Virus record (IMG/VR): IMGVR_UViG_3300046474_000274
Location: 36,425-100,424 of that record
Strand: one strand, 5' to 3'
DNA: 64,000 nucleotides
Source: a virus
Lineage: Duplodnaviria; Heunggongvirae; Uroviricota; Caudoviricetes
In this document: piece after piece, positions 1 to 64,000 of the stretch
Position numbering within the stretch: the stretch's first letter is position 1
How the letters are laid out: each line of letters begins with the position of its first letter
Position numbers and translations under genes: made by a program
Notes under the pieces: generated by a model
What the model was told of the DNA's origin: nothing
The model's input: the letters and a program-made list of their open reading frames with translations, nothing else
Database searches by the model: none

Positions 1-1
1 G

Positions 2-703
2 ATGCAGGAGATGAAGGACGCCTACAAGCGGCAGGTTCCTTACATCAAGAAGGCTCTCCGGTTCCTCGGCATTCCCCAGGTCTCAGCGCTCAACATGGAA
101 GCCGACGACCTAGGTGCGATCCTGACCGACCGCTACACTAAGACCGGCTCCAAGATCATTCTCGTCACCGGCGACAAGGACTGGCTGCAGCTCGTCTCGC
201 CCGGCGTCGTATGGAAGGACTTCGTCAACGATCGGCTCGTGACCGTGAAGAACTTCGAGGAGTTCACCGGCGTCAAGACCGTGCGCCAGTTCGTCGAGGT
301 CAAGGCGCTCGCCGGCGACATGGGCGACAACGTGGCCGGCGTCGGCGGCATCGGCCAGAAGGGCGCGATCGACTTCATCAAGGAATACGGCTCGTTCGGG
401 AACTTCTCGAACATGGCGATCCTCGACAAGACGATCGACCTCAAGAAGCTGCCGAAGAAGTATCGCGACCTTATCGAAAACGAGGACAAGGCGATCACCT
501 TCTCCCGCAACCTCGATCTCATGGATCTGCGCACGACGGCGCGTCCCGCGGCCCAGCACCTCGAGGTCGATAAGGGCACGCCCGACGCCGACAAGCTCCG
601 GCAGTTCTGTGAGCTCCTGCTGTTCAAGTCCATCCTCAAGGACTTCGACGAGTGGATCTCCGTCTTCCCCCATTTCCGCGCGCCGCGTGCGCTCGCCGCA
701 TAA
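2..703 (+). CDS. 5'-3' exonuclease / flap endonuclease (PolA N-terminal-like), 5' end lies outside the window
   Basis: ORF track 2..703; motifs LVTGDKDWLQL and the H3TH-like GVGGIGQKGA; high GC3. Confidence 0.8.
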   Translation: MQEMKDAYKRQVPYIKKALRFLGIPQVSALNMEADDLGAILTDRYTKTGSKIILVTGDKDWLQLVSPGVVWKDFVNDRLVTVKNFEEFTGVKTVRQFVEVKALAGDMGDNVAGVGGIGQKGAIDFIKEYGSFGNFSNMAILDKTIDLKKLPKKYRDLIENEDKAITFSRNLDLMDLRTTARPAAQHLEVDKGTPDADKLRQFCELLLFKSILKDFDEWISVFPHFRAPRALAA

Positions 704-720
704 CCTACGAAGGAGTGAAT

Positions 721-1881
721 ATGAGCAGTCCCGACGATATCGCAGCCGCACTTGGCGGGCTCGCCAAGCATGACGAGCTGTCTACGGTGAAGCACTATCT
801 GGACACCGGCTATCCGCCCTTGAACCACGCCCTTTCGTCGCGTTGGGATGGTGGCATGGCTTCCGGCCGTATCATCGAAATCTACGGTCCCGAGTCCGCT
901 GGCAAGACCGCGATCGCAACGATGGCGATGATCTCGGCGCAGAAGGCAGGCGGCTACGCAGCGTTCGCCGACCATGAACGGTCGTTTGCGCAGCACCTGG
1001 CCGTCGGCATGGGTCTCGATCCGCATCCCGGCCGCTTCCTCTACCGCAAGCCGAATACCTTCGAGGAGAGCCTGGCGCTCTGCATTGAGGTGGCGATGGT
1101 TATTCGCGAGAAGAAGCTGATCAAGCCGGAAGCGCCGATCTGCTGGGTCTTCGACTCCTTGCCGTTCATGATCCCGAACTCGGTCTTTTACGATCCGAAG
1201 ACGGGCAAGCCGAAGCCGCTCGGCCAGCGCTCGATGCACGACAACACGGCACTTGCCCGTGCAACGTCTGCGAACATGCCGGCATTCGCGCAGTTGGTCG
1301 ATGACCTGAACATCTGCGCTATCTTCCTCAACCAGATCCGTCTGAACATCGGCGTGGTTTACGGCAATCCCGAGACGACGCCGGGCGGCAAGACGCCTCG
1401 CTACGTCTACTCGACCCGTATCTCGCTCGGCATTCAGAAGATCGCCAAGGGCGATGGCAAGGACGCGGAAATCACCGGCTCGAAGATCACGGCCCGCACG
1501 ACCAAGAACAAGGTCTCGCGTCCGTTCCAGGCTGCATCGTTCATCCTGGATTACACCGAGGACGGCAAGGCGCGCTTCAATTTCCATCGTTCGATGATCG
1601 AGTTCCTGAAGGGCGAAAAGCTTCTCAAGATGGCCGGCGCCTACGTCGAGTGGGAGGGTAAGAAGTATTTCTCCGGCCAGCTCGCCGATAAGCTGATGGC
1701 TGAACCGGACGGCTACGATAAGCTCAAGGCTCTCCTGCCGGCAGAATACCAGCCCCCGATCATCAGCGATGACGAAGTTGCCGATATCACTGGCGAGGCA
1801 GCGGCTCCCGATATCGCATCGGCGCTGGCGAAGGCCGAGGAGCGGGCTGCGAAGTCGAAGGGTCTCGACGAAGCTGCCTAA
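721..1881 (+). CDS. recA: RecA-family recombinase (RecA/UvsX-like)
   Basis: ORF track 652..1881; start set to ATG 721 after GAAGGAG; Walker A GPESAGKT; NQIRLNIGVVYGNPETTPGG and YVEWEGKKYFSGQ align with E. coli RecA. Confidence 0.85.
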   Translation: MSSPDDIAAALGGLAKHDELSTVKHYLDTGYPPLNHALSSRWDGGMASGRIIEIYGPESAGKTAIATMAMISAQKAGGYAAFADHERSFAQHLAVGMGLDPHPGRFLYRKPNTFEESLALCIEVAMVIREKKLIKPEAPICWVFDSLPFMIPNSVFYDPKTGKPKPLGQRSMHDNTALARATSANMPAFAQLVDDLNICAIFLNQIRLNIGVVYGNPETTPGGKTPRYVYSTRISLGIQKIAKGDGKDAEITGSKITARTTKNKVSRPFQAASFILDYTEDGKARFNFHRSMIEFLKGEKLLKMAGAYVEWEGKKYFSGQLADKLMAEPDGYDKLKALLPAEYQPPIISDDEVADITGEAAAPDIASALAKAEERAAKSKGLDEAA

Positions 1882-1945
1882 GAGTAGGTGACACGACCAC
1901 GGCGGCGGGGTATTTAGCCCCGCCAACAACCTTTTGGAGAAATTA

Positions 1946-2434
1946 ATGGAAGTTATTGCACTCAAAATCCCGGCCGGAATGTATGTCGGGAACGCCGATC
2001 ATCATATCAAAACAGGCGAAGACACCATCTACTATGTCGTTGCGGATTCTTTAGCCGCAGCCCAAGACGTTCTGACTAGCTTTCTTGGCGCGCATGCGAG
2101 CGAGTCTTTCAGCTTCACCACGAAACAAGTTAACCTTTCGGAGGCGCTGAAAAACTCCTTTGAACAGTCTCAAAAGGATCGGGAAGTCGGCTACGCGACT
2201 GCCGAAGAAAAGCACATTCGTCGGCTTCTCGACAGAATATCTCTCGACCTCGGGTCGATCGTTATCGACCGCATGTTCTTCGTCATTTCGAATGAAGGAA
2301 AGCAATTGATAGGCGTGCGCATCGAAGCTCATGAGGGGGATCGTCGCCGCGTCGTGTATCTGGAAGACCAGCGCGATGCGCTGACAAACCTGAAGCCCGA
2401 GGCAATCATTCATGCCCTGGAAGAGAAGTTCTGA
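1946..2434 (+). CDS. hypothetical protein, visibly lower G+C than neighbours
   Basis: ORF track 1934..2434; ATG 1946 sits 6 nt after GGAG; AT-richer codons. Confidence 0.55.
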   Translation: MEVIALKIPAGMYVGNADHHIKTGEDTIYYVVADSLAAAQDVLTSFLGAHASESFSFTTKQVNLSEALKNSFEQSQKDREVGYATAEEKHIRRLLDRISLDLGSIVIDRMFFVISNEGKQLIGVRIEAHEGDRRRVVYLEDQRDALTNLKPEAIIHALEEKF

Positions 2435-2507
2435 GCCAAATCCCTGCATTCCCGTGCTCGTCTCGCTATAAGTGAGCAGTAAACACAAACAGCAAGTCGG
2501 GCACGCA

Positions 2508-3053
2508 ATGAAGGTTATCTCAATCTGGCAGCCCTTCGCCTCGTTAGCGGTGAAGGGCTTCAAATGTTTCGAAACACGCACCTGGCCTGCACCGGCTTCG
2601 ATTATTGGTCAAACTATTGGTATCGCGTCCACCAAGGGTCTGAAGCCGGTCCAGCGCGAATATTTCGAGGATGAGCGGTTCGCCGGATTCTACGCCTCGA
2701 CCGGAATGCCTCCTCTGGAAGAACTACCCTGCGGCTATCTGCTCGGCACCGTCACGATCGACGAATGCCTTGTCATGAGCGAGGAGTTCATGGACGAGGT
2801 ATCTGATGAGGAGAAGGCATACGGTCATTGGGAGCGGGGCAATTTTGCCTGGCGCCTGGCTGATCTAAACCCGCTCGAGCATCCGATCCCCATCCGCGGC
2901 GCCCAGGGCATATACGACTGGAACGGAGTTCTCCCCAATGGTAGCGAAGCGCAAGTTTCCCCGCCCGCCGCAGCGCAAGTTCTCGAAGGCGAACGTGAAG
3001 TGGGTGGTGAAGCGCAAGGCCAGGACCATCGGCGCGGTCTACGAATTGTCTGA
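2508..3053 (+). CDS. ASCH (PUA-like) domain protein; 3' end uncertain, the coding signal switches frame at about 2938
   Basis: ORF track 2472..3053; MKVISIWQPFASLAVKGFKCFETRTW is ASCH-like; GC3 falls after 2937 in this frame. Confidence 0.55.
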   Translation: MKVISIWQPFASLAVKGFKCFETRTWPAPASIIGQTIGIASTKGLKPVQREYFEDERFAGFYASTGMPPLEELPCGYLLGTVTIDECLVMSEEFMDEVSDEEKAYGHWERGNFAWRLADLNPLEHPIPIRGAQGIYDWNGVLPNGSEAQVSPPAAAQVLEGEREVGGEAQGQDHRRGLRIV

Positions 3054-3375
3054 TGGCAGCCTTGCCTACCTCGCCCGTCGCTGGCGCGGTGAAATCTTCT
3101 GCTGCGGAGAGGCCAATATCTCCGCAGCGATGGCCCTTAACAAGGAAGAATGGGCCTTCGACCATGACCATCTCCTCGAATTTCGCTTGAAGAAGGTGAA
3201 ATACGTCGGCGTCATCGAGCGCGAACGGGGCGGCATGATCTACCTCACGACGCTCGACGCCTGCATGGATCCGACGATCTATAAGTTCCGCAATTACGAG
3301 GCGCGGGGCGGTGCCATGCAGCACTACGTCAACCATCGGCATTTCATCAAGCTCGCCGGCAAGACGACCTTCTGA
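2938..3375 (+). CDS. hypothetical basic protein; overlaps the ASCH ORF by 116 nt in the +1 frame
   Basis: ORF track 2938..3375; very high GC3 from 2938 onward; GGAG 9 nt upstream of the ATG. Confidence 0.55.
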   Translation: MVAKRKFPRPPQRKFSKANVKWVVKRKARTIGAVYELSDGSLAYLARRWRGEIFCCGEANISAAMALNKEEWAFDHDHLLEFRLKKVKYVGVIERERGGMIYLTTLDACMDPTIYKFRNYEARGGAMQHYVNHRHFIKLAGKTTF

Positions 3376-3384
3376 ATCCGCTCG

Positions 3385-3447
3385 GAACCTGACGCGCTCC
3401 CATGCGCGTATCGCTATAAGTGACGATGTAAGTAAGAGATTACTTAG
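3385..3447 (+). promoter_or_regulatory. early promoter/operator cassette: hairpin GACGCGC..GCGCGT, then TCGCTATAAG, then palindrome TAAGTAAGagatTACTTAG, 12 nt before the sbcD ATG
   Basis: Member of a family of about 20 copies. Confidence 0.7.
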
Positions 3448-3459
3448 AAAGGAATTCAC

Positions 3460-4554
3460 ATGAAGTTCGCCGTTCTCGCTGACATTCACGCTTATGGCTC
3501 GACCGTCTATTCCGGCACCGGAGTTGATGGCATCAACACGCGCCTCTCGCTCATCCTCAGCGAACTGCAGCGGGCGGCTCTGACGCTACAGGCGCAGGGC
3601 GGCAACCTCATGTTCATCGCCGGTGATATCTTTCACACGCGCGGCTCGATCGACCCGGAAGTGTTGAACCCGCTCCGGGCGACGATCGAGGAGATCCTCA
3701 ACATGGGGATCGACATTCACGCGATCCCCGGCAACCACGATCTCAAGAGCAAGGACAGCCGGGCGCTGTCCTCGCAGATCGAGAACCTGGCCCAGATCTC
3801 CATCGCCGGTGGCATGTTCAAGTGCTACAACGAGGTCACATCCTTCCAGGTCGAGGGCGAGTGGTTCGGCTTCGTGCCGTGGCGCGCGTCCAACAAGGAT
3901 CTTCTCGAAGATCTCGGCGACCTGTCGGCGCATCCCAATCATGCCGAGATGCACGTCTTCATCCACGCAGGCATCGACGGCGTTCTCTCGGGTATGCCGG
4001 CGCATGGTCTGACCGATGGCGACCTCGCGGCGTTTGGCTTCAAGCGCGTCTACGCCGGCCACTACCACAACCATGTGATCTTCCCCGGCGACAAGGTCGT
4101 GTCGATCGGTGCGACCACCCATCACAATTGGGGTGACGTTGGCACCCGTGCCGGCTTCCTGATGGTCGAGACCGACGCCGACACGGTTTCCTTCCACGAC
4201 ACCCGCGCGCCGAAGTTCGCCGACCTGTCCGGCCTGGACGAGCTGGAAATGGAGCTCGAGTGCCGGGGCAACTATGTCCGCTTCCGCGGCCCGACCATGA
4301 CCCAGGCGGAAATCAACGAGCTCCGCGACCAGTTCCGCAAGTGGGGCGCTCTCGGCGTGTCGATCGAGGTGCCGAAGGCAACGGTCGCAACCCGCGCGGC
4401 CACCGCGACCACGAAGGGCGTCACGCTCGATCAGTCCGTCGCCAATTTTGTCGACGCGAAGAAGGACATTCCGGCGTCGATCGACCGGGCGGCCCTCAAG
4501 AAGCGCGCCCAGGAAGTCCTCGATAAGTCCCGCACGGTCTTTGAAGAAGCCTGA
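3460..4554 (+). CDS. sbcD: SbcD/Mre11-family nuclease (calcineurin-like phosphoesterase)
   Basis: ORF track; motifs LADIHAYGS, FIAGDIFH and IPGNHD; promoter cassette immediately upstream. Confidence 0.85.
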   Translation: MKFAVLADIHAYGSTVYSGTGVDGINTRLSLILSELQRAALTLQAQGGNLMFIAGDIFHTRGSIDPEVLNPLRATIEEILNMGIDIHAIPGNHDLKSKDSRALSSQIENLAQISIAGGMFKCYNEVTSFQVEGEWFGFVPWRASNKDLLEDLGDLSAHPNHAEMHVFIHAGIDGVLSGMPAHGLTDGDLAAFGFKRVYAGHYHNHVIFPGDKVVSIGATTHHNWGDVGTRAGFLMVETDADTVSFHDTRAPKFADLSGLDELEMELECRGNYVRFRGPTMTQAEINELRDQFRKWGALGVSIEVPKATVATRAATATTKGVTLDQSVANFVDAKKDIPASIDRAALKKRAQEVLDKSRTVFEEA

Positions 4555-4618
4555 CGAACTCCGCTCGCTGATGCGCTAAAACATATCAACGCATTGATTT
4601 TATACAGGAAACAGTATC

Positions 4619-4954
4619 ATGCAGCTTTACACCGTGCACTTCACGACCAAGCAGCTTGTCTCGAAGTTCGATGATAAGGGCAGGAAGATCGGCGAATACG
4701 ACATCGATTATCCGCAGACGCTTCATGCGCTGCCGCTGTCGACCTGCCAGGGCTACAAGAAGTTCGGCAATTGGCGCATCGAGCCCTATTACTCCGACGT
4801 GTCCAAGCGGCCGTTCGAAGGCAAGAAGGCAAAGACCGAATATCGCGGCTCGGTTCCGGCAGGCAAGCCCAAGGCGGCGCCCGTCACGAACACGGTCCAG
4901 AACGCCGCAGCGTCCGGGAACCTGGCCGCGGCCATCAACGCCGGGGCGAAGTGA
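4619..4954 (+). CDS. hypothetical protein ending in the AAASGNLAAAINAGAK motif
   Basis: ORF track 4619..4954. Confidence 0.6.
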   Translation: MQLYTVHFTTKQLVSKFDDKGRKIGEYDIDYPQTLHALPLSTCQGYKKFGNWRIEPYYSDVSKRPFEGKKAKTEYRGSVPAGKPKAAPVTNTVQNAAASGNLAAAINAGAK

Positions 4955-5451
4955 TGTCGATCGTCTGCCCTCATTGCGACGAGCAGCAGGAGACGGCCGA
5001 GGTTATGGACGGCCTGCTCGGCTCAATGACCTGTATTGGCTGCGGCGAGGACATGGAACTCGATCTCTATGAGCGTAACCTGATCCTTGAGCCGTTTCTC
5101 AAGCACCTGGTCGCCCTCGTTCCGGGCCTGCCGCTTGTGATCGAACTGGAAAAGGATCCGGCCGAGGAAGACGAGGCGCCGCAGCAGACGGCGATCCAGA
5201 AGGCGGCTGCTGCCGGCGACCTGGCTGCAGCGATCAGCAAGGGCAAAGCGACCGCGTTCACGCGCTTCTATCTGCGGTCCAGGCACGCCGAGGATATTTT
5301 CGTCACCAAGAACGGCTGCCTGGCGTTGTGCAGGCGGCGCAACAAGGATGGCTCGCTTCGCGGCGCCCTTCCCTTCCCGACCAAGCAGGAAGCCGAGGCG
5401 TTCTCCCAAGGCCGCTACGCGGTTGTGCCAGACATGCAGCAGGTGAACTGA
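4954..5451 (+). CDS. Zn-ribbon hypothetical protein (CPHC...CIGC) containing an AAAAGDLAAAIS motif
   Basis: In frame with ORF 4771..5451; ATG 4954 overlaps the preceding TGA (TGATG). Confidence 0.55.
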   Translation: MSIVCPHCDEQQETAEVMDGLLGSMTCIGCGEDMELDLYERNLILEPFLKHLVALVPGLPLVIELEKDPAEEDEAPQQTAIQKAAAAGDLAAAISKGKATAFTRFYLRSRHAEDIFVTKNGCLALCRRRNKDGSLRGALPFPTKQEAEAFSQGRYAVVPDMQQVN

Positions 5452-5651
5452 TGAGCTATTTCAGCGGCAATCACCAGACGGAATTCCAGTTCAAGTTCCC
5501 GGCGCCGATCGAACAGCACCCTTGCTACTGGAAGCTCGGCCGGCGCCTCTCCCACCGTGGCGTCATTCCCTACGACGACGAGCCATTCTTTTGCGAGCGC
5601 TGCTGCGCCGAATTGGATCGAACCAAGCGCGCTATTTGCGAGGAAGCCTGA
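5451..5651 (+). CDS. small Cys-rich hypothetical protein (66 aa)
   Basis: In frame with ORF 5328..5651; ATG overlaps the preceding TGA; CERCC pair. Confidence 0.5.
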   Translation: MSYFSGNHQTEFQFKFPAPIEQHPCYWKLGRRLSHRGVIPYDDEPFFCERCCAELDRTKRAICEEA

Positions 5652-5652
5652 C

Positions 5653-7590
5653 ATGAAGTTCCCCGAGCTCGAAATCCAGAACTTCCTGGCGCTGACCAAT
5701 GCCAAGGTCAATCTGTCTGATCGCGGCCTGGTCCTGATCCAGGGCGACAACCAGGCCGACACGTCGGCAGATTCCAACGGCGTCGGCAAGTCGTCCATTC
5801 CCGAAGCGCTCGAATGGTGCTGGTTCGGCGAGACGGCACGCGGCGTGTCCGGTGATGACGTGATCAACCGCGATGCGAAGAAGGATTGCTTCGTCAAGTC
5901 CGTCGCGATCGACGGTCACATCACCTACACCGCGACCAGGCACCGCAAGCACAAGACGGGCAAGAACACCTTCACCTTGAAGTCGTTCGACGGCGTGAAA
6001 GAGGTCGATCTCACCAAGGGCACCGAGAAGCTGACGCAGGAAGTTGCGATCGGCATTATCGGCTGTTCGCTCGACGTGTTCACGGCTTCGATCTATGCCG
6101 GCCAGGAGAAGATGCCTGACCTGCCGTCGATGACTGACAAGAACCTGAAGGTCATCATCGAAGAGGCATCCGGCGCATCCCTGCTCGAAGGCGCCTATCG
6201 GATGGCCCGCAAGGACCACGACGACGCGCTGAAGGCGCTCGAGGTGGTAAGGATCGAGCACGACAAGGCAGATACCCAGGAAGGCTTCCTGCGTGCCCAG
6301 GTCCACTCGGCGAAGAGCCAGCTCGGGGCGTGGGCCGGCGAGAAGACGGTGCGCGAGCAGAAGGTCAGGGATGAGATCTCCGCGGTCCTTCCTCACCTGC
6401 GGCGGGTCAAGGAAGATCTGGAGAAGTTCGACAAGGCGCTGATCGAGGCCGGCATTGCCGACTGCGACAGCAAGATCGGGCTTGTCCAGGAGGAGCAGCG
6501 GGGCCTCGCCGCGCTCGACAAGACGCTGAATGACGCCCGTGCTTATGAGATCGCCTACGCGAACGAAAAGCAGATGCACGAGCAGGCGAAGCTCCGCGCC
6601 GAGAAGTCCTTGGAGCAGATCGAGCACCAGGTCGGCTGCCCCTGCTCCTCGTGCGGCCGGCCGCTGACGGCTGCCGAGCTCGGCACGGCTAAGAGCAAGG
6701 CCACGGAGCAGTTCCAGGCTTACGACAAGGCGCTTGCCGACGCGATCACGAAGCTTGCCGGGCAGACCGACAACGTAAAGCTCGTTCAGGCCGCTCGCGA
6801 CGAATTCGCTGCATCGATGACTGATATCAGCACGGTCGCAGCCCAGCGCTCTGTATTCGAACGTCAGCTTGCAACCGTCAACGATCTGCTCAGGCATCAG
6901 ACGAGTTACGCGAACACGGCCAGGTCGTGGCGCGATCAGTTGCTGGCGATCCAGGCGGAAACTAATCCGCATCATGCGACGGTCGAGCGCCTCGAGAAGG
7001 AATTGGCCGCGGCCGAAACCAAGACGGCCGAGTTGAAGAAGAAGATCGCCGAGGAAGAGGTGAACGTCGCGCTCGAGGCCGAGGTGGTGAAGATCTATTC
7101 GCCGGCCGGCGTCCGCGCCCACATTCTCGACGATGTGACGCCCTTCCTCAATGCGCAGACGGCGAAGTATCTGACGATCCTGTCGGATGGCAACATCGAG
7201 GCTATCTGGACCACGCTGACGCCGGACTCGAAGGGCGTCATGAAGGAGAAGTTCACGATCGAGGTCACGAACGCGACGGGCGGCGGGCTGTTCAAGGGGC
7301 TGTCAGGCGGCGAGAAGCGCAAGGTTCGCGTTGCGACGGCGCTCGCGCTGCAGGATCTCGTTGCCACCCGCGCGACCAAGCCGATCGACCTGTTTATCGG
7401 CGACGAAATCGATGACGCGCTCGACAGCTCCGGCCTGGAACGGCTGATGCAGATCCTCGAGGAGAAGGCGCGCGAGCGCGGCTCCGTCTTCGTGATCAGC
7501 CACAACGAGCTCCGCGACCACATCAAGCAGGTTCTCCTGGTCGAGAAGCTGCCGAACAAGACCACAAAGATTACGGAGATGGCAGCATGA
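5653..7590 (+). CDS. sbcC: SbcC/Rad50-like SMC ATPase with a CxxC zinc hook
   Basis: In frame with ORF 5557..7590; N-terminal P-loop GVGKSS; long coiled coil; hook CPCSSC; signature LSGGEKRKV plus Walker B LFIGDEID. Confidence 0.85.
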   Translation: MKFPELEIQNFLALTNAKVNLSDRGLVLIQGDNQADTSADSNGVGKSSIPEALEWCWFGETARGVSGDDVINRDAKKDCFVKSVAIDGHITYTATRHRKHKTGKNTFTLKSFDGVKEVDLTKGTEKLTQEVAIGIIGCSLDVFTASIYAGQEKMPDLPSMTDKNLKVIIEEASGASLLEGAYRMARKDHDDALKALEVVRIEHDKADTQEGFLRAQVHSAKSQLGAWAGEKTVREQKVRDEISAVLPHLRRVKEDLEKFDKALIEAGIADCDSKIGLVQEEQRGLAALDKTLNDARAYEIAYANEKQMHEQAKLRAEKSLEQIEHQVGCPCSSCGRPLTAAELGTAKSKATEQFQAYDKALADAITKLAGQTDNVKLVQAARDEFAASMTDISTVAAQRSVFERQLATVNDLLRHQTSYANTARSWRDQLLAIQAETNPHHATVERLEKELAAAETKTAELKKKIAEEEVNVALEAEVVKIYSPAGVRAHILDDVTPFLNAQTAKYLTILSDGNIEAIWTTLTPDSKGVMKEKFTIEVTNATGGGLFKGLSGGEKRKVRVATALALQDLVATRATKPIDLFIGDEIDDALDSSGLERLMQILEEKARERGSVFVISHNELRDHIKQVLLVEKLPNKTTKITEMAA

Positions 7591-7742
7591 GCGGCTGTCT
7601 CTATCAGCTTCAGACCAACGCTCTGCCCGGTCAGATCATGATAATCGCCGGCCCGTATGACACCTACGGACGGGTGATCAAGTTGCAGGATAGTGGCTAT
7701 CACCTAATCCGCGGCCTTGGTCACAAGAAGCCCACCGAATAG
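7587..7742 (+). CDS. possible small protein (51 aa)
   Basis: ATG overlapping the sbcC stop; below the ORF-track size cutoff. Confidence 0.3.
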   Translation: MSGCLYQLQTNALPGQIMIIAGPYDTYGRVIKLQDSGYHLIRGLGHKKPTE

Positions 7743-7774
7743 GTCACAACATATAGCGCGCTCCCTCGAAAATT

Positions 7775-7806
7775 GCGCTATAACGTAAGTAAGCACTTAA
7801 TTAGAA
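7775..7806 (+). promoter_or_regulatory. promoter cassette copy (GCGCTATAACGTAAGTAAGCACTTAATTAG)
   Basis: Family member. Confidence 0.6.
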
Positions 7807-7818
7807 ATGGAGTTGAGG

Positions 7819-8289
7819 ATGCCGAAGGCGCGCACCGCTCTGAACGATGAAGTCAAGAAGATCCTGGAAGAGGTCGGCAACGAGGTCGTGGCCGCGCTCA
7901 AGGGTGAATTCTACGAGGTAGACGGCACGCCGATGGCGACCGTGAAATACGACACCGGCGCTTTCAAGAAGAAGCCGCTGATGCCGACGTGGCTCTTCCA
8001 GATCGAATACGCCTATGTCGGCGCGATGGGCAAGATCCAGTTCGGCCTCTCGCCGGAGGACGCCCAGGAATACAAGTTCGTGGAGATGCATCCGAAGGAA
8101 ATGGACGATGCCTTCCCGCTCGTAGGCCCGGCCGTCGCCAAGCACTTCGGCATCGAGGGTGAGAACCTCAAGATCGTTCTCGACGCCGAGCTGACCAGGC
8201 GCCTCAACGTGAAAGCCGACGCCGCAGAAGTCGAGCGCAAGCAGACCGAGGCCGCGTTGGAGCAGAACGAGCTGTTCGGCGCGTTCTGA
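7819..8289 (+). CDS. hypothetical protein with C-terminal ...ELFGAF
   Basis: ORF track 7807..8289; second ATG chosen because GGAGTTGAGG precedes it; promoter cassette upstream. Confidence 0.6.
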   Translation: MPKARTALNDEVKKILEEVGNEVVAALKGEFYEVDGTPMATVKYDTGAFKKKPLMPTWLFQIEYAYVGAMGKIQFGLSPEDAQEYKFVEMHPKEMDDAFPLVGPAVAKHFGIEGENLKIVLDAELTRRLNVKADAAEVERKQTEAALEQNELFGAF

Positions 8290-8316
8290 TTAACCCCTAA
8301 AAATTTGGAGTATTTG

Positions 8317-8889
8317 ATGGGCAAGATCCTCATCGCTGGCCTTGACGGGTCTCTGCGCAATTTCGGTGTCGCGACCGCTTGGCTCGACCTCGACACCCTC
8401 GAATTGGAGATCAAGGCCCTTATCCTGGTCGAAACCGAGAAGTCGAAGGTCAAGAATATCCGCGCGTCGTCCGACAATCTGGCGCGCGCCATCGAACTGC
8501 GCAAGGGCGTCCACCAGGCGCTGAAGGGCGTGACCACGGTCTTCTACGAAGTGCCCTCGGGCGGTCAGGACTACAACGCAGTCCTCGGCTTCGGCATCGT
8601 CATCGGCACGTATGCAGGCATTCCGATCCCCGGCATCGAAGTCTCGCCGGCAGAGACGAAGCTCGGCGCCGTCGGCACCAAGACCGCCTCGAAGGACGAA
8701 ATGATCGAATGGGCGTTCGAGAAGTATCCGAAGGCTCCCTGGTTGCTCACCAAGCGGGGCGGTGTGATGGTCCCGGTGAAGAAGAACGAGCACCTGGCCG
8801 ATGCTGTGGCGATCATGGAAGCCGGCATCAAGACGCCGAGCTTTGAGCAGACGCTCGCCATCCTCCGTTCTATGCCGATGGCCGCATAA
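8317..8889 (+). CDS. RuvC-like Holliday junction resolvase
   Basis: ORF track 8305..8889, which begins at a TTG; ATG 8317 follows GGAG; ILIAGLDGSLRNFGVA and HLADAVAIMEAG match RuvC catalytic regions. Confidence 0.75.
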   Translation: MGKILIAGLDGSLRNFGVATAWLDLDTLELEIKALILVETEKSKVKNIRASSDNLARAIELRKGVHQALKGVTTVFYEVPSGGQDYNAVLGFGIVIGTYAGIPIPGIEVSPAETKLGAVGTKTASKDEMIEWAFEKYPKAPWLLTKRGGVMVPVKKNEHLADAVAIMEAGIKTPSFEQTLAILRSMPMAA

Positions 8890-8905
8890 ATTATTTGTCA
8901 AGTCT

Positions 8906-8926
8906 AGTAAGTAATTACTTACTTAA
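8906..8926 (+). promoter_or_regulatory. promoter palindrome copy (TAGTAAGTAATTACTTACTTA) before nrdB
   Basis: Family member. Confidence 0.55.
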
Positions 8927-8950
8927 CTATGATGCGAACCCATCCTCGTG

Positions 8951-9955
8951 ATGGGTTCAACCATTCCCGAACCGACGAGATTTCACATGCTTTTTGAACG
9001 CCAGGTCGAGCGCTTACCCGACCATTATCCTTGGGCTCAGGACTTCATCGAAGCCATGCAGGACGGTTTCTGGACGGCCAAGAAGTTCAGCTTCGACAGT
9101 GATGTCACCGATTACGAACTGCACCTCACCGACCAGGAGCGCGAAATCATCAAGCGCTGCCTCGCCGCGATCGCGCAGATCGAGGTCAAGGTGAAGGAAT
9201 ATTGGGCGCTGCTCGGCCGCAAGCTGCAGCATCCGTCGATCTCTGATCTCGGCATCGTCATGGCGAATATCGAGGTCATTCATAATAACGCCTACGAAAA
9301 GCTCCTCAAGAAGCTCGGCCTGATCAGCGTCTTCAAGGACAACATGCACGTTCCGGCCATTGCCGGCCGCGTCAGTTATCTGAACAAGCACACGGAGCTG
9401 GCCTTCAAGGGCGACGATCGCAAGCAGTTCATCTACTCGCTGATCCTCTTCACGCTGTTTGTGGAGAACGTCAGCCTCTTCAGCCAGTTCTACATCGTTC
9501 TGTGGTTCAACCGCTTTGAGAACCGCTTCAAGGACGCGGCCCAGCAGGTGAAATACACCCGCAATGAGGAGATGCTCCACGCCCAGGCCGGCATGAAGAT
9601 CATCAACACGCTGCGCCAGGAATATCCGGAGCTCTTCGACGCCGAGCTCGAGGCGAAGATCAAGGAAGAGTGCCAGGTCGCGCTCGACGCGGAATCCGCC
9701 CTGATTGACTGGATGCTCGGCGACTACGACCAGCCGAAGCTCAATGCGTCGATCCTTAAGACCTATGTCGCCCAGCGCCTGAACGAGTCCCTCACCGGCA
9801 TTGGCTACACGCCGATGTTCGAGGTCTCCGAGGCTGAGAAGGCCGAGACCTTCTGGATGACCGAAGGGCTGCTCGCGCCCGCCAAGGTCGATTTCTTCCA
9901 CTCCGAACCCACTGCCTACCAGCAGGCCGACCAGCCTGACGACGACAATTTCTAA
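8951..9955 (+). CDS. nrdB: ribonucleotide reductase small subunit (R2, ferritin-like)
   Basis: ORF track 8948..9955; ferritin-like EVIHNNAYEKLL and FTLFVENVSLFSQF; start ambiguous, ATG 8987 is the alternative. Confidence 0.75.
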   Translation: MGSTIPEPTRFHMLFERQVERLPDHYPWAQDFIEAMQDGFWTAKKFSFDSDVTDYELHLTDQEREIIKRCLAAIAQIEVKVKEYWALLGRKLQHPSISDLGIVMANIEVIHNNAYEKLLKKLGLISVFKDNMHVPAIAGRVSYLNKHTELAFKGDDRKQFIYSLILFTLFVENVSLFSQFYIVLWFNRFENRFKDAAQQVKYTRNEEMLHAQAGMKIINTLRQEYPELFDAELEAKIKEECQVALDAESALIDWMLGDYDQPKLNASILKTYVAQRLNESLTGIGYTPMFEVSEAEKAETFWMTEGLLAPAKVDFFHSEPTAYQQADQPDDDNF

Positions 9956-9972
9956 GCAAGAAGGAAACGTAA

Positions 9973-11655
9973 ATGCGCCCTGATTGGGAACACTTCAACG
10001 ACATTGCGTTGAAGACCCTCTCCCGCGGATATCTGCGGGAGGGCATCGCAAAGGAAGACCTCAAGGATGAGGCCATCAAGCGCGCCAACGCGCTTGTTGA
10101 TGCTGCCGAGAAGGAACTCGGCATGAAGTTGCCGATGGTCCGGTTCGGCATGAAGCGCGGCTGGGTATCGCCGGCCTCGCCGATCTGGTCGAACTTCGGC
10201 ACGGATCGCGGTCTGCCGATCTCCTGCAACGGCTCGTTCATGGCCGACGACATGGACTCCATCCTGTTCAAGAACGCCGAGATCGGCGCGATGACGAAGG
10301 AAGGCGCCGGCACCTCGCTCTACATGGGCGCGCTGCGTCCGTTCGGCTCGCCGATCGCGGGCGGTGGAACGTCGGAAGGTCCGGTTCACTTCGCTCGTCT
10401 CCCGCAGGAGCAGGTCCAGGTGATTTCGCAGTCGAATGTCCGGCGCGGCAACTGCGCGGTCTATCTCGACATCGAGCACCAGGACATCGATCGCTGGATG
10501 CAGATGCGTTCGACGACCGAAGGCGTGCATCACCCGATCCAGCATCTGTCGTTCGGCGTCGTCATTGGCGATGACTGGATGAATGAAATGCTGGCCGAGG
10601 GCAAGGGCGGCCCGAAGCGCAAGCTGATGGCGAAGATCCGCAACAAGCGGCGCGAGACTGGCTTCCCCTACATCGTGTTCCGCGACAATGCGAACAACGC
10701 CCGGCCGGAGATCCTGAAGCGGCTTGGTCTGCTGATCTACGCCTCGAACCTCTGCACCGAGATCATGCTGCCGTCCAGCCCGGATGAAAGCTTCGTCTGC
10801 GATCTGTCGTCAGTCAACGTCCTCTATTACGACGAATGGAAGGGCACCGACTTCGTTCGGGAAATGATCTATTTCCTCGACGCGGTCATGTCCGAATACA
10901 TTCGCAAGACCAAGGGCAAGCGGCTCATGGCCGATGCGCGGCGCTTTGCCGTGCGTTGGCGCGCTCTCGGCCTCGGAACGCTCGGCTGGCACTCCTACCT
11001 GCAGTCGCGTGAGATCCCGATCGAGACGCAGGAAGCCCGCGACCTCAACATCGAGATCCACAAGTATCTCCATGACGAGTCCCACGCCGCGTCCCGCTGG
11101 ATGGCAGTGCAGTATGGCGAGCCTGAAGGTCTGAAGGGCACCGGCTACCGGAACCTGACCGTCAACGCGATCGCGCCGACCACTTCGTCCTCGATCATCT
11201 GCGGCCAGGTCTCGCAGTCCATCGAGCCCTGGGAAGCCGTCGTCTTCGAGAACGACAATGCCAAGGGCGTGTTCACGAACTACAATCCGCAGTTCGTCGC
11301 ACTCCTCGATCGCCTCGGCATGAACCGCACCGATGTCTGGGAGTCCATCCTGGGAGCAGGCGGCCGCGTCGAGCATCTGGACTTCCTGACCAGGCGCCAG
11401 AAGGACACCTACAAGCCGTGGGTCGACATCGACCAGATGGAGCTCGTGCGTCAGAACAACGACCGCACGCCGTTCATCGACCAGGGCATCTCCTTCAACG
11501 TCCAGCTTCCGCCCGAAGCAACCATGAAGGACGACATCGACATCATCGTGGCTCTGTGGAAGGGCGGCTCCAAGTCCGCCTACTACCGCAAGGGTCTGAA
11601 CAAGGCACAGGAGCTGGCCCGTGCCAACGCTTCGTGCGTAGCGTGCGAGGCATAA
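9973..11655 (+). CDS. nrdA: ribonucleotide reductase large subunit (class I-like)
   Basis: ORF track; catalytic SNLCTEI; C-terminal CVAC pair; AAGGAAA RBS. Confidence 0.8.
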   Translation: MRPDWEHFNDIALKTLSRGYLREGIAKEDLKDEAIKRANALVDAAEKELGMKLPMVRFGMKRGWVSPASPIWSNFGTDRGLPISCNGSFMADDMDSILFKNAEIGAMTKEGAGTSLYMGALRPFGSPIAGGGTSEGPVHFARLPQEQVQVISQSNVRRGNCAVYLDIEHQDIDRWMQMRSTTEGVHHPIQHLSFGVVIGDDWMNEMLAEGKGGPKRKLMAKIRNKRRETGFPYIVFRDNANNARPEILKRLGLLIYASNLCTEIMLPSSPDESFVCDLSSVNVLYYDEWKGTDFVREMIYFLDAVMSEYIRKTKGKRLMADARRFAVRWRALGLGTLGWHSYLQSREIPIETQEARDLNIEIHKYLHDESHAASRWMAVQYGEPEGLKGTGYRNLTVNAIAPTTSSSIICGQVSQSIEPWEAVVFENDNAKGVFTNYNPQFVALLDRLGMNRTDVWESILGAGGRVEHLDFLTRRQKDTYKPWVDIDQMELVRQNNDRTPFIDQGISFNVQLPPEATMKDDIDIIVALWKGGSKSAYYRKGLNKAQELARANASCVACEA

Positions 11656-11657
11656 AA

Positions 11658-11876
11658 ATGGGCTATCACATCATGACCAAGCCGGGCTGCAACTATTGCA
11701 CCCGCGCCAAGGCTCTCCTGAAGGGTCAGAATATCTCCTACACGATCCAGGATCACGACACCGAGGAGAAGATCCAGCGGTTCAAGGACGCTGGCTACAA
11801 GTCCTTCCCGATGATCTTCCACGATGGGGTGCTGGTCGGAGGGTATGACGCCCTCGTTGACTACCTGGAATACTAA
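11658..11876 (+). CDS. nrdH: glutaredoxin-like protein (NrdH-like redoxin)
   Basis: In frame with ORF 11418..11876; IMTKPGCNYC thioredoxin-fold motif; lies after nrdA. Confidence 0.75.
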   Translation: MGYHIMTKPGCNYCTRAKALLKGQNISYTIQDHDTEEKIQRFKDAGYKSFPMIFHDGVLVGGYDALVDYLEY

Positions 11877-11908
11877 AAAGTGGCGCTTCGGCGCCACTCT
11901 CTTTTTGT
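11876..11908 (+). terminator. rho-independent terminator after nrdH (GTGGCGC-TTCG-GCGCCAC then TCTCTTTTTGT)
   Basis: GC hairpin plus T-run. Confidence 0.8.
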
Positions 11909-11925
11909 GCGATCCCGTGACGAGC

Positions 11926-11962
11926 GCGCTATAAGTTAAGTAAGCACTTACTTTAAATAGGA
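11926..11962 (+). promoter_or_regulatory. promoter cassette copy (GCGCTATAAGTTAAGTAAGCACTTACTTT) before thyX
   Basis: Family member. Confidence 0.65.
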
Positions 11963-11968
11963 GAATTC

Positions 11969-12997
11969 ATGTCAGGTAAGGAACGCATGTTCGCCAAGAT
12001 CGTCTTGGCGTCGAAGGCAGCGAGCTCTACCGCTCTGCCGCTGATCACGATGCACCTGCATTATCCGGATATCATTCACGGCGAGGTGATGACGCATCGG
12101 GTGTTCTCACGCAACGCTCGCTCCATGCGCGCCGTCCCGGTCGCAACGATGGTCAAGGAAGTGCGCGAGGATCCTTTCGTGCCTTGGCATTGGGGCAAGA
12201 ACCAGAAGGGGATGCAGGCGTCGGAAGAATGCAACGAGCTGGTTAAGATCGGTTCCTATTGGGAAGGCGGCCCGCATAATGATCGCGAGGTCGATATCCT
12301 GAAGACCCGCGAAGAGGCATGGCGCCTCGCTGCGAATTCGGCAGCGGATTTCGCCGAGAACTACGCCCACGCCGGCTACCACAAGCAGATCGCCAACCGT
12401 ATCATCGCGCCCTACACCTGGAAGCACACGCTGATCACTTCGACCTCGTGGGCGAACTTCCTGCACCTGCGCGACCATGGAGATGCCGAGCCGCACTTCC
12501 ACGACCTGGCCGCTCTCGTTCGCGAAGCTCTCCAGGGCGCGAGGCCCGCCATCCTTCACCCCGGCGAATGGCACCTGCCCTACGTCGATCTCGGCGAATA
12601 TCACTCGATCCTGATGCGCCACGCCGGCCAGGACCGCGCGGTGGCTCTGTCGATTGCGCAGAAGCTCTCCGTCGCCCGCAGCGCCCGCATCTCCTACGCG
12701 CCGTTTGATGGTGATCCGTCGATTGAGCGTGAGCTGGAGCGCTACGACCTGCTCGTCGGCTCCTCGCCTCTCCACGCCTCGCCCACCGAACACCAGGCCA
12801 CGCCTGACACGCAGTCCACCTACCGTCGCCAGGTCAAGACCTTCGAGTCATCGATGAGTCGCGACCATGACCTCTGGAAGGCGGTCAGCGAAGGCAACGA
12901 CTGGAACAACCCGCATCTCGCCGGCAACCTCGGTCCCGGCTGGATCCAGTATCGCAAGACCCTCCTCAACGAATACATCAAGGATATCGCAGCATGA
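11969..12997 (+). CDS. thyX: FAD-dependent thymidylate synthase ThyX
   Basis: ORF track; ThyX motif HRVFSRNARSMRA (RHRxxxxxxxS); promoter cassette and AGGAGAA RBS. Confidence 0.85.
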   Translation: MSGKERMFAKIVLASKAASSTALPLITMHLHYPDIIHGEVMTHRVFSRNARSMRAVPVATMVKEVREDPFVPWHWGKNQKGMQASEECNELVKIGSYWEGGPHNDREVDILKTREEAWRLAANSAADFAENYAHAGYHKQIANRIIAPYTWKHTLITSTSWANFLHLRDHGDAEPHFHDLAALVREALQGARPAILHPGEWHLPYVDLGEYHSILMRHAGQDRAVALSIAQKLSVARSARISYAPFDGDPSIERELERYDLLVGSSPLHASPTEHQATPDTQSTYRRQVKTFESSMSRDHDLWKAVSEGNDWNNPHLAGNLGPGWIQYRKTLLNEYIKDIAA

Positions 12998-13251
12998 AGA
13001 AGCTGACCATGATCGCGGCGCTGGCCGCAACTACCCTGCTCGCTGGCTGCGGTGTCAATCCTGACTCCGCAAAGCGCTCGCTCGAGGCGCAGGGCATCAC
13101 CCAGGTCCAGATCGGCGGATACCCGTTCTGGGGCTGCTCGAAGGGCGATAACTTCGCATCGAAGTTCACCGGCATCGGCGCCAATGGAAAGCCGGTCTCC
13201 GGCGTCCTGTGCAGCGGGTTCCTGAAGGGCATCACGGTTCGCTATGACTAG
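12994..13251 (+). CDS. small lipoprotein (signal peptide plus lipobox LLAGC)
   Basis: ORF track; MKKLTMIAALAATTLLAGCG; ATGA overlap with thyX. Confidence 0.65.
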   Translation: MKKLTMIAALAATTLLAGCGVNPDSAKRSLEAQGITQVQIGGYPFWGCSKGDNFASKFTGIGANGKPVSGVLCSGFLKGITVRYD

Positions 13252-13435
13252 CATGACCATGAGTTTCGACGTGGAAGAGCGCCGGAACGGCTGGCTCTAT
13301 CGTTTCCCTTCGGGCGACGAGAAGGCCCTCTGGTTCGGCCCCTTTCAGACGCGCGCAGCGGCAGAGGAAGCCGCGATCAAGGCGTGTGAAAAGCATTTGG
13401 CGCAGTCCGTCATGGAAGCGCTTGGTTTAAAGTAA
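13244..13435 (+). CDS. hypothetical protein
   Basis: ORF track 13244..13435. Confidence 0.45.
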   Translation: MTSMTMSFDVEERRNGWLYRFPSGDEKALWFGPFQTRAAAEEAAIKACEKHLAQSVMEALGLK

Positions 13436-13441
13436 GGAGAA

Positions 13442-13918
13442 ATGAAAATGGGTGCATCCTTTAACGAAGCACAGCAGCTCCGCGTGAAGCTGCTCAACGA
13501 CGGCGCAAAGGTTCCGGAATACGGATCCGAGGAGGCAGCCGGCGCGGACCTGTTCGCGAACTTTGTCGGCCTGACCTCGCAGGATACGGTTCTGACCGTC
13601 CTTCCGGGGCAGCGCGTCCTGATTCCGACGGGTATCGCGGTGGAAATGAATCCCGGCACCTATGCCGAAGTCGCACCGCGTTCCGGCCTCGCCTTTAAGC
13701 AGGGCGTTGCGGTCCTGGGCGGTATCATCGACAGCGATTATCGCGGCGACATTGGCGTGATCCTGCTCAATACCTCGGAGAAGTCCGTTGAGCTGAAGCA
13801 CGGCGACCGGATCGCCCAGCTCATCATCAAGCCGTATGTTCGCGGCGTGTTCTCCGTCGCCGAGTCCCTCGACGAAACGAACCGCGGCGAAGGCGGCTTC
13901 GGCTCGACGGGCAAGTAA
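13442..13918 (+). CDS. dut: dUTPase
   Basis: ORF track; motifs AGADL, PRSGL, GIIDSDYRGD and GDRIAQL; AAGGAGAA RBS. Confidence 0.85.
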   Translation: MKMGASFNEAQQLRVKLLNDGAKVPEYGSEEAAGADLFANFVGLTSQDTVLTVLPGQRVLIPTGIAVEMNPGTYAEVAPRSGLAFKQGVAVLGGIIDSDYRGDIGVILLNTSEKSVELKHGDRIAQLIIKPYVRGVFSVAESLDETNRGEGGFGSTGK

Positions 13919-13919
13919 T

Positions 13920-14540
13920 ATGCTGTTCGGCATCACCGGCGCGGCCGGCACGGGAAAGACCACGCTCGCGAAGCGTGTCGCGGAAGACCTGGGCATTACC
14001 TACTTGTCTGGTTCGATCACTGAAATCGCAAAGCGCCACGGGTTTGATCCTGTGGCGCCAATGAGCCTGCAGGATCGCATCCGGCTGCAGTTCAAGCTTC
14101 TGGAAGACCATGTGTCTATGGTCGCCAAGGCAGAACGGCCGCTGATTGTCGATCGCACCCCGATTGATCTCGTTGGCTACATGCTCGCTGAAATCGACAT
14201 GCACAGCCATATGCGGCTCACCTCGGAAGAGATCGTCGCGATCGAGGAATACGTCGATCTTTGCCTCGAAACCACGGCGAAGCTCTACGACTACATCTTC
14301 ATCCTCGGCCAGCTTGATCATTACGAGGTCAAGGAAAGCCGCCCGGCCGACAACCGCGCCTACCAGACGCACACCCAGCTCATCATGCAGGGCTGCATGT
14401 CGCGGATCTACGGTCGGGTCAACTTCACGATCATCCGTCAGCAGGATCTCGAGGCGCGCCACGAGCTCGTCTTTGATACCGTGGTGAAACGGATGGACGA
14501 TATCTCGCGGGAACGGTCGAGCTCGGCTCACATTCACTGA
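13920..14540 (+). CDS. P-loop nucleotide/nucleoside kinase-like protein
   Basis: In frame with ORF 13836..14540; Walker A GITGAAGTGKTT; sits in the thyX/dut neighbourhood. Confidence 0.6.
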   Translation: MLFGITGAAGTGKTTLAKRVAEDLGITYLSGSITEIAKRHGFDPVAPMSLQDRIRLQFKLLEDHVSMVAKAERPLIVDRTPIDLVGYMLAEIDMHSHMRLTSEEIVAIEEYVDLCLETTAKLYDYIFILGQLDHYEVKESRPADNRAYQTHTQLIMQGCMSRIYGRVNFTIIRQQDLEARHELVFDTVVKRMDDISRERSSSAHIH

Positions 14541-14569
14541 ATTCTTCCCGCGCATAACCTGATGCGCTC

Positions 14570-14618
14570 CAACGAGCGCATCGCTATAAGTGAAAATGTA
14601 AGTAAGCACATACTGACA
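14570..14618 (+). promoter_or_regulatory. promoter cassette copy (hairpin GATGCGCT..AGCGCATC, then TCGCTATAAG, then TAAGTAAGCAC)
   Basis: Family member. Confidence 0.6.
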
Positions 14619-14633
14619 ACAAGAGAGACGACG

Positions 14634-14717
14634 ATGACCGGAACGCGCATCGCACAGGCCGCATTCGTCGCCTCTTTTCTCTTTGTCGCATGGTGCCTGA
14701 CGCTGAATTTGACCTGA
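14634..14717 (+). CDS. possible micro membrane peptide (27 aa)
   Basis: ATG after GAGAGACGACG; hydrophobic AAFVASFLFVAWCL; below the ORF-track cutoff. Confidence 0.3.
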   Translation: MTGTRIAQAAFVASFLFVAWCLTLNLT

Positions 14718-14737
14718 ATCCCTGAAGGAGAAAGTGC

Positions 14738-15178
14738 ATGCATCTCGAAAACCAGGCTTCCGACGCAGCCGCATCGACCGAAGTCACGAAGATCGACCCG
14801 ACCCTGGCATCGATCCGCGCTGAGCGGGAAGCTGCTGAAGCCGAACGCGCCCGCATCCAGGCTGAGCGCGAGGAAGCAGCTCGCGTCCGCGCAAAGCGCG
14901 CCCTGCTCGGCGAAGTCCTGAACATGCAGACGGACGTGGAAGCACGCTTCCAGGCGGTGAAGGCGCAGAAGAAGCTCCTCAAGAGCCTTCGCGAAGATCT
15001 GAAGGCGCTCGACACCGATGACGAGCTGACGGCCGACGAGCTCAGGGCGCTCCTGCAGCGTGGCTACGAAGCCTACACCGGCAGCGCTCCGACGTTCCAC
15101 AAGGGCGGCGTCGTCACTGCTGACACCATCATCGGCATTCTGAAGGGTGGTCTGAGCCCTGTCCGCTTCGCTGCTTGA
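14738..15178 (+). CDS. coiled-coil hypothetical protein
   Basis: ORF track; AAGGAGAAAG RBS; followed by a double hairpin. Confidence 0.6.
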   Translation: MHLENQASDAAASTEVTKIDPTLASIRAEREAAEAERARIQAEREEAARVRAKRALLGEVLNMQTDVEARFQAVKAQKKLLKSLREDLKALDTDDELTADELRALLQRGYEAYTGSAPTFHKGGVVTADTIIGILKGGLSPVRFAA

Positions 15179-15187
15179 TTGAGATAG

Positions 15188-15247
15188 GCGCCGACAACCG
15201 TCGGGTCGGCGTCTAGGGAAGCCGGCTGCCGAAAGGCCCGGCTTCCC
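15188..15247 (+). terminator. tandem hairpins (GCCGAC..GTCGGC and GGGAAGCCGG..CCGGCTTCCC) after the gene ending at 15178
   Basis: Stable stems but no clear T-run. Confidence 0.45.
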
Positions 15248-15266
15248 ACCAGCCCACGACACCTGA

Positions 15267-15340
15267 GCCGGGGTAGCTTAGGGCAGAGCAGCGACTTTCA
15301 GAGGTCGCAGGTCGAGGTTCGACTCCTTGCCCCGGAGCCA
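15267..15340 (+). tRNA. atypical tRNA-like gene: cloverleaf with a G1:A72 mismatch and an 8-nt anticodon loop UUUCAGAG (UCA if read as a 7-nt loop)
   Basis: T-arm CGAGG-TTCGACT-CCTTG; acceptor GCCGGGG/CCCCGGA with encoded CCA; D-arm TAGCTTAGGGCAGAGC; anticodon stem GCGAC/GTCGC. Confidence 0.45.
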
Positions 15341-15968
15341 AATTCGCCCGAATGGGCAGCAGAATGCCATCTTCCTGACGGGCATGTCGGTGGGTGGAGC
15401 AGCCAACAGCGAACCCGGTTGGCGCCAGCAATGGATCGGAGGGAGTATGCCCATAGGCTCCCTCCGGAAGGTTCCGAGTTTCGCCCGAACGGGTAACGAG
15501 CTGGGGCTGCGGGATCGATAAAGGTCTTGCCGGCACAGACCGAGATAACGCTCTCGGAAGCTCCAAACAGGCACGTCTGAGGCGCTGAGAAATCGATGGG
15601 CGGGTAGCAGACAAGTCCGCGATCGACCAAGGCAGGACTCAGGACGCAAACGTCAGCGCAGGCGTGACAGGCGGGGAGAGACCCGCACAAAAGATGCCCG
15701 AAAGGGCACGTCCGGGTAGCCCAAGCAGAACGCAAGAGGCAGCTCCAATGCGGGCCAAAGTGTGAGTAGGGGATGCTAAGCCGCTTTCCAGCGATGAACA
15801 TCCGACCCTCACCCTGGACACCAATTTCACAGGAATGCCGGCGCGACTCCGGCTCGCTGACCGAGGTTGAGTAAGGAAAAGTGGGTTCAAATCCCACCGA
15901 TGCGACAGACGATCGTCGCGGGACTGGATGGGTTCCAGGGGTCTGACAGTCCGGAAAGACGGACACGA
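15341..15968 (+). ncRNA. ORF-free structured region between two tRNA(-like) genes; carries a second T-arm-like element GTGGG-TTCAAAT-CCCAC (about 15885-15905) and an 8-bp hairpin GGAGGGAG..CTCCCTCC
   Basis: No ORF with coding GC3; multiple GC-rich stem-loops; repeated TTCGCCCGAAYGGG. Confidence 0.3.
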
Positions 15969-16044
15969 GGGGTCGTGGGTGAACTGGTCCAGCCACCGGA
16001 TTGCAAATCCGTCTATGCAGGTTCGAATCCTGTCGATCCCTCCA
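15969..16044 (+). tRNA. tRNA-Cys(GCA)
   Basis: GGATTGCAAATCCGTCTA is identical to the E. coli tRNA-Cys anticodon arm; T-arm GCAGG-TTCGAAT-CCTGT; acceptor GGGGTCG/CGATCCC plus T and CCA. Confidence 0.8.
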
Positions 16045-16055
16045 ACATTCTTCCC

Positions 16056-16118
16056 GCTCATCACCTACCGCACTCCGCGACGTGATGCGCTAAAACATCA
16101 TAAGTAAGTGATTACTTA
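16056..16118 (+). promoter_or_regulatory. composite element GCTCATCACCTACCGCACTCC...GCGCTAAAACATCATAAGTAAGTGATTACTTAG before the GHKL ATPase gene
   Basis: Carries both the CATCACC element and the TAAGTAAG palindrome. Confidence 0.6.
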
Positions 16119-16132
16119 GAAGAGGCAGCACA

Positions 16133-18526
16133 ATGCAGGTTTCATCGATCGCAGAACTGGACACACACGCCGTCATCGGTGGTGGAAAAGCCGAAGCTTT
16201 CGGCATGTCAGAGTCCGCAGAATTCTTCACCGTGCTTTCAGACACGCTCTATCGCGACAAGATCCGCGCGGTCGCCCGCGAAGTGATCTGCAACGCCTGG
16301 GACGCGCATATCATGGTCGGCGCAACCGACCGCCCGATCGAGATCACGCTGACTGACCAGGAGCTTATCATCCGCGACCACGGTCCCGGTATTGCGCCCG
16401 AGCGCATGCGTCCGATCTACTGCATCTACGGCGCCTCGACCAAGGTCAAGGACGAGAACCAGACGGGCGGCTTCGGTCTCGGCTCGAAGGCACCTTTCGC
16501 CTATTCCGACCACTTCTCGGTCGTCTCGGCTCATGAAGGTCTGCGCACCGTCTACGCTGTCTCGCGCGGTGGTGCAGAGACTGACGGCAAGCCCGACATG
16601 CGCGCCATGGTCCAGACGCCGACCAAGAATTCCGGCATCACCGTCTCGATCCCGATCCGCTCGCGTGATGACCGGCTCAGGTTCGAAAGCCACATCACGG
16701 CAGTCGTCAAGCAGGGCGGCATCAAGGCGCTGCTGAACGAGCAGGAGATGTTCACCTTCGATTACACCGAAGCTCGCAAGCGCGGCTATGCCCTGTGCGG
16801 CCAGAGCGCCGATTTGCGCGAGTCCCAGGTATACGTTCTCTACGGCACCGTGCTCTATCCGGTCTCCGGCACGAACTCCGACCTGGCGCACGCCGTCAAC
16901 TCGATCTCGAACTACAAGGATCACGGCGACAAGTTCATCCTGATCGCCAAGCCCAACACCGTCGGCGTGACGCCCTCCCGCGAGTCCCTCTCCTATTCTG
17001 ATCGCACTGTCGCGACGATCCTGGGGCTGATCACCAACATCAAGAAGTCGGTCGAAGGCCACGGCCGCAAGGCTGTGAAGGAGATCATCAAGGGTCGCCT
17101 GAAGGAAGCCAAGCGCTACGAAATCCGCAGCGATATCATCAACAGCGGCAGTCGGATCTCGACCCGTGGCGAAGTCGTCACCGATGCCAAGGCGCTCGCC
17201 AAGATCGCAGCGTCCGGAAACATGGACGCATTCACGACGGCGCTGCAGCGCCACAAGATCGTCATGGACGAGATGGCGAAGAAGTATCGCGACGATCGCC
17301 GCTTCTTCCGTCGCAACCGGCACACCATGTTCCGCAACCGCAGCTACTACGGTCAATACGCCGTCTCCAGCGAGCGCGACCAGTTCCTGAACGAGTCCCG
17401 GCTTGTCCGGCGCCTGATCGCCAAGTTCGATCTTTTCGGCAGCGCGTTCGTCAGCCATTGGGACGAAATCCAGGGTCGCAAGCTGATCCCGCTCGAAGAG
17501 TTCAACCACTTCGGCGCCGTCAACCAGCGCCTTATCTTCGCACCGACGCAGCGTGACGGCTTCAAGGCAGCCCGTGAATACCACGCGCTGGCGAAGGACG
17601 AGCCTGGCTACGAGCGCAAGCTGACCCTCGTCATCATCAATCGGCGCCTGTCGCCTGAAACGCTCGACAAGATCCGCGATGCTGCAAAGCACTGGAAGAT
17701 CGACATCGAGACCACGAACTTCGCCAAGCCCATCCGTCGCAAGCGGGCTGATATCGGCATCTACTACTCGCTGCGCGATGTGAAGGAAAACAAGGACGGC
17801 TACGTCCACAAGATCGATGAGATCAAGACCCTCTTAAAGGCTAACTACTACATGCCGATGCGCGGCGGGCTCGATCGCCTGGAGATGGACAAGTCTCTCT
17901 TCCAGGTGCGTGACAAGATTCTCGAACGCTATGGCGATGTTGCCTTGGCGATGTCGAGCAAGACCGAGGCGAAGCTCAAGGCTGCCGGCGCGAAGAACAT
18001 CTACGACGCACTGTTCGCCGACCTGCAGAAGGCCAACAACAGCCGCGAGGCGCAGATCGCCTCGATGATGCAGCATGACGGGTTCATCCAGAATCCGCAT
18101 TGGCACTCGCCTGGTCGCCTGATCAACGAGCTGTGCCACAAGGACATGAAGTTCGTGACCTTCTTCTTCGGCGTCAAGCCGTCGAAGGGCACGGCACTCG
18201 AAGACGCCAAGTTTCTGATGAGCGCTCTTGGCGGCAACCGCAATAGCGGTCGCGTCAGCCGTCACAATAACTCCGTCTCGCAGGAGATGGACCGGACCTA
18301 CGCTGAGGCCAAGAAGACCTTTGCGCACCTCATCCTTGACCGTGATCAGTCGGAGAAGGTCTTCGCCTGGCTCAAGCCCCTCACCGGCATGGGCGTCTCT
18401 CAGCGTGGCGACACGTCGAAGGACGATCTCATGACCATCCTGAAGTTCCTGAAGCGGACCTTCAGCGTCAAGTCTACCCCGAACAACGACAACGCAACGC
18501 TCGAAGAAGCCAAGGAGGCAGCATGA
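16133..18526 (+). CDS. Hsp90/GHKL (Bergerat-fold) ATPase family protein, 797 aa
   Basis: ORF track; N-box AREVICNAWDA (compare Hsp90 RELISNASDA); G1 IRDHGPGI; G2 TGGFGLGSKAPF; AGAGGCAGC RBS. Confidence 0.8.
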   Translation: MQVSSIAELDTHAVIGGGKAEAFGMSESAEFFTVLSDTLYRDKIRAVAREVICNAWDAHIMVGATDRPIEITLTDQELIIRDHGPGIAPERMRPIYCIYGASTKVKDENQTGGFGLGSKAPFAYSDHFSVVSAHEGLRTVYAVSRGGAETDGKPDMRAMVQTPTKNSGITVSIPIRSRDDRLRFESHITAVVKQGGIKALLNEQEMFTFDYTEARKRGYALCGQSADLRESQVYVLYGTVLYPVSGTNSDLAHAVNSISNYKDHGDKFILIAKPNTVGVTPSRESLSYSDRTVATILGLITNIKKSVEGHGRKAVKEIIKGRLKEAKRYEIRSDIINSGSRISTRGEVVTDAKALAKIAASGNMDAFTTALQRHKIVMDEMAKKYRDDRRFFRRNRHTMFRNRSYYGQYAVSSERDQFLNESRLVRRLIAKFDLFGSAFVSHWDEIQGRKLIPLEEFNHFGAVNQRLIFAPTQRDGFKAAREYHALAKDEPGYERKLTLVIINRRLSPETLDKIRDAAKHWKIDIETTNFAKPIRRKRADIGIYYSLRDVKENKDGYVHKIDEIKTLLKANYYMPMRGGLDRLEMDKSLFQVRDKILERYGDVALAMSSKTEAKLKAAGAKNIYDALFADLQKANNSREAQIASMMQHDGFIQNPHWHSPGRLINELCHKDMKFVTFFFGVKPSKGTALEDAKFLMSALGGNRNSGRVSRHNNSVSQEMDRTYAEAKKTFAHLILDRDQSEKVFAWLKPLTGMGVSQRGDTSKDDLMTILKFLKRTFSVKSTPNNDNATLEEAKEAA

Positions 18527-20067
18527 GCAAGATCCGCATCGTCGGTGCCATTGCCAGTGCAAACGGCATCACTTTCTACCTCGAAAACGGTGAAGAATTG
18601 AACCGTCCGAAGGATACCGCCCAGACGCGCCTGATCCTCGACCAGACGGTTGAAGCTCTCGCCCGTCACGAGATCGTCGAACTCGACCTGGACGACTACT
18701 CAGTCGAACGGCGCATCGAAGAACGCACGGGCGGCGCGATCCGCTTCCTGAAGACCACGGCTAAGCGCTTCAAGTCTCTCATGGGCATGGGCAACGCTTC
18801 CGACGCCGTTCTGATCGGCCGTCTGGAACGCCTGGCCGCGAAGCCTGCCCCGGCTCCCACTGCCGAGGTGGTCAAGAAGGAAGAGGAAGTCACCATCGCT
18901 GTCGTCAAGACCGCAACCGGTGAAGTCGCCATTCCGCACATCCAGCAGATCGACAAGCAGTTGGAACATGCGGCGTTCGAAAACGTCGTCGGCTTCCAGC
19001 GCTTCATGGATCGCATCGCGGCTGTTGCCTCGCAGCGCAAGCATACGGTCGATGAACTGCTCAACTTCATGAAGATGGGCGACTTGCCGATCGCGGAAGA
19101 TGGCTCGATCGTCGCCTACAAGATGCTCTACAACATGGGCGATCACTACGTCGATCCGCACACGAGGAAGGTCAAGCAGAAGCTCGGCTCGCACGTCTCG
19201 ATGCCGATCGATATCGTGGATGATAGCCGGCGCCATGAATGCTCGACGGGGCTGCACATCGCCCGTCGCGGCTATATCAAGTCGTTCAACGGCGATGCGA
19301 TCATGGTCGTAAAGGTCGCACCGGAAGACGTGATCGCGGTTCCGCACAACGAGCCGAACAAGATGCGCGCCGCTGCATATCATATCGTCGCCGAGGTGCC
19401 GAAGGAAGGTTTCGACCTGCTCAAGGCGAACCGCCCGATGACCTCGCACGAAGCGTCTTCGCGTCTCCTTGCCGATGTTATCGCCGGTCAGCATCCGAAG
19501 GTGCTCGAATACGTCCGCATCAACGGCACGATGGGCCAGGACGTGGTGATCACGCCGGCGGAAGGCACGACCTTCGAGAAGATCATGACGACCGGCAAGC
19601 TGGCGAAGGCGCTCGATGAAGGCGTCAACGTGGTCTCGCTCAAGTCGATCCGTGATCGTGCAGAGGCTGCTATCGTGGCTCAGAAGGAGGTGGAGACGCG
19701 GACTGAGGTGACGAAGCCGACGGTCGTTCAGTCCGCTGCAGCATCCGGGGATTATGGCGCCGCGATTAACGCCGCAGCGACGGCAGCGCCCACGAAGGCT
19801 GAGTCGCCGAAGGCCGCGTCTTCGCCGGCCCCGACGAAGGCAGCCAAGCCGACGCGGGCGAAGGCGGCCGAGACCGATCTGACCGACAAGAACGACGCCT
19901 ACATTGATGCGGCGCCTGCCGAGGCACCGAAGATCGACAAGAAGGCTGAAGCGCTTCGTCTGCATGGCGAAGGCAAGTCGAACCGTCAGATCGAGGCTGA
20001 GCTGCACATTTGCCGCAAGACCTTGAAGAAGTTGTTCGACAAGAACGGCCTGAAGCCCAACGGCTGA
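18523..20067 (+). CDS. hypothetical 514-aa protein with a C-terminal sigma-region-4/LuxR-like HTH and an AAASGDYGAAINAAAT linker motif
   Basis: ORF track; ATGA overlap with the GHKL gene; C-terminal GKSNRQIEAELHICRKTLKKLF. Confidence 0.7.
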   Translation: MSKIRIVGAIASANGITFYLENGEELNRPKDTAQTRLILDQTVEALARHEIVELDLDDYSVERRIEERTGGAIRFLKTTAKRFKSLMGMGNASDAVLIGRLERLAAKPAPAPTAEVVKKEEEVTIAVVKTATGEVAIPHIQQIDKQLEHAAFENVVGFQRFMDRIAAVASQRKHTVDELLNFMKMGDLPIAEDGSIVAYKMLYNMGDHYVDPHTRKVKQKLGSHVSMPIDIVDDSRRHECSTGLHIARRGYIKSFNGDAIMVVKVAPEDVIAVPHNEPNKMRAAAYHIVAEVPKEGFDLLKANRPMTSHEASSRLLADVIAGQHPKVLEYVRINGTMGQDVVITPAEGTTFEKIMTTGKLAKALDEGVNVVSLKSIRDRAEAAIVAQKEVETRTEVTKPTVVQSAAASGDYGAAINAAATAAPTKAESPKAASSPAPTKAAKPTRAKAAETDLTDKNDAYIDAAPAEAPKIDKKAEALRLHGEGKSNRQIEAELHICRKTLKKLFDKNGLKPNG

Positions 20068-20084
20068 TTCCACCTGAATAACCC

Positions 20085-20143
20085 GCGCGCAATGTGATGT
20101 CATCCGTCGCATTGCGCGCTATAAACTAAGTAAGCACTTACTT
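20085..20143 (+). promoter_or_regulatory. promoter cassette copy (10-bp hairpin GCGCGCAATG..CATTGCGCGC, then GCGCTATAAACTAAGTAAGCACTTACTTTT)
   Basis: Family member. Confidence 0.65.
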
Positions 20144-20160
20144 TTAACGGAGCATTTACT

Positions 20161-20340
20161 ATGACGGCCTGGCTCACATGCGTAATCGGCATAGTCGCCA
20201 CCCTTCTCTTGATTTTCGCCTGGCTGACGCACGTCGTCGTCTGCATCGCGACCGCCTCCTGGATGCTGCTGTTTGTCGGCGCCATCGGCTTCCCGATCGG
20301 CATCGTCCACGGCCTCATGATCTGGTTCGGCGCCATTTAA
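20161..20340 (+). CDS. small membrane protein (59 aa, two predicted TM helices)
   Basis: ATG 12 nt after the promoter palindrome; hydrophobic throughout; below the ORF-track cutoff. Confidence 0.5.
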   Translation: MTAWLTCVIGIVATLLLIFAWLTHVVVCIATASWMLLFVGAIGFPIGIVHGLMIWFGAI

Positions 20341-20349
20341 GGAATTCAC

Positions 20350-21039
20350 ATGCCCCTGATCGTTCACAAGCACACCGAAATCATGAGCCCGACGCCGGCT
20401 CCCGTCACGCGCGGCCAGTATATGCACTCCGCAAACGGCCGGAAGATCTATCCGTTCGACCCGCGTCCGGAGGAAATCAACATCGGCGTCGTCGCCCATC
20501 ACCTGGCGACCAACAATCGCTGGAATGGCGCCACGCAGCACAAGCGGTTCAGGACTCGGATCTCGTATTCGGTCGCGGAGCACTCGGTCTACTGCGCCCG
20601 CTACATTCGCGAGGTATTGCAGCGGCCGGACCTCGAACTTGAGGCGCTGCTCCACGACGGGCCGGAATACATCACCGGCGACCTGATCCGGCCGCTCAAG
20701 CATTCGCCGCAGATCCACCCGATCTATTCCCAGGTCGAGGATAAGATCGAGCAGGCGTTCGCCAAGCGTTTCGGATTGCTCTATCCGCTCCCGAAGGAAG
20801 TGAAGATGGCTGACGAAGCCGTCTGCGCCGCGGAGTCGATCCAGATCGTGCCGAAGGATCCCTGCGAAGAATGGCAGTCGGGCAAGATGCACGACGACAG
20901 CAAGGTAGCTCCTTACGAAATTCAGATGCTGGATGCCTTCCCCGCGAAGGAATTCTTCCTGATGGAATATGAAGACGCCATTCGTCGCCGGCCGAATTAC
21001 GCTGATCTCCCGTCTTCTGTTGAGCTATATTCTAAGTAA
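20350..21039 (+). CDS. HD-domain phosphohydrolase (YfbR-like 5'-deoxynucleotidase family)
   Basis: ORF track; H...HD...D pattern (VAHHLA and LLHDGPEYITGD). Confidence 0.75.
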   Translation: MPLIVHKHTEIMSPTPAPVTRGQYMHSANGRKIYPFDPRPEEINIGVVAHHLATNNRWNGATQHKRFRTRISYSVAEHSVYCARYIREVLQRPDLELEALLHDGPEYITGDLIRPLKHSPQIHPIYSQVEDKIEQAFAKRFGLLYPLPKEVKMADEAVCAAESIQIVPKDPCEEWQSGKMHDDSKVAPYEIQMLDAFPAKEFFLMEYEDAIRRRPNYADLPSSVELYSK

Positions 21040-21051
21040 TCAATTACTTAG
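21024..21051 (+). promoter_or_regulatory. promoter cassette copy (GCTATATTCTAAGTAATCAATTACTTAG)
   Basis: Family member. Confidence 0.55.
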
Positions 21052-21064
21052 CTCGGAGAAGAAC

Positions 21065-21316
21065 ATGGCCGACACCGACAACTGGCCCAGCTTCGCAGAG
21101 GAGCTGGGCCGAAAGTCCACCGATGTCATCGAAAAGTGGATGAAAGCCTACGACACCGGCCGGATCTCGCTGAAGGAATTCTATCTGATCGCGGTGTCGC
21201 TCTATGACTCCACAAGCGGCCTGGTGCCGAAAGAAATAAGCGAGCTTCTCGCCAATATAGAAAAGGAACTCAGGGATGAAGCGGCGCGTCGTAAGGCAGC
21301 AAAAGCTGGTGTGTGA
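21065..21316 (+). CDS. hypothetical protein
   Basis: In frame with ORF 20969..21316; GGAGAAGAAC RBS; promoter cassette upstream. Confidence 0.55.
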
Positions 21317-21572
21317 TGCCTGCCACCACATGGAAGAGATCGAGCGCGTCACGTTCGGCACGATCGGCAAGCGCTGCCCTTGCTGCGATACGGTCATGCT
21401 GACGGCCGAGGACTTCCGTGAGTATCGCCGCGTAGAGCGCCGCCTCGCCTGGATTGGGCTGTTCACCCGCGTCCTGGCGTTCTGCCGGCTGCTGCCGGCC
21501 GGCACGGTCGTCCGCTCGCAGATCAAGGACGGCGAGACGATTCATCGCCTGCGCGAGGGCGGCCTGCTTTGA
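21276..21572 (+). CDS. Zn-ribbon hypothetical protein (CDAC...CPCC)
   Basis: ORF track 21276..21572. Confidence 0.5.
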
Positions 21573-22105
21573 AGAAGTTTCCCAAGGATCAGTGGATCAA
21601 GGTAGCTCTGCGCAAGGGCTACCTCATCGTCTCCGAAGACGGCACGATCCGGCGCGCGAACAAGGCCGACGACAAGGGCAATGTTGACGCCTCGAAGGGC
21701 TATTCGGTCGTCACGCAACAGGTCCACAAGAAGTCCGGTCGCGTCTATTTCAACATGACCTTCATGGGCTTCACGAAGTCCGTGCTGACCAACAGGGTCG
21801 TCGCCTGGCGCTTTCACCCGAACCCTTTGAACTTGCCGCAGGTCAATCATATCGACGGCGACAAGGAAAATAACGCCAAGGACAATCTCGAATGGTCCAC
21901 CGGCGCCGACAACGAGAAGCACGCCCATCGCACCGGGCTCAAGACCGGGCGCGGCTCTGCCAATTCTAATGCGAAGCTCGATGTCGAGCGGGTGCTGAAG
22001 ATCCGTGCCTCAAATGACAACATCGAACAACTGATGGCGGAGCACAAGGTTAGTCGCTCGACCATCATCAACGTTCTCAATCGAACCACATGGACACACG
22101 TATGA
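21569..22105 (+). CDS. HNH endonuclease (probable TTG start)
   Basis: ORF track; HNH motif [17 protein letters not shown]...NEKHAH; C-terminal helix. Confidence 0.75.
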
Positions 22106-22374
22106 AGCGGAATGCGATGGGGCAGCCCCGCCCTTGGGGCCACGAAGAAATGCTTGAGGCGATGGAGGAGAAGGGCGCAATCGGTGACGAGCTTCACGCC
22201 ATCATTGAGCATCAGCCCGAAGGCACCGGTGATTTCGCGGGCTGGTCCGCCGAGGTTCTGACTAACGAGGAAGGCCAGCAGATTTTCTGCACGATGGGCT
22301 ATGAGCGCATTTCCGAGTTGAAAGAGCACCTGGTCGCCGTTGGCATCACCGATATCATGGGAGACAGCGAGTGA
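22102..22374 (+). CDS. hypothetical protein
   Basis: ORF track 22090..22374; ATG 22102 overlaps the HNH stop. Confidence 0.5.
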   Translation: MKRNAMGQPRPWGHEEMLEAMEEKGAIGDELHAIIEHQPEGTGDFAGWSAEVLTNEEGQQIFCTMGYERISELKEHLVAVGITDIMGDSE

Positions 22375-22937
22375 CCAATTCTCCGATTATCGCCGGTCTC
22401 GATTGGGAGACGACGGGCAAGAACGAGCCGGATCACCGCATCATCGAAGCCTATATTGGGCTCTACCGCGGCGGAACGAAGATCTGGGGCTATGAGCAGC
22501 GGATCGACCCGCAGCGCTCGATTTCCGCGGACGCGCAGCGCGTTCACAAGATCGCCGCGCCCGACCTGATCGGCTGCCCGATCTGGGACACCGTGGCTCC
22601 CACGATCAATCAGATCCTGCAGCGCGCCGACTTCATCGTCGCCCATAACGGCAACGAGTTCGACAAGCCGTTTGGCGAACGCGAGATGGAGCGGATTGGC
22701 CTGAAGCTGACCGAGAAGCCGTGGATCGACACCATGGTCGACGGCATGTGGGCGACCGCGGACGGCAAGAAGCCCCGCCTCGGTGAGCTCGCCTTCGCCT
22801 GTGGCGTCGACTACGACCCGTCGAAGGCGCACGGCGCAGCTTATGACGTGGATATTATGATGGACTGCTTCTACCGCGGTCTCGATTGGGGCTTCTTTGC
22901 CCTGCCTGAAACGGAAGGGTTAGCGCTCGCTGCATGA
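22371..22937 (+). CDS. DnaQ-like DEDDh 3'-5' exonuclease
   Basis: ORF track; Exo I GLDWETTG; Exo III HNGNEFDKPF; GTG start overlapping the upstream stop. Confidence 0.75.
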   Translation: MTNSPIIAGLDWETTGKNEPDHRIIEAYIGLYRGGTKIWGYEQRIDPQRSISADAQRVHKIAAPDLIGCPIWDTVAPTINQILQRADFIVAHNGNEFDKPFGEREMERIGLKLTEKPWIDTMVDGMWATADGKKPRLGELAFACGVDYDPSKAHGAAYDVDIMMDCFYRGLDWGFFALPETEGLALAA

Positions 22938-23016
22938 TCATCCTGCCGCATCCCAATTAGTGCTCTGCTATATCTAATTCATCAACAAACGCAGACACTT
23001 AGAAAGGAATGCAGCA

Positions 23017-23802
23017 ATGACCACTCCAGTCGCAGCCATCGCAGTCATGCCGAACGTAGCAGACCTTGAAGCCCTCGACGCTGTTCTCGCCGACTTCAAC
23101 CTCGAAGAAGGCACCAACGCCGACGATGACGTGATCCTCGACCCGACGCCGGAAGACGAAGCCGAGCTGGAAGCAGCCGAAGCTGCGCCGGCGATCGTCA
23201 GCGACGATGCGCTTGCCGACCTCGACCTGGCGCTTGCCAAGTCCGAGCTCTACGGCGAGCAGAAGTCCGCGTCCGTCACGACGACCGAACTGCCGAAGCC
23301 GACCGATGCCGTGCTCCCGAAGGGCCAGCGCGCGAAGAAGGCAGCCGGTTCGGCCGGTGCATCTGCCGCCCGCACGCCGCGCGATATCTCCAAGGTCGCC
23401 AACGAATTCTTCGTCCTCGCCGGTGATGTGTCGGCGATGTCGGAAGACGACCTCAAGGCCGCCCGTGACGCCACGATGAAGCTCGTGCCCAACCAGGTGA
23501 AGGTCGCCGAGAAGTTCGAAAACCTCTTCACGGCGCTCAGCGTCGGAAAGGCGCCGTCCACCTACGTCATGATCGCCTTCAAGCTGCTCGACGGCAAGGG
23601 CTCGATGACCTCCTCCGATGTCGTCGGCGCTTACAAGGCGTCCGGTCTCGGCGAAGGCACCGCTCGCTCGCAGTCGGGCCAGATCATGAACCTCTTTGCG
23701 ACTGTCAAGATTGCCGATCGGGCAGGACAGACGCTCACCCTGCGCTCGGACAGCTTGCTGGCCGAACGCCTGCGCAGCCTGCCGGCTCCTGCCGCAAGCT
23801 AG
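23017..23802 (+). CDS. acidic hypothetical protein
   Basis: ORF track; AAAGGAA RBS. Confidence 0.6.
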   Translation: MTTPVAAIAVMPNVADLEALDAVLADFNLEEGTNADDDVILDPTPEDEAELEAAEAAPAIVSDDALADLDLALAKSELYGEQKSASVTTTELPKPTDAVLPKGQRAKKAAGSAGASAARTPRDISKVANEFFVLAGDVSAMSEDDLKAARDATMKLVPNQVKVAEKFENLFTALSVGKAPSTYVMIAFKLLDGKGSMTSSDVVGAYKASGLGEGTARSQSGQIMNLFATVKIADRAGQTLTLRSDSLLAERLRSLPAPAAS

Positions 23803-23822
23803 CCCCGGCTTGCTCCGCAGAA

Positions 23823-23860
23823 GCGGCCGACGAGTCCCACCTGTTGTTCTCGTCGGCCGC
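23823..23860 (+). terminator. 12-bp hairpin GCGGCCGACGAG..CTCGTCGGCCGC after the gene ending at 23802
   Basis: No T-run. Confidence 0.35.
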
Positions 23861-23888
23861 TCACCACCTCATGCATCCCAAAATCGAT

Positions 23889-23919
23889 AGCGCTATAAGC
23901 TAAGTAAGAGATTACTTAG
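23889..23919 (+). promoter_or_regulatory. promoter cassette copy (AGCGCTATAAGCTAAGTAAGAGATTACTTAG)
   Basis: Family member. Confidence 0.65.
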
Positions 23920-23933
23920 CGGAGGAGAATTAC

Positions 23934-24215
23934 GTGAACCTCTACTTCATCAACGGAAGCGACGACAACGGCGACAGCATGGATCTCTTTGTGCGCGGCG
24001 AGTCTCCGCAGGAAGCGTTCGATATCTGGAAGGCCAACGATATCGCCCTCGGTTGGTCGGTCGTCTTCGAAGGCGTTCTTTCATCTGAGCCGGCCGAAGA
24101 AGCCGGGGTCGAAGATCTCCGCTTCTATCTCGTGCCGGAGAACAACGACGCCGGCGCCCTCGACTGGCACACGCCGGATGGCGTCAATTGCGTCGCCCAC
24201 GCCAACCCGATCTGA
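23934..24215 (+). CDS. hypothetical protein (GTG start)
   Basis: ORF track; GGAGGAG 7 nt upstream; promoter cassette upstream. Confidence 0.5.
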   Translation: MNLYFINGSDDNGDSMDLFVRGESPQEAFDIWKANDIALGWSVVFEGVLSSEPAEEAGVEDLRFYLVPENNDAGALDWHTPDGVNCVAHANPI

Positions 24216-24225
24216 GGAAACGTCC

Positions 24226-24678
24226 ATGTGGATCAACGTCTCCGACAAAGAAGCCGACCTCATCAGTTACGCGCTGAGTTCCTATTTCGCCGCGACCGGT
24301 GAAGAAGCCTGCTTCGATCTGAGGGAGAGGCTCTCGCGGCGCAAGAAAGCCTTCACCGCTGATCCTACCTGCTGCATCGACCAGATGGCCGGCGAGCTGG
24401 TCTACGGCGAAGAAGGCGGCGACTTCCAGGCTGCCGCCTTCGAGAAGCTCGACAGCCTCACCAACGGCTCCATCCACTACGACCAGGACACGATCATCGC
24501 CAGGGATGGAGCAGGTGGCGCCTACGTCATGGGCTGGATCCACATTTCAGACCTCCCGGACGATGAAGACGCCTGCCGCGAGTGCGGCGAGCACTACGCG
24601 GATGGTGGCGACGGTTACAACGGGCGCTGCCCCGACTGCGCCGATAAAGCAGAACAGGAAGGACGTTCCGATGACTGA
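24226..24678 (+). CDS. hypothetical protein with a C-terminal Zn-binding CxxC pair
   Basis: In frame with ORF 23989..24678; GAGGAAA RBS. Confidence 0.55.
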   Translation: MWINVSDKEADLISYALSSYFAATGEEACFDLRERLSRRKKAFTADPTCCIDQMAGELVYGEEGGDFQAAAFEKLDSLTNGSIHYDQDTIIARDGAGGAYVMGWIHISDLPDDEDACRECGEHYADGGDGYNGRCPDCADKAEQEGRSDD

Positions 24679-25024
24679 GATTTTCGTATTCGGCTCAAAC
24701 CTGGCCGGCCGTCACGGCGCAGGTGCCGCACTCTACGCGCTCCAGCACAAGGGCGCGATTTACGGCCAGGGCGTCGGGCTGCAGGGTGAATCCTATGGCA
24801 TCCCGACCAAGGACACTCTCATTCGCACCCTGCCGCTGCCGTATATCGACCAGGCGATCGACGACTTCATGACGTTCGCCAAGTCCCGGCCGGACCTCAC
24901 CTTCGACGTGACGCCGATCGGCTGCGGTCTGGCCGGCTATAAGCGCGAGCAGATCCGTCCTCTCTTCGAGGGTATGCCGGATAACTGCCGCTTCAACCCG
25001 AGCTGGGATGAGCATGTTGGCTAA
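24671..25024 (+). CDS. small Rossmann-like protein, possibly SLOG/LOG-DprA-like (motif FVFGSNLAGRHGAGAA)
   Basis: In frame with ORF 24506..25024; AGGAAGGA RBS. Confidence 0.45.
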   Translation: MTEIFVFGSNLAGRHGAGAALYALQHKGAIYGQGVGLQGESYGIPTKDTLIRTLPLPYIDQAIDDFMTFAKSRPDLTFDVTPIGCGLAGYKREQIRPLFEGMPDNCRFNPSWDEHVG

Positions 25025-25370
25025 GATGCGCGCACTCCTCCCCTATCAGAAGCACGCTGAGGACTTCTTCGGCATCACCAATCCCGACCGGGGCTTCTTC
25101 ATCAACGTCTATCTCCGGGAGGTCGGCACGCCTGGCGAGCATCTGGAACCGGGCAATCTCTGGGCGAACCGGAGGGAAGCTGCTGTCAACGGTCGCGCCC
25201 AGGTCAAGGGAAGCAGTGACAAGATCGCCTACCGCATTCGCGTGAAACCGAAGGGTCCGATCCCGAGGCGCCCGCCGCCCGAGCCATTCCCGTCTCGCGG
25301 GTTTTATCAGCCTTTCTATTTTCACGGGCCTTGCATGTGCCAGTCCCGTTCCATGAGGAGTTTTAGATGA
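25008..25370 (+). CDS. hypothetical protein
   Basis: ORF track 25008..25370. Confidence 0.4.
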   Translation: MSMLAKMRALLPYQKHAEDFFGITNPDRGFFINVYLREVGTPGEHLEPGNLWANRREAAVNGRAQVKGSSDKIAYRIRVKPKGPIPRRPPPEPFPSRGFYQPFYFHGPCMCQSRSMRSFR

Positions 25371-26800
25371 GCAACATCACCGGCAAGACGCTTGTTTCCT
25401 GGGGTCTGCAGCCTGGCGCCTGGTTTAAGGAGGCTCTGCCGATCGCCCGCGAAATGCGCGCCACTGGCAAGAGCGACAAGGAGATCATCCAGGCCCTGTT
25501 CCCGATGCAGGCAGCCAAGGCGATCGATGAAGGCGTGCCGCTGCGCACTAACAACATTCCATTCGGCCAGTTCATCGAGCCGGAAGGTGACGACGAGAAG
25601 GCGAATGTCGCCTCGGTTCTCGCTCATATGGACGCGCTGATGCGTGTTCCGACGATCGAGAAGGGTGCAGTCATGCCGGATGCGTGCCCTTCCGGCTCGG
25701 CGCTCGGCACCATCCCTGTCGGTGGTGTGGTCGCGACCAAGAACGCGATCCATCCGGGCTTCCACTCCGCGGACATCTGCTGCTCGATGGCGATCTCCGT
25801 CTTCAAGCGCGACACGCCTGTAGATTACGTCCTCGACATTGCGATGAAGGCGTCTCACTTCGGCGTCGGCAAGCGCACGGCATCGGAAGCGCGCCAGTAT
25901 AAGGATCTGGTGCAGTTGGTGGGCGGCTTCGATGCGAACCCCTTCCTGAAGGGCCTCGAGGATTACGCCATTCACCACTTCATGACGCAGGGCGACGGCA
26001 ATCACTTCTTCTATGTCGGGCAGCTCGAAAGCACCGGGCAGATGGCGATCGTCACGCACCACGGCTCGCGCGGTCTGGGCGGCCAGCTCTACAAGCGCGG
26101 CAAGGCAGCAGCCGAGCGTCACACGCGCATCGTCGCAGGGCGGATCCCGCTGCACAACGCATGGATCGAGGCAGATAGCCAGGTCGGCCAGGATTACTGG
26201 CAGGCGCTGCAGGCAATCCGCCTGTGGACGAAGATGAACCACTTCGCGATCCACAACATCGTCGCCAAGCGCCTCGGCAATCAGATCATCGGGCAGTTCT
26301 GGAACGAACACAACTTCGTCTTCCAGCGCTCCGACGGGCTGTTCTATCACGCCAAGGGCGCAACGCCGTCGTTCAAGGGCTTTGCGAAGGACGACCAGGG
26401 TCTGACGCTGATCCCGATGAACATGGCGCAGCCGATCCTGATCGCCGAGCACGCCGAGAATGAAGATGCCCTTGGCTTTGCACCGCACGGCGCCGGCCGC
26501 AATCTCTCCCGCACCGGGCACATCAAGCGGCTGATGGCAGAGTTCGGCGACACGCGCGGTCTGGGGCCGAATGCGATCAAGGCGATCATGGAGCGCGAGA
26601 CCAAGGGCCTCGATGTCCGCTTTTACACCGGCGACCCTGACGTTTCCGAGCTGCCGAGCGCCTACAAGAACGCGGACCAGGTCCAGGCTCAGATCGAGAA
26701 GTTCGGTCTCGCCAAGATCGCCGATCGCATTCTGCCGCGTGGCTCGATCATGGCCGGCGAAATGAAGTGGCACAAGCCCAAGAAGCCGAAGGCCGAATAA
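25367..26800 (+). CDS. rtcB: RtcB RNA 3'-phosphate/2',3'-cyclic-phosphate ligase
   Basis: ORF track; RtcB motifs GDGNHFFYVG, HHGSRGLG, NHNFV and APHGAGR; GGAG RBS. Confidence 0.9.
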   Translation: MSNITGKTLVSWGLQPGAWFKEALPIAREMRATGKSDKEIIQALFPMQAAKAIDEGVPLRTNNIPFGQFIEPEGDDEKANVASVLAHMDALMRVPTIEKGAVMPDACPSGSALGTIPVGGVVATKNAIHPGFHSADICCSMAISVFKRDTPVDYVLDIAMKASHFGVGKRTASEARQYKDLVQLVGGFDANPFLKGLEDYAIHHFMTQGDGNHFFYVGQLESTGQMAIVTHHGSRGLGGQLYKRGKAAAERHTRIVAGRIPLHNAWIEADSQVGQDYWQALQAIRLWTKMNHFAIHNIVAKRLGNQIIGQFWNEHNFVFQRSDGLFYHAKGATPSFKGFAKDDQGLTLIPMNMAQPILIAEHAENEDALGFAPHGAGRNLSRTGHIKRLMAEFGDTRGLGPNAIKAIMERETKGLDVRFYTGDPDVSELPSAYKNADQVQAQIEKFGLAKIADRILPRGSIMAGEMKWHKPKKPKAE

Positions 26801-26867
26801 CCCCTCCCGCATCCCAAAAACAACTGCGCGATACTCAATCTATCGACGCAACTGAAAGGACATGCAG

Positions 26868-28478
26868 ATGACTGCTGTTTCCGGCGTGAGTGCTCACGCC
26901 CATGACTATGACGACTTCCTGCCGTTCGCAGAAGCCGTGCGCAAGCGTTACACGGCATCGGTCGCCGGTGGTGCTCCGCTCTTCACGACCGACGCCGGCG
27001 ACCTCTGGGAGCGCTATCTCGAGGGCTTTGACGACCCGGATGAGCGCCAGCAGCACAACTGCAATTGCTGCAAGAACTTCATTCGCCATTACGGCGGCCT
27101 CGTCACCATCGACGACAAGGGTATTCAGCACTCAGCGCTCTGGGATGAGGCGCTTGTTCCGGTGTCCTTCGAGAAGGCCGCCCTTGGTCTTCGGAAGGCG
27201 GCTGTAAGGGCAACCGTCAATGGCGTCTTTCTGTCGTCCGAAACGACCTGGGGTAATGCCAAGACCGGGCTCTGGAATCACTTCTCGCTGACCCAGAGCA
27301 GCGAACGTGTCCACCGCGACCGCGTGAACACCGCGTTCCAGGTGATGGCGCAGAAGAAGCAGGACTTCGGCACGCTGAAGCATGGCCTCGCCGACTACTC
27401 CCGCGACGTTGTCGCCTCTGCAGTCAACCTGCTGGAGTCTGAAACGCTGTTTCGCTCCGAGAAGGTGATTGCGCCGGCGAAGTTCCTGCTCGCGATCCAC
27501 GACGCCTACCAGGGCAAGTTCAAGCATCGCCATGACAACCTGATCTGGAAGGCAGTCGCAACGGCCCCGGTCGGCTTCTGCACGCCGCGTTCGTCCATGA
27601 TCGGCACGCTCCTCGATGACCTGAAGGAAGGCATGAGCGTGGAGCTGGTCAAGAGCCGCTTCAAGACGAAGATGGATCCGCTGCAGTATCAGCGGCCGCA
27701 GTCAGCGCCGTCGGCAGGCAATATCGCCGTCGCCGAGAAGCTGGTCGAAAAGCTGGGCATTCAGAACTCCCTCAAGCGTCGTTTCGCCCGCCTCGACGAG
27801 GTCGAGACCATCTGGAAGCCTGCGGCACCTGCTAGTGCGCCGGCAGCGGGCGGTGTCTTCGGTCATCTGACGCCGAAGGGCGCAGCGTTCTCGATGCAGG
27901 CCGCACCCGTCGCACCGGTTAAGAACATCACCTGGGAGAAGTTCTTCCGGACGGTTGTTCCGAAGGCTCTGTCGATGGAAATGCAGATGCGTTCGGTGAG
28001 TGCCGCCTTCGTGGCGCTGGTAACGGCCGAGGATCCCGATGCCCCGCCGATCCTGCAGTGGGATAAGGAAGACAAGCGCAATCCGTTCTCCTGGTATCTC
28101 TACAGCGGTGGCTCGATGCCCGGTAATTGGAACCTGCCGTCGTCAGGCTGGATCAAGGTCAACGGCATCAGTCTGAAGCCGTCTGCCTGGCACCGCGATC
28201 CGGACGCTGAAGACAATCAGGGCAAGGGCGCTCTCTTCATCCTCGACGGCTGCCGTGACCTGCGCACGCCCGGCCTGTGCCTCTTCCCGGAGATCCTCAA
28301 GTCGAGCCTTCACGAGGTTCGCAAGACGATCGAGGCGTTCTCCCATCGCGGAACTTTGTCCGGTCAGAACGAGGCGTCCGCTTGCGGCGTCCTTTGTGGC
28401 CAGGTGGGTCTGAACTATGGCGTTCGCGTGACGACTGACCTCGGTCGCGCCGACTACCTCGTCGATCGTTGGGATTGA
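26868..28478 (+). CDS. hypothetical 537-aa protein, no recognised motifs
   Basis: ORF track 26862..28478; second ATG has better RBS spacing. Confidence 0.7.
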   Translation: MTAVSGVSAHAHDYDDFLPFAEAVRKRYTASVAGGAPLFTTDAGDLWERYLEGFDDPDERQQHNCNCCKNFIRHYGGLVTIDDKGIQHSALWDEALVPVSFEKAALGLRKAAVRATVNGVFLSSETTWGNAKTGLWNHFSLTQSSERVHRDRVNTAFQVMAQKKQDFGTLKHGLADYSRDVVASAVNLLESETLFRSEKVIAPAKFLLAIHDAYQGKFKHRHDNLIWKAVATAPVGFCTPRSSMIGTLLDDLKEGMSVELVKSRFKTKMDPLQYQRPQSAPSAGNIAVAEKLVEKLGIQNSLKRRFARLDEVETIWKPAAPASAPAAGGVFGHLTPKGAAFSMQAAPVAPVKNITWEKFFRTVVPKALSMEMQMRSVSAAFVALVTAEDPDAPPILQWDKEDKRNPFSWYLYSGGSMPGNWNLPSSGWIKVNGISLKPSAWHRDPDAEDNQGKGALFILDGCRDLRTPGLCLFPEILKSSLHEVRKTIEAFSHRGTLSGQNEASACGVLCGQVGLNYGVRVTTDLGRADYLVDRWD

Positions 28479-28483
28479 TCCCC

Positions 28484-28556
28484 TACATGGGAGCGCTCAT
28501 CACCTGGGCGCTCCCAATCTCGTTTGCGCTATAAGATAAGTAAGCAATTACTTTAG
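28484..28556 (+). promoter_or_regulatory. hairpin GGGAGCGC-tcatcacctg-GGCGCTCCC followed by GCGCTATAAGATAAGTAAGCAATTACTTTAG
   Basis: Family member. Confidence 0.65.
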
Positions 28557-28566
28557 CGAGGACGAA

Positions 28567-28755
28567 ATGAGCGAAACGCAGCGCATCGTAGGTCACGTCA
28601 CCAACGCCCGCTTTCTCACCATCGGCTCCGACAAGCAGGTGCTCGCCGGCACGCTGGACGGCAAGACCTTCTATTCCGAGCCGATCATCGAGCTCGACGG
28701 CAACATTATCCGGACTGCCAACGGCAGCTTCCGCTACAGCAGGAGCATTCACTGA
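28567..28755 (+). CDS. hypothetical protein
   Basis: ORF track; promoter cassette upstream. Confidence 0.5.
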   Translation: MSETQRIVGHVTNARFLTIGSDKQVLAGTLDGKTFYSEPIIELDGNIIRTANGSFRYSRSIH

Positions 28756-29792
28756 TGCGGGATTTCCACTACGGCATCTACATCGGCCGCTTTCAGCCGC
28801 TGCACATCGGTCATGAGCAGGTCATTCGCCAGGCGCTTGAGCGCTGCGAGACCCTGATCGTCATCGTCGGCTCGAGCCACATGGCGCGCAACCCGGTCAA
28901 TCCGTTCATCTTCGAGGAGCGCGAGGCGATGCTGCGCGCTGCCTTTCATCACGAGATGGCATCGGGCCGCATGATCGTCCTGCCCCTCTACGACTACGAG
29001 CATGACTACGACTGGTCGACCAACCTCAAGAAGGGCGTCACCGAAGCCATTCTCGATCACGCCAATAAGGGCGGCATCCGCCTGCACGGCACTCGCGACT
29101 TCAAGATCGCGCTCACCGGCTACGGCAAGGACTCCTCGTCCTACTATCTCGATATGTTCCCCGAGTGGGATAACATCCAGATCGATACGCAGCACGGCAC
29201 GATCAACGCGTCCGATATCCGCTACGATTATTTCCGTCGGCTCCCGCGCATGCCGCACGATGCCGTGTCGCCGAAGATCCTCACCTTTCTCAAGGAATTC
29301 TCGCTCACCGAGCCGTTCAAGGATCTCGTCGCCTACAAGGACGCGCTGTCCCGCGACAACATCGATTATGGTCAGGGTCCGTTTCTCGCGGCAGATGTGC
29401 TGATCACCTGGCGCGGCAAGATCCTGCTGATCACGCGCGGCAAGGATGTTGGCAAGGGCACGCTCGCCATGCCGGGCGGCTTCGTCGAGAAGGGTGAGCG
29501 CTTCCTGGACGCCGCGATCCGCGAGCTGAAGGAAGAAGCAAACATCGACGGCCAGGATATCGCCGACTACCTCGCCGGCCACACGCTGGCCGACAACCCG
29601 AAGCGCTCGCTGCGGGGCCGGATCGTGTCGATGGTCTTCCACTTTGACATTCCCGCCGAGGTCGAGGTCACGACGCCGAAGGGCGGCGACGATGCCTCGC
29701 ACGCCGATTGGTATGACTTCGAGAGCCTCGGCACCGAGCGCTTCTACGAAGATCACCACACCCTCATCACCAACATTCTTACTGGGGAGTAA
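28755..29792 (+). CDS. nadM: bifunctional NMN adenylyltransferase / Nudix hydrolase (NadM-like)
   Basis: ORF track; HxGH-type motif GRFQPLHIGH; C-terminal Nudix box GGFVEKGERFLDAAIRELKEEANI. Confidence 0.85.
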   Translation: MRDFHYGIYIGRFQPLHIGHEQVIRQALERCETLIVIVGSSHMARNPVNPFIFEEREAMLRAAFHHEMASGRMIVLPLYDYEHDYDWSTNLKKGVTEAILDHANKGGIRLHGTRDFKIALTGYGKDSSSYYLDMFPEWDNIQIDTQHGTINASDIRYDYFRRLPRMPHDAVSPKILTFLKEFSLTEPFKDLVAYKDALSRDNIDYGQGPFLAADVLITWRGKILLITRGKDVGKGTLAMPGGFVEKGERFLDAAIRELKEEANIDGQDIADYLAGHTLADNPKRSLRGRIVSMVFHFDIPAEVEVTTPKGGDDASHADWYDFESLGTERFYEDHHTLITNILTGE

Positions 29793-29794
29793 CC

Positions 29795-31246
29795 ATGAGG
29801 AACATCATCCTCTCGACCGACAGCTACAAGCACTCGCACTTCCTGCAGTATCCGCCCGGTGCGCAGTCCGTCTCCTCCTACATCGAGGCGCGCCGCGGCT
29901 CCGACAAGAAGCAGGTCTCGCTCTTCTTCGGCCTGCAGGCATTCCTGCTCGAATACCTGTCCGAATCCTTCACGCACGATGACGTGGAAGAAGCCGAGGA
30001 GCTCTGCAAGGTTCACGGCCTGCCGTTCAACCGCGAAGGCTGGGACTACATCCTCAAGGAACACCACGGCTACCTGCCGATCGAGATCCAGGCACTGCCG
30101 GAAGGCACGCTTGTTCCGCGCGGCACGCCGCTGATCCAGGTCAGGAACACCGACCCGAAGGTTCCGTGGCTGACGAGCTTCATCGAGACGGCGCTGCTGC
30201 GGGCCATCTGGTATCCGACTTCGGTCGCGACCCTGTCCTTCATCACCAAGGCGATCATCTACGACGCCCTGAAGCGCACGTCGGACAATCCGGACGCTCA
30301 GATCCCGTTCAAGCTGCACGACTTCGGCGCCCGCGGCGTCTCCTCCGGCGAGAGCGCCATGCTCGGCGGGATGGCGCACCTGGTCAACTTCAAGGGCACT
30401 GACACGCTCGAAGCCATCCAGGGCGCGATGCACTACTATCATGCTGCCTCGATGCCGGGCTTCTCCATCCCTGCATCCGAACATTCGACCATGACGAGCT
30501 GGGGCAAGGATCGCGAGTCCGCTGCCTACGCCAACATGATCGAGCGGTTCGGCGACGGGCTCTTCTCGATTGTCTCCGACAGCTACGACCTGTTCAACGC
30601 GGTCGAAAGCATCTTCGGCGACGAGCTGAAGGAGAAGATCCTCAACATCAAGGGCAAGCTGATCATCCGGCCGGACTCGGGCGACCCGATCTCGACGCCG
30701 ATCGCCGTCATCAGGAAGCTCTGGGAGATCTTCGGCGGGACCGTCAACTCGAAGGGCTACAAGGTGCTCAACGAGAAGATCGCCGTCATCCAGGGCGACG
30801 GCATGAACGGTTCCTCGATCGCCCATCTCGTGACCTCGCTGGTCGCTGAAGGCTTCTCCATCGACAATATCGCCTTCGGTATGGGCGGCGGACTGCTGCA
30901 GGGTCACATGCGCGACGACATGCGCTTCGCCATGAAGGCCAATGCGATCGACTTCGGCGATGGCTGGGTCGATGTCCAGAAGAAGCCCGCGACGGATCCC
31001 TTGAAGGCGTCGAAGGCAGGTCGCCAGGCTGTCATCAGTATCGACGGCGAGCTCGAAAGCGTCCGCGAGGATGCTCTGGAACAGCTCACCGGTGAAGTGA
31101 ACCTCCTCGAGGTCGTCTGGTCGAACGGTCAGATGGTGCGCGAGCACACCTGGGAAGAGGTCACGGAGCGCGCCCACAAGGAGCTCCAGAACTTCACCGA
31201 CACGGTGATGAAGCGCTCCGAGGAACAGGCGGAAGCGGCTGAATAA
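29795..31246 (+). CDS. nadV: nicotinamide phosphoribosyltransferase (NAMPT/NadV)
   Basis: ORF track; N-terminus ILSTDSYKHSH is typical of NAMPT; 483 aa. Confidence 0.9.
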   Translation: MRNIILSTDSYKHSHFLQYPPGAQSVSSYIEARRGSDKKQVSLFFGLQAFLLEYLSESFTHDDVEEAEELCKVHGLPFNREGWDYILKEHHGYLPIEIQALPEGTLVPRGTPLIQVRNTDPKVPWLTSFIETALLRAIWYPTSVATLSFITKAIIYDALKRTSDNPDAQIPFKLHDFGARGVSSGESAMLGGMAHLVNFKGTDTLEAIQGAMHYYHAASMPGFSIPASEHSTMTSWGKDRESAAYANMIERFGDGLFSIVSDSYDLFNAVESIFGDELKEKILNIKGKLIIRPDSGDPISTPIAVIRKLWEIFGGTVNSKGYKVLNEKIAVIQGDGMNGSSIAHLVTSLVAEGFSIDNIAFGMGGGLLQGHMRDDMRFAMKANAIDFGDGWVDVQKKPATDPLKASKAGRQAVISIDGELESVREDALEQLTGEVNLLEVVWSNGQMVREHTWEEVTERAHKELQNFTDTVMKRSEEQAEAAE

Positions 31247-31278
31247 GCCGCTCACTCCCTCCCGCGCTCCGTCGCGTT

Positions 31279-31305
31279 CAGCGATATAAGTAACTCATTA
31301 CTTAG
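31279..31305 (+). promoter_or_regulatory. promoter cassette copy (CAGCGATATAAGTAACTCATTACTTAG)
   Basis: Family member. Confidence 0.55.
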
Positions 31306-31321
31306 CTAGAGAGGAAAAATA

Positions 31322-31465
31322 ATGCGTCCCGAAGACATGAACATCATCAACAGCGACGGAAAGGCATTCAACGGCAACCGGGGCGCACTCATCGTCGCCG
31401 CCGTCATGTGCGCCGGGCTGCTGCTCGGCGCCGGCGTCAAGATCATCGCGGCGATTTTCTCATGA
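31322..31465 (+). CDS. micro membrane peptide (47 aa, one TM helix)
   Basis: GAGGAAAAATA RBS; ALIVAAVMCAGLLLGAGVKIIAAIF. Confidence 0.4.
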   Translation: MRPEDMNIINSDGKAFNGNRGALIVAAVMCAGLLLGAGVKIIAAIFS

Positions 31466-31584
31466 TCGAAGCCGTCATCATCGGTCGGCTCGTCATCGCC
31501 GCTGTCTTTTGCGCAGGAGCCTACTGGCTCCTGACCCACATCACCATCAAGCGTTCCGATAAGTCTAAAGGAGACAAGGAATAA
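31462..31584 (+). CDS. micro membrane peptide (40 aa, one TM helix)
   Basis: ATGA overlap with the previous peptide; IEAVIIGRLVIAAVFCAGAYWLL. Confidence 0.35.
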   Translation: MIEAVIIGRLVIAAVFCAGAYWLLTHITIKRSDKSKGDKE

Positions 31585-31586
31585 TC

Positions 31587-32435
31587 ATGAACCTTTTCAA
31601 GCTCATCCCGGCAGCGATTGTCGGTTTCATCGTCCTCGCTGCCGGCACTGGCTCTTTCTACCAGATCGACCAGGGCGAAGTCGGCGTCGTTCTGACCAAC
31701 GGGCGTGTGTCCTCGATCTCTGAAGCCGGTCTGCACTTCAAGACGCCGTTTGTCGATGAAGTCCGCTACATCTCCACGCAGACGCAGGCGCTGGAGTTCA
31801 AGGACGAATCCGCGTTCTCGACCGATCGTCAGGAAGTTCACGTTTCCTTCTCGATCAACTACACGCCGATCCCGTCTCAGGCCGGTGTTATCTACAGCCG
31901 CTACGGCTCGCTCGCCGTATTCGAACAGCGCGACCTGGTTCGCAAGGCACGTCAGGAGATGAAGGTCGTCGTTGGTCGCTACTCGATCGACGAGGCGATC
32001 AAGAACCGGGCAAAGCTGATTTCCGAGATCACCGGCTCCGTCACCAATCTTGGCGATGATATCGTGAAGATCGACAGCCTGCAGGTCGAAGATATCGTCT
32101 TCTCCAAGGTCGTTCTCGATGCTGCCGAAAAGCGCACCGTCGCCGAAATGCTCGTCAATACGAAGGAGCAGCAGCGCCTGGTCGCCGAGAAGGAAGCCTC
32201 GATCCAGGTGATCCAGGCTCAGGCACAGGCTGACAGTAACCTCAAGATTGCAACCGCTCAGGCTGACGCTGTGAAGCTGCAGGGCGAAGCCGAGGCTGCT
32301 GCGCTGCGTGCCAAGAACGACGCGATCAAGGAGTCTCCGAACTTGGTTGAGCTGACGAAGGCTCAGAAGTGGGATGGCAAGTTGCCGACCTCGTTCATTC
32401 CGGGCTCTGCAACGCCGTTCCTCAACATCAAGTAA
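31587..32435 (+). CDS. SPFH/band-7 (stomatin/prohibitin/HflK-like) membrane protein
   Basis: ORF track; N-terminal TM helix; SPFH core QIDQGEVGVVLTNGR...KTPFVDEV; C-terminal coiled coil. Confidence 0.85.
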   Translation: MNLFKLIPAAIVGFIVLAAGTGSFYQIDQGEVGVVLTNGRVSSISEAGLHFKTPFVDEVRYISTQTQALEFKDESAFSTDRQEVHVSFSINYTPIPSQAGVIYSRYGSLAVFEQRDLVRKARQEMKVVVGRYSIDEAIKNRAKLISEITGSVTNLGDDIVKIDSLQVEDIVFSKVVLDAAEKRTVAEMLVNTKEQQRLVAEKEASIQVIQAQAQADSNLKIATAQADAVKLQGEAEAAALRAKNDAIKESPNLVELTKAQKWDGKLPTSFIPGSATPFLNIK

Positions 32436-32458
32436 CCGCGGATCCCGCATGAACACGG

Positions 32459-32486
32459 AGAAGGCGCCCTAGTGGCGCCTTTTCTG
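32459..32486 (+). terminator. rho-independent terminator after the SPFH gene (GGCGCC-ctagt-GGCGCC then TTTTCTGG)
   Basis: Hairpin plus T-run. Confidence 0.75.
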
Positions 32487-32508
32487 GTTAGAGGCTATGG
32501 AGAGACAC

Positions 32509-33087
32509 ATGAGCACCAACTACAAGACCGCAGCCGCCCGGATCGAAGAAGCCCTCAAGGGCGCTGACGGCCTGGACAACTGGCATAAGTATGGCGAGGG
32601 CTATGGCTCGCTCCGCTCCGACATGGAAAAGCTGGCGAAGGATCTCGCCGGCAGCTACGACAACCCCGCCACCGTGGTCGTGCCGCTGGTCGAGGTCAAT
32701 GGTGGACTGCTGCTCGTGCGGCGCAAGCTCGCCGACGGCTATGGCAAGCTGGCGCTACCGGGCGGCTATCAGGCACTCGGCGAGACCTGGGAAGAAGCCG
32801 GCGCGCGTGAGGTGCTTGAGGAGACCGGCGTCGCGATCCGCCCGAGCGATCTGACGATCGTTGGTGTCGATACGGTCGAGGGTGGAAAGGTCAATCTGAT
32901 CTTCTGCCAGGCGATGTTCAAGGTCGCGGCTGACCTGAAGCCGCAGGAGGATGAGGTGATCGAGGTCGTCATCGCCGAGCGGGCGCCGGATCCCGCGGAA
33001 GTCGCCTTCCCGGCTCATTGGGCGCGTATCAACGCCTGGTTTATGATGGGTCGGGATCTGCTCTTCCCTACCGACAACCACGACTGA
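32509..33087 (+). CDS. Nudix hydrolase
   Basis: In frame with ORF 32497..33087; Nudix box GGYQALGETWEEAGAREVLEETG. Confidence 0.8.
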   Translation: MSTNYKTAAARIEEALKGADGLDNWHKYGEGYGSLRSDMEKLAKDLAGSYDNPATVVVPLVEVNGGLLLVRRKLADGYGKLALPGGYQALGETWEEAGAREVLEETGVAIRPSDLTIVGVDTVEGGKVNLIFCQAMFKVAADLKPQEDEVIEVVIAERAPDPAEVAFPAHWARINAWFMMGRDLLFPTDNHD

Positions 33088-33456
33088 GACTGCTACAGTC
33101 GACGAATCGAGAGCGAAAGCAGTATGCGCCGAGGCCAGCCGGCGCGCCGATGAAGATGGGCAACATCGGCATTGGCGAGTGCCTCGCTCTCGATGAAGGA
33201 GGTGAGAATGATGTGGTTGATACCCGTCAGGATCACGCTGCAGATACGAAAAACCCGGACGAGCTGGTCAGTGACCGTCCGGGTTAATCTTGTGTCCTAA
33301 GCAGTAAAGGTTGGCAGGGAGGTTCGCGCTTCCCTGTCAGCACTCCAAAAGATAGGCGTCGGCTCGCCGGCCGTCAATAGCCGCTGGTCACCTGCCGACT
33401 TCCATCAGCTAAATTGTCAAAATGTCTCTGTCAGCAATAAGACGGAGATCTAGGAA

Positions 33457-33762
33457 ATGTATTTTTATAGCGACACGGCGGCACGGGGCTCATCTGACAT
33501 CAATGTATGGAAGATGAACGGATCCATGCGCTACCTTGACCACTTCTCCAATTTCCTCTTCCTCAATTTTGTCGCCAAGAGCGGCTCAAGGGAGGAGCGG
33601 GCATCGGTCGAAAAGGAGATCGCTATTTGCGAGCGTAAGCTCGCCTTCTGGGAGAGGCATCCACGGTTTGACGCCGCCTTCGTTCAGCAGGAAAAGCAGA
33701 AGCTGATCCGCGCGTGGCGTCAGGAGTCCAAGGTCACCTCCGGAAAGACCTCGGCGCCATAA
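33457..33762 (+). CDS. hypothetical protein (low-GC island)
   Basis: ORF track; GGAG RBS; TTGTCA/ATAAGA-like own promoter upstream. Confidence 0.45.
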   Translation: MYFYSDTAARGSSDINVWKMNGSMRYLDHFSNFLFLNFVAKSGSREERASVEKEIAICERKLAFWERHPRFDAAFVQQEKQKLIRAWRQESKVTSGKTSAP

Positions 33763-33929
33763 AACAAGGCTTCTTTTCCTACTTCGGTTAGGTCGACCTC
33801 CTTCTGCTCGATGAATGCATCTCGCCGGAAGGGAAGCCCGTTAGTCCCGAGGTAGCCCTCGATCGCGGTCAAAATTGCTTGGCGGATCCCCTCCGCATGT
33901 TGGTAAAATTCCATATGCGTCATGCCCAT
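33720..33929 (-). CDS. small hypothetical protein, paralogue A (69 aa)
   Basis: ORF track; AGGAA RBS; homologous to the gene at 34947..35153. Confidence 0.5.
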   Translation of the reverse strand: MGMTHMEFYQHAEGIRQAILTAIEGYLGTNGLPFRRDAFIEQKEVDLTEVGKEALFYGAEVFPEVTLDS

Positions 33930-34244
33930 TGGTTCCTGTTACGTTCTATAGGAGTAAATTCCTATATGCTAGCCGATCATGTCAACCGGATTCTTTGCCG
34001 CGATGTCGTGATTGGTAAAAATTGCCTGCCGCAAGCCAAGCAGCGCTGAGATATATATAGACTTGTCATAAATCAAGAGATTTGCATGTAGCTAGCTAGC
34101 TATATAGCCATTGACTTGAGGTATAAATCAACTTTGAGTAAATATGCGCGGACCGACGGAATCATAAGAAAGTCAGACAGTTGGGCGCACATCCCGGTCA
34201 CCCATGCATACAATGCAGTCATTCTACTAGAAAGGGAAACATCA

Positions 34245-34649
34245 ATGAAGATCAATGACTTCACCCGTTCCGAACATCGTCGTCTTTCTGCCGCGATCGA
34301 GACTGCCCTGAAAAAGATCGGGGAAGATTTTGGGGTTGACTTGACGGCCGCAGGTGGCGTCTACGGGCAGACCAACCCGCACGTCAAGATCGCTGTCACG
34401 ATTCGGGACACCGGCGCCGGCGTCTCGGGTGCCAAGGCTAATTGGGATCGCTATGCGAAGCCCTACGGCATGGAGCCGGAGTGGTTCGGCCAGGCCATCA
34501 TCATCCAGAATACCGCCTACGAGATCTGCGGTTTCCTGCCGAACAAGCCGAAGTATGCGGTGCAGATCAAGCGCTGCCATGACGGAAAGATCTTCGGCAC
34601 GACCGTCTTGGCAGCGCAGCAGCAGTTGCGTATGAAGGCCGCGGCCTAA
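34245..34649 (+). CDS. hypothetical protein (low-GC island)
   Basis: In frame with ORF 34116..34649; AGGGAAA RBS. Confidence 0.5.
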   Translation: MKINDFTRSEHRRLSAAIETALKKIGEDFGVDLTAAGGVYGQTNPHVKIAVTIRDTGAGVSGAKANWDRYAKPYGMEPEWFGQAIIIQNTAYEICGFLPNKPKYAVQIKRCHDGKIFGTTVLAAQQQLRMKAAA

Positions 34650-34669
34650 CATCGCAGCAGGGGTAATTA

Positions 34670-34915
34670 ATGCAGATCGCCTATCTCGCCGTCACGCTCG
34701 CCATTCTCGGAGGTGGCAAGGTGCCCGAGCCCCAGGTCATCCCGCAGGGCTATTACGACAAGGCGGGCTGCGACGAGTGGAAGTCCAACATGGACAAGCA
34801 GGTAAAGACCACGGTCGACCCTGGCACGGGCCGGCCGCTCATCTCGCAGCAGTTCCTTTGCCAGGTGGTCGACCTTGATGACATGCAGCGGATGATCACC
34901 TCGTTCAAGCAATAG
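34670..34915 (+). CDS. small secreted/lipoprotein-like protein
   Basis: ORF track; N-terminal hydrophobic LAVTLAILGGG. Confidence 0.45.
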   Translation: MQIAYLAVTLAILGGGKVPEPQVIPQGYYDKAGCDEWKSNMDKQVKTTVDPGTGRPLISQQFLCQVVDLDDMQRMITSFKQ

Positions 34916-34946
34916 CAAAACGGCCCGTTTGGCGGGCCGTTGGCTC

Positions 34947-35153
34947 TTACTGATCTGTATCCACGGGGAATATTTCCGCTCCGTGGAAGTAGGCTTCACG
35001 AAGGAACTGACCTAAGTCAACCTCGGATTCTGCCAAGAAGCGCCCGATATTAAAGGCAATTTCCCGTTGTCTAAAATGCTCCTCGACGGCACAAATAACA
35101 GTCGCCTGAAGCTCCGATATTTGCCCTTCGAAATAGCCGCGCGTCATTGTTTT
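34947..35153 (-). CDS. small hypothetical protein, paralogue B (68 aa from the internal ATG; ORF extends to 35213)
   Basis: ORF track 34947..35213; GGGGGAGG RBS before the internal ATG; C-terminal ...VDLGQFLREAYFHGAEIFPV parallels paralogue A. Confidence 0.5.
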   Translation of the reverse strand, partial: KTMTRGYFEGQISELQATVICAVEEHFRQREIAFNIGRFLAESEVDLGQFLREAYFHGAEIFPVDTDQ

Positions 35154-35380
35154 TGTTCTCCATTTTCCCAGCACCTCCCCCTCGTTCGTCGGTGATTGAT
35201 GAGGAGATCCCAAGCGGCCTAATGATCCGATCCTTAACGCTTTGGCAACTGTTATATTCAGAAATTCTACCCAGGGTTAACGCGGATTCTACGCGCTGCC
35301 GTCGCTCTTTCGCTATAAGTGATTTCGTAACGAAACGCGCTATATGCGCGACTGCTGACACATAATTTAAGGAAATCTTC

Positions 35381-35698
35381 ATGACCGACCAGAACAACAT
35401 TTTCACGTCGTCCGAACCGGTCACGTCTAAGCTTATCGAGCCTGGTGATGTTGCCCTGCTCATCAAGAAGGACGGCACCGTCCAGCCGCTGACGTTCGGC
35501 TACGACTGCAGCAGGCTCACGCAGCCGGACGCGGCTCTCACCGACGAGGACAAGAAGATGCTCGAGCAGGGTCAGAAGCTGTTCGCCCTCGCCTTTGCGG
35601 CCGGTCATCCCAAGCTGATGCAGACGCTGATCGATATCGCCTCTGATCCCGAGGTTGTCGATCTTCAGACGCTCCGCGCCGCGACGACCCGGCACTAA
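35381..35698 (+). CDS. hypothetical protein
   Basis: ORF track; AAGGAAA RBS; variant promoter cassette with a TTTCGTAACGAAA palindrome. Confidence 0.55.
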   Translation: MTDQNNIFTSSEPVTSKLIEPGDVALLIKKDGTVQPLTFGYDCSRLTQPDAALTDEDKKMLEQGQKLFALAFAAGHPKLMQTLIDIASDPEVVDLQTLRAATTRH

Positions 35699-35704
35699 TC
35701 CGTG

Positions 35705-35962
35705 ATGGCAATGAACGTGACCAATCGACAGCGGCTGGAATTTGCAGCCGCTGGGTTCCTCGCCGAGATGCGCAAGCAATGGGCCAAGCTCCACCCCGAG
35801 GATCCCTGCCCCATTAAGAACCTCGCCGACTATCCCGAGAAGGAGCGGTCGGCGCTGATGGCTGGTGTCCAGAAGGCCGTGCAATACGCCGGCCCCGACA
35901 CCGACAACGCCTTCGCGGCCTGGATCGCGAAGCGGGAAGAAGTCAGTCCGCACACGACCTGA
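35705..35962 (+). CDS. hypothetical protein
   Basis: ORF track 35702..35962. Confidence 0.5.
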   Translation: MAMNVTNRQRLEFAAAGFLAEMRKQWAKLHPEDPCPIKNLADYPEKERSALMAGVQKAVQYAGPDTDNAFAAWIAKREEVSPHTT

Positions 35963-35980
35963 TGCGCTCCCAATGTCGTT

Positions 35981-36011
35981 TGCGCTATAAAGTAAGTAAG
36001 CAATTACTTAG
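35981..36011 (+). promoter_or_regulatory. promoter cassette copy (GCGCTATAAAGTAAGTAAGCAATTACTTAG)
   Basis: Family member. Confidence 0.65.
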
Positions 36012-36024
36012 GAAGGAACGCGAC

Positions 36025-36351
36025 ATGCTTCTGCCCATGCTCATGAACATCGCTCTCGGATCTGGAAAGCTCCAGGTCGACGAGGACGGGAAGAACTACC
36101 GGCTGGTCACCAAGAACCTCGGCGTCGTCGAGGTGCTGGCGAAGATCGACAAGGAAGCGATCTATCAGATGGCCCGGACGCCCGAGATGCCTGCCACGCG
36201 CGAGGAAGCCGTGCAGCAGGCGGCAGCGAAATTCGAGGCCGACGTTAGCGATGAGTCCAAGGTTCTCGCTGGCGAGCCTGTGCCGCTCCCTGTGCGGCGT
36301 CCTGCTCGCCAGAAGCCGCAGCTCGCCCTCATTCAGGGCGGTGCAGCATGA
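36025..36351 (+). CDS. hypothetical protein
   Basis: In frame with ORF 35962..36351; ATG after the promoter cassette and GGAAGGAA. Confidence 0.5.
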   Translation: MLLPMLMNIALGSGKLQVDEDGKNYRLVTKNLGVVEVLAKIDKEAIYQMARTPEMPATREEAVQQAAAKFEADVSDESKVLAGEPVPLPVRRPARQKPQLALIQGGAA

Positions 36352-36578
36352 GCGCCCGCCTGCTTGCCGAGGTCCAGCGCCGGCACAAGGCTGAGAACGA
36401 GAGGACGCCAACCCGCAACATGTTTGTAAAGCTCCACGTTGGCCAGGAGATCTTCAAGGGCTGGATCACCAAGATCGATCCGGCAGGCGGATATGTCGAG
36501 CTATCCCGCGACCGTAACGACGGCGGGTTGATCCTCATCGAAATGGATCGCATCGTCGCGGTCATGCCGAATTGGTGA
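36348..36578 (+). CDS. hypothetical protein
   Basis: ORF track. Confidence 0.5.
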   Translation: MSARLLAEVQRRHKAENERTPTRNMFVKLHVGQEIFKGWITKIDPAGGYVELSRDRNDGGLILIEMDRIVAVMPNW

Positions 36579-36581
36579 CCC

Positions 36582-37244
36582 ATGGTCAATATGAGCGAGT
36601 GGCTCCTCGACACCGAAGGTTGGTCAAAGGAGTTGTTGAGCGGGATCATTGCGCTGCCAAGTCGCGGCGCCGGTAAGAGCGTCTTCCAGCAGCTCTATAT
36701 GCAGCGGCCGCGTATCGATAAAGGCATCCGCGGCGCTACGGTCAACACCATCGTTGTCGACGAAGCCGCATCTGCCTTTACCGTCGATATTCTCCGCAAT
36801 GCGATTGAACACATCGAGCTCCGGCGTGACCGCCTCTCGTGGGAAGACTTCCCCAAGTTTGGTCCAATCCCGACCGCGAAGGTGGACGGTAAATGGCTCT
36901 CCCGCGATGACGTGAAGGCGACCTTTAAGGATGAGAAGCATCCCAGCGCCGACACCTACCTGGTGCTGGAAAAGCTCGACAGGAAGGATCCTCGCCATCC
37001 TAACCCGGCAGCCGGCACCCAGAGGCTTTGGTATGTCCTGCAGGGTCAGAAGCGCGTCCAGGTCAAGAACCTGTCCCAGGGCCAGGGGCGCGCCCGTGCG
37101 ATGCATCTGGCCGAGATCAAGCGGATCGAGGATGCGAAGGCTGCGGCCGAGCGCGAGCGTCTGATCGCTGCAACCGAAGCCTACGAGAAGGCACAGCGCG
37201 AACATGAACACCTAACCAACCTGCCGGCATTTGGAGGCTTCTGA
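36582..37244 (+). CDS. hypothetical protein with C-terminal ...LPAFGGF
   Basis: ORF track. Confidence 0.55.
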   Translation: MVNMSEWLLDTEGWSKELLSGIIALPSRGAGKSVFQQLYMQRPRIDKGIRGATVNTIVVDEAASAFTVDILRNAIEHIELRRDRLSWEDFPKFGPIPTAKVDGKWLSRDDVKATFKDEKHPSADTYLVLEKLDRKDPRHPNPAAGTQRLWYVLQGQKRVQVKNLSQGQGRARAMHLAEIKRIEDAKAAAERERLIAATEAYEKAQREHEHLTNLPAFGGF

Positions 37245-37591
37245 TGACCGAAGACGAGAAGAAGACCCGCATCCGCGAGCTTAACGACGAACTGCGCGCC
37301 AAGCGCCTTGTGCGCAACGGCAAGATCATCATCACCGGCGATCTGACCAACGAGGTCGACGACCGTGGGAAGATCATGGCGATCCTCGACGCCATCCGGG
37401 ACTTCAACGACTTTCCGAAGGGCAATGATCCCTATCTCGAGCACGACTTCGGCAGGTTCGCCGTCGGCGATGACACGTTCATCTTCAAGATCGACTACTA
37501 CGCCCTGGACGAGGCGACCCTTTCCCCTCACCCCGAGGATCCCGCGACCACGATCAGGGTTATGTCGGTCTTCTACGCCCACGACTATTGA
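37244..37591 (+). CDS. hypothetical protein
   Basis: ORF track. Confidence 0.55.
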   Translation: MTEDEKKTRIRELNDELRAKRLVRNGKIIITGDLTNEVDDRGKIMAILDAIRDFNDFPKGNDPYLEHDFGRFAVGDDTFIFKIDYYALDEATLSPHPEDPATTIRVMSVFYAHDY

Positions 37592-37599
37592 CTGCCATG

Positions 37600-37668
37600 T
37601 GAGCTGCGCTCGTTACCGAGCGCACTCCTACACGTTTTGCGCTATAAGCTAAGTAAGAGCTTACTTAT
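37600..37668 (+). promoter_or_regulatory. hairpin TGCGCTCG..CGAGCGCA followed by GCGCTATAAGCTAAGTAAGAGCTTACTTAT
   Basis: Family member. Confidence 0.65.
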
Positions 37669-37683
37669 AACACGGAGAAGACA

Positions 37684-37902
37684 ATGCCAGATGCCAACGT
37701 TCTCGACGCCCTGTTTGAGGCGGCGCTCGAACATGAGTTCTTCCCAAAAGGCACGATCATCAAGCGTCGTTTCGAAGGCGCTCATGGCCCTGGGTCCACT
37801 CACGACATCCTCTTTGAGGATCAGAGGACCGGCAAGACCTATCGGATCACGGCCGAGCTGCAGCCGACGCCTGTCGATTACGGCCGCTCCGTAGGCGCCT
37901 GA
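37684..37902 (+). CDS. hypothetical protein
   Basis: ORF track; promoter cassette upstream. Confidence 0.5.
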   Translation: MPDANVLDALFEAALEHEFFPKGTIIKRRFEGAHGPGSTHDILFEDQRTGKTYRITAELQPTPVDYGRSVGA

Positions 37903-37906
37903 GACG

Positions 37907-38194
37907 ATGAGCAAGCGGGTCAAGGTCGGCGATATCGAGGTCGGGGTGATGAGGAATCCTCTTCCCGAGAAAACCAATTGGATCGTCTACCGCTACCGGC
38001 CCCGGACCAACGAATACCTATCGAAGCAGGATGCCTACACCGACGTTCAGGCGGAAAACCTATTCACGCTGGTCATCGGACAGGAAGAACTTCGGCAGAA
38101 GCGGGCGGCGTTAGCGGCGTCTGCAGTGATGAGTGAGCCGGACCTGGCGGAAGTGGCTCACTACCAGACACATCCTTTCTTTGCGAGGTTCTGA
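37907..38194 (+). CDS. hypothetical protein with C-terminal ...HPFFARF
   Basis: ORF track. Confidence 0.5.
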   Translation: MSKRVKVGDIEVGVMRNPLPEKTNWIVYRYRPRTNEYLSKQDAYTDVQAENLFTLVIGQEELRQKRAALAASAVMSEPDLAEVAHYQTHPFFARF

Positions 38195-38195
38195 A

Positions 38196-38444
38196 ATGAG
38201 TGTGCAGAAGCGCAAGCGCGACCTGTTGAAGATGGCGCAGTCGATCTGCCCGAAGGCCAAAATAGAGCATTCGGGCCATCACCTAGCCATCACAATCTTC
38301 GGTCCGGAAGGATCTCGGAAGGTGTTCTGCGCATCGACCGCGTCCGACCATCGCGATGCCAAGAATATCAAGCGCGATCTCCTGGGCGCGGCGCGCGCCG
38401 TTGGTCTCGTTGCTAACCGCAATGAGCCTCCCGCATCCCAATAA
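38196..38444 (+). CDS. hypothetical protein
   Basis: In frame with ORF 38133..38444. Confidence 0.5.
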   Translation: MSVQKRKRDLLKMAQSICPKAKIEHSGHHLAITIFGPEGSRKVFCASTASDHRDAKNIKRDLLGAARAVGLVANRNEPPASQ

Positions 38445-38495
38445 TCAGCGCATTAGAATGCGAATATAAGCAACGTCTACACGAGGAAAGCTCCG

Positions 38496-39050
38496 ATGAA
38501 CCGTTATTCCGTGCATGGCGAGAACATGATCGCCAAGGCCGACCTGTTCGCCTTCGCCGCGCATACCGCGATCGGCCAGGTCCGCAAATACACTAACGAG
38601 CCCTATATTGATCATCCGCGCGCAGTCGCCGATATGGTGAGGGCTCTGCCGGATCACACCTGGCAGCAGGTCGTCCTGGCGCTGATCCACGACACGGTCG
38701 AGGATACGAAGATCGAGATGAGCCACGTCCGGGCGGTATTCGGCGAGGAGATCGCCGACGGGCTCTATTATCTGACCAATGTCGAACCCAGCGCCGGCAA
38801 TCGTGCGCGCCGGCATTACCTCAACTGCGAGCGGCTGCGGAACTCGCCCGCCCGTGTGGCGACGGTCAAGTGCCTCGACATCTTCCACAACACCGCGCGG
38901 ATCGCCGAGCTCGATCCGACTTTCGCGCCACAGTATCTGCGTGAGAAGGCCGAGGCGCTGGAGTCGCTGCGTCACGCCGACAATATCGTCTGGCGCATGA
39001 CCTGGGAGCAGATTGCCAACGCCGCACTTGCCGTAGGGGCCGCCTCATGA
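38496..39050 (+). CDS. SpoT/RelA-type HD-domain hydrolase (small alarmone hydrolase-like)
   Basis: ORF track; EPYIDHPRAVA...LIHDTVEDT aligns with the SpoT HD region EPYITHPVAVA...LLHDVIEDT. Confidence 0.75.
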   Translation: MNRYSVHGENMIAKADLFAFAAHTAIGQVRKYTNEPYIDHPRAVADMVRALPDHTWQQVVLALIHDTVEDTKIEMSHVRAVFGEEIADGLYYLTNVEPSAGNRARRHYLNCERLRNSPARVATVKCLDIFHNTARIAELDPTFAPQYLREKAEALESLRHADNIVWRMTWEQIANAALAVGAAS

Positions 39051-39586
39051 CCGACACCATCGCCGTTCACCATATCGAAGAGGTGCCGGGCGGTGCCTCC
39101 CTTCAGGTCATTTCGATCGAGGACAAGCTCGAGGGCGACAGGTTCTTCGTGCGCCTGGCCGAAGGCATGGAGTTCGAGGACACGCCCTTCGAGGACTATC
39201 CGCAAGCCTACGCGCATTGGCGCAACGTGTTGCGGACCCTCGGCATCACGGTCGCTTATGTGGCGCCAGTGGTCGAGTTCATCGACATGTCAGCGCCGGC
39301 TGACGTTCGCGGCGCCGTGGAGATCTATTTCGAGTTCCACAGCCATCTCAATCGACTTCGCGCCGGCACGGATGAGGCGACGGCGATCAGGGACAAGTAT
39401 CTGACCGACCCGGAGTTCATCGACAACGTCGCCGAGATCCTCGAGCTCGCCGGCTCCAACGGTTCCGATTGGGTCGCCGCGACCATCCGCACTGCCTGCC
39501 GGCGGGTGATGGCCCGTGAGCAGATGGCCCATAAGAAGTCCGTCGAGGAGCACCTGGGCGGCCTGTCGACCTTCGGCGCATTCTAG
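39047..39586 (+). CDS. hypothetical protein with C-terminal ...LSTFGAF
   Basis: ORF track. Confidence 0.55.
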   Translation: MTDTIAVHHIEEVPGGASLQVISIEDKLEGDRFFVRLAEGMEFEDTPFEDYPQAYAHWRNVLRTLGITVAYVAPVVEFIDMSAPADVRGAVEIYFEFHSHLNRLRAGTDEATAIRDKYLTDPEFIDNVAEILELAGSNGSDWVAATIRTACRRVMAREQMAHKKSVEEHLGGLSTFGAF

Positions 39587-39616
39587 TGGGAAGTGCTGCT
39601 CAGCAGCAGCCCCCTT

Positions 39617-39658
39617 GTCATCACCTACCGCGTTCCAACGCTGTTTTCGCTACAAATG
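39617..39658 (+). promoter_or_regulatory. GTCATCACCTACCGCGTTCCAACGC...GCTACAAATG element upstream of the gene at 39697
   Basis: Second motif family. Confidence 0.5.
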
Positions 39659-39696
39659 AATTGCAAGCGATGCAAATAGCAGAGGAGTGAGCGCTG

Positions 39697-40113
39697 ATGG
39701 TGAACGTGCCGAATGCCAAGCGCGTCATCGCGTCAATTAGAGGGCTTTTGCCCGAGACGCAGAACCTGGGCTTCAACATGGGCGGCTATGTCTACCCGAC
39801 GAGCGAAGCCCTGCCTGATCATAGCGGTCACAATCTCGAATGGGTCGCATGCGTCTGCGGCCACGCCTACATCCTCGAGACCGGGTGTTCCTTCCAGCAG
39901 GCTAAGGACGAGGAACCCGATGAGATCGAGGAAATCGCCCAGCTCTATCTGGGGCTAAGCCATGAGCAGGCAAATGCCCTGTTTTTCGATCTGCCCGATC
40001 ACCTGACGCTCGCCTGGATCCCGCTCGACCATGTGGTCGCAGTGCTGGAACGGCTGATCGCGACTGGCGAGGTCAACTGGATCCTGGAGGAAGCCCATGC
40101 CGAAGCTGCATGA
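39697..40113 (+). CDS. hypothetical protein
   Basis: ORF track; GGAGTGAG RBS. Confidence 0.55.
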   Translation: MVNVPNAKRVIASIRGLLPETQNLGFNMGGYVYPTSEALPDHSGHNLEWVACVCGHAYILETGCSFQQAKDEEPDEIEEIAQLYLGLSHEQANALFFDLPDHLTLAWIPLDHVVAVLERLIATGEVNWILEEAHAEAA

Positions 40114-40387
40114 CGGCTGGACGCAGCTCCAAGGCGTCTCCGGTGCCGGCTGGGATATCTGGGCAGGCACCAGTCCTTACATGCCGGAGGGCTCGCGCTT
40201 TGCGATGTTCCGGCGCCGCATCGCCGAGGAGGAGACCTACACCAGAGGGCTCATCTACCCGACGCTGACGCAGGTGCAGGCCGCGATCTATCAGATCCGG
40301 CTTCAATTCGAGCGCGGCAAATACCAATTCGAAGACCTCTTTCCCAATGAGGTCATCATCGATCATCCCAATTTCGGAGCATTCTGA
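40097..40387 (+). CDS. hypothetical protein with C-terminal ...HPNFGAF
   Basis: ORF track. Confidence 0.5.
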   Translation: MPKLHDGWTQLQGVSGAGWDIWAGTSPYMPEGSRFAMFRRRIAEEETYTRGLIYPTLTQVQAAIYQIRLQFERGKYQFEDLFPNEVIIDHPNFGAF

Positions 40388-40746
40388 TGAAGGTCTATCT
40401 CGCAGCCATCACTCATAAGCAGGGCATCAACCTCTATGCTGGCGCTTCCAAGGAAGAGCTGCTCTCCCAGCTCGCCGGTTATGTCCGTGAACAGGGCGGC
40501 CCGGTCGAATGGGCAGGCTCCTATGAGCCGGCAAGCCAGGACGAAATCGACGCTATGACCGACGAGAAGGTCGTGGAGCTGTATTTCGAAGGTCATCCGT
40601 CAGAGTTCATCGATGAGGATTCGTCCGAGATCTCCGAGTCGGTATGGCTCGTTTCGAGCCCCGGTGGCGCTGCGTCGAAGGCCGCCTGGGACGATTCCTA
40701 TCGTCCGCAGGGCACGGCAATTTCCAGCCAGGAGCGGAAGCATTGA
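40387..40746 (+). CDS. hypothetical acidic protein
   Basis: ORF track. Confidence 0.5.
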   Translation: MKVYLAAITHKQGINLYAGASKEELLSQLAGYVREQGGPVEWAGSYEPASQDEIDAMTDEKVVELYFEGHPSEFIDEDSSEISESVWLVSSPGGAASKAAWDDSYRPQGTAISSQERKH

Positions 40747-41177
40747 GCGACACCACTGAACCGACCAGCATCTGGACCAAGTTGAAGCTGGATCCTGACC
40801 TGGTGCCCTTCATCGTGCTCTCGCCGCTGGACATCGCCCAGATGGCCGAGCTTGCTGCGTGCGCGGAGGATCCCGTTGCCTGGCTGACCGAAGAGCTGCA
40901 CAAGCGCGGCCGGCGCCGGAGGGATATCAAGGCGGTGTTCAGGGCGCAGCGCATGGCCGAGGACGCGCGCCGGATCAAGGATTCGTCGCACTGGCCCTCC
41001 TACCCGATCCTGCCGCTGAAGTCGCAGCCGTGGGTCACTGAGGCCAATAACGGCCTTATGAAGTTCGGCTACATCAACGAGGCGAACCGGCTGATCGTCA
41101 TGGACAAGCCTGCCGGCAAGACCCTGAAGGTCTACGCCTCGGTCGAGGAGCTGGTCGAAGAATGGAGCGTGGACTGA
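40743..41177 (+). CDS. hypothetical protein (probable TTG start)
   Basis: In frame with ORF 40644..41177; no upstream ATG after the preceding stop. Confidence 0.45.
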   Translation: MSDTTEPTSIWTKLKLDPDLVPFIVLSPLDIAQMAELAACAEDPVAWLTEELHKRGRRRRDIKAVFRAQRMAEDARRIKDSSHWPSYPILPLKSQPWVTEANNGLMKFGYINEANRLIVMDKPAGKTLKVYASVEELVEEWSVD

Positions 41178-41503
41178 TGAGCGAAACCATCATCCAGCGC
41201 CCTATCGGCACGCCGTTATATTTCGTCCCGATCCGCTATTGGGAGGCTGAGCCGATTGAGACCGGCACTGTTGCGCTTCATATCGGCGTAGAGGACGAGA
41301 TTTGGGATTCCTTTACCAAGGATGGCTTCGTCTACGCCTATCACAATGACTACGGGCACGAGGTCTATATGCGGGCGGCCGACACCTTTCTGACCGTTGA
41401 GGCTGCGATGGAGGAGCGCGACCGGCGCGCCCTTGCCCGCAAGATCGAGCAAGAAGCCGAGCTTGAGGCATTCATGTTGCGGGTATTTCCTGACCATCGA
41501 TAA
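41177..41503 (+). CDS. hypothetical protein
   Basis: ORF track 41162..41503. Confidence 0.5.
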   Translation: MSETIIQRPIGTPLYFVPIRYWEAEPIETGTVALHIGVEDEIWDSFTKDGFVYAYHNDYGHEVYMRAADTFLTVEAAMEERDRRALARKIEQEAELEAFMLRVFPDHR

Positions 41504-41546
41504 GAGGTAGTTATCGATGGTTAGATGCGCCGCCCGCGACTCCCAT

Positions 41547-41592
41547 GGCTAACGGAAGCGACGACTCCAGCCGCTTCCGTTAACCTTTCATT
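41547..41592. terminator. bidirectional terminator (AACGGAAGCG..CGCTTCCGTT then TTTCATT) between convergent genes
   Basis: 10-bp stem. Confidence 0.6.
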
Positions 41593-41614
41593 AAGCCTAA
41601 ATTTCAATGGTTTA

Positions 41615-41902
41615 TTAACGCGGCAACTGCCCCAGGATCCACTTGTTTCCCTCGCGGTTTCCGCAGCTCCGACACCGCAGCCGGGGTGCGAGCGAACTTA
41701 GGTAGGTCTGCTTGCCCCATTTCTGCGACAGCTCCCAGCGGAGGAGCCACCCTTCCCGCTCGCACTTCGAGCAGTGCCCGCCGAGGGCGTGCCATTCCGG
41801 GATGTCGTCAAGGGTCGTGTGCGCCGGATCCATTACTGGACCCAGGTAGACGATCTCGTCGCGCCGTGGGCGGCCGAGCTGTATACCGCGGCGATGTTTC
41901 AT
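41615..41902 (-). CDS. Zn-ribbon protein (CxxC-x30-CxxC) on the minus strand between a bidirectional terminator and a bidirectional promoter palindrome; candidate transcription factor
   Basis: ORF track 41615..41929; ATG 41902 follows AGGAA. Confidence 0.5.
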   Translation of the reverse strand: MKHRRGIQLGRPRRDEIVYLGPVMDPAHTTLDDIPEWHALGGHCSKCEREGWLLRWELSQKWGKQTYLSSLAPRLRCRSCGNREGNKWILGQLPR

Positions 41903-41957
41903 GTTCCTAATTTGTTCATGCGACCCCAAAGAGTCAATGGTGCTTTGCTTCGGGGCG

Positions 41958-41981
41958 GAATAAGTAAGTGTTTACTTACCT
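41958..41981. promoter_or_regulatory. palindrome-only copy GGAATAAGTAAGTGTTTACTTACC lying between divergent genes (minus-strand Zn-ribbon gene and +strand tail fibre gene)
   Basis: Symmetric core, so it may act in both directions. Confidence 0.5.
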
Positions 41982-42028
41982 CACCTGGGCCAGTAAAATC
42001 AGGCTCTCTGGAACCGGACACCACACCC

Positions 42029-43876
42029 ATGAAGATCTTCGCCAAGGGCACCATGCTCGGCAATCCGCTGCTGTCGAGCGAAGTCGTAATTCCCGTCTAC
42101 CTCGCCCCGACGATGCCTCCCTCTTATACCCAGCGGTCGGGCGCGGACGAGAAGTGGGGCTTCCTGGATTCCATGGTGACCGAGGCCGGCGCCGCGGTGA
42201 ATTCGACCATTGGCCGCGTCCTGGTGACCAACGCACCCTCGCCCAACGCGCTCTACATCATGACCGGCGAGACGAACGGCCTCGCGATCGTGCCTGACAC
42301 CGGCATGATCTACGTGACGAACGGCTCGCTGCTGACGGTCGGTATTCGCACCATCACCGTCACCGCGGTCAATCTCGCCGGCTTCGCCAGCACGACCATC
42401 CGCATTGCGGTCGTGGGCACGGCGACCAACGTCATCTACATCGACCCGACGGCCGGCGATGACAGCAACACCGGCATCAAGCCCTCGCAGGCGATCAAGA
42501 CCTGGGCGGCCCGCACGTCCAAGGGCTCGGGCACGAAGACCTACGCCGTTCGCCGCGGCACCGCGCTCGATGCTGCCATGGTTCTCGCCAACAATGAAAC
42601 CGTCCGCTGCTATGGCGACCCTGCCCTGCCCGCACCGAAGATCAGCACCACGTCCGCTTTTGGGCTCACCGGCACCGATCTAGCCGGCGCAACCGTCCAG
42701 GACATCGAAATCTCGGCCGGCCAGCGCGCCGTTCACATCAACCGCGGCACGAATTTCAAGGCTTTCCGCTGCGTGTTCCGCGTCCCGACCGACGGCACCA
42801 ACCGCGCCCCCTTCTACACGACCCAGGTCACGGGTCTGAGGTTCAGGCACAATTGGGTGCCGGCGAGCTCCTATGGTGACAATGTGTATTGCCGCGGCCT
42901 GAAGAACGCCGAGCTCGCCTATAATCTACTGGAAACGCCGCTGGGCAGCACCTCGGACAATATGCAGATCACCTCGGAGCGCAACGTCCTCTACCCGTGC
43001 GCCGATGTCTGGATCCATCACAACACGATGGTCAACGTGGGCGGCACGTCCGCCAAGGGCAACTGCGTCATCGAGGGCTGCCTGCGGGCGCTGGTCGAAA
43101 ACAACGATTTCAGCGGTCTCTATTTCTGCGTATCCTCAGTGTCGACTTTCAACACCATCCGCAACAACCGGATGAGCAAGGCGACCTACAGCTCCAACTC
43201 CTTCACCATGGGCATCGGCTCGACCTACGACACTGGCGACCAGTCTTGGTATGATAATCGCCTGTCTGGGCCGGGCAACCGCGCCTTCTCGATCTCCGGC
43301 ACCGGCGAGGCTGCTGGTGCTCCGCTGTGGTCGCGCTACGACCTTGAGATTAACGACAACATCGGCGAAGGGCACACGACCTTCTTCCACCAGAACCGCC
43401 TGATGTCCGGCTACTTCCAGTATAACGTCGGACAGAGCAACGTCTCCAATACGGTCTCGGGTGTGGCGACGGTTGCGACGGGTGGCGATTACACGACCCG
43501 CACGGTCACGCCGAACTTCCTTAACACCGCAGATGGGCCGATCTGCATGGAACGGGCCAGGATCTCAGGGACGGTCCAGAATGGGCAGACCGTGACGGTC
43601 AGCGCGCCCTCCTTCACCGGCGCCGTGTCGGTTGAATATCAGTGGCGCCTGAACGGCAAGTATATCGCCGGCGAGACGGGCCAGAGCTTCACGATCCCGG
43701 CAGGCTACAGCGGCCAGGTCTCCGATCGGGTGCCGACCTTTGCCACGACCGGCTTTCCTGGTGGAGCTGCCGGCGAGCTGTCGTGCATCACCCGTGGCAT
43801 CGATGCAGCGGGCAATGTGATGATCGCCCCTGCCCTGTTTGCCAACGACGAAGCCTATATGCCGATCGCTGCATAA
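42029..43876 (+). CDS. tail fibre / tailspike-like protein with right-handed beta-helix (pectin-lyase-like) repeats
   Basis: In frame with ORF 41774..43876; repeated hydrophobic-N-N/G beta-helix signatures (IHHNTMVNVGG, NNDFSG). Confidence 0.7.
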   Translation: MKIFAKGTMLGNPLLSSEVVIPVYLAPTMPPSYTQRSGADEKWGFLDSMVTEAGAAVNSTIGRVLVTNAPSPNALYIMTGETNGLAIVPDTGMIYVTNGSLLTVGIRTITVTAVNLAGFASTTIRIAVVGTATNVIYIDPTAGDDSNTGIKPSQAIKTWAARTSKGSGTKTYAVRRGTALDAAMVLANNETVRCYGDPALPAPKISTTSAFGLTGTDLAGATVQDIEISAGQRAVHINRGTNFKAFRCVFRVPTDGTNRAPFYTTQVTGLRFRHNWVPASSYGDNVYCRGLKNAELAYNLLETPLGSTSDNMQITSERNVLYPCADVWIHHNTMVNVGGTSAKGNCVIEGCLRALVENNDFSGLYFCVSSVSTFNTIRNNRMSKATYSSNSFTMGIGSTYDTGDQSWYDNRLSGPGNRAFSISGTGEAAGAPLWSRYDLEINDNIGEGHTTFFHQNRLMSGYFQYNVGQSNVSNTVSGVATVATGGDYTTRTVTPNFLNTADGPICMERARISGTVQNGQTVTVSAPSFTGAVSVEYQWRLNGKYIAGETGQSFTIPAGYSGQVSDRVPTFATTGFPGGAAGELSCITRGIDAAGNVMIAPALFANDEAYMPIAA

Positions 43877-43882
43877 GCCGCT

Positions 43883-43920
43883 CGCATCCTGCCGCACTCC
43901 AACGCGAATACAGCTAAAAC
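43883..43920 (+). promoter_or_regulatory. CATCCTGCCGCACTCCAACGCG...GCTAAAAC element, copy 1 of two in the 520-nt ORF-free region
   Basis: Second motif family. Confidence 0.5.
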
Positions 43921-44327
43921 TTAATCATCAAGAGCGAAGCAACGAAAGACGCGAGCGACACGATGACATGGGTTTTGCTTTGAGGGTGGCTACCTCGACC
44001 ACAAATAGCCCGGCCTGGATGAAGCCGTTATCCCACATACGGTAGGCGTGCCGTTATAGGAGATGGGCAGAGCAAATAGAGCCCTACCTCCCGGACGCTG
44101 ATTCCGATCCGTCGCCCCGCCGTCACGGTTAGCCTGGGTGAAAACAACTCAACCCCTATGCCTCGAATGGTCCGGCTACCGGCCGCAGTCGTTGTCAGGG
44201 GATCTGCTTGAGTGCTCACGATCCTCTCCTAGATCCGTATCCCGCCTTCCTGAAGGGTGATGACGGTGCGGAGAGAGATCAATGAACTCTCGGCATAGCT
44301 CCATAGCTATCTAGCTGCAAAGCTACC

Positions 44328-44383
44328 GCTCATAACCTACCGCGCCCCGAGAGCTCGGTTGCTAAAACTGAACGCAGCAATGA
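44328..44383 (+). promoter_or_regulatory. CATAACCTACCGCGCCCC...GCTAAAAC element immediately upstream of the AAA ATPase gene
   Basis: Second motif family. Confidence 0.55.
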
Positions 44384-44402
44384 CAACAAGGAAAGGTCAA
44401 GC

Positions 44403-46193
44403 ATGTCCACCACCAAGGAACGCGGTCTCGAGGTTCTCGAAGAGCTCCGCAAGGACAAGATCGAGGTCATCGTGGAGAACGATGAATTTCGCCACTTCAA
44501 GCTGAATGGCGTCGAATTCATCGAATTCCTGGAGAGCGGCTACGCCTATACCAACTGGATCGAGGCGATCTCTGCCACGCTCGGCCATCACGCGCTCAGC
44601 GATCGGAACGTCTATTCCGTTTCGTTCCTCGCCAACAATATGAAGAAGCTGGTCGAGCGCATCAGGCGGGTGCAGCGGGCTTTCGATAGCAACGCCCTCT
44701 TCAAGGAATCCCGCGCGGTTCTCGAAGTCGTTAAGGCAGCGGCCGCCCGCGTCGAAGAAGATCGCCGCACGCGTTTCGATGCCGGCTTGACGACCTTCGA
44801 CGACCTGCCGTTCCTCTTCGCCGAAGACGAGCGTATCACCTGGGAAAACAGCGACGAAATCCAGGTCGGCGGGTATTTCAAGAGCGCCGAATCCAAGCGG
44901 AGCTGGGGCGGCTCCTACATGCTCTTCCAGATCGAGGTGATCGCGAAGGTCGGCGTGTCCGTCACCCGCGCTCAGGTCGCTGCGACCGTTCCCGAGTTCA
45001 GCGGCACCATGGAAGTTGCCAAGCTGCCGATCGTCAAGCTGGTCGCGGGCTCGAAGGTCGAACGTGAATTGGTCGACCGCGGTCAGATTTTCGCATCGAT
45101 TGCTTCCGGCACTGCCTATGTCGAATACACCGGAATGCTGATCAAGCCGTCTTACTGGTCCGACGCCGTGCTTCGTGCCGACGGCCGCGTCATGATTGAC
45201 CCGGAATCGATGGGCCGTATCGACAACAAGGTCTACGACCAGGCCAAGCGCCGCATCATGTCGAAGAAGGGCTACAACGAGGACGATGATGTCGAGGTGA
45301 AGATCGAGACGGTCGAGGAGAAGGATCTCTTCGCCTGCTCGCCTTATGTCCTCGGCTTCTCGTTCCGTGCGAAGACCTGGGGCATGATGTTGGTCTCCGG
45401 CATCAAGCCGATCGATTGGGCGAAGGACGCTTTCGAGCGCCTGGTCCTCGAGCCCAAGACGAAGAAGCGCGTCCGCGCCCTCGTGCAGAACTCCAGCGGA
45501 TCGTTCTCCGACATCATCGGTGGCAAGGGCGGTGGTTGCGTCTTCCTGCTGCACGGCGAACCCGGTCAGGGCAAGACGCTGACGGCTGAAACCGTCGCTG
45601 AAGACCTGCGCCGGCCGCTCTACTCGATCTCCGTCGGCGAGCTCGGCACCGATCCGGACCAGCTCGAGGAACGCCTGCGCGAAATCCTCGACCTGGCGAC
45701 CATCTGGAATGCGGTCCTGCTGCTCGATGAAGCGGACATCTTCCTCGAAGCCCGCGATGAGAAGGACGTGCTCCGCAACGCCATGGTTGGCGTGTTCCTG
45801 CGTCTGCTCGAATATCACCAGGGCGTTCTGTTCCTGACCACGAACCGCGTTCGCAACATCGATCGCGCCTTCTATAGCCGTATCTCCGTCGCGATCGCCT
45901 TCACCAAGGCCGATATCGACAAGCGGGTGAAGGTCTGGACCAACCTGCTGAAGGCTGCCGGCCTCGCCATCAATGCGAGCGACATCACCGAACTGGCCGA
46001 CTCCGATCTCAACGGGCGTCAGATCAAGAACGTGATCCGCACGGCCGCAACCCTGGCCAAGCTCGACGGCGAGGCTGTCACGACCGATCGTCTGAAGGAA
46101 GAGATCGAGGAAGCGACCCGCTTCGAGCGCGAAATGCTCCAGGCACCTGACTACCTTGAAAAGCCCAAGCCGACGCTGGTCCGCGCGGCCTAA
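44403..46193 (+). CDS. AAA+ ATPase with a long N-terminal domain
   Basis: ORF track; Walker A GEPGQGKT; Walker B LLLDEAD; sensor/arginine region TTNRVRNIDRAFYSR. Confidence 0.85.
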   Translation: MSTTKERGLEVLEELRKDKIEVIVENDEFRHFKLNGVEFIEFLESGYAYTNWIEAISATLGHHALSDRNVYSVSFLANNMKKLVERIRRVQRAFDSNALFKESRAVLEVVKAAAARVEEDRRTRFDAGLTTFDDLPFLFAEDERITWENSDEIQVGGYFKSAESKRSWGGSYMLFQIEVIAKVGVSVTRAQVAATVPEFSGTMEVAKLPIVKLVAGSKVERELVDRGQIFASIASGTAYVEYTGMLIKPSYWSDAVLRADGRVMIDPESMGRIDNKVYDQAKRRIMSKKGYNEDDDVEVKIETVEEKDLFACSPYVLGFSFRAKTWGMMLVSGIKPIDWAKDAFERLVLEPKTKKRVRALVQNSSGSFSDIIGGKGGGCVFLLHGEPGQGKTLTAETVAEDLRRPLYSISVGELGTDPDQLEERLREILDLATIWNAVLLLDEADIFLEARDEKDVLRNAMVGVFLRLLEYHQGVLFLTTNRVRNIDRAFYSRISVAIAFTKADIDKRVKVWTNLLKAAGLAINASDITELADSDLNGRQIKNVIRTAATLAKLDGEAVTTDRLKEEIEEATRFEREMLQAPDYLEKPKPTLVRAA

Positions 46194-46275
46194 GCCTCAC
46201 GCAATGATCTGGAGAGGGCGCTTTCGAGCGCCCTTTTCGATGCGCCCCACCTGCCCGCGGATCCCTTTCGAACCC

Positions 46276-46335
46276 GCTCATCACCTGCCGCTCTCCAAGC
46301 GTGCGCTTGCTAAAACTAATCATCAGCAACGCACA
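46276..46335 (+). promoter_or_regulatory. GCTCATCACCTGCCGCTCTCCAAGCG...GCTAAAAC element upstream of the gene at 46351
   Basis: Second motif family. Confidence 0.55.
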
Positions 46336-46350
46336 AAGCGAGCCAACGCC

Positions 46351-46830
46351 ATGACCGACGAAGAACGCCACGCCAAGATCCGCGAACTCCTTACCGAAGA
46401 GGAGATGCTTGCTATCGCCACGGTATGCGGTGCGGCCGACGAGACCGCGGATGTGTGCGAAAGCAATGGCGACGAGAAGGAGGCGGATGAAATCTGGGAG
46501 GCGACAGGCAAGTTGGCCGCAATTCTCGGCCCCGAGCCCGAGCAGCCCGAGATGGCGCCACTGTCTGCATTTGTCTGCGTCGACTGCAGCACCAACACCC
46601 ACGAGACCGACGAATATTACATGGTGCATGACCATGTGTGGGAGAAGGAAGCGAGCATGGACAAGGAAGGCGGCATGCTTTGCATCGGTTGCCTCGAAAC
46701 CCGCATCAAGCGCCGGCTCACCGCTGACGACTTCACCTATGCGCCGGTCAACTTCATCTTCCTGCGGTCTGAGCGTCTCGCTGACCGGCTCCAGGGAAAG
46801 TCCCCTCTCGATATGAAGGAAGCAGCGTAA
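46351..46830 (+). CDS. Zn-binding hypothetical protein
   Basis: In frame with ORF 46156..46830; ATG after the conserved upstream element. Confidence 0.55.
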   Translation: MTDEERHAKIRELLTEEEMLAIATVCGAADETADVCESNGDEKEADEIWEATGKLAAILGPEPEQPEMAPLSAFVCVDCSTNTHETDEYYMVHDHVWEKEASMDKEGGMLCIGCLETRIKRRLTADDFTYAPVNFIFLRSERLADRLQGKSPLDMKEAA

Positions 46831-47090
46831 TGGCATACGGCGACTACGACGGCCCCAATAAGCCCGACAAGGGCCACGAGAACGGCTCCTGCAACCGCAC
46901 CCGCTGCCAGGCCGCACCGGCGCGCTGGTATAACCACGGCTCATACTCCTGGTATTGCGACTCCTGCCGCAACCAGATCGAGTTCGACACCTTGAACCTG
47001 CGCGACTGGCAGCGGAACTATCAGCCTCGGCTCAAGCACCCCATGTTCGAGACCCGTGAAATGATGGACGCGCGCAAGGAGGCGGCATGA
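46830..47090 (+). CDS. Zn-ribbon hypothetical protein
   Basis: ORF track. Confidence 0.5.
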   Translation: MAYGDYDGPNKPDKGHENGSCNRTRCQAAPARWYNHGSYSWYCDSCRNQIEFDTLNLRDWQRNYQPRLKHPMFETREMMDARKEAA

Positions 47091-47326
47091 GCAAGACCGT
47101 CACCTTCGGCAAGGGTATCGTCACGTTTCATAACGACGAGGGCGAGCAGATCGGACCCGCCTACCCCTGCACCGAGTTCAAGCTAACGGTCGAGAATCCT
47201 GAGCCGGTCACTAAAACGAAGATCAAGTGGTATGTTGGGACGACCGTCGATAAGGAAGGCAAGCTCACCAACTGGACCGCGGATAGCAAAGGAGGACTGA
47301 AGCCATGCCCCAATACCGCGTTGTGA
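47087..47326 (+). CDS. hypothetical protein
   Basis: ORF track. Confidence 0.5.
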   Translation: MSKTVTFGKGIVTFHNDEGEQIGPAYPCTEFKLTVENPEPVTKTKIKWYVGTTVDKEGKLTNWTADSKGGLKPCPNTAL

Positions 47327-47550
47327 CCGTATTGACCGTCGAAGCCGACGACCCGAAGCAGGCAGCGATGAAGGTCTTCGCCTTGCACGACACCATGACG
47401 CCGGAGGACTACCAGGTCCATCTGGCCTACGGCGTCAATGAGCCCAGCGTCGACGTGTTCCTCGAGCCGGACGACAAGGACGAGGCGCGCCGGGCGTATG
47501 CAGCGGGTGAATACTTCCCCGAGGTTAATATCTCCGAGAGCAAACCGTAA
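47305..47550 (+). CDS. hypothetical acidic protein
   Basis: ORF track; rho-independent terminator follows. Confidence 0.5.
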   Translation: MPQYRVVTVLTVEADDPKQAAMKVFALHDTMTPEDYQVHLAYGVNEPSVDVFLEPDDKDEARRAYAAGEYFPEVNISESKP

Positions 47551-47583
47551 TCCTCGGCAGGATATACTTCAAGACCTTCAGCT

Positions 47584-47615
47584 AAGGCGCCACCCCAGGC
47601 GCCTTTCTTTTTGCC
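47584..47615 (+). terminator. rho-independent terminator (GGCGCC-acccca-GGCGCC then TTTCTTTTTG)
   Basis: Hairpin plus T-run. Confidence 0.8.
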
Positions 47616-47667
47616 GTATGAATTGTTTCGCGCCACTGAACTTCGCGTATAGCGGGCGGATCCCTGT

Positions 47668-47696
47668 CTAAAAGTAAGTAAGTATTTACTTATATT
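47668..47696 (+). promoter_or_regulatory. palindrome copy CTAAAAGTAAGTAAGTATTTACTTATATT
   Basis: Family member. Confidence 0.5.
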
Positions 47697-47744
47697 AGCA
47701 GACCTGATATTTGTTGTGGATCCCAACTAATAGGATCCCAGGTC

Positions 47745-48020
47745 GTGACCGAACGCTTCAATTCTACTGCGGCATCTGGCGAAAGCGCCGCATTCTCACC
47801 TGCCGGCGAAATCATCCTGCAGCTCAAGGCCGATGACCCCAGGGCGAGAGTCGCGATCAAGGCGCGCGTTGATAGCGCAGCCGATTGGGAGATCGTCGCG
47901 ATCCTCGATCGCGCGATACCGGACAACCGGTTCATCAGGCTGCCCAAGTTTCCCTACCTCAAGCTCGAAATCGTCCGCAACACGGTCGGCAAGCTCGTCT
48001 CCGTCCGGGACGACAGCTAA
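47745..48020 (+). CDS. hypothetical protein (GTG start)
   Basis: ORF track. Confidence 0.45.
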   Translation: MTERFNSTAASGESAAFSPAGEIILQLKADDPRARVAIKARVDSAADWEIVAILDRAIPDNRFIRLPKFPYLKLEIVRNTVGKLVSVRDDS

Positions 48021-48334
48021 TGCTTCGGCTTCCCCTGATCCTGCCGTTGCACGAGAGGACGCGCCTGCGGTCGCTTAGGCGCGCGCCGCCCAGCGTTCAA
48101 GAGCCTGAGATCCCGGCAGTCGGCTCGGCTCTGCTGCTGAGCGACGGTGGGGTCTTCGCCCTCGCCGGCGACCAGGCCGCCTTTGACCTCGCCATTCACT
48201 ACGCCAGCGACAGAACGCTCGGCGACCTCCCCATTCGCACAGAAGCCGCGCCCAGCGACCTGCTGCTCGTCCACACGAGCGCCGGATCGCGCAAGATCAC
48301 CCTCGGCGATCTGCTTGACTCATTGGAGACCTAA
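48020..48334 (+). CDS. hypothetical protein
   Basis: In frame with ORF 47885..48334; TAATG overlap. Confidence 0.45.
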   Translation: MLRLPLILPLHERTRLRSLRRAPPSVQEPEIPAVGSALLLSDGGVFALAGDQAAFDLAIHYASDRTLGDLPIRTEAAPSDLLLVHTSAGSRKITLGDLLDSLET

Positions 48335-51300
48335 ATGGCTGATCGCCGCTTTATAGACCAGATGTTGACCGCGTCGCCCGAGACCGTCGCCACGGGCAAC
48401 CTGATTATCGAAGCCAATGGGCAGGAATACCGCGCGACGACGGCTGTCCTCGGCGGCGTGCACCTGTTCTTCCTGGACGAAGACAACCGCACGCCGGTTG
48501 TGCAATTTCGCCTGACCAGCCCCGGCCGGACGGTCGAGAACGTTCCAGTGACTTTGACGGCGACCGCGCCGAATGGAACGGTCGTGACCAAGTCGGCAAC
48601 GACCGACGCCCTTGGCAATGGATCGTTCGATTACACCGGCATCCTGGCACGCGGCCAGACCTATACGATCGAAGCCCGTGCGGCGATCTACCTGACCGCG
48701 ACGACGCAGAAGACCATCAATGCGCTGTCTGCACCGATCGACCCTGTCACGGCCACGTCGACGGGCAAGGTTGGCGATACCATCACCGTCAACGCCCTGA
48801 ACTTCGACGGCAGCCCGACCGGCTACCGCTATCGCTATCTGCGCGGCACCTCCTACGTCATTCCCGGCGCCGAAGGGCCGATCTACACCCTGCAGGCCGA
48901 CGACGACGCCGATATCATCACGGCTCAGGTCCAGGCGACGAACGCAGGTGGCGACAGCTCCTGGTATCCCGCAAACGGCATCGGCCCGGTGTCCAACAAG
49001 ACCTCCGCGCTGCTTGCGTCTCCGGTAATCAGCGGCTCCACCGCGCCCGGTAGCCGGCTGACCGTTACCTCGCCCGGCGCCGCGAGCGAGAATGCCGTCG
49101 TCAAGTCCGACGAGTGGCAGATCAACCAGGCCAAGATCCAGGCGCTGAAGGCTCCCCTCACCCGCTACCTGGGCGGCGCTGCGGCCGGTTCTGCGCCCAC
49201 GGCCTACCCCGACGGCGCCAATCATCATGGCGTCGGTCTCTCCAGTTCCGCCTACAGCGGCTCCAACACCTATAGCTTCTCCGTCAACACCAGTGCGACC
49301 GAGAACGACTATATTCCCGTTCTCGTCGGCGCGGCCGGTGGCAACGAAGGTGCGCAGGTTTACGACCTCTTCATCCGGCACCTCAACACCAATTCCAGCA
49401 TCCGCATCAAGATGTTCGCGGCGAAGTATCGAGGCGGCGCGCTGGTCGAAGAAGCGCAGATGACCAAGGTCGGCGCGACGGCTGGGCAGGAGCTGGCCGA
49501 ATGGGCAACGGTTGCCAATTCCACGCCGCACTGGACGCTGACGCACGACTTCGGCGAATGGCTGGAAGGCGATTATCTCGTCTTCCGGCAGCAGGCTCGC
49601 AACATCTCTGGCTCTGGCGCCAACAGCTACCAGTGGGACGCCCGCGCTGGCATTTCCTATGCAACGCTGCCGATCGGCAACGTCCAGGATCTGCAGAAGA
49701 CGCTGTCGGTGTTCACCACCCGTGCCGACATGGCCGGCAAGAATGTCCGGCTGGCCCGCACCTTCTCCAATCGCAACAACGACGTGGTCGCCTACTCCAA
49801 CGAAATCAGCATGGCAGCGGCTGTAGCCCAGACCCAGGCTCCGGCAAATACGACGCTGCCGACGATTGTCGCCGCCTCCGCTCGCTCCAACACCACCTGG
49901 CAGATCGACCTCGGCGCATGGAGCAATCAGCCGACCGGCTACGGCGTTCAGTGGCGTGCCGACGGTGTCGATATCGCTGGCGCCACGCTCATGAGCTATA
50001 AGCCGACTTCCGCCCAGGAAGGCCAGACGATCACCTGTGCCGTGATCCCGACCAACGGCGTCGGTGCTGGGATCGCTGCTGTCAGTCCGGGCGTCGTTGT
50101 CCAGTCCGCTGCAGCCTACTGGAATATCGCAACCGGCAACGACCTCAATGACGGCCTGACGGCTGAATTCGCCAAGCAGAACCTGACTGGCACCGACACC
50201 ATCCCGTCGGGCGCTACGGCTATTCTGAACGGCGATTTCGGGACGCGGTTGAAGGTCGGTAGCGGCCGGTTTTACGAAGGTCTTGGCGCTGCCCTGACCT
50301 CGATCGGCTCGACCAGCACCGCCTACGCCATCGACCACTACACCGATGATGGCTCGCTCGGCCGCAGCAACGTCACCGTCCGCAAGATGCGCATCACCTC
50401 TGGTGACCGCGCCATCATGGCTCGCCAGGGCAGCAACTGGGTGATCGAGGACGTTGTCATCGACAGCGCCGGCTTCAACCCGGTCGGCTCTGCCGAGAAC
50501 GCGTCCGGCATCTATTTCTACCGCAACAACGGCATCACGCTGCGCCGCGTTCAGTTGCTCCAGGTCATGTCTGACGGGTTTTACTCCGACACCAATGACA
50601 AGATCACGGTCGAGGACTGTCTCTTCATGCCGGTCTACACGGCCGAAGGCGACACCATCCAGACCCGTGCGGACCGCAACGACAGCAATGGCGCACCTGG
50701 TCCGCACCAGAAGGGCTTCCTCATGCGGGGAACCTTCCTGGACATGCATTCGCGCAAGACCGCGTCCGGCAAGGGCTGCCTGGTCACCAACATGCACGAC
50801 TACATTTTGATCCGGGATAACATCCTGGATGGGAACAACTTCGTCCACGGCACCGACGAGGGCGACAACCAGGTCTTCTGCCGCAACGTCAGCCGCTATT
50901 CGCGCAAGAATACCTATTCCTTCGGCTATGGCATCGGTGGCTACGACAACCAGCCGTCCTCGCACAATCACCAGCTCTACGACAATTCCTGGTATGACAT
51001 GAACCGGGCGCTGTCGTTCACCGGGATCTCGGTGACCGGCTATACCGGCACCAAGTCGGGCCGTGTCGACATCGTTGCCCACGACGAGACCGTCATCAAG
51101 TGCGCCAATGGCGTTCGTATCGACCGGCCGACCTCGGGCCGCTTCCGTGGCTTTGTCTTCCACAATGTCAGCAAGCCGCTCGATCGGACGCTGACGACGC
51201 TGCCGGTGGGTGGTGATATCCAGGCTTTCTTCTGGAGCGACCACTTCATCTATAACGGCAGCATCGCAGAGCCGCCCAAGGTCTTTGCTCGCGCACAGAT

Positions 51301-51952
51301 CAGCGGCAGCCGTGTGCCCGGCCAGGTTCTCTCCGGCCCCGACAGCATCTTCGACACGGCAGCGGTGCTTGCGGCCTTCCCGACCGCGGTCATCACTCGC
51401 TCCTACCAGTGGCGCCGGCACAAGCCTGCTGTCCAGTGGGCAAACTGGACCGGCGTGCACCTGGGCTGGCTGTGCGAGTGGATCGAGGGCGCTACCTCGT
51501 CCAGCTACACCGTCACCGACGCCGAACAGGGCTGCCGCGTCAGCCGCGTCGATCGCATTCACCTGACCTTCACCGAGGCTGGTGTTACGAAGACCATCAC
51601 GGCGCTGGCCTACGATGCGACCTATTCGACCTCGAGCGAGGTGCCGCGCACGGGTGATCTTGCCATCGCCCTGCCGGCGATGCCGACCACGGGTAACATC
51701 TCTGCGGCGTCCGCTGAAGGCGCCGTGGTTGTGGACCTGCCGGCACTGCTTAACGGTGAGACGCGCACGCTGCTGCACCCCAGCCGCGGCTATGACCCCT
51801 ACACCGGCACGGCAATCACCCTCGACGCCAACGGTGACCTGGTTCGTGGCGCTGGCGTTCTGACGGCCGGTAATACGGTCAGCTTCAAGATCCGGCAGAA
51901 GCGCGGCGTCGACGTGATCGACACCTCGGCCTCTTTGACGGTCGTTGCGTAG
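48335..51952 (+). CDS. large tail fibre / host-specificity protein (1205 aa) with Ig-like N-terminal repeats and a C-terminal beta-helix depolymerase-like domain
   Basis: ORF track; GGAGACC RBS; beta-helix signatures (DNILDGNNFVHG, RRVQLLQVMSDGFY). Confidence 0.8.
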   Translation: MADRRFIDQMLTASPETVATGNLIIEANGQEYRATTAVLGGVHLFFLDEDNRTPVVQFRLTSPGRTVENVPVTLTATAPNGTVVTKSATTDALGNGSFDYTGILARGQTYTIEARAAIYLTATTQKTINALSAPIDPVTATSTGKVGDTITVNALNFDGSPTGYRYRYLRGTSYVIPGAEGPIYTLQADDDADIITAQVQATNAGGDSSWYPANGIGPVSNKTSALLASPVISGSTAPGSRLTVTSPGAASENAVVKSDEWQINQAKIQALKAPLTRYLGGAAAGSAPTAYPDGANHHGVGLSSSAYSGSNTYSFSVNTSATENDYIPVLVGAAGGNEGAQVYDLFIRHLNTNSSIRIKMFAAKYRGGALVEEAQMTKVGATAGQELAEWATVANSTPHWTLTHDFGEWLEGDYLVFRQQARNISGSGANSYQWDARAGISYATLPIGNVQDLQKTLSVFTTRADMAGKNVRLARTFSNRNNDVVAYSNEISMAAAVAQTQAPANTTLPTIVAASARSNTTWQIDLGAWSNQPTGYGVQWRADGVDIAGATLMSYKPTSAQEGQTITCAVIPTNGVGAGIAAVSPGVVVQSAAAYWNIATGNDLNDGLTAEFAKQNLTGTDTIPSGATAILNGDFGTRLKVGSGRFYEGLGAALTSIGSTSTAYAIDHYTDDGSLGRSNVTVRKMRITSGDRAIMARQGSNWVIEDVVIDSAGFNPVGSAENASGIYFYRNNGITLRRVQLLQVMSDGFYSDTNDKITVEDCLFMPVYTAEGDTIQTRADRNDSNGAPGPHQKGFLMRGTFLDMHSRKTASGKGCLVTNMHDYILIRDNILDGNNFVHGTDEGDNQVFCRNVSRYSRKNTYSFGYGIGGYDNQPSSHNHQLYDNSWYDMNRALSFTGISVTGYTGTKSGRVDIVAHDETVIKCANGVRIDRPTSGRFRGFVFHNVSKPLDRTLTTLPVGGDIQAFFWSDHFIYNGSIAEPPKVFARAQISGSRVPGQVLSGPDSIFDTAAVLAAFPTAVITRSYQWRRHKPAVQWANWTGVHLGWLCEWIEGATSSSYTVTDAEQGCRVSRVDRIHLTFTEAGVTKTITALAYDATYSTSSEVPRTGDLAIALPAMPTTGNISAASAEGAVVVDLPALLNGETRTLLHPSRGYDPYTGTAITLDANGDLVRGAGVLTAGNTVSFKIRQKRGVDVIDTSASLTVVA

Positions 51953-51967
51953 CTACATAGCTATATA

Positions 51968-52004
51968 GCTCCATAGCTGTTTGCGCGGCTATGGAGCCTT
52001 TTCG
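51968..52004 (+). terminator. terminator after the 1205-aa fibre gene (GCTCCATAGC..GCTATGGAGC then CTTTTCG)
   Basis: 10-bp stem plus short T-run; embedded in a TAGCTA array. Confidence 0.65.
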
Positions 52005-52064
52005 ACGCCCTCGACAAAACGCCCTCTCCGCGCTATCCATCAGAAAGAACGGATGAGGAACGCT

Positions 52065-52298
52065 ATGACGATCCGGCTGCCAAGGCACATCACACCATAT
52101 CCAGACCGCGACCTCGACTGCCAGCAGGCGCTGGAGGATACCTTCCGGCATATCCTCAAACTGGCCGAGGCTTCCGGCTGGGATAAGGCAGAGGCAGCCC
52201 ACGCCCTCCAGGAGCTCGCCTTCGCTCACCTCGCGGCCGAGGAGGAGAATGTCCGAACCACGGTTGCCATGATCCAGGCGGGCCTGACCAAGCATTGA
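52065..52298 (+). CDS. hypothetical protein
   Basis: In frame with ORF 51981..52298; GAGGAA RBS. Confidence 0.45.
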   Translation: MTIRLPRHITPYPDRDLDCQQALEDTFRHILKLAEASGWDKAEAAHALQELAFAHLAAEEENVRTTVAMIQAGLTKH

Positions 52299-52328
52299 TA
52301 TTTAACCAATCCCTGATGTAATGGCTGG

Positions 52329-53357
52329 ATGGCAAAACCACCCAGGAAGCCGCGTGCGATTGGCCTGCAGAAGGACACCGAGGGACCGCTGAAGAGCGGC
52401 ACCACCCGGCGCGCTGACTTTAAAAAGCCCCAGCTCCTGCTCGACCCGATGCCTGCTCGTGTTGAGCCCTGCCTCGCCGAGCTGTCAGCCAAGCCACCCA
52501 AGGGCGACCAATGGGGCTACGAGATCAAGTGGGATGGCTACCGCGGCCACATACACCGCGAGCCGAACGGCATCCGGATCCTCACCAAGAACGGGCACGA
52601 CTGGACAGCCAAGTTCCCGGCGATCGCAGAGGCAGCCCTCGCCCTCAGCCCAACCACCTACATCATGGATGGCGAGATCGTGGTGTTCGACGAGGAAGGG
52701 CGCTCCGACTTCAACCTCCTCGTTAGCTCGCTTGGTGGACGTGCAGGCCACAGGGCAGCCCCGGACGCGATGTTCATGGCTTTCGACCTCTTCTACCAGA
52801 ACGGTCACGACCTTCGCCGGATGGAATACGGCTCGAGGCGTCACATCCTCGAGCAGGCACTCGACGGTGCTGCCGGCGCAATTAGGCTCTCGGAAGAGTT
52901 CGAAGCCGACCCGGACGACCTCTTTCGCCACGCCTGCAAGCTCAACCTCGAAGGCATCATCGCCAAGGACAGAGAGGCACCGCACACACCGGGCAGAGAG
53001 GGCACCTGGCGCAAGATCAAGTGCGTGCAGTCCGATAGCTTCCGGATCATCGGCTACGAGCCCTCGAGCTCGCCTGGCGCCATAGCAAGCCTCTTGCTGG
53101 CACAGGACGACAACGGCACCCTCACCTATGTCGGCGGGGTCGGCACAGGGCTGAAGGAGCGGGATCACCGCACCATCAAGGCACAGGTCGACAAGCAGAA
53201 GATCGTAAAGCCCCTCACCCCGGTCAACACCAGCCGGAAGAACCTCGTCTTCACCAAGGCCACCCTCTATGCAGAGATCGCCTACAGGGGCTGGACAGCA
53301 GACCGGAAGCTTCGCCATGCCTCGTTCAAGGGTCTCAGGGATCCCGAAGACCTCTAA
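52329..53357 (+). CDS. ATP-dependent DNA ligase
   Basis: ORF track; motif I YEIKWDGYRG (KxDG); OB-fold C-terminus. Confidence 0.85.
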   Translation: MAKPPRKPRAIGLQKDTEGPLKSGTTRRADFKKPQLLLDPMPARVEPCLAELSAKPPKGDQWGYEIKWDGYRGHIHREPNGIRILTKNGHDWTAKFPAIAEAALALSPTTYIMDGEIVVFDEEGRSDFNLLVSSLGGRAGHRAAPDAMFMAFDLFYQNGHDLRRMEYGSRRHILEQALDGAAGAIRLSEEFEADPDDLFRHACKLNLEGIIAKDREAPHTPGREGTWRKIKCVQSDSFRIIGYEPSSSPGAIASLLLAQDDNGTLTYVGGVGTGLKERDHRTIKAQVDKQKIVKPLTPVNTSRKNLVFTKATLYAEIAYRGWTADRKLRHASFKGLRDPEDL

Positions 53358-54590
53358 TAGGTTGCACCACAACCTTTACATACAACCTTCCACATGACAA
53401 GGTTTGTCAGGTCTAGGCCCGGCCAGGCCATTAAAACAGGTATTCGGCCAGCCCAAAACGTAAAGGTCAGGCAAGGCTAAAACCCACCTTCTCTGGGACC
53501 AACCTTGACAGAGTTTTACCTTTTCTTGACAAAAACACCCGAAATCGCAAATTTCGGCAATCTGTCAAGTTAAGCAACAGCTAATCCTCGATCTCGAAAA
53601 CAGACATAGAGACTCGCTGACGCGATCCCTGACATAGAGATGAGTCACAGAGCGTCAGACACGACCCTCGCACTCACAGACGAGATATGAGCGAACCCTG
53701 GAAGCTCGGGCACCAAAGGGTCAAAACATATTCGAGCATCACGACACCCATAGAGAGGGAGACACATAGACGGGTAGCTAGATGGCTATAGAGCTAGGTG
53801 TGACCATAGAGAGGTGACGTGCGTATAGAGGGAGACAGTGCGTCGGGGTGTGCCTGGGGTGAGTGCCTGCGTGTGGAGAGGGTGCGTAGGGTAATCGTCG
53901 AGAGGAGGTAGTAGGCCGCGCCGCGGTTTCCCACGGTCGCACACGGACACCCATCACCTCCCGCCCCAGACCACGCCAATCCACGGAGACGCACGGCGCC
54001 CGACCCCTCGCCTGCCCTGATTGCACTCCATGCTGCCCTGAGCTAAACGTCAATCATCGAATTCGAGCGCTGTCACCCGGAGCGCTCTTGAGCGGAGCAG
54101 TCATGCTCCCGCTTTCTTCGTAGTTGCTGATCTCGCCGTCGGGTGCGAGCGAGACACCTAATAGGCGCGTCTGGTCCGAAATGGCCGGCGCGCCTTCTTT
54201 TTGGCATTTCGGGGAACGGGGCGCATCTGCCTCACCGGAGAGTAGGAGCCCTCACCCATGGACTGCCGTGGAGATCCGCGGATCTCATCACCGGAACCTT
54301 CATTCCCGTCCGCACACCGTCTATACCTTACACCTAATGACAAAGGTATAAGGTATATAATATTTACGATGAACGGACGGGAATGAAGGTTCCGGCATTT
54401 CGTTTCGCCGCGGCTATCCGTGGAGTTCCGTGGGTGTGACCAGTATAGGCAAAGGCTTACCTGCGGGCCGTGGCTCCCGCCCGTGTATTGCCCTCTGCCG
54501 CCCCGTCCCTCACCACTACTACCCCTAGAATTCTCTCTGTATTGTCTAATCATCGAAAGCGATAAAGCTTCGATCTAAACAGCAACACAG
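53358..54590. repeat. 1.2-kb ORF-free region: nested palindrome CTTGACA..CGAAAT-CGC-AAATTTCG..TGTCAAG, seven (C/T)ATAGAG(A/G) iterons, a purine/G-run-rich tract, palindrome GAGATCCGCGGATCTC, and a 20-bp-arm inverted repeat GGAACCTTCATTCCCGTCCG..CGGACGGGAATGAAGGTTCC around an AT-rich core; origin or terminus candidate
   Basis: No ORF with coding GC3; repeats read directly from the sequence. Confidence 0.6.
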
Positions 54591-54604
54591 AAGGAATGAC
54601 CGAA

Positions 54605-55597
54605 ATGACCAAGAAAAACGCAAAGAACACCGCCGTTGTAGTTGCCGATGCTGCTGCACCACTCGATCTTGCCTCTTTCCTCGACCTGGCAGCCGATGCG
54701 ATCGCCGATATGGGCGTTGAAGCAGCCGAACTCGCGGCCAAGGAGCAGGCAGACGCCGACGCACTTGCTGAGCTCGCAGCCCTTGCGGCAGCCAACGAGG
54801 CTCGTCCGCTCGAGACCTTCGAAGGCGAGACTGGCCGCTGGACGCAGACCGATGACGGTCCGGTCTGGACCAAGATCGAAGCTGGCCTCGAGCCCGGCCA
54901 GGTAGGCGACAAGGAGCCGGCCACCGACGGCGACACCGACCTCTCCGACATCGAGGATCCGACCCACGTTCCGGGCGAGCTCAAGACGCTGAAGGGCAAC
55001 TTCACGGCCGAGGAGAAGGAAGGCAAGCGCGACGAAATCATCTCCGAGTTCACCGACCGCAAGGCGTTCGAAGCTGCGCAGCCGGGCATGTCCTCGAAGA
55101 TGCTGCCGAACCTCGAGGCCGAGGAGAAGAAGATGGCGACGATCGGCGCTGCAGGCTTGTTCCTGGCGATGGACATCGACCCGTCCTTCATCAACCGCGA
55201 GGTCTCGACCGGCAGCCGCTTCAACGTCTACGCCTTCCAGAAGGTCAATGACCTGATCGTGGCGCTCGACGGCGGGTTCATGCAGAACGCCATCAACCGT
55301 GCGATCGTGCAGAGCCTGTTCAACTTCCGCGACGCAGGCATTCCCTTCACGGGCACTGCAGCACTCTGCGCCGCGTCCGACAAGGTGAAGGCCGATCGGG
55401 CGATCACGAAGCACCTGGTCCGGCACACGGTCAGCGCCAACACCGCCTCGACCCAGAAGTCGTCGACGATGGTGGCTCTGAAGACCCTCGGCATCGTCAC
55501 CAACTCCGGTGCACGCGGCCAGGAGGTCTGGACCTTGACCGACACGCCGCAGACGCGCCGGCTCGAAGAGGTCGTCCGGGGCAAGATCGCAGCCTGA
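54605..55597 (+). CDS. hypothetical protein with acidic N-terminal half
   Basis: In frame with ORF 54596..55597; rho-independent terminator follows. Confidence 0.55.
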   Translation: MTKKNAKNTAVVVADAAAPLDLASFLDLAADAIADMGVEAAELAAKEQADADALAELAALAAANEARPLETFEGETGRWTQTDDGPVWTKIEAGLEPGQVGDKEPATDGDTDLSDIEDPTHVPGELKTLKGNFTAEEKEGKRDEIISEFTDRKAFEAAQPGMSSKMLPNLEAEEKKMATIGAAGLFLAMDIDPSFINREVSTGSRFNVYAFQKVNDLIVALDGGFMQNAINRAIVQSLFNFRDAGIPFTGTAALCAASDKVKADRAITKHLVRHTVSANTASTQKSSTMVALKTLGIVTNSGARGQEVWTLTDTPQTRRLEEVVRGKIAA

Positions 55598-55608
55598 TAA
55601 CCAGAGGG

Positions 55609-55646
55609 GAGAAAGGGCGCTCGCGACAGCGCCCTTTCTTTTGGGT
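55609..55646 (+). terminator. rho-independent terminator (AAAGGGCGCTCGCGACAGCGCCCTTT then CTTTTGGG)
   Basis: Hairpin plus T-run. Confidence 0.8.
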
Positions 55647-55880
55647 AGGCGGAAGGGCACGGGGTTGGGGAACGGCTTAGGATCAAGGGATCCGTGGTTA
55701 GGAGGAATTGACAGGGGACGGGCTCCACCGATGGCCGTGCCCCGGCCAGGCCCTGAGACCGGCCACCCCTGCCCTACTCCCGGCCATTCCCACGGGAGCC
55801 CGTGGCACACCATCCATCACCGCGAGACACCCGCGACTGCCATTTGCGAAACTCTTCACATCAACAAAGGAGAGTTTCAA

Positions 55881-56018
55881 ATGTTCGACGACCGCAGCTT
55901 CAAGGAAATCATCCTCGACCAACTCAAGGACACCGCGGCCTTTGCTGCCGTCATTGCCCTCGTCTGGGCCATCGCTGCCTGGGCCGTCTACAACGCGCCC
56001 GCACACTTGCCTGTATAA
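55881..56018 (+). CDS. micro membrane protein (45 aa, one TM helix)
   Basis: AAAGGAGAG RBS; in frame with the C-terminus of ORF 55641..56018. Confidence 0.5.
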   Translation: MFDDRSFKEIILDQLKDTAAFAAVIALVWAIAAWAVYNAPAHLPV

Positions 56019-56023
56019 GCCTG

Positions 56024-56052
56024 TAGCTATCTAGCTAGATAGCTAATAATCT
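56024..56052. repeat. TAGCTA palindromic-hexamer array (GTAGCTATCTAGCTAGATAGCTAATAATC); one of about 11 such arrays between 44.3 and 61.4 kb
   Basis: Other arrays near 44294, 51950, 53772, 56710, 57772, 57862, 59022, 59300, 60230 and 61357. Confidence 0.6.
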
Positions 56053-56094
56053 AACAATGCAAACAGCAACTTAGCTCAAAACGGAGATAGCTAA

Positions 56095-56433
56095 ATGTCC
56101 TACCTGACCGAACTCACCACCCAGCACTCGATCGCCGAAGCAGCTCGCTCCCTCGACATCCTGCAGGCGGCTCAACAGCACAAGCTGCCTGCGGACGCCA
56201 AGAAGCACGCTCTGCTCGCAACGGTGATGCGCGAGCATGCTGACCGCTTCCAGCGCCTGGCGACGCAGCAGAGCGTCATGAGCCCGGACGAGTTCTTCAA
56301 GAAGGCGTTCGAACGTGTCCGCGAAATGCGCGCCGACGCAGCCTCGATGATGAAGATCAGGCGCGAGAAGCGCGAGCGTGATGCAGCCGAACGCGCCGAC
56401 GTGCTCGAACAGATGGGCATGATCGCCGCCTGA
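56095..56433 (+). CDS. hypothetical protein
   Basis: ORF track; ACGGAGA RBS; TAGCTA array upstream. Confidence 0.55.
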   Translation: MSYLTELTTQHSIAEAARSLDILQAAQQHKLPADAKKHALLATVMREHADRFQRLATQQSVMSPDEFFKKAFERVREMRADAASMMKIRREKRERDAAERADVLEQMGMIAA

Positions 56434-56991
56434 TCGAACGAACCGCAGCGATGACCGCAGCTCTCATGGGCTGCGGTTGTTTCTGGGCTCGGTCATAGGG
56501 CACGGGCATGGGAGAAGGGGTTTTGGGGAACGGCTTAGGATACAGGGATCCGGCGTCTGGCTGAGGCGGGCTAGGGCACGGACCCCAGGGGCGCGGGGTA
56601 GGGGTCCGCCGAACCCTTGTGACGGGTTCGGCTTTAGGCGTGCCCTGCCCCTTCCGCCTGCCCAAACGAAAGCCCCGGTCCTTGGGAGACCGAGGCTATC
56701 CGTGGATGTGGCTAGGTAGCTATATGGCTATCGAGGTCAAGCCCAGCCGCGGGCTTGCGAACCGGTTGCGATGATGAGGGTCCGGGTGATAATCAAGAGC
56801 CCGTGGCGAGACCAGGTGAACCGTGGGGAGTAGCAAGGGTTCGAGCGGATAAGCATGGTCTGGGCTCCGTGGGGATTTGGGGAACGGGGTGGCTCACCCC
56901 TATGGGTGGTCAGGGGACGCGGCAGGGAGGCGCCGGGCGTCAAGCTAATGTAGCGAGCGCTTATGTAGCGCTCGCTCTTATTAGTGCTTGC

Positions 56992-57588
56992 TTATGCAGC
57001 TATCTCGTCTTCGCTGCTTTCGTCTTCGATTTCGACCTTCGCGGTGTCGAGCTTGAACGCGTCAGCGAGAGCTTGCGCCAGTGACGTGAGGTTGACGGTG
57101 TAAGCGTTTCTCATGTCTGCGCGAGCTTCGATGATGTTCAGCGTCAGGAGCGCGTCTCTGCTCGTCTGTGACTGCGCGGCGATCGTTTCAGGCGTCTGAA
57201 TGATCGCACGACGGTAGACGAGGTGCGTCAAGCTGTCATCGACAGTTAAGTCTCTGCTAATAGACGCTTCGATCATTGCTTGCGTCAGCGGAGCGTCATT
57301 ACGGTAGCAGAGGAGCGCGGTGCGGAAGATCGCATAGGTGTTTTCGTTAAGGTCTTTGGCATTGAGAGCGACGGCTTGAGAAGCGAACTTGACGACTTTC
57401 TCACATGCATAGATGGCGCGTGAGAGACGGTCGGGATCGACGGATGCTTCGGCGAGCATATCGGCGAGCTTTTCGTTAGCGAGCATGGTGGCGAGCTTGC
57501 GCATCTTCTTTTCGTTAGAAGCGGAGCAGTCATTCGTCAGAGCGATGGAGAGACGAGCGACGATTGCAGAGTGATATTCATTAGACAT
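56992..57588 (-). CDS. hypothetical protein on the minus strand inside a lower-GC island
   Basis: ORF track; codon usage is AT-richer than the rest of the window. Confidence 0.6.
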   Translation of the reverse strand: MSNEYHSAIVARLSIALTNDCSASNEKKMRKLATMLANEKLADMLAEASVDPDRLSRAIYACEKVVKFASQAVALNAKDLNENTYAIFRTALLCYRNDAPLTQAMIEASISRDLTVDDSLTHLVYRRAIIQTPETIAAQSQTSRDALLTLNIIEARADMRNAYTVNLTSLAQALADAFKLDTAKVEIEDESSEDEIAA

Positions 57589-57861
57589 TGCTTGGACTTT
57601 CTTCGTTAGCGTTATGAGCGTTGCTTAGCTCGACTTCGAAGCGGTGCTTATTTGCTTGTTTCGCTTCGATGATTTGACTTTATCGAAGTCTTAGATTGGT
57701 TCAAGCGAGCTGATGGGGATGCCTTCTGCGGCCCAGAGATCCGGTGATCGGAACCTCCCATACCTGGCCACGTAGCTATCTAGCCAGGTCCGTTCTCTCC
57801 ACTTCTCCACCCCGGCCGCAGTTACCCCGGTGCCCTATCCTCCTCTGCCATAGCCAGGCAG

Positions 57862-57903
57862 CCAAATAGCCATCTAGCTAGATGTAAGTAAGTGTTTACT
57901 TAT
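57862..57903 (+). promoter_or_regulatory. TAGCTA array followed by the TAAGTAAGTGTTTACTTA palindrome just upstream of the tRNA-Met/Trp pair
   Basis: Carries both motif classes. Confidence 0.5.
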
Positions 57904-57937
57904 CTCTCCAAGGATGCTAGGGATTTCCTATCGTTGA

Positions 57938-58014
57938 CGCGGGATAGCTCAGTTGGTCAGAGCGCTGGACTCATAATCCAGAGGTCGTCGGTTCAAGTCC
58001 GACTCCCGCAACCA
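57938..58014 (+). tRNA. tRNA-Met(CAU) with an initiator-like C1:A72 mismatch; ends ...CCCGCAACCA as in E. coli tRNA-fMet
   Basis: D-arm TAGCTCAGTTGGTCAGAGC; anticodon arm CTGGA-CTCATAA-TCCAG; T-arm GTCGG-TTCAAGT-CCGAC; CCA encoded. Confidence 0.85.
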
Positions 58015-58029
58015 GCCTCCTCGTCGCAA

Positions 58030-58105
58030 GGGTGTGTAGCTCAATGGATCAGAGCAGCGGTCTCCAAAACCAAAGACCAGGGTTCGATTCCCTGCTCACC
58101 CGCCA
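58030..58105 (+). tRNA. tRNA-Trp(CCA)-like; anticodon loop CTCCAAA as in E. coli tRNA-Trp but the anticodon stem has two mismatches
   Basis: Acceptor GGGTGTG/CTCACCC (one mismatch); D-arm TAGCTCAATGGATCAGAGC; T-arm CAGGG-TTCGATT-CCCTG; CCA encoded. Confidence 0.6.
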
Positions 58106-58128
58106 ACTCTAACGTGGTTCGTTGCCTT

Positions 58129-58524
58129 ATGCCCTCTCCCTACAAGAACGCCGTCTGCCGCGGCTCCATCTTCCTCAACACCGGCTGCGGTCATTGCGAG
58201 CGCTGCAAGGAAGAACAGGCACGCATCGCCGAGAAGTCCGATACTCATGAAGCTGAAAAGCTGGATAGCCATGTAGCTACACAGGTCGCTGGCCTGCCGG
58301 TCGCGGGCTACAAGAAGACCCAGCCGCCTCACCTCATCGCGCTCGTCAACGAGAACAAGGTTCTCGAGGAGAAGATCCTTCGCCAGATCGACCTGCACGT
58401 CCAGCGCGGCGCCGAACTCGACCAGCGCTCGGTGCAGATGGCCCGTGGATTGATCGAGGATGCCTTCATGCGGCTCAACCGCGGCGTCTTCCAGCCGCAG
58501 CGCCTCGATGGTGACCTCGAATGA
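58129..58524 (+). CDS. Zn-finger hypothetical protein (CRGSIFLNTGCGHCERC)
   Basis: C-terminal part of ORF 57892..58524; the N-terminal part of that ORF runs across the two tRNA genes and is spurious. Confidence 0.5.
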   Translation: MPSPYKNAVCRGSIFLNTGCGHCERCKEEQARIAEKSDTHEAEKLDSHVATQVAGLPVAGYKKTQPPHLIALVNENKVLEEKILRQIDLHVQRGAELDQRSVQMARGLIEDAFMRLNRGVFQPQRLDGDLE

Positions 58525-59033
58525 GCGTCGTCATCTACGACAGCCAGCGGGGCCTGATGGCTGCTGACAGCCGCGCCTACGGTGGCGATGCGCATCCAAT
58601 CGGTAACAAGATGAAGATCCACCGGATCAAGAGCGGCCCGTTCGAAGGCTGCCTTCTCGGGGTCACCTCGGCCGTGCCCGGCATGGCAGAAGAATTCAGG
58701 CAGTGGGTGACGGAAGGCATGAACAAGGAAGCCTTTGCGCCGACGACGCCGGACCTCGATGCTCTCCTGGTGAACACTGACGGCGAGGTCTACCTCTTCA
58801 GCGATGCCTATTATCCGTCCGGGCCGCTGATGGGTGACGTGTTTACCGTCGGCTCGGGCAAGAAGTATGCGCTTGGTGCCTTTCACGCCGGCGCCAGTGC
58901 CTCCCAGGCCGTCGAGGCTGCGATCGCCTGCGATACCATGTGCGGCGGGCCGGTCGCGACCCTCGAGCTGCATCCCAGGGCCGACCCTGACCAGCTTCCG
59001 CTCGACCTCCCTTCCCCTCGCGTAGCTGAATAG
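58521..59033 (+). CDS. HslV/proteasome-like Ntn-hydrolase family protein
   Basis: ORF track; N-terminal MSVVIYDS; VFTVGSGKKYALGAFHAGA parallels the HslV segment LIAIGSGGPYAQAAARALL. Confidence 0.6.
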   Translation: MSVVIYDSQRGLMAADSRAYGGDAHPIGNKMKIHRIKSGPFEGCLLGVTSAVPGMAEEFRQWVTEGMNKEAFAPTTPDLDALLVNTDGEVYLFSDAYYPSGPLMGDVFTVGSGKKYALGAFHAGASASQAVEAAIACDTMCGGPVATLELHPRADPDQLPLDLPSPRVAE

Positions 59034-59056
59034 CTACCTAGCCAGAAAGCTATTTC

Positions 59057-59263
59057 ATGCTCAAGCACGTCCTCCTGACGCTCAACCTGTTCGCGGCGCT
59101 GATCGTCGTGGCGCTCCTCATTGCATTCGCCGGCGTCGTCATCCCGATCGCGCTCGCGTGCTTCGTCGGCTTCATCCTCTTCCTCTGGCGGATGTCGCAC
59201 CTGGTCGAAGGTGGCTACTTCCTCTGGTGCCGGCTGAAGCGGTTCCCGCGCGAGTTCGATTAA
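59057..59263 (+). CDS. small membrane protein (two TM helices)
   Basis: ORF track; a bidirectional terminator follows. Confidence 0.55.
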   Translation: MLKHVLLTLNLFAALIVVALLIAFAGVVIPIALACFVGFILFLWRMSHLVEGGYFLWCRLKRFPREFD

Positions 59264-59266
59264 ACC

Positions 59267-59299
59267 AAAAGGCCCGGCGATGACCGGGCCTTCCTCATT
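59267..59299. terminator. bidirectional terminator at the strand switch (GGCCCGG-cgatga-CCGGGCC flanked by AAAA and TTCCTCATT)
   Basis: Lies between convergent genes. Confidence 0.7.
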
Positions 59300-59318
59300 C
59301 AGCTATGTGGCTCTGTAG

Positions 59319-59567
59319 CTATTTAGCTTTTTCCTTCTCGACACGCTCCCAGGTCGCGAAGCACTCGATCAGCAGATCCTTCATGTCCATACCGCGCGAG
59401 ACCGCGGTCATTTTGAATCGGGTGTGCCAGTCGCGCGGCATGTTGAAGGTCATGCCGACCAACTTCTCACCCTTCATGTTATTGGCCGCCTCGACCGGCT
59501 TTGTCTGCTCGGGCAGGAAGGCGGTCTTCTTCGGGGGAGGGGCTACCTTGGCACGGCTCTCTATCAT
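59319..59567 (-). CDS. parG: ParG-like ribbon-helix-helix centromere-binding protein
   Basis: ORF track; ...MPRDWHTRFKMTAVSRGMDMKDLLIECF fits the ParG RHH region (HTRFK); ATGA overlap with parA. Confidence 0.65.
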   Translation of the reverse strand: MIESRAKVAPPPKKTAFLPEQTKPVEAANNMKGEKLVGMTFNMPRDWHTRFKMTAVSRGMDMKDLLIECFATWERVEKEKAK

Positions 59568-60217
59568 GCGGCTTCTCCAATAGCGCTGGCGCGATCGACA
59601 ATCTCGGCTGCGAGCAGGTCTGCAACTTCTTCCAGCTTACCCACATGCTTCTCGACCTCAGATAAGGCGTAGCCGTGGTTTTGTGCGCGCTGGTATGAAA
59701 TCTTGGCCGCGATCTCCTGGCGAGCGACATAGAAGCCGGTCGCCGTGGTCAGGTAATCGCGGGCCGCGTTGACCGCGGACTTGCTCTCGGTGATCTTGTT
59801 GAGGACGAAGACGATCCGCTCCTTCGGCACGCCCTTGGCGATGAGCTCCATACCAAAGGCAAGCTGCGGCTCCAGGTCGTCGAGCGGCAGCCCGGTCGGG
59901 ATGACGACCAGGTCCGAGAGGAGGGCGATGTCGAGTGAGGATTGATCGGAGTCCGGTCTGCCGTCGGCAACGACCAGATTGTAGTCCTCGCGGCGCATGG
60001 CTGTCGGCTGGACGAAGGGTGCTGCGTCGATGACGGGCTCGAGGCCGGCCTGCTTGCGGATCTCGGCCCATTTGACCGAGGTGAGCTGCTTCGTGTTGAA
60101 GTCCGCGATCTTCACGGTCCATTGGGCCGTGGCGTATGTTCTGGCAATCAGACGGGCGAGGGTGGACTTGCCAACCCCGCCCTTCTGGGACAGGCATGCG
60201 ATGATCAGGTCAGCCAT
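59564..60217 (-). CDS. parA: ParA/ParF-type partition ATPase
   Basis: ORF track; deviant Walker A LSQKGGVGKST; 217 aa. Confidence 0.85.
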   Translation of the reverse strand: MADLIIACLSQKGGVGKSTLARLIARTYATAQWTVKIADFNTKQLTSVKWAEIRKQAGLEPVIDAAPFVQPTAMRREDYNLVVADGRPDSDQSSLDIALLSDLVVIPTGLPLDDLEPQLAFGMELIAKGVPKERIVFVLNKITESKSAVNAARDYLTTATGFYVARQEIAAKISYQRAQNHGYALSEVEKHVGKLEEVADLLAAEIVDRASAIGEAA

Positions 60218-60285
60218 ATGTCTATGTCCCTATGTAGCTATCTAAGTGGATAGCTACAGGGCTACCTGATTCAGGTTAATGGAGT

Positions 60286-60726
60286 CTATACCGAATAGCC
60301 GCGCATCATCATTTCGCGACGACGTTCCATGTATTCCCGATCCGGAGGACCATCGGCCGGCTCGAACCAGTCCATGTCGAAGATCTCCTCGAGCTGATCC
60401 TTGTCGACCTGTAAGACCCGGTAGCGGTAGTCCTTGCAGTCCTGCGCGAAGTTCTCGATAACCTCGCACTCCTCCTTCGAGACGCCGTGCTTCTTAAACA
60501 CCTCTGCCTCGAATTCAGGGCCATACTCAGCAAGGTGAAGATTGTCGATCCGGAAATGAGCCCATTCGATCGACAAGCGCAGCTCGCGCACCGCTTCGAA
60601 AGTGGGCAAGGCTCCAGAAGCGGCGAACGAGACTTCGGGCGCGATCGCGATCCTGTGTTCGCGCTGGCCGGGGCGAGGGGAGATCTTAGCCTCCCCAACC
60701 CGGCGATTGCCGAGATACACCTGCAT
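60286..60726 (-). CDS. hypothetical protein
   Basis: ORF track. Confidence 0.55.
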   Translation of the reverse strand: MQVYLGNRRVGEAKISPRPGQREHRIAIAPEVSFAASGALPTFEAVRELRLSIEWAHFRIDNLHLAEYGPEFEAEVFKKHGVSKEECEVIENFAQDCKDYRYRVLQVDKDQLEEIFDMDWFEPADGPPDREYMERRREMMMRGYSV

Positions 60727-61289
60727 CAGTGAACACGCCCGATGACGGTGACCAGCTTCTCCATGAGATCCAGGCGCGCGGCCTTCGAATCCATGCCGCG
60801 GGCGAGACCATCATTGTGAATGATGTGATCGGCGTATTCGGGATTATAGCGGTCGAACTCGTAAGGGCTCTCGCCTGCCAGCGGGTTCTTGATCTCGAGG
60901 ACGAGAGCGCCCTTTTCCTTCCAGTAGCGACCCTGCTCACGCCGGACGGAGCCGAACACGGAGTAGGCGCCCTTCGGCCGGGCGTTGTGGCTCATGATCG
61001 GGATGATGTCGCCGCCGAACTTCTCTTCGAAGGCATTGCCGATTTCGCCGAGGATCTCGCGCACGACCCACTCGCGGCCGTTGAGCGTGACCTTTTCGAG
61101 CTTGCCTTCCTGGGTGAAGACCTGCTCGGGCGTGAGGCCGAAATAGTCGATGGCGATCATGCGCAAGGGCCGGCCGTCATCGGCGACATCGTGACCGTAG
61201 ATTTCGTTGATGATCTCGGAAGCCGTGGTCTTGCCGGACGTGGGATTGCCGCAAAGGGCGATGATCTTCGGGATGCTCGGGGTGGTCAT
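60726..61289 (-). CDS. deoxynucleoside monophosphate kinase-like P-loop protein
   Basis: ORF track; P-loop CGNPTSGKTT; AGGAGA RBS; minus-orientation promoter cassette upstream. Confidence 0.7.
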   Translation of the reverse strand: MTTPSIPKIIALCGNPTSGKTTASEIINEIYGHDVADDGRPLRMIAIDYFGLTPEQVFTQEGKLEKVTLNGREWVVREILGEIGNAFEEKFGGDIIPIMSHNARPKGAYSVFGSVRREQGRYWKEKGALVLEIKNPLAGESPYEFDRYNPEYADHIIHNDGLARGMDSKAARLDLMEKLVTVIGRVH

Positions 61290-61308
61290 AAGCGCTTGTC
61301 TCCTGCGA

Positions 61309-61340
61309 CTAAGTAAGTGCTTACTTACTTATAGCGAGAC
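61309..61340 (-). promoter_or_regulatory. promoter cassette in minus orientation (reads CTCGCTATAAGTAAGTAAGCACTTACTTAG on the minus strand) upstream of the minus-strand dNMP kinase operon
   Basis: Its orientation follows gene orientation. Confidence 0.65.
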
Positions 61341-61382
61341 AGCGGGAGCGCTGCATATTTAGCTAGGCAGCTAGATAGCTAT

Positions 61383-61571
61383 TCAGCCAGAAATGACAGG
61401 TTCGGCTTCGTCCTCGCCGGCGAGCACAGCCAGGCGCATTGCGAGCGAGCGGCAGCGCCGCTCAAGCTCGTCGTTTTCGTCCCGCAGCCGCTGCAGCTCG
61501 GCGTGCAGGTGATCAGCAGATAAAATCGAGTGGCCGCGCTCGTTGAAGAAATGGATCGGATTGATCAGCAT
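61383..61571 (-). CDS. possible small protein
   Basis: ORF track; start overlaps the helicase stop. Confidence 0.35.
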   Translation of the reverse strand: MLINPIHFFNERGHSILSADHLHAELQRLRDENDELERRCRSLAMRLAVLAGEDEAEPVISG

Positions 61572-63145
61572 CAGGCGGCTGCCTTCCTCTCGAAGACTTC
61601 CCAGGGGAAGTTCTGGTTAGCGGCCAAGATCCCCTCAACGAAGCCCGGCGTCTGGCGCACGATGTTCTCGCGCTTGCGAGCGTGGTCGCGCAGGGTGCCA
61701 TTGAGATTGATCGAATAGTCCGCGATGAACGTGATGTTCGGTCCCTTCTTCTTATAGCGCAGACCGCGCCCGATGCGCTGACGAAGTTCGACTTCCGCCT
61801 TCATCCCGCCACCCAACTGCACCAGGCCGATCGCCGGGCAGTCGACGCCGACATCGAGGATCTTGGTGCCGATGATGAAATCGATGACGCCGGCAGCCAG
61901 GTCCGCGAGCTTTGCCTTGCGCACCTTCTGATCGTCGTCGCCGCGCAGGAAGACGCCCTTGAGCCCATGACGCTTGTAGAGCGCCAGGAGATTGTCGCCG
62001 GCCTCGGTGCGGGCAACCAGCGTCAGCACCGGCAGGCCATAGAGCTGTGCCATGCGCGCGTCCCGCAGCATCGCGGCATGCATAGGGGAGGTGTCCTTGA
62101 CGTAGCCCAGCGTATAGGCGCGCTCGAAGGGCGAGGACTTGTGCAGGCCCTTCGGCGCCTCGCAGTCGATGAACTTGAAATAGGGCTTGGCGAGAATGCC
62201 GCGCTCGATCAGCAACGACTCCGGAATGTCGATCAGGATCGGGCCGAAGGCAGCCATCAAACGCATGTTGTCGGCTGCCGAGTCCTTCATGAAGGGCGTA
62301 GCCGTCAGCGCCACACGGATCGTCGCGTTCTTGCAGTGGCGCAGGATCTCGTAATAGGCCGTGCCACCCGCCTCATGGGCTTCCTCGCCGATGACGACCT
62401 CGACAAGCTCGAGGAACTTCTTGATCGCTTCCCGGCGCTTGGTCTTCCTGTCGAACTTCGCCTGGGCGAGCTTTAAAATGTCGTCGCGGGACATGTTCGC
62501 GTCCTTGTTCTTCGACAGGTGCTGCGACTTCACGATCGCGCGGATCTCGGCGTTGATATCCGGCTCTTCGAGCGCCTGGATCAGCGTCTGGACCATGCCG
62601 AGGTTGACGCCCCGCACAAAGCGCAGCTCGCCATCACCGATCTGCCCGGTGTTGAGCCCGATCTCCTTGAGCTGGTCGTCCATCTGATAGAGCAGGATCC
62701 CGCGCGTGGTCAGGAACAGGGTCATGCGCCGGAAGCGGGCCGCGATCAGCTTGGCGATCTTCGACTTGCCACCGCCCGTCGCTACACGAATGATGCCGGC
62801 GCCATGCTTCTCGACCTGGCGCAGCGCCTTCATCTGGTAGTCGTAGCGCGGATCATCATTGCCGAACTCATCCACGATCGGGTTTTCGGGGCCGAGCGGC
62901 GTGGCGTGCGGCCGGGCGACCTCGTAGACGGTGTGGCCGATCTTCTCGAGCTCCGACTTGACGAGATAGGCAAAGCCAGCCGGGAAGCTGTTCCTGGTGA
63001 CGGAAAAGAAGCTCGACGTGCCGGAGAAGCCGAGACCGCCTTCAACCTGGTAGGAGAGCAGGTTGGTGACGAAAGCCTTGACCTCCTTGGGCGGGTCGCG
63101 GAGCTGGGCGACGACTGCATTGCGGGCGATCGTGACGACGGCCAT
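61571..63145 (-). CDS. SF2 DEAD/DEAH-box DNA helicase
   Basis: ORF track; Walker A ATGGGKS; DExH box IGEEAHEAGG; helicase C-terminal motifs. Confidence 0.85.
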   Translation of the reverse strand: MAVVTIARNAVVAQLRDPPKEVKAFVTNLLSYQVEGGLGFSGTSSFFSVTRNSFPAGFAYLVKSELEKIGHTVYEVARPHATPLGPENPIVDEFGNDDPRYDYQMKALRQVEKHGAGIIRVATGGGKSKIAKLIAARFRRMTLFLTTRGILLYQMDDQLKEIGLNTGQIGDGELRFVRGVNLGMVQTLIQALEEPDINAEIRAIVKSQHLSKNKDANMSRDDILKLAQAKFDRKTKRREAIKKFLELVEVVIGEEAHEAGGTAYYEILRHCKNATIRVALTATPFMKDSAADNMRLMAAFGPILIDIPESLLIERGILAKPYFKFIDCEAPKGLHKSSPFERAYTLGYVKDTSPMHAAMLRDARMAQLYGLPVLTLVARTEAGDNLLALYKRHGLKGVFLRGDDDQKVRKAKLADLAAGVIDFIIGTKILDVGVDCPAIGLVQLGGGMKAEVELRQRIGRGLRYKKKGPNITFIADYSINLNGTLRDHARKRENIVRQTPGFVEGILAANQNFPWEVFERKAAA

Positions 63146-63186
63146 TATTGTTCCTTCAAAACTTGCCTATTGCGTTCTCAACCAGA

Positions 63187-63214
63187 TATAGTAAGTAATC
63201 ACTTACTTATTCGG
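63187..63214 (+). promoter_or_regulatory. promoter cassette copy (ATATAGTAAGTAATCACTTACTTATTCGG) before the ParB-like gene
   Basis: Family member. Confidence 0.6.
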
Positions 63215-63224
63215 AACCATCCAT

Positions 63225-63965
63225 ATGCGCAAGATTGAATATCTGAACGTCGCTGTTTCCCAGTTGCGGAAGAACCCCTGGAATACCAATAAGGTCTCGC
63301 CTGAAAACGAGCTCAAGATCCGCGAAAGCCTCAACCGCAACGGCATGTTCAAGCCGATTGTCGTTCGCGAAGTCGAGGGTGTGCCTGGCTATGAGATCCT
63401 GGGCGGCGAGCATCGCTGGGAACAGGCGATCGAACTTGGCGAATCTGAGGTGCCTGTTGCCAACCTCGGCGTCATTGCCGAAAAGCAGGCCAAGGAAATC
63501 GGTCTCATCGACAACGCCCGGTATGGCGCCGATGACACGCTCGGTCTTTCTGATCTTCTCAAGGAGATTGGTGACGTTCCTGAACTTCAAAGCTTTCTTC
63601 CTTATGGGCAGGCCGATATTGACGCTATTTTCTCAGCGTCAGTTATAGCGCTCGACGACTTGGAGATTGACGAAAGCTTCGAAAAGTCGTCCGAAACGGA
63701 CGAGGCTGAAACGCCTCTGCCGAAGGTCGCCAAGACCCACGCCGTCATGCGCTACAAGGTGCCGCTCGCCGACGCCGAACGGCTGACCGCTCTCATCGCA
63801 AAGACCCAGAAGAGCCACGGCTACACGACCGAGGACGAGCTCACCAACGCCGGTGACGCCCTGGTCCATCTCCTCTCCGATCATCTGAAGCGCGCCAGCG
63901 GCCCCAAGGACGAAGACCTTGAAGCCGTGCTCGACGCTGCTCTCGCCAACCCGGAAGATCTCTGA
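63225..63965 (+). CDS. ParB-like nuclease-domain protein (ParB/Srx fold)
   Basis: ORF track; KPIVVRE and ILGGEHRWEQA ParB-box motifs; promoter cassette upstream. Confidence 0.8.
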   Translation: MRKIEYLNVAVSQLRKNPWNTNKVSPENELKIRESLNRNGMFKPIVVREVEGVPGYEILGGEHRWEQAIELGESEVPVANLGVIAEKQAKEIGLIDNARYGADDTLGLSDLLKEIGDVPELQSFLPYGQADIDAIFSASVIALDDLEIDESFEKSSETDEAETPLPKVAKTHAVMRYKVPLADAERLTALIAKTQKSHGYTTEDELTNAGDALVHLLSDHLKRASGPKDEDLEAVLDAALANPEDL

Positions 63966-64000
63966 TGTCTGAACACGCCATCGAAATTGTCGATATCACC
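63964..64000 (+). CDS. start of a further ORF that runs off the window
   Basis: ATG overlapping the ParB-like stop (TGATG). Confidence 0.3.

What the first reader, a model, noticed from the sequence alone, without database searches (positions are those of the whole stretch)
28755..31246. NAD+ salvage pair (NadM-like NMNAT-Nudix plus NAMPT/NadV) next to RtcB, a second Nudix and SPFH
The NadM-like product at 28755..29792 has the HxGH adenylyltransferase motif and a C-terminal Nudix box; 29795..31246 is NAMPT/NadV. Together they rebuild NAD+ from nicotinamide. This two-enzyme route matches the described phage NAD+ reconstitution pathway that counters NAD-depleting immunity such as TIR, SIR2 and SEFIR effectors. 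The Nudix half could additionally process ADP-ribose into substrates. Its placement alongside RtcB, Nudix (32509..33087), SPFH and an alarmone-hydrolase homologue makes 24.6-33.1 kb look like a consolidated counter-defence island.
Basis: established knowledge. Interest (0 to 1): 0.6.

Follow-up and report, generated by a model that had tools for sequence, protein, structure and literature searches.

The report
Phage NAD+ salvage operon (NARP2-type)
A Rhizobium phage-plasmid carries a tightly coupled two-enzyme operon that should rebuild NAD+ from nicotinamide, an ordinary new example of a known phage pathway (NARP2) that defeats NAD-depleting bacterial immunity; the surrounding "counter-defence island" is only loosely supported.

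Summary
ORFs at 28755..29792 (NMNAT + Nudix, NadM/NatV type) and 29795..31246 (NAMPT/NadV) exist exactly as stated. Both align full-length to solved, characterised enzymes, and every catalytic motif checked is intact. The window is collinear with ~120-kb Rhizobium siphophages/phage-plasmids (B1VFA, V1VFA-S, RHph_X66), where the pair is already annotated.

The pair fits NARP2. The Nampt is of the KVP40/cellular type, an Nmnat partner is present, and no Prs-like Adps was found. NadV directly follows NadM in 22 of 23 viral loci sampled.

Here the pair forms its own unit with a lineage-specific 62-aa ORF. A hairpin and a recurrent promoter-like palindrome bracket that unit.

The "consolidated island" is only partly supported:
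- RtcB, DUF8224, SPFH and the second Nudix lie in separate units.
- They accompany NadM only within this phage lineage, and vary even there.
- The alarmone-hydrolase homologue (HD_4) is at 38496..39050, outside the stated span.
- The gene at 24.6 kb is a DarG/TARG1-like macrodomain.

Activity and anti-defence function remain untested. Verdict: a new member of a known kind, of low-to-moderate interest.

The parts
28488..28516 (+). Terminator-like hairpin (12-bp stem, 8 G-C pairs) just after the DUF8224 stop codon. It marks the upstream boundary of the NAD unit.
   Evidence: pattern scan; the T-tract is weak, so termination is inferred; sequence
28524..28553 (+). Promoter-like palindromic element GCGCTATAAGATAAGTAAGCAATTACTT. 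It ends 13 nt before the orf62 ATG.
   Evidence: 18 sites in the window against 0.07 expected by chance; conserved at the homologous place in B1VFA (L002 13374) and X66 (L001 8783). Promoter function is inferred.
28567..28755 (+). orf62, a 62-aa protein of unknown function. Its TGA stop overlaps the NadM ATG (TGATG), so it is translationally coupled to NadM.
   Evidence: It is 92-95% identical in B1VFA/X66. It abuts NadM in all same-lineage viral loci and is absent from distant NadM loci. Only about 6 small clusters exist among 1.84 billion representatives. No Pfam or PHROG hit.
28755..29792 (+). NadM/NatV-type bifunctional NMN adenylyltransferase (N-terminal half) + Nudix hydrolase (C-terminal half, probably ADP-ribose pyrophosphatase).
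28785..28814 (+). GRFQPLHIGH: the HxGH nucleotidyltransferase motif (H17, H20).
   Evidence: (invariant in 17 homologues)
29478..29546 (+). Nudix box G242..I264 (Gx5Ex7REUxEExGU, with N in place of the last G).
29795..31246 (+). NadV, nicotinamide phosphoribosyltransferase (NAMPT). Its ATG lies 2 nt after the NadM stop, and its GGGGAG ribosome-binding site lies inside the NadM 3' end.
   Evidence: Residues aligned to human Y18, F193, R196, D219, H247, R311, D313, G353-D354, G383-G384 and R392 are all conserved (query Y11, F177, R180, D203, H230, R292, D294, G334-D335, G364-G365, R373).
31287..31303 (+). Next copy of the palindromic promoter-like element. It marks the downstream boundary of the NAD unit and the start of the small-ORF/SPFH/Nudix2 unit.
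24671..25024 (+). Context, not part of the module: a compact macrodomain protein (A1S_2505 family), DarG/TARG1-like fold.
25367..26800 (+). Context: RtcB-family RNA ligase.
   Evidence: Pfam RtcB 90.7 bits; phrog_1075 321 bits
26862..28478 (+). Context: DUF8224 (PF26675) protein of unknown function.
31587..32435 (+). Context: SPFH/Band 7 (prohibitin-like) membrane protein.
32497..33087 (+). Context: stand-alone Nudix hydrolase with a perfect Nudix box (residues 89-112). Its substrate is unknown.
38496..39050 (+). Context: RelA/SpoT-type HD domain protein (HD_4).
   Evidence: homologous to B1VFA_037

Best explanation
orf62-NadM-NadV (28567..31246) is a self-contained, translationally coupled phage operon for two-step NAD+ salvage of the NARP2 type.

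Proposed mechanism:
1. NadV condenses nicotinamide with host PRPP to give NMN.
2. The N-terminal half of NadM adenylylates NMN with ATP to give NAD+.
3. The C-terminal Nudix half most likely splits ADP-ribose into AMP and ribose-5-phosphate. Host Prs can turn the ribose-5-phosphate back into PRPP. Both products of an immune NADase (nicotinamide and ADPR) could then be recycled.

Expressed during infection, the operon would keep NAD+ available. In particular it would blunt NAD+-depleting defences (TIR, SIR2 and SEFIR effectors).

Shown here: gene structure, homology, intact catalytic motifs, phage origin, operon organisation, and conserved NadM-NadV linkage across phages.
Shown by others for KVP40 homologues only: enzyme activities and defeat of Thoeris/DSR2.
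Inferred: activity of these particular proteins, the ADPR to PRPP loop, expression timing, and that counter-defence rather than a general NAD+ boost is the selected role.

I put enzymatic NAD+ salvage at about 0.9 and counter-defence as the main selected benefit at about 0.55.
For: - ORFs and domains.
- NadM aligns full-length to the solved NMNAT/ADPR-pyrophosphatases 2qjo and 2qjt, with HxGH, NASDIR and the Nudix box intact and invariant among 17 homologues.
- NadV scores 593 bits against the 405 cut-off of NF006629, 447 bits to Xanthomonas NAMPT and 375 bits to human NAMPT. All active-site residues checked are conserved.
- NadV is 42.8% identical to the Nampt of a KVP40-like vibriophage (~253 kb; its record carries no taxonomy line). 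It is only 27.6% identical to a NARP1-type Namat from a Felixounavirus whose gene sits next to a Prs-like Adps.
- No Adps/Prs homologue is found in the window or in the whole B1VFA genome.
- The genome is a phage: collinear with B1VFA, with terminase, portal, capsid and tape-measure genes.
- NadV lies immediately downstream of NadM in 22 of 23 IMG/VR loci, down to 29% NadM identity.
- The stop/start overlap, the 2-nt spacer, and the flanking hairpin and promoter-like elements define a single unit.
- Literature: NARP2 = KVP40 Nampt + Nmnat. It abolished type I Thoeris and DSR2 defence and raised NAD+ (10.1101/2024.02.11.579819). NatV has the same NMNAT+Nudix architecture (PMC13464706). Every NadM-bearing phage also has NadV (PMC9503650).
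Against: - No experiment exists for this phage or its close relatives.
- NadM scores below every clade-specific NCBIfam equivalog cut-off (best 240 bits against 397), so it is a divergent member.
- NARP2 raises NAD+ even without any defence system. A general metabolic benefit therefore cannot be separated from counter-defence by sequence alone.
- The phage's own DNA ligases are ATP-dependent. No phage-encoded NAD+-requiring step was found that would make NAD+ supply specially critical.
- The lineage is probably temperate (phage-plasmid). Unregulated NARP2 is reported to be costly or toxic.
- The substrate of the Nudix half is inferred from homologues. Iyer et al. instead suggest it trims NAD+ levels.
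Confidence: 0.7

Rival explanations
1. General auxiliary metabolism. The operon simply enlarges the NAD+ pool to support host-run energy and nucleotide metabolism during replication of a large (~120 kb) genome, whether or not any defence system fires.
For: - NARP2 increased NAD+ in cells lacking a defence system.
- The pair was first described as a plain salvage pathway in KVP40 (cited).
- NadM/NadV are concentrated in medium and jumbo phages with many metabolic genes.
- The window also carries class Ia RNR and dUTPase homologues.
- A cellular nadM-nadV pair in the same order on Novosphingobium replicons (~68% nt identity) suggests capture of an ordinary metabolic operon.
Against: - The same enzymes demonstrably defeat Thoeris and DSR2.
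- The phage's own ligases do not need NAD+.
- A macrodomain and a second Nudix nearby point to ADP-ribose-related conflict rather than bulk metabolism.
- This reading and the counter-defence reading are not mutually exclusive.
Confidence: 0.3
2. One reading: 24.6-33.1 kb is one consolidated counter-defence island. In it the macrodomain/'alarmone hydrolase', RtcB, the NAD pair, SPFH and Nudix act as a co-selected anti-immunity cassette.
For: - Several members have plausible anti-defence roles. RtcB could reseal tRNAs cut by anticodon nucleases (inference). A DarG/TARG1-like macrodomain could remove ADP-ribose marks or bind ADPR signals. NARP2 is validated elsewhere.
- Macro and NADAR domains are reported near NadM/NadV in some phages (PMC9503650).
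- The units carry the same regulatory element, so they are probably co-timed.
- Gene content varies within the lineage, as in accessory hot spots.
Against: - The alarmone-hydrolase homologue is at 38496..39050, not in the span.
- The span comprises three separate units, and the shared element also precedes RNR, tRNA and other genes across the window.
- Outside this lineage, none of the neighbours accompanies NadM-NadV in 18 viral loci, apart from one HD_4 hit and one weak SPFH hit.
- RtcB is absent from 3 of 5 same-lineage loci.
- DUF8224 and SPFH have no known defence-related role.
- PADLOC gives nothing relevant.
Confidence: 0.15
3. Lysogenic/plasmid-state function. Because the lineage persists as a ~118-kb plasmid, the operon is expressed in the carrier cell. 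There it gives the host a nicotinamide salvage route, or protects the resident element from the host's own NAD+-depleting abortive systems.
For: - The operon lies on 117-119 kb plasmid records from Rhizobium beringeri, Sinorhizobium sp. LM21 and Shinella zoogloeoides.
- B1VFA carries parA, parB and repC and has been proposed to be a prophage-plasmid (PMC12509600).
Against: - The operon sits in a long same-strand array of replication and nucleotide-metabolism genes. All are led by the same promoter-like element, which looks like a lytic early/middle programme.
- NARP2 expression is reported as burdensome.
- There are no expression data.
Confidence: 0.1
4. The genes are decaying relics with no activity.
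For: NadV has diverged faster than NadM between close relatives (71% against 93% aa identity to B1VFA).
Against: - The NadV substitutions avoid the catalytic segments. All motifs are intact and the reading frames are full-length.
- Gene order and coupling are conserved over a wide range of phages.
Confidence: 0.03

Closest known systems
NARP2 of Vibrio phage KVP40 (Nampt/NadV + Nmnat/NatV; Lee et al. 2017; Osterman et al., bioRxiv 10.1101/2024.02.11.579819)
   Same: - The same two enzyme families and the same NMNAT+Nudix fusion.
- No Adps partner.
- Phage-encoded.
- Predicted reactions: nicotinamide + PRPP -> NMN -> NAD+.
   Different: - Sequence identity is only ~33% (NadM vs the NatV-like protein of Schizotequatrovirus VH7D) and ~43-46% (NadV vs the KVP40-like vibriophage K575).
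- Here the genes are adjacent and translationally coupled and are preceded by a lineage-specific 62-aa ORF. In VH7D, NadM has no NadV neighbour.
- The carrier is a ~120-kb alphaproteobacterial siphophage/phage-plasmid, not a T4-like myovirus.
- Activity is untested here.
Annotated nadM/nadV genes of Rhizobium phages B1VFA (B1VFA_020/021), V1VFA-S and RHph_X66
   Same: - Orthologous genes in the same order and context.
- NadM is 91-93% and NadV ~71% identical at the protein level, and the whole 64-kb window is collinear.
   Different: - A distinct genome: 68-88% nt identity.
- No 'RNA ligase 2'-like gene.
- It carries the second Nudix as in B1VFA, which X66 lacks.
- The published genome note does not discuss the NAD genes.
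Cellular NadM-Nudix / NadV salvage (Synechocystis slr0787, PDB 2qjo; Francisella NadM, PDB 2qjt; Xanthomonas NAMPT, PDB 7yqo; sphingomonad nadM-nadV)
   Same: - Full-length homology and the same motifs.
- Chromosomal sphingomonad NadM is the nearest non-phage relative (~48% aa).
- A nadM-nadV pair in the same order lies on Novosphingobium replicons at ~68% nt identity.
   Different: Encoded by a virus, under a phage-specific promoter-like element, with the extra orf62.
NARP1 (Adps + Namat) and NARP3 (PnuC + NadR-like)
   Same: - The same end product, and the same proposed purpose of rebuilding NAD+ during infection.
- Namat is a distant homologue of NadV.
   Different: - No Adps, PnuC or NadR-type kinase domain is present.
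- NadV is an orthodox NAMPT (27.6% to a Namat-type protein), so PRPP rather than ADPR-PP is the expected co-substrate.

Membership tests
NARP2 (phage NAD+ reconstitution pathway 2) | A phage-encoded Nampt of the KVP40/cellular NAMPT clade, not the Namat clade | tested here: met
   - NF006629 scores 593 bits against a cut-off of 405.
- 447 bits to bacterial NAMPT and 375 bits to human NAMPT.
- 42.8% identity to a KVP40-like Nampt against 27.6% to a Felixounavirus Namat-type protein.
- No formal phylogeny was built.
NARP2 (phage NAD+ reconstitution pathway 2) | An Nmnat encoded in the same phage genome | tested here: met
   NadM-Nudix lies immediately upstream of NadV with a 2-nt spacer. The same linkage is seen in 22 of 23 viral loci.
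NARP2 (phage NAD+ reconstitution pathway 2) | No Prs-like Adps partner (which would make it NARP1) | tested here: met
   tblastn with a Felixounavirus Adps finds nothing in the window or the complete B1VFA genome. No such annotation exists in B1VFA. About half of this window's own genome was not available.
NARP2 (phage NAD+ reconstitution pathway 2) | The carrier is a phage | tested here: met
   Collinear with cultured siphophages that have terminase, portal, capsid and tape-measure genes.
NARP2 (phage NAD+ reconstitution pathway 2) | Enzymatic conversion of nicotinamide + PRPP + ATP to NAD+ | not testable with these tools
   Only inferred, from intact catalytic residues.
NARP2 (phage NAD+ reconstitution pathway 2) | Restores NAD+ and phage growth in the face of NAD+-depleting defence (Thoeris, DSR, SIR2-HerA, SEFIR) | not testable with these tools
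   Shown only for the KVP40 genes.
NadM-Nudix bifunctional NMNAT/ADPR pyrophosphatase | N-terminal archaeal-type NMNAT with GRFQPxHxGH and a second (S/N)xxxxR motif | tested here: met
   GRFQPLHIGH at residues 11-20 and NASDIR at 151-156, aligned to the same motifs in 2qjo and 2qjt.
NadM-Nudix bifunctional NMNAT/ADPR pyrophosphatase | C-terminal Nudix domain with a catalytic Nudix box | tested here: met
   Pfam NUDIX scores 63.1 bits against a cut-off of 21.1. The box spans residues 242-264 with REUxEE intact; the last G is N.
NadM-Nudix bifunctional NMNAT/ADPR pyrophosphatase | Score above a curated NCBIfam PRK05379 equivalog cut-off | tested here: inconclusive
   The best score is 240 bits against a cut-off of 397. 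The alignment is full-length (residues 2-342 of the protein to positions 12-352 of 354). The seven sub-models are clade-specific. The protein is a divergent, phage-lineage member rather than a non-member.
NadM-Nudix bifunctional NMNAT/ADPR pyrophosphatase | ADP-ribose as the Nudix substrate | not testable with these tools
   Inferred from homologues only.
NARP1 (Adps + Namat) | A Prs-like ADPR-pyrophosphate synthetase adjacent to a Namat | tested here: not met
Conserved counter-defence island | The same set of neighbours accompanies the NAD pair in unrelated phages | tested here: not met
   RtcB, DUF8224, the macrodomain and SPFH appear only in same-lineage loci L008-L012, apart from one weak (28%) SPFH hit in L025. 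RtcB is in 2 of those 5.
Conserved counter-defence island | One transcription unit or shared dedicated regulation | tested here: not met
   Three units are separated by a hairpin and by a palindromic element that is genome-wide, with 18 sites. These are predictions, not transcript data.
Small alarmone hydrolase (RelA/SpoT-type HD) within 24.6-33.1 kb | An HD-domain protein in the stated span | tested here: not met
   No HD hit for any ORF in the span. HD_4 is at 38496..39050 (32.1 bits against a cut-off of 27.2). A YfbR-like HD is at 20350..21039.
Macrodomain (DarG/TARG1-like) for 24671..25024 | Macrodomain fold | tested here: met
   [not shown]
Macrodomain (DarG/TARG1-like) for 24671..25024 | A catalytic lysine equivalent to DarG K80 / TARG1 K84 | not tested
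   K47 is invariant in 26 homologues. No residue-level superposition was available.

The most novel reading that the evidence does not exclude
This lineage may carry a regulated, three-gene variant of NARP2 adapted to a temperate phage-plasmid.
- The lineage-specific 62-aa protein, translationally coupled to NadM, would control or partner the otherwise costly Nampt/Nmnat pair.
- The NadM Nudix half, and perhaps the nearby DarG-like macrodomain and the second Nudix, would feed ADP-ribose back through ribose-5-phosphate and PRPP.
- The element would then recycle both NADase products. In the plasmid state it could even disarm the host's NAD+-depleting abortive-infection systems.
Probability: 0.12. 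Interest if true: 0.5.

Novelty: new member of a known kind. Interest (0 to 1): 0.25.

Why it matters
If active, the operon extends the validated NARP2 counter-defence strategy beyond large T4-like and jumbo myoviruses. It would place it in a soil alphaproteobacterial siphophage lineage that also lives as a plasmid. That would suggest NAD+-depleting immunity is a relevant selective force in rhizobia.

There is practical value too. The pair is a compact, naturally coupled NadM-NadV cassette from a high-GC phage with culturable close relatives (B1VFA, RHph_X66), so it can be tested directly.

The finding does not open a new question. The pathway, its enzymes and its anti-defence role are already described, and the genes are already annotated in the relatives.

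Tried and rejected
1. Ro60/Rsr idea for the 538-aa neighbour. One bacterial locus has rtcR | DUF8224-rtcA-rtcB, with DUF8224 in the slot of Rsr. I rejected the idea for three reasons:
   - Rfam finds no Y-RNA-like RNA in the window.
   - Only 1 of 80 bacterial DUF8224 loci has Rtc genes nearby.
2. 84% nt but 71% aa identity of NadV to its relatives looked odd. The alignment shows evenly spread substitutions that spare the catalytic segments, so there is no frameshift or mosaic junction.
3. A phage NAD+-dependent DNA ligase would have been a reason to need NAD+. Both B1VFA ligases are ATP-dependent.
4. Could the neighbours be parts of known defence systems, given the plasmid lifestyle? PADLOC gives only a generic Nudix similarity.
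5. Sigma-70 promoter scan around the operon: nothing above chance. The phage-specific palindrome was found by eye instead.
6. Direct retrieval of KVP40 nadV/natV failed. The 15-45 kb stretch fetched does not contain them, and the Lee et al. 2017 paper is not held. I used proxies instead: VH7D, which its record places in KVP40's genus, for NadM, and K575 for NadV. K575 is only KVP40-like by host and genome size, because its record has no taxonomy line.
The viral library returned only uncharacterised proteins.


Full report
**1. The observation**

The first ORF:
- It has a cytidylyltransferase-like domain at residues 8-65 and a NUDIX domain at residues 211-336.
- It aligns over its full length to the NCBIfam models for bifunctional NMN adenylyltransferase/Nudix hydrolase, although below their clade-specific cut-offs (best 240 bits against 397).
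- It aligns at residues 4-341 to the solved NadM-Nudix enzymes of Synechocystis (2qjo, 160 bits) and Francisella (2qjt).
- The HxGH motif is GRFQPLH17IGH20, the second NMNAT motif is NASDIR (151-156), and the Nudix box runs from G242 to I264. Its REUxEE glutamates are intact and only the final glycine is replaced by asparagine.
- All of these positions are invariant in an alignment of 17 homologues.

The second ORF:
- It has the NAMPT N-terminal domain plus the NAPRTase barrel.
- It passes the NCBIfam equivalog cut-off (593 bits against 405).
- It scores 447 bits to Xanthomonas NAMPT (7yqo) and 375 bits to human NAMPT.
- Residues aligned to human Y18, F193, R196, D219, H247, R311, D313, G353-D354, G383-G384 and R392 are all conserved. 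The roles of those residues rest on established knowledge of NAMPT structures, not on a test made here.

- RtcB at 25367..26800.
- SPFH at 31587..32435.
- A Nudix protein at 32497..33087 with a perfect Nudix box.

**2. What genome this is**

- The pair matches three Rhizobium phages (RHph_X66, B1VFA, V1VFA-S) at about 84% nucleotide identity. There it is already annotated as NadM-family NMNAT/ADP-ribose pyrophosphatase plus nicotinamide phosphoribosyltransferase.
- The whole 64-kb window is collinear with B1VFA at 68-88% identity.
- These are ~120-kb siphophages with terminase, portal, capsid and tape-measure genes. They also carry parA, parB and repC, and have been proposed to be prophage-plasmids (PMC12509600).
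- Consistently, the operon also lies on 117-119 kb plasmid records from Rhizobium beringeri, Sinorhizobium sp. LM21 and Shinella zoogloeoides.
- Against B1VFA, NadM is 93% identical at the protein level and NadV 71%. The NadV substitutions are spread evenly and avoid the catalytic segments.

**3. Anatomy of the unit**

- A 62-aa ORF (28567..28755) ends in a TGA that overlaps the NadM ATG.
- NadV starts 2 nt after the NadM stop, and its GGGGAG ribosome-binding site lies inside NadM.
- Upstream, a 12-bp-stem hairpin (28488..28516) follows the stop codon of the preceding gene.
- Next comes a conserved element, GCGCTATAAG-N-TAAGTAAG-N3-TTACTT, which ends 13 nt before the orf62 ATG. The same element recurs just after NadV at 31287.
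- This palindrome occurs at 18 sites in the window against 0.07 expected by chance. It usually ends about 20 nt before the ATG of the next + strand gene, and it is conserved at the homologous places in B1VFA and X66.
- I read it as a phage-specific promoter and/or leader signal. This is an inference, because there are no transcript data.

1. 23901 -> two small ORFs, a macrodomain gene, orf120, RtcB and DUF8224, closed by the hairpin.
2. 28537 -> orf62, NadM and NadV.
3. 31287 -> two small ORFs, SPFH and the second Nudix.

**4. Is the pair a module, and is the neighbourhood one?**

I fetched 23 IMG/VR loci that encode a NadM relative, with NadM identity from 29% to 93%. I then searched them with the window's proteins.

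- NadV lies immediately downstream of NadM on the same strand in 22 of the 23 loci.
- RtcB, DUF8224, the macrodomain gene and SPFH occur only in the five loci of the window's own lineage, apart from one weak (28%) SPFH hit in a distant locus.
- Within that lineage, RtcB is missing from three of the five loci and DUF8224 is replaced by a 23-26% relative.
- The apparent 'second Nudix' hits are all to NadM's own Nudix domain.
- The stand-alone Nudix is present in B1VFA (75% identity) but absent from RHph_X66 and from the closest IMG/VR relative.
- orf62 abuts NadM in the same-lineage loci but not in the distant ones. Its family is tiny, about six clusters among 1.84 billion representatives.
- NadM-Nudix occurs in 460 of 50,697 phage records (0.9%). 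The wider Nampt/Namat family occurs in 2,020. This is in line with the published figure of about 1.1% for NARP2.

**5. Comparison with the known pathways**

- Osterman et al. define NARP2 as the KVP40 Nampt plus Nmnat. The two genes abolished type I Thoeris and DSR2 defence and raised NAD+. The Nampt prefers PRPP, 94% of phages with this Nampt also encode Nmnat, and no phage had both NARP1 and NARP2.
- KVP40 NatV has the same NMNAT+Nudix architecture.
- Iyer et al. note that every NadM phage has NadV, and that macro and NADAR domains sometimes sit nearby.
- Here NadV is 42.8% identical to the Nampt of the KVP40-like vibriophage K575. It is only 27.6% identical to the 593-aa Namat-type protein of a Felixounavirus, whose gene sits next to a Prs-like Adps.
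- NadM is 33% identical to the NatV-like protein of VH7D, a Schizotequatrovirus like KVP40.
- The Adps probe finds nothing in the window or in the complete B1VFA genome.

The pair therefore meets every sequence-level criterion for NARP2 and fails the criterion for NARP1. Enzyme activity and anti-defence effect could not be tested.

The nearest non-phage relatives of NadM are chromosomal sphingomonad enzymes at about 48% identity. A nadM-nadV pair in the same order lies on Novosphingobium replicons at about 68% nucleotide identity. This suggests capture of a cellular operon.

**6. The neighbours**

- *HD-domain genes.* The RelA/SpoT-type HD gene (HD_4) is at 38496..39050, and a YfbR-like HD gene is at 20350..21039.
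- *The 538-aa protein between RtcB and NadM.* It is DUF8224, a large and well-conserved family.
  - It occurs in phage and prophage replication modules, and in one rtcR-controlled operon with rtcA and rtcB.
  - Only 1 of 80 sampled bacterial loci has Rtc genes nearby, and none has NadM or NadV.
- *The second Nudix.* Its nearest solved relatives give no substrate call.
- *PADLOC.* It finds nothing relevant in any of these proteins.

**7. Judgement**

The pair is a genuine, intact NARP2-type NAD+ salvage operon in a Rhizobium phage-plasmid.

The most likely mechanism is nicotinamide + PRPP -> NMN (NadV), then NMN + ATP -> NAD+ (NadM). The Nudix half probably converts ADP-ribose to AMP and ribose-5-phosphate, which host Prs can return to PRPP.

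Whether its selected role is counter-defence or a general NAD+ boost cannot be settled by sequence:
- NARP2 raises NAD+ even without a defence system.
- The phage's own ligases are ATP-dependent.

The 'consolidated island' is better described as lineage-specific synteny inside a long array of early or accessory genes that share one regulatory signal. Some of those genes (macrodomain, RtcB, Nudix) are plausible but unproven counter-defence factors.

The finding is correct in substance and adds a new host range and lifestyle for a known pathway. It is not a new kind of system.

Noticed in passing
window 3429, 7786, 8904, 11937, 14599, 16101, 20127, 21033, 23901, 28537, 31287, 35993, 37650, 41961, 47675, 57885, 61310, 63192: A recurrent AT-rich palindromic element (consensus about GCGCTATAAG-N-TAAGTAAG-N3-TTACTT) in a 60% GC genome. 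There are 18 sites against 0.07 expected. It usually ends ~20 nt before the ATG of the next + strand gene, and it is conserved in B1VFA and X66. Candidate phage promoter plus leader hairpin or operator.
   Followed up: partly
[not shown]
   Followed up: partly
[not shown]
   Followed up: partly
window 28567..28755 (+): A 62-aa ORF is translationally coupled to NadM and conserved at 92-95% in close relatives. It is restricted to this phage lineage and matches no known domain. It may be a third component or a regulator of the NAD operon.
   Followed up: partly
whole window; plasmid records NZ_CP140813.1, NZ_KM659098.1, NZ_CP132310.1: The lineage exists as 117-119 kb plasmids in Rhizobium, Sinorhizobium and Shinella isolates. 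Its cultured members carry parA, parB and repC. It is therefore a phage-plasmid carrying NARP2-type genes, which is unusual for a pathway mostly seen in large lytic myoviruses.
   Followed up: partly
window 25367..26800 vs L010, L001, L002: RtcB is 93-95% identical to the copies in RHph_X66 and in IMG/VR locus L010, although NadM in L010 is only 69% identical. RtcB is absent from 3 of 5 same-lineage loci. It looks like a recently exchanged cassette.
   Followed up: no
window 20325..20349: The 'RNA ligase 2'-like gene of RHph_X66 (equivalent to B1VFA_006) has no counterpart in this window. It appears to be deleted between the homologues of B1VFA_004 and the HD phosphohydrolase.
   Followed up: yes
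window 15267..15340 (+): ARAGORN reports a tRNA of undetermined identity with a four-base anticodon (tcag). Rfam scores it as tRNA at 45 bits. It is either a frameshift-suppressor-like tRNA or a degenerate one. The other tRNAs are Cys-GCA (15969), Met-CAT (57938) and Trp-CCA (58030); the last is annotated as a pseudo-tRNA in B1VFA.
   Followed up: no
window 38496..39050 and 20350..21039 (+): Two HD-domain phosphohydrolases: one of RelA/SpoT type (HD_4, a possible (p)ppGpp or alarmone hydrolase) and one YfbR-like 5'-deoxynucleotidase type.
   Followed up: no
window 28755..31246 vs Novosphingobium replicons NZ_CP063447.1, NZ_CP028348.1: A cellular nadM-nadV pair in the same order shares ~68% nucleotide identity with the phage operon, and chromosomal sphingomonad NadM is ~48% identical at the protein level. 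This points to capture of an alphaproteobacterial operon. NadV evolves much faster than NadM within the phage lineage (71% against 93% aa).
   Followed up: no

Follow-up and report, generated by a model that had tools for sequence, protein, structure and literature searches.

The window, by which we mean the whole 64,000-nucleotide stretch of phage DNA analysed here, contains a run of about 20 small plus-strand genes of unknown function, and within this run lies a gene for a predicted small alarmone hydrolase (SAH), accompanied by the following features:

37620..37667, plus strand: nearest upstream copy of a promoter-like cassette, GCGCACTCC ... TTTGCGCTATAA ... TAAGTAAG-n-CTTACTTA hairpin (12-mer search, aligned copies).
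37684-37902, 37907-38194 and 38196-38444, plus strand: three small genes between the cassette and the SAH gene (open reading frames without Pfam or PHROG function).
38483..38490, plus strand: Shine-Dalgarno-like GAGGAAAG, 5 nt before the SAH ATG, with its GAGGA core 8 nt upstream (from sequence).
38496..39050, plus strand: coding sequence of the SAH, a hydrolase-only RelA/SpoT homologue (RSH) of PaSpo-like type (open reading frame, HD_4, PHROG 990, AlphaFold2, Foldseek, identity to the SSU5 protein).
39047..39586, plus strand: acidic protein of 179 aa, pI 4.8 (open reading frame; 4-nt ATGA overlap with the SAH gene).

The SAH reading frame is confirmed as a real gene. In the list of open reading frames it is a coding sequence of 184 aa with an ATG start (38496..39050, plus strand), its GC3 of 0.80 is similar to that of the window's other real genes (window GC 60%), and its stop codon shares an ATGA (39047-39050) with the start codon of the gene that follows, which is translationally coupled to it. 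The window DNA is nearest to that of the Rhizobium phages V1VFA-S, B1VFA and RHph_X66 (77-83% identity over parts of a 6-kb query), and its source, to judge from sequence, is a Rhizobium phage of the B1VFA / V1VFA-S / RHEph10 phage-plasmid lineage. The arrangement of the SAH and 179-aa genes is kept in V1VFA-S, and the three upstream genes (37684..38444), which are collinear with V1VFAS_011-013, are presumably co-transcribed with the SAH gene. Among 10 flanking small proteins, Pfam and PHROG gave no function except DUF3768 (37244-37591). Elsewhere the window encodes an SbcCD-like nuclease, ribonucleotide reductase, rIIA/rIIB, a helicase, RecA, an exonuclease, an HNH endonuclease, an ATP-dependent ligase and four tRNA-like genes. 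Other damage-reversal or anti-defence genes of the window are these:

25367-26800: RtcB RNA ligase.
28755-31246: NMNAT/Nudix and NAMPT, an NAD-salvage pair.
58129-58524: protein with an Acb2/Tad1 hairpin domain.

Copies of the promoter-like cassette share a plus-strand layout of GCGCTCC(C)AA, about 8 nt, TTTGCGCTATAA, a TAAGTAAG...TTACTTA hairpin, a ribosome-binding site and a start codon. The 12-mer TTTGCGCTATAA has 9 matches where 2.0 are expected, a number reached in none of 100 shuffles; a palindrome pattern with a fixed 4-nt spacing gave no matches, and spacing varies within the cassette. The copy at 37620..37667 likely marks the start of the SAH transcription unit, as a putative promoter, and the next one, at 39644, is degenerate, so that the two would delimit a five-gene unit from 37684 to 39586. 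In V1VFA-S, whose deposited record has the SAH gene some 5.5 kb in from its left end, at least 9 copies of the cassette were counted, all in the non-structural arms and including a syntenic one at 4627; the cassette is common to replication and metabolism genes, and no copy was found in the 35-65-kb structural module. Because the cassette is shared with non-structural genes only and is absent from that module, non-late expression of the SAH is favoured. The first-pass annotation had spoken of an early small-gene run: the run is there, about 20 genes on one strand, and "early" is better read as probably non-late, which is as far as the cassette points. Sigma-70 consensus promoters were dropped as evidence of early expression, the scan of the region having returned 6 sites against 4.0 +/- 2.2 expected, which is no enrichment.

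That the product is a single-domain RSH hydrolase is well supported by sequence comparison and by the structural model. Residues 21-141 match Pfam HD_4 (PF13328, the RelA/SpoT-type HD domain) with 32.1 bits against a cut-off of 27.2, and PF13328 is present in nearly all of 58 database homologues. The protein also matches PHROG 990, "metal-dependent phosphohydrolase" (E 2.5e-35), and, by sequence, 22 solved RSH hydrolase chains at E <= 0.03. Pfam gave no RelA_SpoT synthetase hit in the 184 residues, nor is there a TGS or ACT domain, and the match to TIGR00691 (spoT_relA) is confined to profile positions 2-120 of 687, from which we conclude that only the hydrolase domain is present. A bifunctional long RSH or a GTP pyrophosphokinase is thus ruled out by the absence of the (p)ppGpp synthetase domain. 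Homologues labelled "bifunctional (p)ppGpp synthetase/hydrolase" or "GTP pyrophosphokinase" are, on this domain evidence, over-annotated, since the hydrolase part alone matches and a synthetase domain is lacking. Long Rel/SpoT enzymes, represented by RelSeq (1vj7) and the Rel proteins of M. tuberculosis (5xnx) and T. thermophilus (6s2t), have the same active-site residues in the RelSeq alignment, and their hydrolase domains are matched with E-values of 6e-11 to 3e-9, but they add synthetase, TGS and ACT domains and allosteric regulation to what is here the hydrolase domain alone.

Sequence matches in the PDB comprise Lmo0812 of Listeria, Rel/SpoT hydrolase domains, bacterial SAHs, MESH1 and, weakly, Aph1. 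Among the characterised enzymes compared, the bit score is highest for PaSpo of Salmonella phage SSU5 (106), followed by Lmo0812 (52.9), Rel hydrolase domains (40-46), P. aeruginosa SAH (29.9), MESH1 (about 27) and RelH (17.5). The protein thus appears closer to the PaSpo prototype than to the characterised SAHs of other subfamilies compared, among which PbcSpo (PVP-SE1) and ATfaRel were not included. The label "PaSpo-like" is provisional and comes from pairwise scores, the formal basis for such an assignment being the published RSH HMMs and phylogeny (Atkinson 2011; Jimmy 2020). The active site is spread over four segments:

38583..38630, plus strand: RKYTNEPYIDHPRAVA, with R30 (= RelSeq R44), Y37 and H40 (= RelSeq H53, first metal ligand), from the phmmer alignment to 1vj7 and the 47-sequence alignment.
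38682..38708, plus strand: LIHDTVEDT, residues 63-71, HD motif and catalytic Glu-Asp dyad (H65-D66 = RelSeq H77-D78; E69-D70 = RelSeq E81-D82).
38796..38813, plus strand: GNRARR, with R103 and R106 invariant (47-sequence alignment, pairwise alignment with SSU5).
38865..38891, plus strand: VKCLDIFHN, residues 124-132, with D128 (= RelSeq D144, last metal ligand) and N132 (= RelSeq N148).

In RelSeq, H53, H77, D78 and D144 bind Mn2+, and E81 and D82 are catalytic. With residues mapped through the phmmer alignment to RelSeq (1vj7), the SAH keeps the whole set: the metal tetrad H...HD...D, the Glu-Asp dyad and the substrate-contacting Arg and Asn. R30, H40, H65, D66, E69, D70, D128 and N132 are invariant in an alignment of 47 homologues, as are H23, Y37, R103, R106 and E150. 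The motifs from which a SpoT/RelA-type hydrolase had first been proposed, EPYIDHPRAVA and LIHDTVEDT, are present at residues 35-45 (nt 38598-38630) and 63-71, and the alignment finds no catalytic His or Asp substituted, a point on which that proposal had been made to depend. GNRARR has its counterpart in GNRIQR of SSU5 PaSpo, and neither the Rel nor the Lmo0812 sequences in the alignment conserve it; it may be a signature of the subfamily and perhaps a phosphate-binding site.

The AlphaFold2 model of the SAH is all-helical and very confident (pLDDT 96.4, pTM 0.92), and it superposes over its full length on solved SAHs and on MESH1. In a Foldseek search of the PDB, all 39 matches at E <= 0.001 were RSH hydrolases (SAH, MESH1, Rel, SpoT), and the fold is common to 24 viral cluster representatives. 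The best match is the P. aeruginosa SAH (6yvc, 6z3n, 6z3o; TM 0.82, rmsd 2.4-2.7 over about 180 columns), likewise a single-domain protein, although it is only about 25% identical and is encoded by a chromosomal bacterial gene rather than by a phage. The other top matches are human and Drosophila MESH1 (TM 0.77-0.81), a Leptospira SAH and Corynebacterium RelH. The predicted fold therefore agrees with HD_4, the catalytic residues and the architecture on the SAH-like hydrolase that the first-pass annotation had suggested.

Two readings of the protein as something other than an alarmone hydrolase can be weighed against these data. Its likeness to RSH hydrolases might be superficial, the protein being a degenerate, inactive or generic HD phosphohydrolase, as one could suspect from an HD_4 score only modestly over the cut-off and from relatives annotated "metal-dependent phosphohydrolase". 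Yet no catalytic residue is lost and all of them are invariant, the significant structural matches of a very confident model are all RSH hydrolases, and a diverged phage lineage retains the gene with 49-78% identity, so that we give this reading hardly any credence. Alternatively, it might be a MESH1-like phosphatase with NADPH, PAPS or a nucleotide immune signal as its main substrate. MESH1 (3nr1, 3nqw, 5vxa, 9chy) has the same fold and size, hydrolyses (p)ppGpp and restores pyrophosphorylated tRNA, and also demonstrates that the SAH fold can act on NADPH; NADPH- and PAPS-bound human MESH1 (the PAPS complex is 9chy) is among the best structural matches, promiscuity of SAHs is documented (PMC9765508), and the phage also manipulates NAD metabolism. 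MESH1 is, however, eukaryotic, with a reported physiological role as an NADPH phosphatase, and only about 22% identical; its sequence similarity to the SAH is weak next to that of PaSpo and of the Rel hydrolase domains (about 27 bits against 106 and 40-46), and R30 and N132, which correspond to alarmone contacts of Rel, are invariant. We regard such a specificity as quite improbable. Given these scores and the invariance of the active site, both a MESH1-like role and an inactive protein are unlikely.

Homologues of the SAH were found by tblastn in 202 phage records, among them phages of Pseudomonas, Erwinia, Serratia and Rhizobium, the last with 13 records. Among the non-rhizobial phage matches the top bit score belongs to Salmonella phage SSU5, whose PaSpo (SSU5_099) is 42% identical over 142 aa (E 9e-34) and keeps all catalytic motifs. 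Both proteins are stand-alone, phage-encoded, hydrolase-only RSHs that agree in the H / HD / ED / D..N residues and have an LTN..GNR..R segment in common; each gene lies in a series of small genes and is overlapped by 4 nt by the gene downstream, and both elements come from phage-plasmid lineages. PaSpo differs by its length (213 aa, with a longer and unrelated C-terminus) and by its hosts, Enterobacteria for SSU5 and Rhizobiaceae here. A module of SAH and partner shared with SSU5 was rejected, because the downstream genes are non-homologous and the RHEph10 / Pararhizobium clade has another gene at this place. Neutralisation of toxic small alarmone synthetases (toxSAS) has been assayed for PaSpo, whereas the SAH of the window is known from its sequence and model, and this nearest assayed enzyme is 42% identical to it.

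In co-expression assays, PaSpo(SSU5) neutralises CapRel, FaRel, FaRel2, PhRel and PhRel2, all five toxSAS tried (PMC7229694, Table 1), and it is reported to take off the tRNA modification made by FaRel2 (PMC11245113). The toxins CapRel, FaRel2, PhRel and PhRel2 are not alarmone makers, as they pyrophosphorylate tRNA at its 3' CCA end, and MESH1 and ATfaRel restore aminoacylation of pyrophosphorylated tRNA in vitro (10.1101/2021.04.30.441581). The idea of a counter-defence function thus has a direct precedent, owing to the relation of the SAH to CHARACTERISED enzymes and to the neutralisation of toxSAS by PaSpo(SSU5). The earlier proposal, that alarmone degradation would blunt toxSAS/CapRel-type defences, keeps this precedent on its side and needs amendment in the route, since removal of pyrophosphate from tRNA, rather than alarmone degradation, would be what acts against CapRel-type systems. 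CapRel-type synthetases occur in alpha-proteobacteria (PMC3153485). The case for a counter-defence flavour is circumstantial and consists of the PaSpo precedent, alpha-proteobacterial CapRel and the company of RtcB, NAD salvage and Acb2-Tad1.

As to mechanism and ALTERNATIVES, we consider it likely, with good confidence, that the gene encodes an active 3'-pyrophosphohydrolase that would keep (p)ppGpp, (p)ppApp and/or pyrophosphorylated tRNA low in the infected or lysogenised cell. The enzyme would be catalytically competent and metal-dependent, using Mn2+ by analogy, and would be made, stand-alone and probably from a non-late phage promoter, alongside other small host-takeover genes. It would take the 3'-pyrophosphate off (p)ppGpp and (p)ppApp, and that it would also clear tRNA CCA ends pyrophosphorylated by toxSAS is very plausible. 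The infected or lysogenised cell would thereby be kept out of a growth and translation arrest imposed by alarmones or toxSAS. Substrate preference is not readable from sequence, as has been said of other phage SAHs (PMC12846349), and the biological role, be it counter-defence, stringent-response dampening or lysogen protection, is one that we infer.

The second of these roles might be the only one: the enzyme would degrade host (p)ppGpp made by the single rhizobial Rel and keep rRNA, nucleotide and DNA synthesis high during infection, with no specific anti-defence role. The enzyme has the active site of a (p)ppGpp hydrolase, nucleotide metabolism is well represented among the window's genes (ribonucleotide reductase, NAD salvage), alarmone accumulation has been linked to phage infection (PMC7229694, discussion), and another phage SAH has been interpreted in this way (PMC12846349). 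However, the closest assayed homologue acts on toxSAS products, modified tRNA included, and stringent-response dampening and counter-defence, which are not mutually exclusive, look alike at the sequence level. We take an exclusive action on the stringent response to be a genuine possibility, though a somewhat doubtful one.

In FaRel operons the SAH antitoxin gene precedes the toxSAS, and this order led us to examine the coupled 179-aa gene as a hidden toxin. All 12 members of the 179-aa family come from this group of phages, and the DTPFEDYPQAYAHWRN block and the FGAF end do not vary among them; Pfam and PHROG gave no match, and the AlphaFold2 model of the protein (pLDDT 77.9) found no fold match in the PDB, the best E being 0.03 at TM 0.2. 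A hidden toxSAS in a FaRel-like toxin-antitoxin module was rejected on these grounds (no Pfam or PHROG match, a group-confined family, no PDB fold). More generally, neither a RelA_SpoT nor a MuF domain was detected in the scanned window proteins, large ones included, and the complete V1VFA-S genome has no second annotated RSH. The SAH therefore stands alone, unlike ATfaRel or Aph1, and the first-pass description of a 184-aa stand-alone protein can be kept: the reading frame is exact, it holds the hydrolase domain only, and neither a synthetase nor a toxin partner was detected nearby.

Known antitoxin and immunity hydrolases are informative comparisons. ATfaRel is a hydrolase-only RSH that neutralises all toxSAS by degrading the toxin product (PMC7229694); it differs in having its own toxSAS next to it in a three-gene operon, where the window SAH has no toxSAS neighbour, and in belonging, according to the published classification, to another SAH subfamily. 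An ATfaRel-like type IV antitoxin was rejected, as there is no adjacent co-oriented toxSAS and the flanking genes have no RelA_SpoT hit. Aph1 (7smg), from a Bacteroides caccae prophage, is a prophage-encoded hydrolase of the SAH fold with an immunity function, but it has about 145 aa, lacks two helices, is (p)ppApp-specific and is encoded directly 3' of a MuF-fused synthetase toxin (PMC10083569). The SAH resembles it weakly (E 1.7e-3 by sequence, TMq about 0.6) and full-length SAHs better (TMq 0.82); an Aph1-type hydrolase or MuF-toxin immunity protein was discarded on this full-length match and on the lack of an adjoining toxin. A MuF- or PAAR-fused (p)ppApp synthetase was likewise absent from the scanned window proteins and, beyond the window, as judged from the V1VFA-S annotation.

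These comparisons bear on the idea that the SAH is an immunity or antitoxin hydrolase of a plasmid-prophage, shielding the lysogen from (p)ppApp-synthetase toxins that would come from competitors (Tas1-type T6SS effectors) or from the element itself (Aph1/Apk2-like, ATfaRel/FaRel-like). The lifestyle would suit: the closest relatives are siphophages with direct terminal repeats and the phage-plasmid features parA, parB and repC (PMC12509600), RHEph10 has been linked to the known phage-plasmid pLM21S1 (PMC7969092), ParA and ParB are encoded in the window, and homologues of the SAH lie on 115-120-kb contigs of Pararhizobium, Ensifer, Rhizobium and Shinella isolate assemblies, among them replicons of about 116 kb. 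Prophage Aph1 (PMC10083569) and the antitoxin ATfaRel (PMC7229694) are precedents. Against this, neighbours and scanned window proteins have no RelA_SpoT or MuF domain, the fold of the coupled 179-aa protein is not SAS-like, the annotation of the complete V1VFA-S genome lists no other RSH, the shortened Aph1 fits less well than full-length SAHs, and the SAH belongs to a unit with a putative lytic-type promoter cassette of the kind found at replication and metabolism genes. We consider lysogen immunity unlikely, in either version of the toxin's source, and retain the hydrolase acting on alarmones and/or pyrophosphorylated tRNA during infection or lysogeny as the best explanation.

A more elaborate version of this explanation would make the SAH one arm of a damage-reversal kit. 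It may work beside RtcB, the phage tRNAs, NAD salvage and the Acb2/Tad1-like sponge; its physiological substrate may be tRNA that rhizobial CapRel-type toxSAS have pyrophosphorylated at the CCA end, rather than free alarmones; and the 179-aa protein might act as its tether or regulator by way of the C-terminal FGAF peptide. Taken jointly, the kit, the tRNA substrate and the FGAF tether make a speculative proposal that we think improbable.

Since 2020, SAHs of phages have been put forward as a means of evading alarmone- or toxSAS-based abortive infection, and the support in the literature searched consists solely of co-expression assays with two Salmonella phage enzymes; no case of a phage SAH overcoming a toxSAS during actual infection was found there. 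Descriptions and tests of stand-alone phage SAHs date from 2020, phage genomes commonly carry homologues, and relatives of this protein have been deposited under generic or wrong labels. In itself, the window SAH leaves existing knowledge unchanged. Our analysis extends the PaSpo-like type to a Rhizobiaceae phage-plasmid lineage in which the gene is conserved, and corrects the misleading "bifunctional synthetase/hydrolase" annotations of its relatives. The lineage offers a genetically tractable soil and symbiont system in which the role of an SAH could be studied in real infection or lysogeny.

Less ordinary than the SAH are two observations made beside it, the promoter-plus-hairpin cassette and the FG[AG]F tails. 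The latter ("FGAF") are found at the C-terminus of several unrelated small proteins, the coupled 179-aa protein included, and their recurrence might, within the speculative proposal above, reflect a shared docking site on some hub of host or phage. In V1VFA-S, the gene of one FGAF-tailed protein directly follows that of DNA polymerase III alpha.

The run of small genes around the small alarmone hydrolase (SAH) has been reshuffled between clades, as illustrated by a gene encoding a DUF3768 protein: in the window this gene precedes that of the SAH by about 0.9 kb, whereas it is found downstream of the SAH gene in the SAH-carrying Pararhizobium element. Some genes in the window and in the related Rhizobium phage V1VFA-S are preceded by a conserved cassette in which GCGCTCC(C)AA is followed after about 8 nt by TTTGCGCTATAA and then by a hairpin, TAAGTAAG-n-TTACTTA, placed directly 5' of the ribosome-binding site.

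DUF3768 gene and cassette copies
37244-37591, +, DUF3768 protein (82 bits)
7772, 20113, 23887, 28523, 35979, 37636, +, cassette copies in the window
35307, 39644, +, weaker copies in the window
2967, 4627, 96615, 100753, 103472, 107217, 111439, 114281, copies in V1VFA-S

The genes behind this promoter-like cassette are exclusively non-structural and on the + strand, in the window as in V1VFA-S; the latter encodes its own sigma-70-family factor (V1VFAS_109).

Four + strand window proteins with no other relatedness to each other share an FG[AG]F-COOH ending (QNELFGAF, LPAFGGF, LSTFGAF and HPNFGAF), and a fifth carries a variant.

Proteins identified by C-terminal sequence
7807-8289, 36582-37244, 39047-39586, 40097-40387, +, FG[AG]F-tailed proteins
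37907-38194, +, protein with variant tail HPFFARF

This ending is rare: among the window's 683 stop-to-stop ORFs with a length of 50 aa or more, only 4 have it. Orthologues of the tailed proteins keep an FG[AG]F-type end, and in the coupled partner of SAH the tail is invariant (12/12 homologues). V1VFA-S has five tailed proteins (loci L006-L008), one of which, V1VFAS_112, is encoded immediately 3' of the DNA polymerase III alpha gene, and three proteins of the Pararhizobium element (L003) end in NPNFGRF. The tail looks like a common docking or degron peptide.

The window also encodes several functions of nucleotide and RNA metabolism.

Metabolic genes
20350-21039, +, second HD-domain protein, YfbR-like 5'-deoxynucleotidase (borderline, 25.4 vs 25.9 bits)
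25367-26800, +, RtcB RNA ligase (Pfam RtcB)
28755-29792, +, NMN adenylyltransferase/Nudix (CTP_transf_like and NUDIX domains)
29795-31246, +, nicotinamide phosphoribosyltransferase (NAMPT_N and NAPRTase domains)

The last two genes adjoin and together form an NAD+ salvage pair of the type known as NAD-reconstitution counter-defence under the name NARP2 (PMC13464706). RtcB is 72% identical to its equivalent in the Pararhizobium element, where SAH lies only about 2.7 kb downstream of it, and Bradyrhizobium phage BDU-MI-1 has RtcB and a SAH homologue side by side; this proximity may reflect a tRNA-repair theme. The second HD-domain protein is unrelated to SAH and is the counterpart of V1VFAS_144, a 'metal dependent phosphohydrolase of HD superfamily'.

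A phage-plasmid lifestyle was previously proposed for B1VFA, V1VFA-S and pLM21S1 (PMC12509600, PMC7969092). It fits the partition genes of the window and the SAH-carrying replicons or contigs of phage-genome size (115-120 kb) in isolate assemblies of Pararhizobium, Ensifer, Rhizobium, Shinella and Sinorhizobium (those behind SAH homologues P0010, P0015, P0016, P0021, P0026, P0064 and P0070).

Partition genes
59564-60217, -, ParA
63225-63965, +, ParB

GenBank labels hydrolase-only homologues 'bifunctional (p)ppGpp synthetase/hydrolase', 'GTP pyrophosphokinase' or 'RelA/SpoT family (p)ppGpp synthetase' (MT778838.1, MT770738.1, KY499642.1, AP018399.1 and others), yet the hydrolase-only SAH family lacks a synthetase domain. 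On a metagenome scaffold whose length, about 200 kb, is that of a jumbo phage, a small-gene run (L004, region 3408-6507) includes a distant homologue, P0045, at most 600 bp downstream of genes for an ADP-ribosylglycohydrolase and an ADP-ribosyltransferase exotoxin-domain protein.

Directly 3' of two tRNA genes, the window encodes a candidate sponge of cyclic-nucleotide immune signals.

tRNA genes and Acb2/Tad1-domain gene
57938-58014, tRNA-Met
58030-58105, tRNA-Trp
58129-58524, +, 131-aa protein with Acb2/Tad1 hairpin domain (PF24729, 40 bits vs cut-off 27)
15267-15340, +, tRNA-like gene (ARAGORN)

The tRNA-like gene has a 4-base anticodon (tcag) and no assigned identity; a 'pseudo-CCA' tRNA has been reported in relatives.

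Follow-up and report, generated by a model that had tools for sequence, protein, structure and literature searches.

In the TP228 ParF-ParG-parH/OF system, a small ParF-like ParA is encoded beside a short ribbon-helix-helix (RHH) protein with a disordered N-terminal tail. The boxes, of the tetramer ACTC, form one block of 20, with AT-rich spacers in parH, and directly precede the ATPase gene, which allows a single site to serve as operator and centromere. ParG boxes are 8 bp apart centre to centre, a spacing set by the alpha-helical scaffold, with specificity residing in an eight-residue ribbon (PMC3130281, PMC3413123), and four boxes give about half centromere activity in TP228 (PMC3130281). 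RHH partition proteins are incapable of spreading, so repeat number matters (PMC9499535, PMC5016525). The delta/omega system of pSM19035, with three parS sites, likewise uses an RHH centromere-binding protein that is also a regulator, and its short-repeat arrays lie at several separate promoter-overlapping loci; three repeats activate ParA poorly, the minimum being four (PMC9499535). The repeat unit there is a 7-bp heptad, occurring 7 to 10 times per array at three promoters, and the host is a Firmicute. The Myxococcus plasmid pMF1 (18.6 kb, par organisation parCAB) has six ParB sites, on either side of the par operon as well as dispersed elsewhere, some of them within ORFs, with an imperfectly palindromic 8-mer, AGATGTCT, as the repeat unit, and other replicons with dispersed sites are N15, RK2 and pSM19035 (PMC3235114).

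The window, that is, the whole 64-kb stretch of viral DNA that was analysed, is part of a ~117-kb alphaproteobacterial (rhizobial) phage-plasmid of the B1VFA/RHEph10/pLM21S1 family. It resembles TP228 in its pair of par genes, in boxes that lie 8 bp centre to centre and immediately upstream of the ATPase gene, and, as covariation suggests, in a box sequence determined by the ribbon. It differs from TP228 in being a 117-kb phage-plasmid, in its box (the palindromic hexamer TAGCTA), in its spacers (55% A+T, i.e., not AT-rich) and in having 13 short arrays of 3 to 6 boxes, dispersed over 27 kb. Arrays at several separate loci are shared with pSM19035, and sites on both sides of the par genes, with others dispersed and one inside an ORF, with pMF1. 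The novel aspect would be a type Ib partition system with many dispersed short arrays, for which pSM19035, pMF1, RK2 and N15 offer dispersed-site precedents. The repeats are unmentioned in the papers on pLM21S1 and B1VFA.

The parA-parG pair

The stop codon of parA and the start codon of the parG-like gene overlap by 4 nt:

59319..59567, minus strand: parG-like gene, 82 aa, disordered N-terminal tail and C-terminal RHH domain
59564..60217, minus strand: parA, 217 aa, Walker-type ATPase, small ParF-like (type Ib)

Judged by sequence, the 82-aa protein is a homologue of TP228 ParG, translationally coupled to the ParF-like ParA, and the two overlapping genes are, on the same grounds, a type Ib partition pair. 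Sequence similarity to TP228 ParG is weak: the latter was the best PDB match (1P94, profile E 0.0034), hhalign against the RHH domain of ParG gave a probability of 95.9%, and the Pfam match, RHH_10, was below the cut-off (E 0.011). One homologue carries the name ParG in UniRef, and omega of pSM19035 was not retrieved as a homologue in the PDB profile search. The N-terminal tail contains a conserved Arg5, and the ribbon reads VGMTFNMP. In the AF2 model, the disordered tail is followed by an extended segment (37-44) and two helices (45-57 and 62-81); the top Foldseek matches of this model were nearly all RHH proteins, below significance. For ParA, the profile match was phrog_164 (ParA-like, 2e-21), and the best PDB matches were the 'ParA' chain 5U1G and TP228 ParF 4DZZ (E 1.5e-5 each).

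Arrays of tandem 8-bp units

TAGCTA occurs 22 times in the 64-kb window versus 3.25 times expected (shuffle maximum, 7). The sequence-only reading had described clusters of 2 to 4 hexamers: all 11 sites it listed are present, exactly where it placed them or a few bases off, and the two strings it quoted were located at 56023-56045 and 60230-60266. The clusters are real, but their description was imprecise, the true unit being the hexamer T-A/G-G-C-T/C-A plus two spacer bases, repeated in tandem with a period of 8 bp; the TAGCTA boxes are palindromic and orientation-independent. Twelve arrays contain at least three in-phase 8-bp units, versus 0.39 expected (shuffle maximum, 2), and a stricter criterion gave 12 arrays versus 0.0 in 200 shuffles. 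When periodicity was scanned, 8 was the sole productive period, and periods of 6, 7, 9, 10, and 11 gave no arrays. A period-12 signal is an internal TA..TA artefact. Together with the parA-upstream site (boxes 60219-60264), the 12 arrays passing the criterion make a total of 13, with 3 to 6 boxes each, spanning 34.1 to 61.4 kb (~27 kb):

34089..34110: 3 units (TAGCTAgcTAGCTAtaTAGCCA), intergenic, in AT-rich surroundings
44296..44325: 4 units, 78 nt upstream of an AAA-ATPase gene (44403)
51950..51979: 4 units, overlapping the 1205-aa ORF at its stop codon, with the array end 2 nt from the next ORF
53775..53796: 3 units, within the 1.2-kb non-coding gap 53358-54595
56024..56093: 3 perfect units (56024-56045) and a pair 16 bp apart (56072-56093)
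56709..56730: 3 units, with convergent genes on either side and hence not in a promoter position
57765..57786: 3 units, between gene 56992-57588 (minus strand) and the divergently oriented tRNA-Met
57851..57880: 4 units, directly upstream of a palindrome (57885-57902) and 58 nt upstream of tRNA-Met
58250..58279: 4 units, intragenic, in ORF 58129-58524 (Acb2/Tad1-hairpin domain protein)
59023..59052: 4 units, beginning at the stop codon of 58521-59033 and ending 4 nt short of the ATG at 59057
59300..59329: 4 units, over the stop codon of the parG-like gene
60219..60264: parA-proximal array, 6 in-phase boxes, starting 1 nt before the start codon of parA
61360..61389: 4 units, over the stop codon of a 62-aa ORF

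Twelve of the 13 arrays are located in non-coding DNA, which makes up 14.6% of the window (binomial P ~1e-9). The intragenic array at 58250-58279 had been missed in the earlier reading, as had the pair at 56072-56093. The claim that no such site occurs in the first 44 kb was incorrect: a 3-unit array is present at 34089-34110, while the single TAGCTA at 31303 forms the tail of an unrelated palindrome. Array settings include convergent intergenic gaps, stop-codon overlaps and one ORF interior, and neither the distance to a start codon nor the orientation is constant. The boxes at 56024-56093 occupy the intergenic space as far as the ATG at 56095, and a terminator-like hairpin (~59268-59293) lies beside the 59300 array, which is flanked by convergent genes. 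In the parA-proximal array, the boxes read, in order, TGTCTA, TCCCTA, TAGCTA, TAAGTG, TAGCTA, and GGGCTA.

The geometry of these TAGCTAnn arrays is the same as that of the met boxes. MetJ, a dimeric RHH protein, recognises 8-bp palindromic met boxes (AGACGTCT), one dimer per box; two to five boxes occur in tandem, with cooperative contacts between adjacent MetJ dimers. It differs in being a chromosomal metabolic repressor that takes S-adenosylmethionine as corepressor; it has no ParA partner, and no homology to it was detected.

Conservation and covariation with the ribbon

Conservation of the arrays reaches across genera, from Rhizobium to Phaeobacter. Orthologues or counterparts were found for the arrays at 44296 (B1VFA 28683), 56024 (B1VFA 41686, pLM21S1 21107), 57765 (B1VFA 43326), 59023 (pLM21S1 24670, Phaeobacter L022 10691) and 61360 (B1VFA 47897, pLM21S1 27018, Phaeobacter 8205, RHEph10 22854). 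The gap matching 53358-54595 in B1VFA also holds an array, at 38841, the array-then-palindrome order of 57851 recurs at B1VFA 44222, and the region matching the 34089 array has a 3-unit array in pLM21S1 (L004 4970) and a single TAGCTA in B1VFA (18920). The intragenic 58250 array retains its 8-bp AGCY periodicity in B1VFA (44699) and pLM21S1 (23765), and in pLM21S1 the phase is kept despite different DNA and, by our reading, a different encoded peptide.

The arrays noted earlier on both sides of parA-parG bracket these genes in every relative examined. Boxes lie immediately upstream of parA in 12 TAGCTA-class loci, most of which keep TAGCTA-N10-TAGCTA at this position, and in 11 of the 12 the parG stop codon is overlapped by an array or followed by one within ~10 nt. 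RHEph10, Pararhizobium and Shinella carry class-specific boxes at both positions; pAMS5a, which has few arrays, carries them upstream of parA. A reverse search of IMG/VR with the perfect triple box returned 30 loci, at least nine of which belong to this phage-plasmid family; the remaining loci are AT-rich and unrelated.

With the ribbon xxM[T/S]FNMP, TAGCTA arrays were the dominant period-8 repeat in 14 of 16 loci, the exceptions (L014 and L015) having 2-unit sites only, and with the ribbon RDLNFKVD the box was TCGCTA in 4/4 loci. Shinella combines the ribbon KDMSFKVP with the box TTTCGY. Between clades, the ribbon is 1/8 identical versus ~53% identity in the helices, and alignment to ParG indicates a conservative switch of the inward-facing ribbon residues (M-F-M to L-F-V) and a radical switch of the outward-facing ones (G-T-N to D-N-K). 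Because Shinella retains the family TAAGTAAG palindrome while its ribbon and boxes are both different, box class tracks the ribbon and not overall divergence, within a sample of few independent switches (two large clades and Shinella). The ribbon variants ASMTFVMP and ADMTFRMD still go with an AGCT core, so no simple ribbon code is evident.

A probable dispersed centromere and operator set

We consider it probable that the TAGCTA arrays are binding sites of the ParG-like protein, constituting a dispersed centromere and operator set and not late promoters. The 8-bp phase is the ParG-family spacing and therefore counts for a ParG-like binder; with the ParG homology, the bracketing of the par genes and the ribbon covariation, ParG-bound centromere-like repeats are the better supported of the two readings first proposed. 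We infer ParG binding, cooperativity, centromere activity and regulation along the following lines. One ParG-like dimer would occupy each palindromic hexamer, the beta-ribbon VGMTFNMP reading the major groove. With box centres 8 bp apart, an array would become coated by 3 to 6 cooperating dimers, in the manner of TP228 ParG at parH and OF. The array of six boxes at the parA start codon would be the autoregulatory operator of parA-parG as well as part of a distributed centromere, to which the parG-stop array and ~11 other short arrays over 27 kb would also belong. The disordered N-terminal tail of ParG may engage the ParF-like ATPase ParA, which would segregate the ~117-kb plasmid prophage, and the promoter-adjoining arrays (44296, 57851, 61360) probably couple transcription of neighbouring operons to ParG occupancy. 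A counterpoint to the centromere role is that most arrays hold 3 or 4 boxes.

The arrays might instead be operators only, with the ParG-like protein acting as a global repressor or modulator of the ~27-kb module and the centromere comprising the parA-proximal arrays at most; we regard this as rather unlikely, and it overlaps the dispersed-centromere reading instead of excluding it. The 44296 array directly adjoins a phage-type promoter-like element (CCGCTCATAACCT...GCTAAAAC), and the 61360 array, on the minus strand, lies directly upstream of a phage-type promoter and palindrome (61310-61327), followed by a dNMP-kinase-like gene. The 57851 array sits in the -35/-10 zone just before its palindrome, and a perfect triple box in B1VFA follows GCTATAAG, at the palindrome's usual place. 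RHH partition proteins also double as repressors (PMC9499535, PMC3413123), and the poor activation of ParA by three-box arrays in pSM19035 (PMC9499535) would fit as well. Against this, no promoter is evident at the arrays between convergent genes (56709, 59300), in an ORF (58250) or in co-directional gaps of 23 to 30 bp (51950, 59023), and start-codon distance and orientation vary.

It is improbable that the boxes are bound by another protein, such as one of two ParB_N-domain proteins (encoded from 63225 onward), a small phage protein or a host factor. All relatives have the two ParB_N-domain genes ~2 kb away from parA-parG, and since the two main clades differ in every protein, covariation by itself cannot single out ParG. 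However, the change between clades is concentrated in the ParG ribbon, Shinella switches ribbon and boxes together while keeping the family palindrome, and tandem boxes with 8-bp spacing are known to mark ParG-type RHH proteins and not HTH ParB, the type to which the N15 and RK2 (KorB) proteins belong. As for a host factor, B1VFA and RHEph10 are both Rhizobium phages and differ in their boxes.

The other reading first proposed, late-promoter or activator sites of a structural/late regulon, is highly improbable. The sites are non-coding and limited to one part of the genome, but the reading fails because the 64-kb window is without structural (late) genes and the structural module of B1VFA is without arrays; those for structure and packaging are located beyond it, and in the complete genome of B1VFA no arrays were found from 48 to 105 kb, where the structural, packaging and replication modules lie. 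The ORF at 48335-51952 (1205 aa), labelled a tail fibre in the sequence-only reading, gave a sub-threshold beta-helix match only, and its counterpart in B1VFA, a homologue, is listed as a hypothetical protein. The boxes are palindromic and orientation-free, some of them between convergent genes or in an ORF, and promoter-like geometry belongs to a separate motif set (GCGCTCC-N~12-GCGCTATAAG and the TAAGTAAGnnCTTACTTA palindrome). Chance or composition, or replication iterons of a RepC-type replicon, might account for short repeats in non-coding DNA, but the likelihood is negligible, as shuffles yield ~0 arrays, the arrays are conserved from Rhizobium to Phaeobacter, and repC of B1VFA (92.4-93.5 kb) has no arrays nearby.

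The TAAGTAAGnnCTTACTTA palindrome that follows the phage-type promoter motif is a separate, genome-wide element. It ends 12 to 16 nt before start codons, and in B1VFA it is found also within the structural-gene region.

Tandem 8-bp boxes in the window

The hexamer TAGCTA was enriched in the window, with 22 copies compared to 3.25 expected from dinucleotide-preserving shuffles (largest shuffle, 7). Rather than loose clusters, the copies formed tandem 8-bp units, each consisting of TAGCTA and two spacer bases (hereafter a box), and degenerate boxes retained the central GC (T-A/G-G-C-T/C-A). Runs of at least three in-phase units made up 12 arrays, compared to 0.39 in shuffles, and a stricter mismatch criterion gave 12 arrays compared to 0.0 in 200 shuffles. 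Arrays were formed at a period of 8 only; periods of 6, 7, 9, 10, and 11 gave none, and a signal at period 12 came from the TA..TA inside the unit and is an artefact. Once the parA-proximal site was counted, the total was 13 arrays spanning 34.1 to 61.4 kb.

Box arrays in the window (start positions)
34089
44296
51950
53775
56024 (with an extra box pair beside it at 56072-56093)
56709
57765
57851
58250
59023
59300
60219-60264 (parA-proximal array)
61360

The coordinates of the sites in the sequence-only reading hold, while its claim that nothing occurs before 44 kb was contradicted by the array at 34089-34110. No sites were found in 1-34 kb by a relaxed two-unit scan, and the lone TAGCTA at 31303 was the tail of a different palindrome. 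Non-coding DNA, which makes up 14.6% of the window, held 12 of the 13 arrays (P about 1e-9), and several arrays overlapped stop codons. Exactly four boxes were present in 7 of the 13. The consensus of 46 boxes was R-T-A-G-C-T-A-Y, in which the central GC was imposed by the selection of boxes; the spacers were not AT-rich.

The 34089 array lay in an AT-rich intergenic region (33900-34150), where the boxes were flanked by two TTG(T/A)C-TAAATCAA-like elements. Small ORFs beside this array had no Pfam matches, and we therefore draw no link to a lysis-lysogeny switch. The sole intragenic array fell within an ORF just downstream of the tRNA pair (58129-58524, +), which encodes an Acb2/Tad1 hairpin domain (Pfam E 4.7e-10), a family that we take to be anti-CBASS and anti-Thoeris nucleotide sponges. 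Homologues of this ORF were also found near parG in a Phaeobacter locus and in the comparison locus L025. In the related plasmid pLM21S1, the 8-bp AGCY phase of the intragenic array was kept despite different DNA (and, by our reading, a different peptide).

A ParF/ParG-like protein pair and its ribbon classes

The parA-proximal array runs up to a pair of genes on the minus strand:

59564-60217 (-), parA, a small Walker ATPase of 217 aa, related to ParF
59319-59567 (-), parG-like gene, 82 aa; the parA stop overlaps its start by 4 nt

The best solved-structure matches of ParA were a chain named 'ParA' (5U1G) and TP228 ParF (4DZZ), with an E of about 1.5e-5 each, and the protein also matched Pfam CbiA and PHROG ParA-like. 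For the ParG-like protein, whose sequence ends ...KLVGMTFNMPRDWHTRFKMTAVSRGMDMKDLLIECFATWE..., the best PDB sequence for the family profile was TP228 ParG (1P94; E 0.0034), hhalign against the ParG ribbon-helix-helix (RHH) domain gave a probability of 95.9%, and the Pfam RHH_10 match was below its cut-off. The AF2 model had an unstructured, low-confidence tail (residues 1-36, pLDDT 52-63) followed by an extended segment (37-44) and two helices, which in the model is the RHH topology of a monomer. Foldseek comparison of this monomer model with the PDB, which served as a consistency check only, gave top matches that were nearly all RHH proteins but not significant (E > 0.9). At least 334 proteins belong to the family, one of them named ParG in UniRef, and many are encoded on 109-120-kb contigs. 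A profile search of genome contigs with the ParG alignment returned one locus only, in Chelativorans.

The locus has features of type Ib partition: a small Walker-type ParA that lacks an N-terminal DNA-binding domain; directly downstream of parA, the gene of a centromere-binding protein with a predicted RHH fold and flexible N-terminal tail; and six in-phase boxes (60219-60264) up to the parA ATG, a layout kept in relatives. The system is predicted to work like type Ib ParF/ParG partition, with which it groups by sequence.

The ribbon of the ParG-like protein, i.e., its predicted DNA-reading beta-strand segment, was VGMTFNMP in the HMMER alignment. Boxes of relatives were identified by a consensus-free tally of period-8 triple repeats, which replaced lag-autocorrelation, a method too noisy in GC-rich DNA. 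The top hexamer of the tally was TAGCTA in the window, pLM21S1, and most related loci, including the Chelativorans contig and a 110.7-kb Phaeobacter contig, and TCGCTA in the Rhizobium phage RHEph10 and its relatives. Box class sorted with ribbon sequence.

Ribbon sequence and box class across relatives
xxM[T/S]FNMP: TAGCTA dominant in 14 of 16 loci; 2-unit TAGCTA sites only in the other two
RDLNFKVD: TCGCTA dominant in 4 of 4 loci
KDMSFKVP (Shinella, n = 1): TTTCGY
VDLNFKVE (plasmid pAMS5a, n = 1): TCGC-type array upstream of parA

Boxes were enriched over shuffles in all classes except that of pAMS5a (Methylobacterium), where the array upstream of parA was the only convincing one. Between the two main clades, the ribbon was identical at 1 of 8 positions and the helices were about 53% identical, with HTRFKMTA invariant. 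When placed on the ParG alignment, inward-facing ribbon positions changed conservatively (M-F-M to L-F-V) and outward-facing positions radically (G-T-N to D-N-K). Arrays with class-specific sequence occupied orthologous places: just upstream of parA, at the parG stop codon (overlapping it or immediately following it) beside a terminator hairpin, and between a 62-aa gene and a kinase-like gene. Shinella has the TAAGTAAG palindrome, a separate 18-bp element, in common with the window and differs in both ribbon and boxes, indicating that box class follows the ribbon and not general divergence. Among further ribbons, ASMTFVMP still went with AGCTA boxes and ADMTFRMD with a single array of four GAGCTA units on a contig of 3.3 kb; both keep the AGCT core, so these variants yield no simple ribbon code. 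For VSMTFSMD, 9 kb of sequence gave no clear box class. These extra classes contain too few units for a residue-to-base code to be claimed, and independent ribbon-box switches are few.

The arrays as candidate ParG boxes and the alternatives

Two readings of the arrays had been offered from the sequence alone: late-promoter or activator sites of a structural regulon, and centromere-like repeats for the ParG-like protein. The second is favored by the 8-bp spacing, the homology to ParG, and the sorting of boxes with ribbons, and the arrays most likely are ParG boxes. ParG boxes of TP228 (ACTC) always have 4-bp spacers and are therefore 8 bp apart from centre to centre; one ParG dimer binds each box, cooperatively and with flexible box orientation, and the same boxes act as operator (OF) and centromere (parH), with the 8-residue ribbon KRVNVNFD providing specificity and the helical scaffold spacing (PMC3130281, PMC3413123). 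The window arrays have exactly this 8-bp spacing and, by analogy, a palindromic hexamer would suit a two-fold symmetric dimer. The parA-proximal array covers the AGGGA ribosome-binding region and reaches the start codon. Its placement resembles that of the TP228 OF operator, and among the arrays it is the likeliest candidate for an autoregulatory site.

The other arrays were placed in various ways. Those at 44296, 57851, and 61360 abut phage-type promoter-like motifs, and one in the Rhizobium phage B1VFA (105096) sits at the normal place of the palindrome; others lie between convergent genes, in 23-30-bp co-directional gaps, or within an ORF. This mixed geometry points to a position-tolerant function and argues for a distributed centromere that secondarily affects regulation at some promoters, by analogy with ParG and the pSM19035 protein omega, which combine both roles. 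RHH partition proteins are unable to spread, and activation of its ParA by omega takes at least four contiguous repeats (PMC9499535). Speculatively, many dispersed arrays could be a way for a 117-kb replicon to load enough protein; three-box arrays may bind weakly.

The late-regulon reading was weighed against the gene order of relatives. The region has about 74% DNA identity to the Rhizobium phages B1VFA, V1VFA-S, and RHph_X66 (RHEph10 is more distant), and plasmids of about 117 kb also match, namely Sinorhizobium pLM21S1, an R. beringeri plasmid, and plasmids from Methylobacterium, Shinella, and Pararhizobium. Judged by gene order, the window matches a B1VFA stretch that runs from about 106.6 kb across the end of the record to about 50 kb, and it therefore has no genes for packaging or structure. 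Across the complete genome of B1VFA, arrays were confined to 28.7-47.9 kb, apart from one perfect triple at 105.1 kb whose equivalent would fall just left of the window; the structural, packaging, and replication modules and the vicinity of repC had none. This distribution removes the reading as sites of a late or structural regulon. Phage late promoters or activators were also rejected because the boxes are palindromic and some are located within an ORF or between two convergent genes. The label "tail fibre" given to the 1205-aa ORF at 48335-51952 (+) was not upheld: its only match was a sub-threshold beta-helix (E 0.0074), the homologue in B1VFA carries the annotation hypothetical, and the tail fibre annotated in B1VFA lies elsewhere (75-81 kb). 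RepC-type replication iterons were rejected on position, as repC of B1VFA is at 92.4-93.5 kb, compared to arrays only at 28.7-47.9 and 105.1 kb. An omega-type heptad system (consensus WATCACW, 7 bp) does not fit the period of 8, and omega was not among the PDB sequence matches. As to sites at the promoters of several operons, as in the omega system, promoter-like motifs identified by sequence abut 3-4 arrays, and other arrays have no evident promoter; a scan of 43.8-63.3 kb for sigma-70 promoters and terminators detected neither enrichment nor a promoter at the arrays.

As a ParG-box system, the arrays depart from TP228. The TP228 type has a single-locus centromere beside the operon, whereas here 13 arrays extend over 34.1-61.4 kb, a dispersal that makes the system a variant of type Ib partition. 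The box also differs (a palindromic hexamer instead of ACTC), but the departure is above all that 13 short arrays are dispersed over 27 kb in a phage-plasmid. Precedents for dispersed centromere-like sites exist: pSM19035 has three parS sites overlapping promoters, and pMF1 has six, built from an 8-bp unit and in part located within ORFs, in a source that also names N15 and RK2 (PMC3235114). Such sites are apparently undescribed for this phage-plasmid family. Two published accounts present its members as phage-plasmids or plasmid-like prophages that carry repC, parA, and parB, and the repeats are absent from both (PMC4447125, PMC12509600). Literature searches found no prior description of these repeats, and papers on this rhizobial family, which report parA, parB, and repC, do not name a centromere.

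A broader proposal, which we consider rather unlikely, is that the plasmid state in a widespread family of alphaproteobacterial phage-plasmids of about 110-120 kb has the ParG-like protein as its master organiser, a role beyond that of partition adaptor, exerted through a distributed centromere and a plasmid-state regulon. About a dozen short arrays over 20-27 kb would then substitute for the spreading that RHH proteins lack. The same arrays would define a regulon made up of partition, tRNAs, an AAA ATPase, a ligase, and the anti-defence gene of Acb2/Tad1 type, and this regulon would be kept apart from the remaining genome, which is under the control of the TAAGTAAGnnCTTACTTA palindrome with its associated phage promoter. 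If so, ribbon-box pairs (TAGCTA, TCGCTA, TTTCGY, possibly GAGCTA) would be incompatibility or immunity groups and a readable RHH recognition code.

Phage-plasmids are common and, to our knowledge, their maintenance and regulation are largely undescribed outside P1, N15, and SSU5. The analysis names a candidate centromere/operator set and binding protein for >300 homologues, many on 109-120-kb contigs, and many dispersed four-box arrays are one possible answer to how non-spreading RHH proteins could assemble a partition complex of sufficient size on a large replicon. Incompatibility between phage-plasmids that share a host could be predicted from the natural ribbon-box pairs, which also add to the ParG-scaffold toolkit from which artificial RHH transcription factors are made.

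Other repeated elements in the window and its relatives

An 18-bp palindrome, TAAGTAAGnnCTTACTTA (TAAGTAAG-NN-CTTACTTA), gave 20 matches at about 18 sites across the whole window, compared to 0.02 expected. Immediately upstream of palindromes was a conserved promoter-like motif, GCTCAT[C/A]ACCT..GCGCTCC-N~12-GCGCTATAAG, of which the GCTCAT[C/A]ACCT part was often present.

Palindrome sites (18 bp each, start positions), with examples of the promoter-like motif
3429; motif 3394-3419
7786; motif 7756-7783
8908
11937; motif 11909-11934
14599; motif 14564-14589
16101
20127
21033
23901
28537; motif 28508-28534
31287
35993; motif 35964-35990
37650; motif 37620-37647
41961
47675
57885
61310; motif about 61329-61352 (-)
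63192

Most palindrome sites ended 12-16 nt upstream of a start codon. B1VFA has 39 copies genome-wide, structural module included, and the palindrome was also found in pLM21S1, Phaeobacter, and Shinella but not in RHEph10. Its candidate roles are those of a global operator or a 5'-UTR hairpin, in either case independent of the TAGCTA system. Judged by sequence, the palindrome and promoter-like motif together are a better candidate than TAGCTA for the general promoter/operator system of the phage, and the motif may be recognised by a B1VFA-encoded sigma-70-family factor (B1VFA_132). In B1VFA (loci L001-L003), the perfect triple box TAGCTAatTAGCTAgaTAGCTA (105096-105125) comes directly after GCTATAAG, in the usual place of the palindrome.

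A 1.2-kb non-coding gap (53358-54595) is also present in B1VFA, pLM21S1, and pAMS5a. Its contents are direct repeats of CATAGAGA(GG) at 53600-53840 and, at 54291-54395, an inverted repeat with 48-nt arms that are 79% complementary; it may be an origin or a packaging site, or represent an unknown RNA. An Rfam search of 33-64 kb returned two tRNAs only, so the gaps that hold arrays, like that at 53358-54595, match no known RNA family. ARAGORN called a tRNA of unassigned identity with a four-base anticodon (tcag) at 15267-15340 (+), which could be frameshift-suppressor-like or a mis-call; the B1VFA annotation has no tRNA at the matching place.

A reverse IMG/VR search with the perfect triple box placed at least 9 of 30 loci in this phage-plasmid family, the rest being unrelated AT-rich contigs. 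Perfect triple boxes were present in several metagenomic relatives (IMG/VR loci L033, L034, L050, and L056) with flanks that matched the first kilobases of the window. One unrelated AT-rich (40% GC) tailed-phage contig, L042 (IMGVR_UViG_3300000228_000092), had long ATTAGCTR 8-bp tandem arrays between structural genes (1773, 4919-4990, 5735-5830, and 9175-9260). This contig does not encode the ParG-like MTFNMP ribbon and may be an independent case of 8-bp-period boxes.
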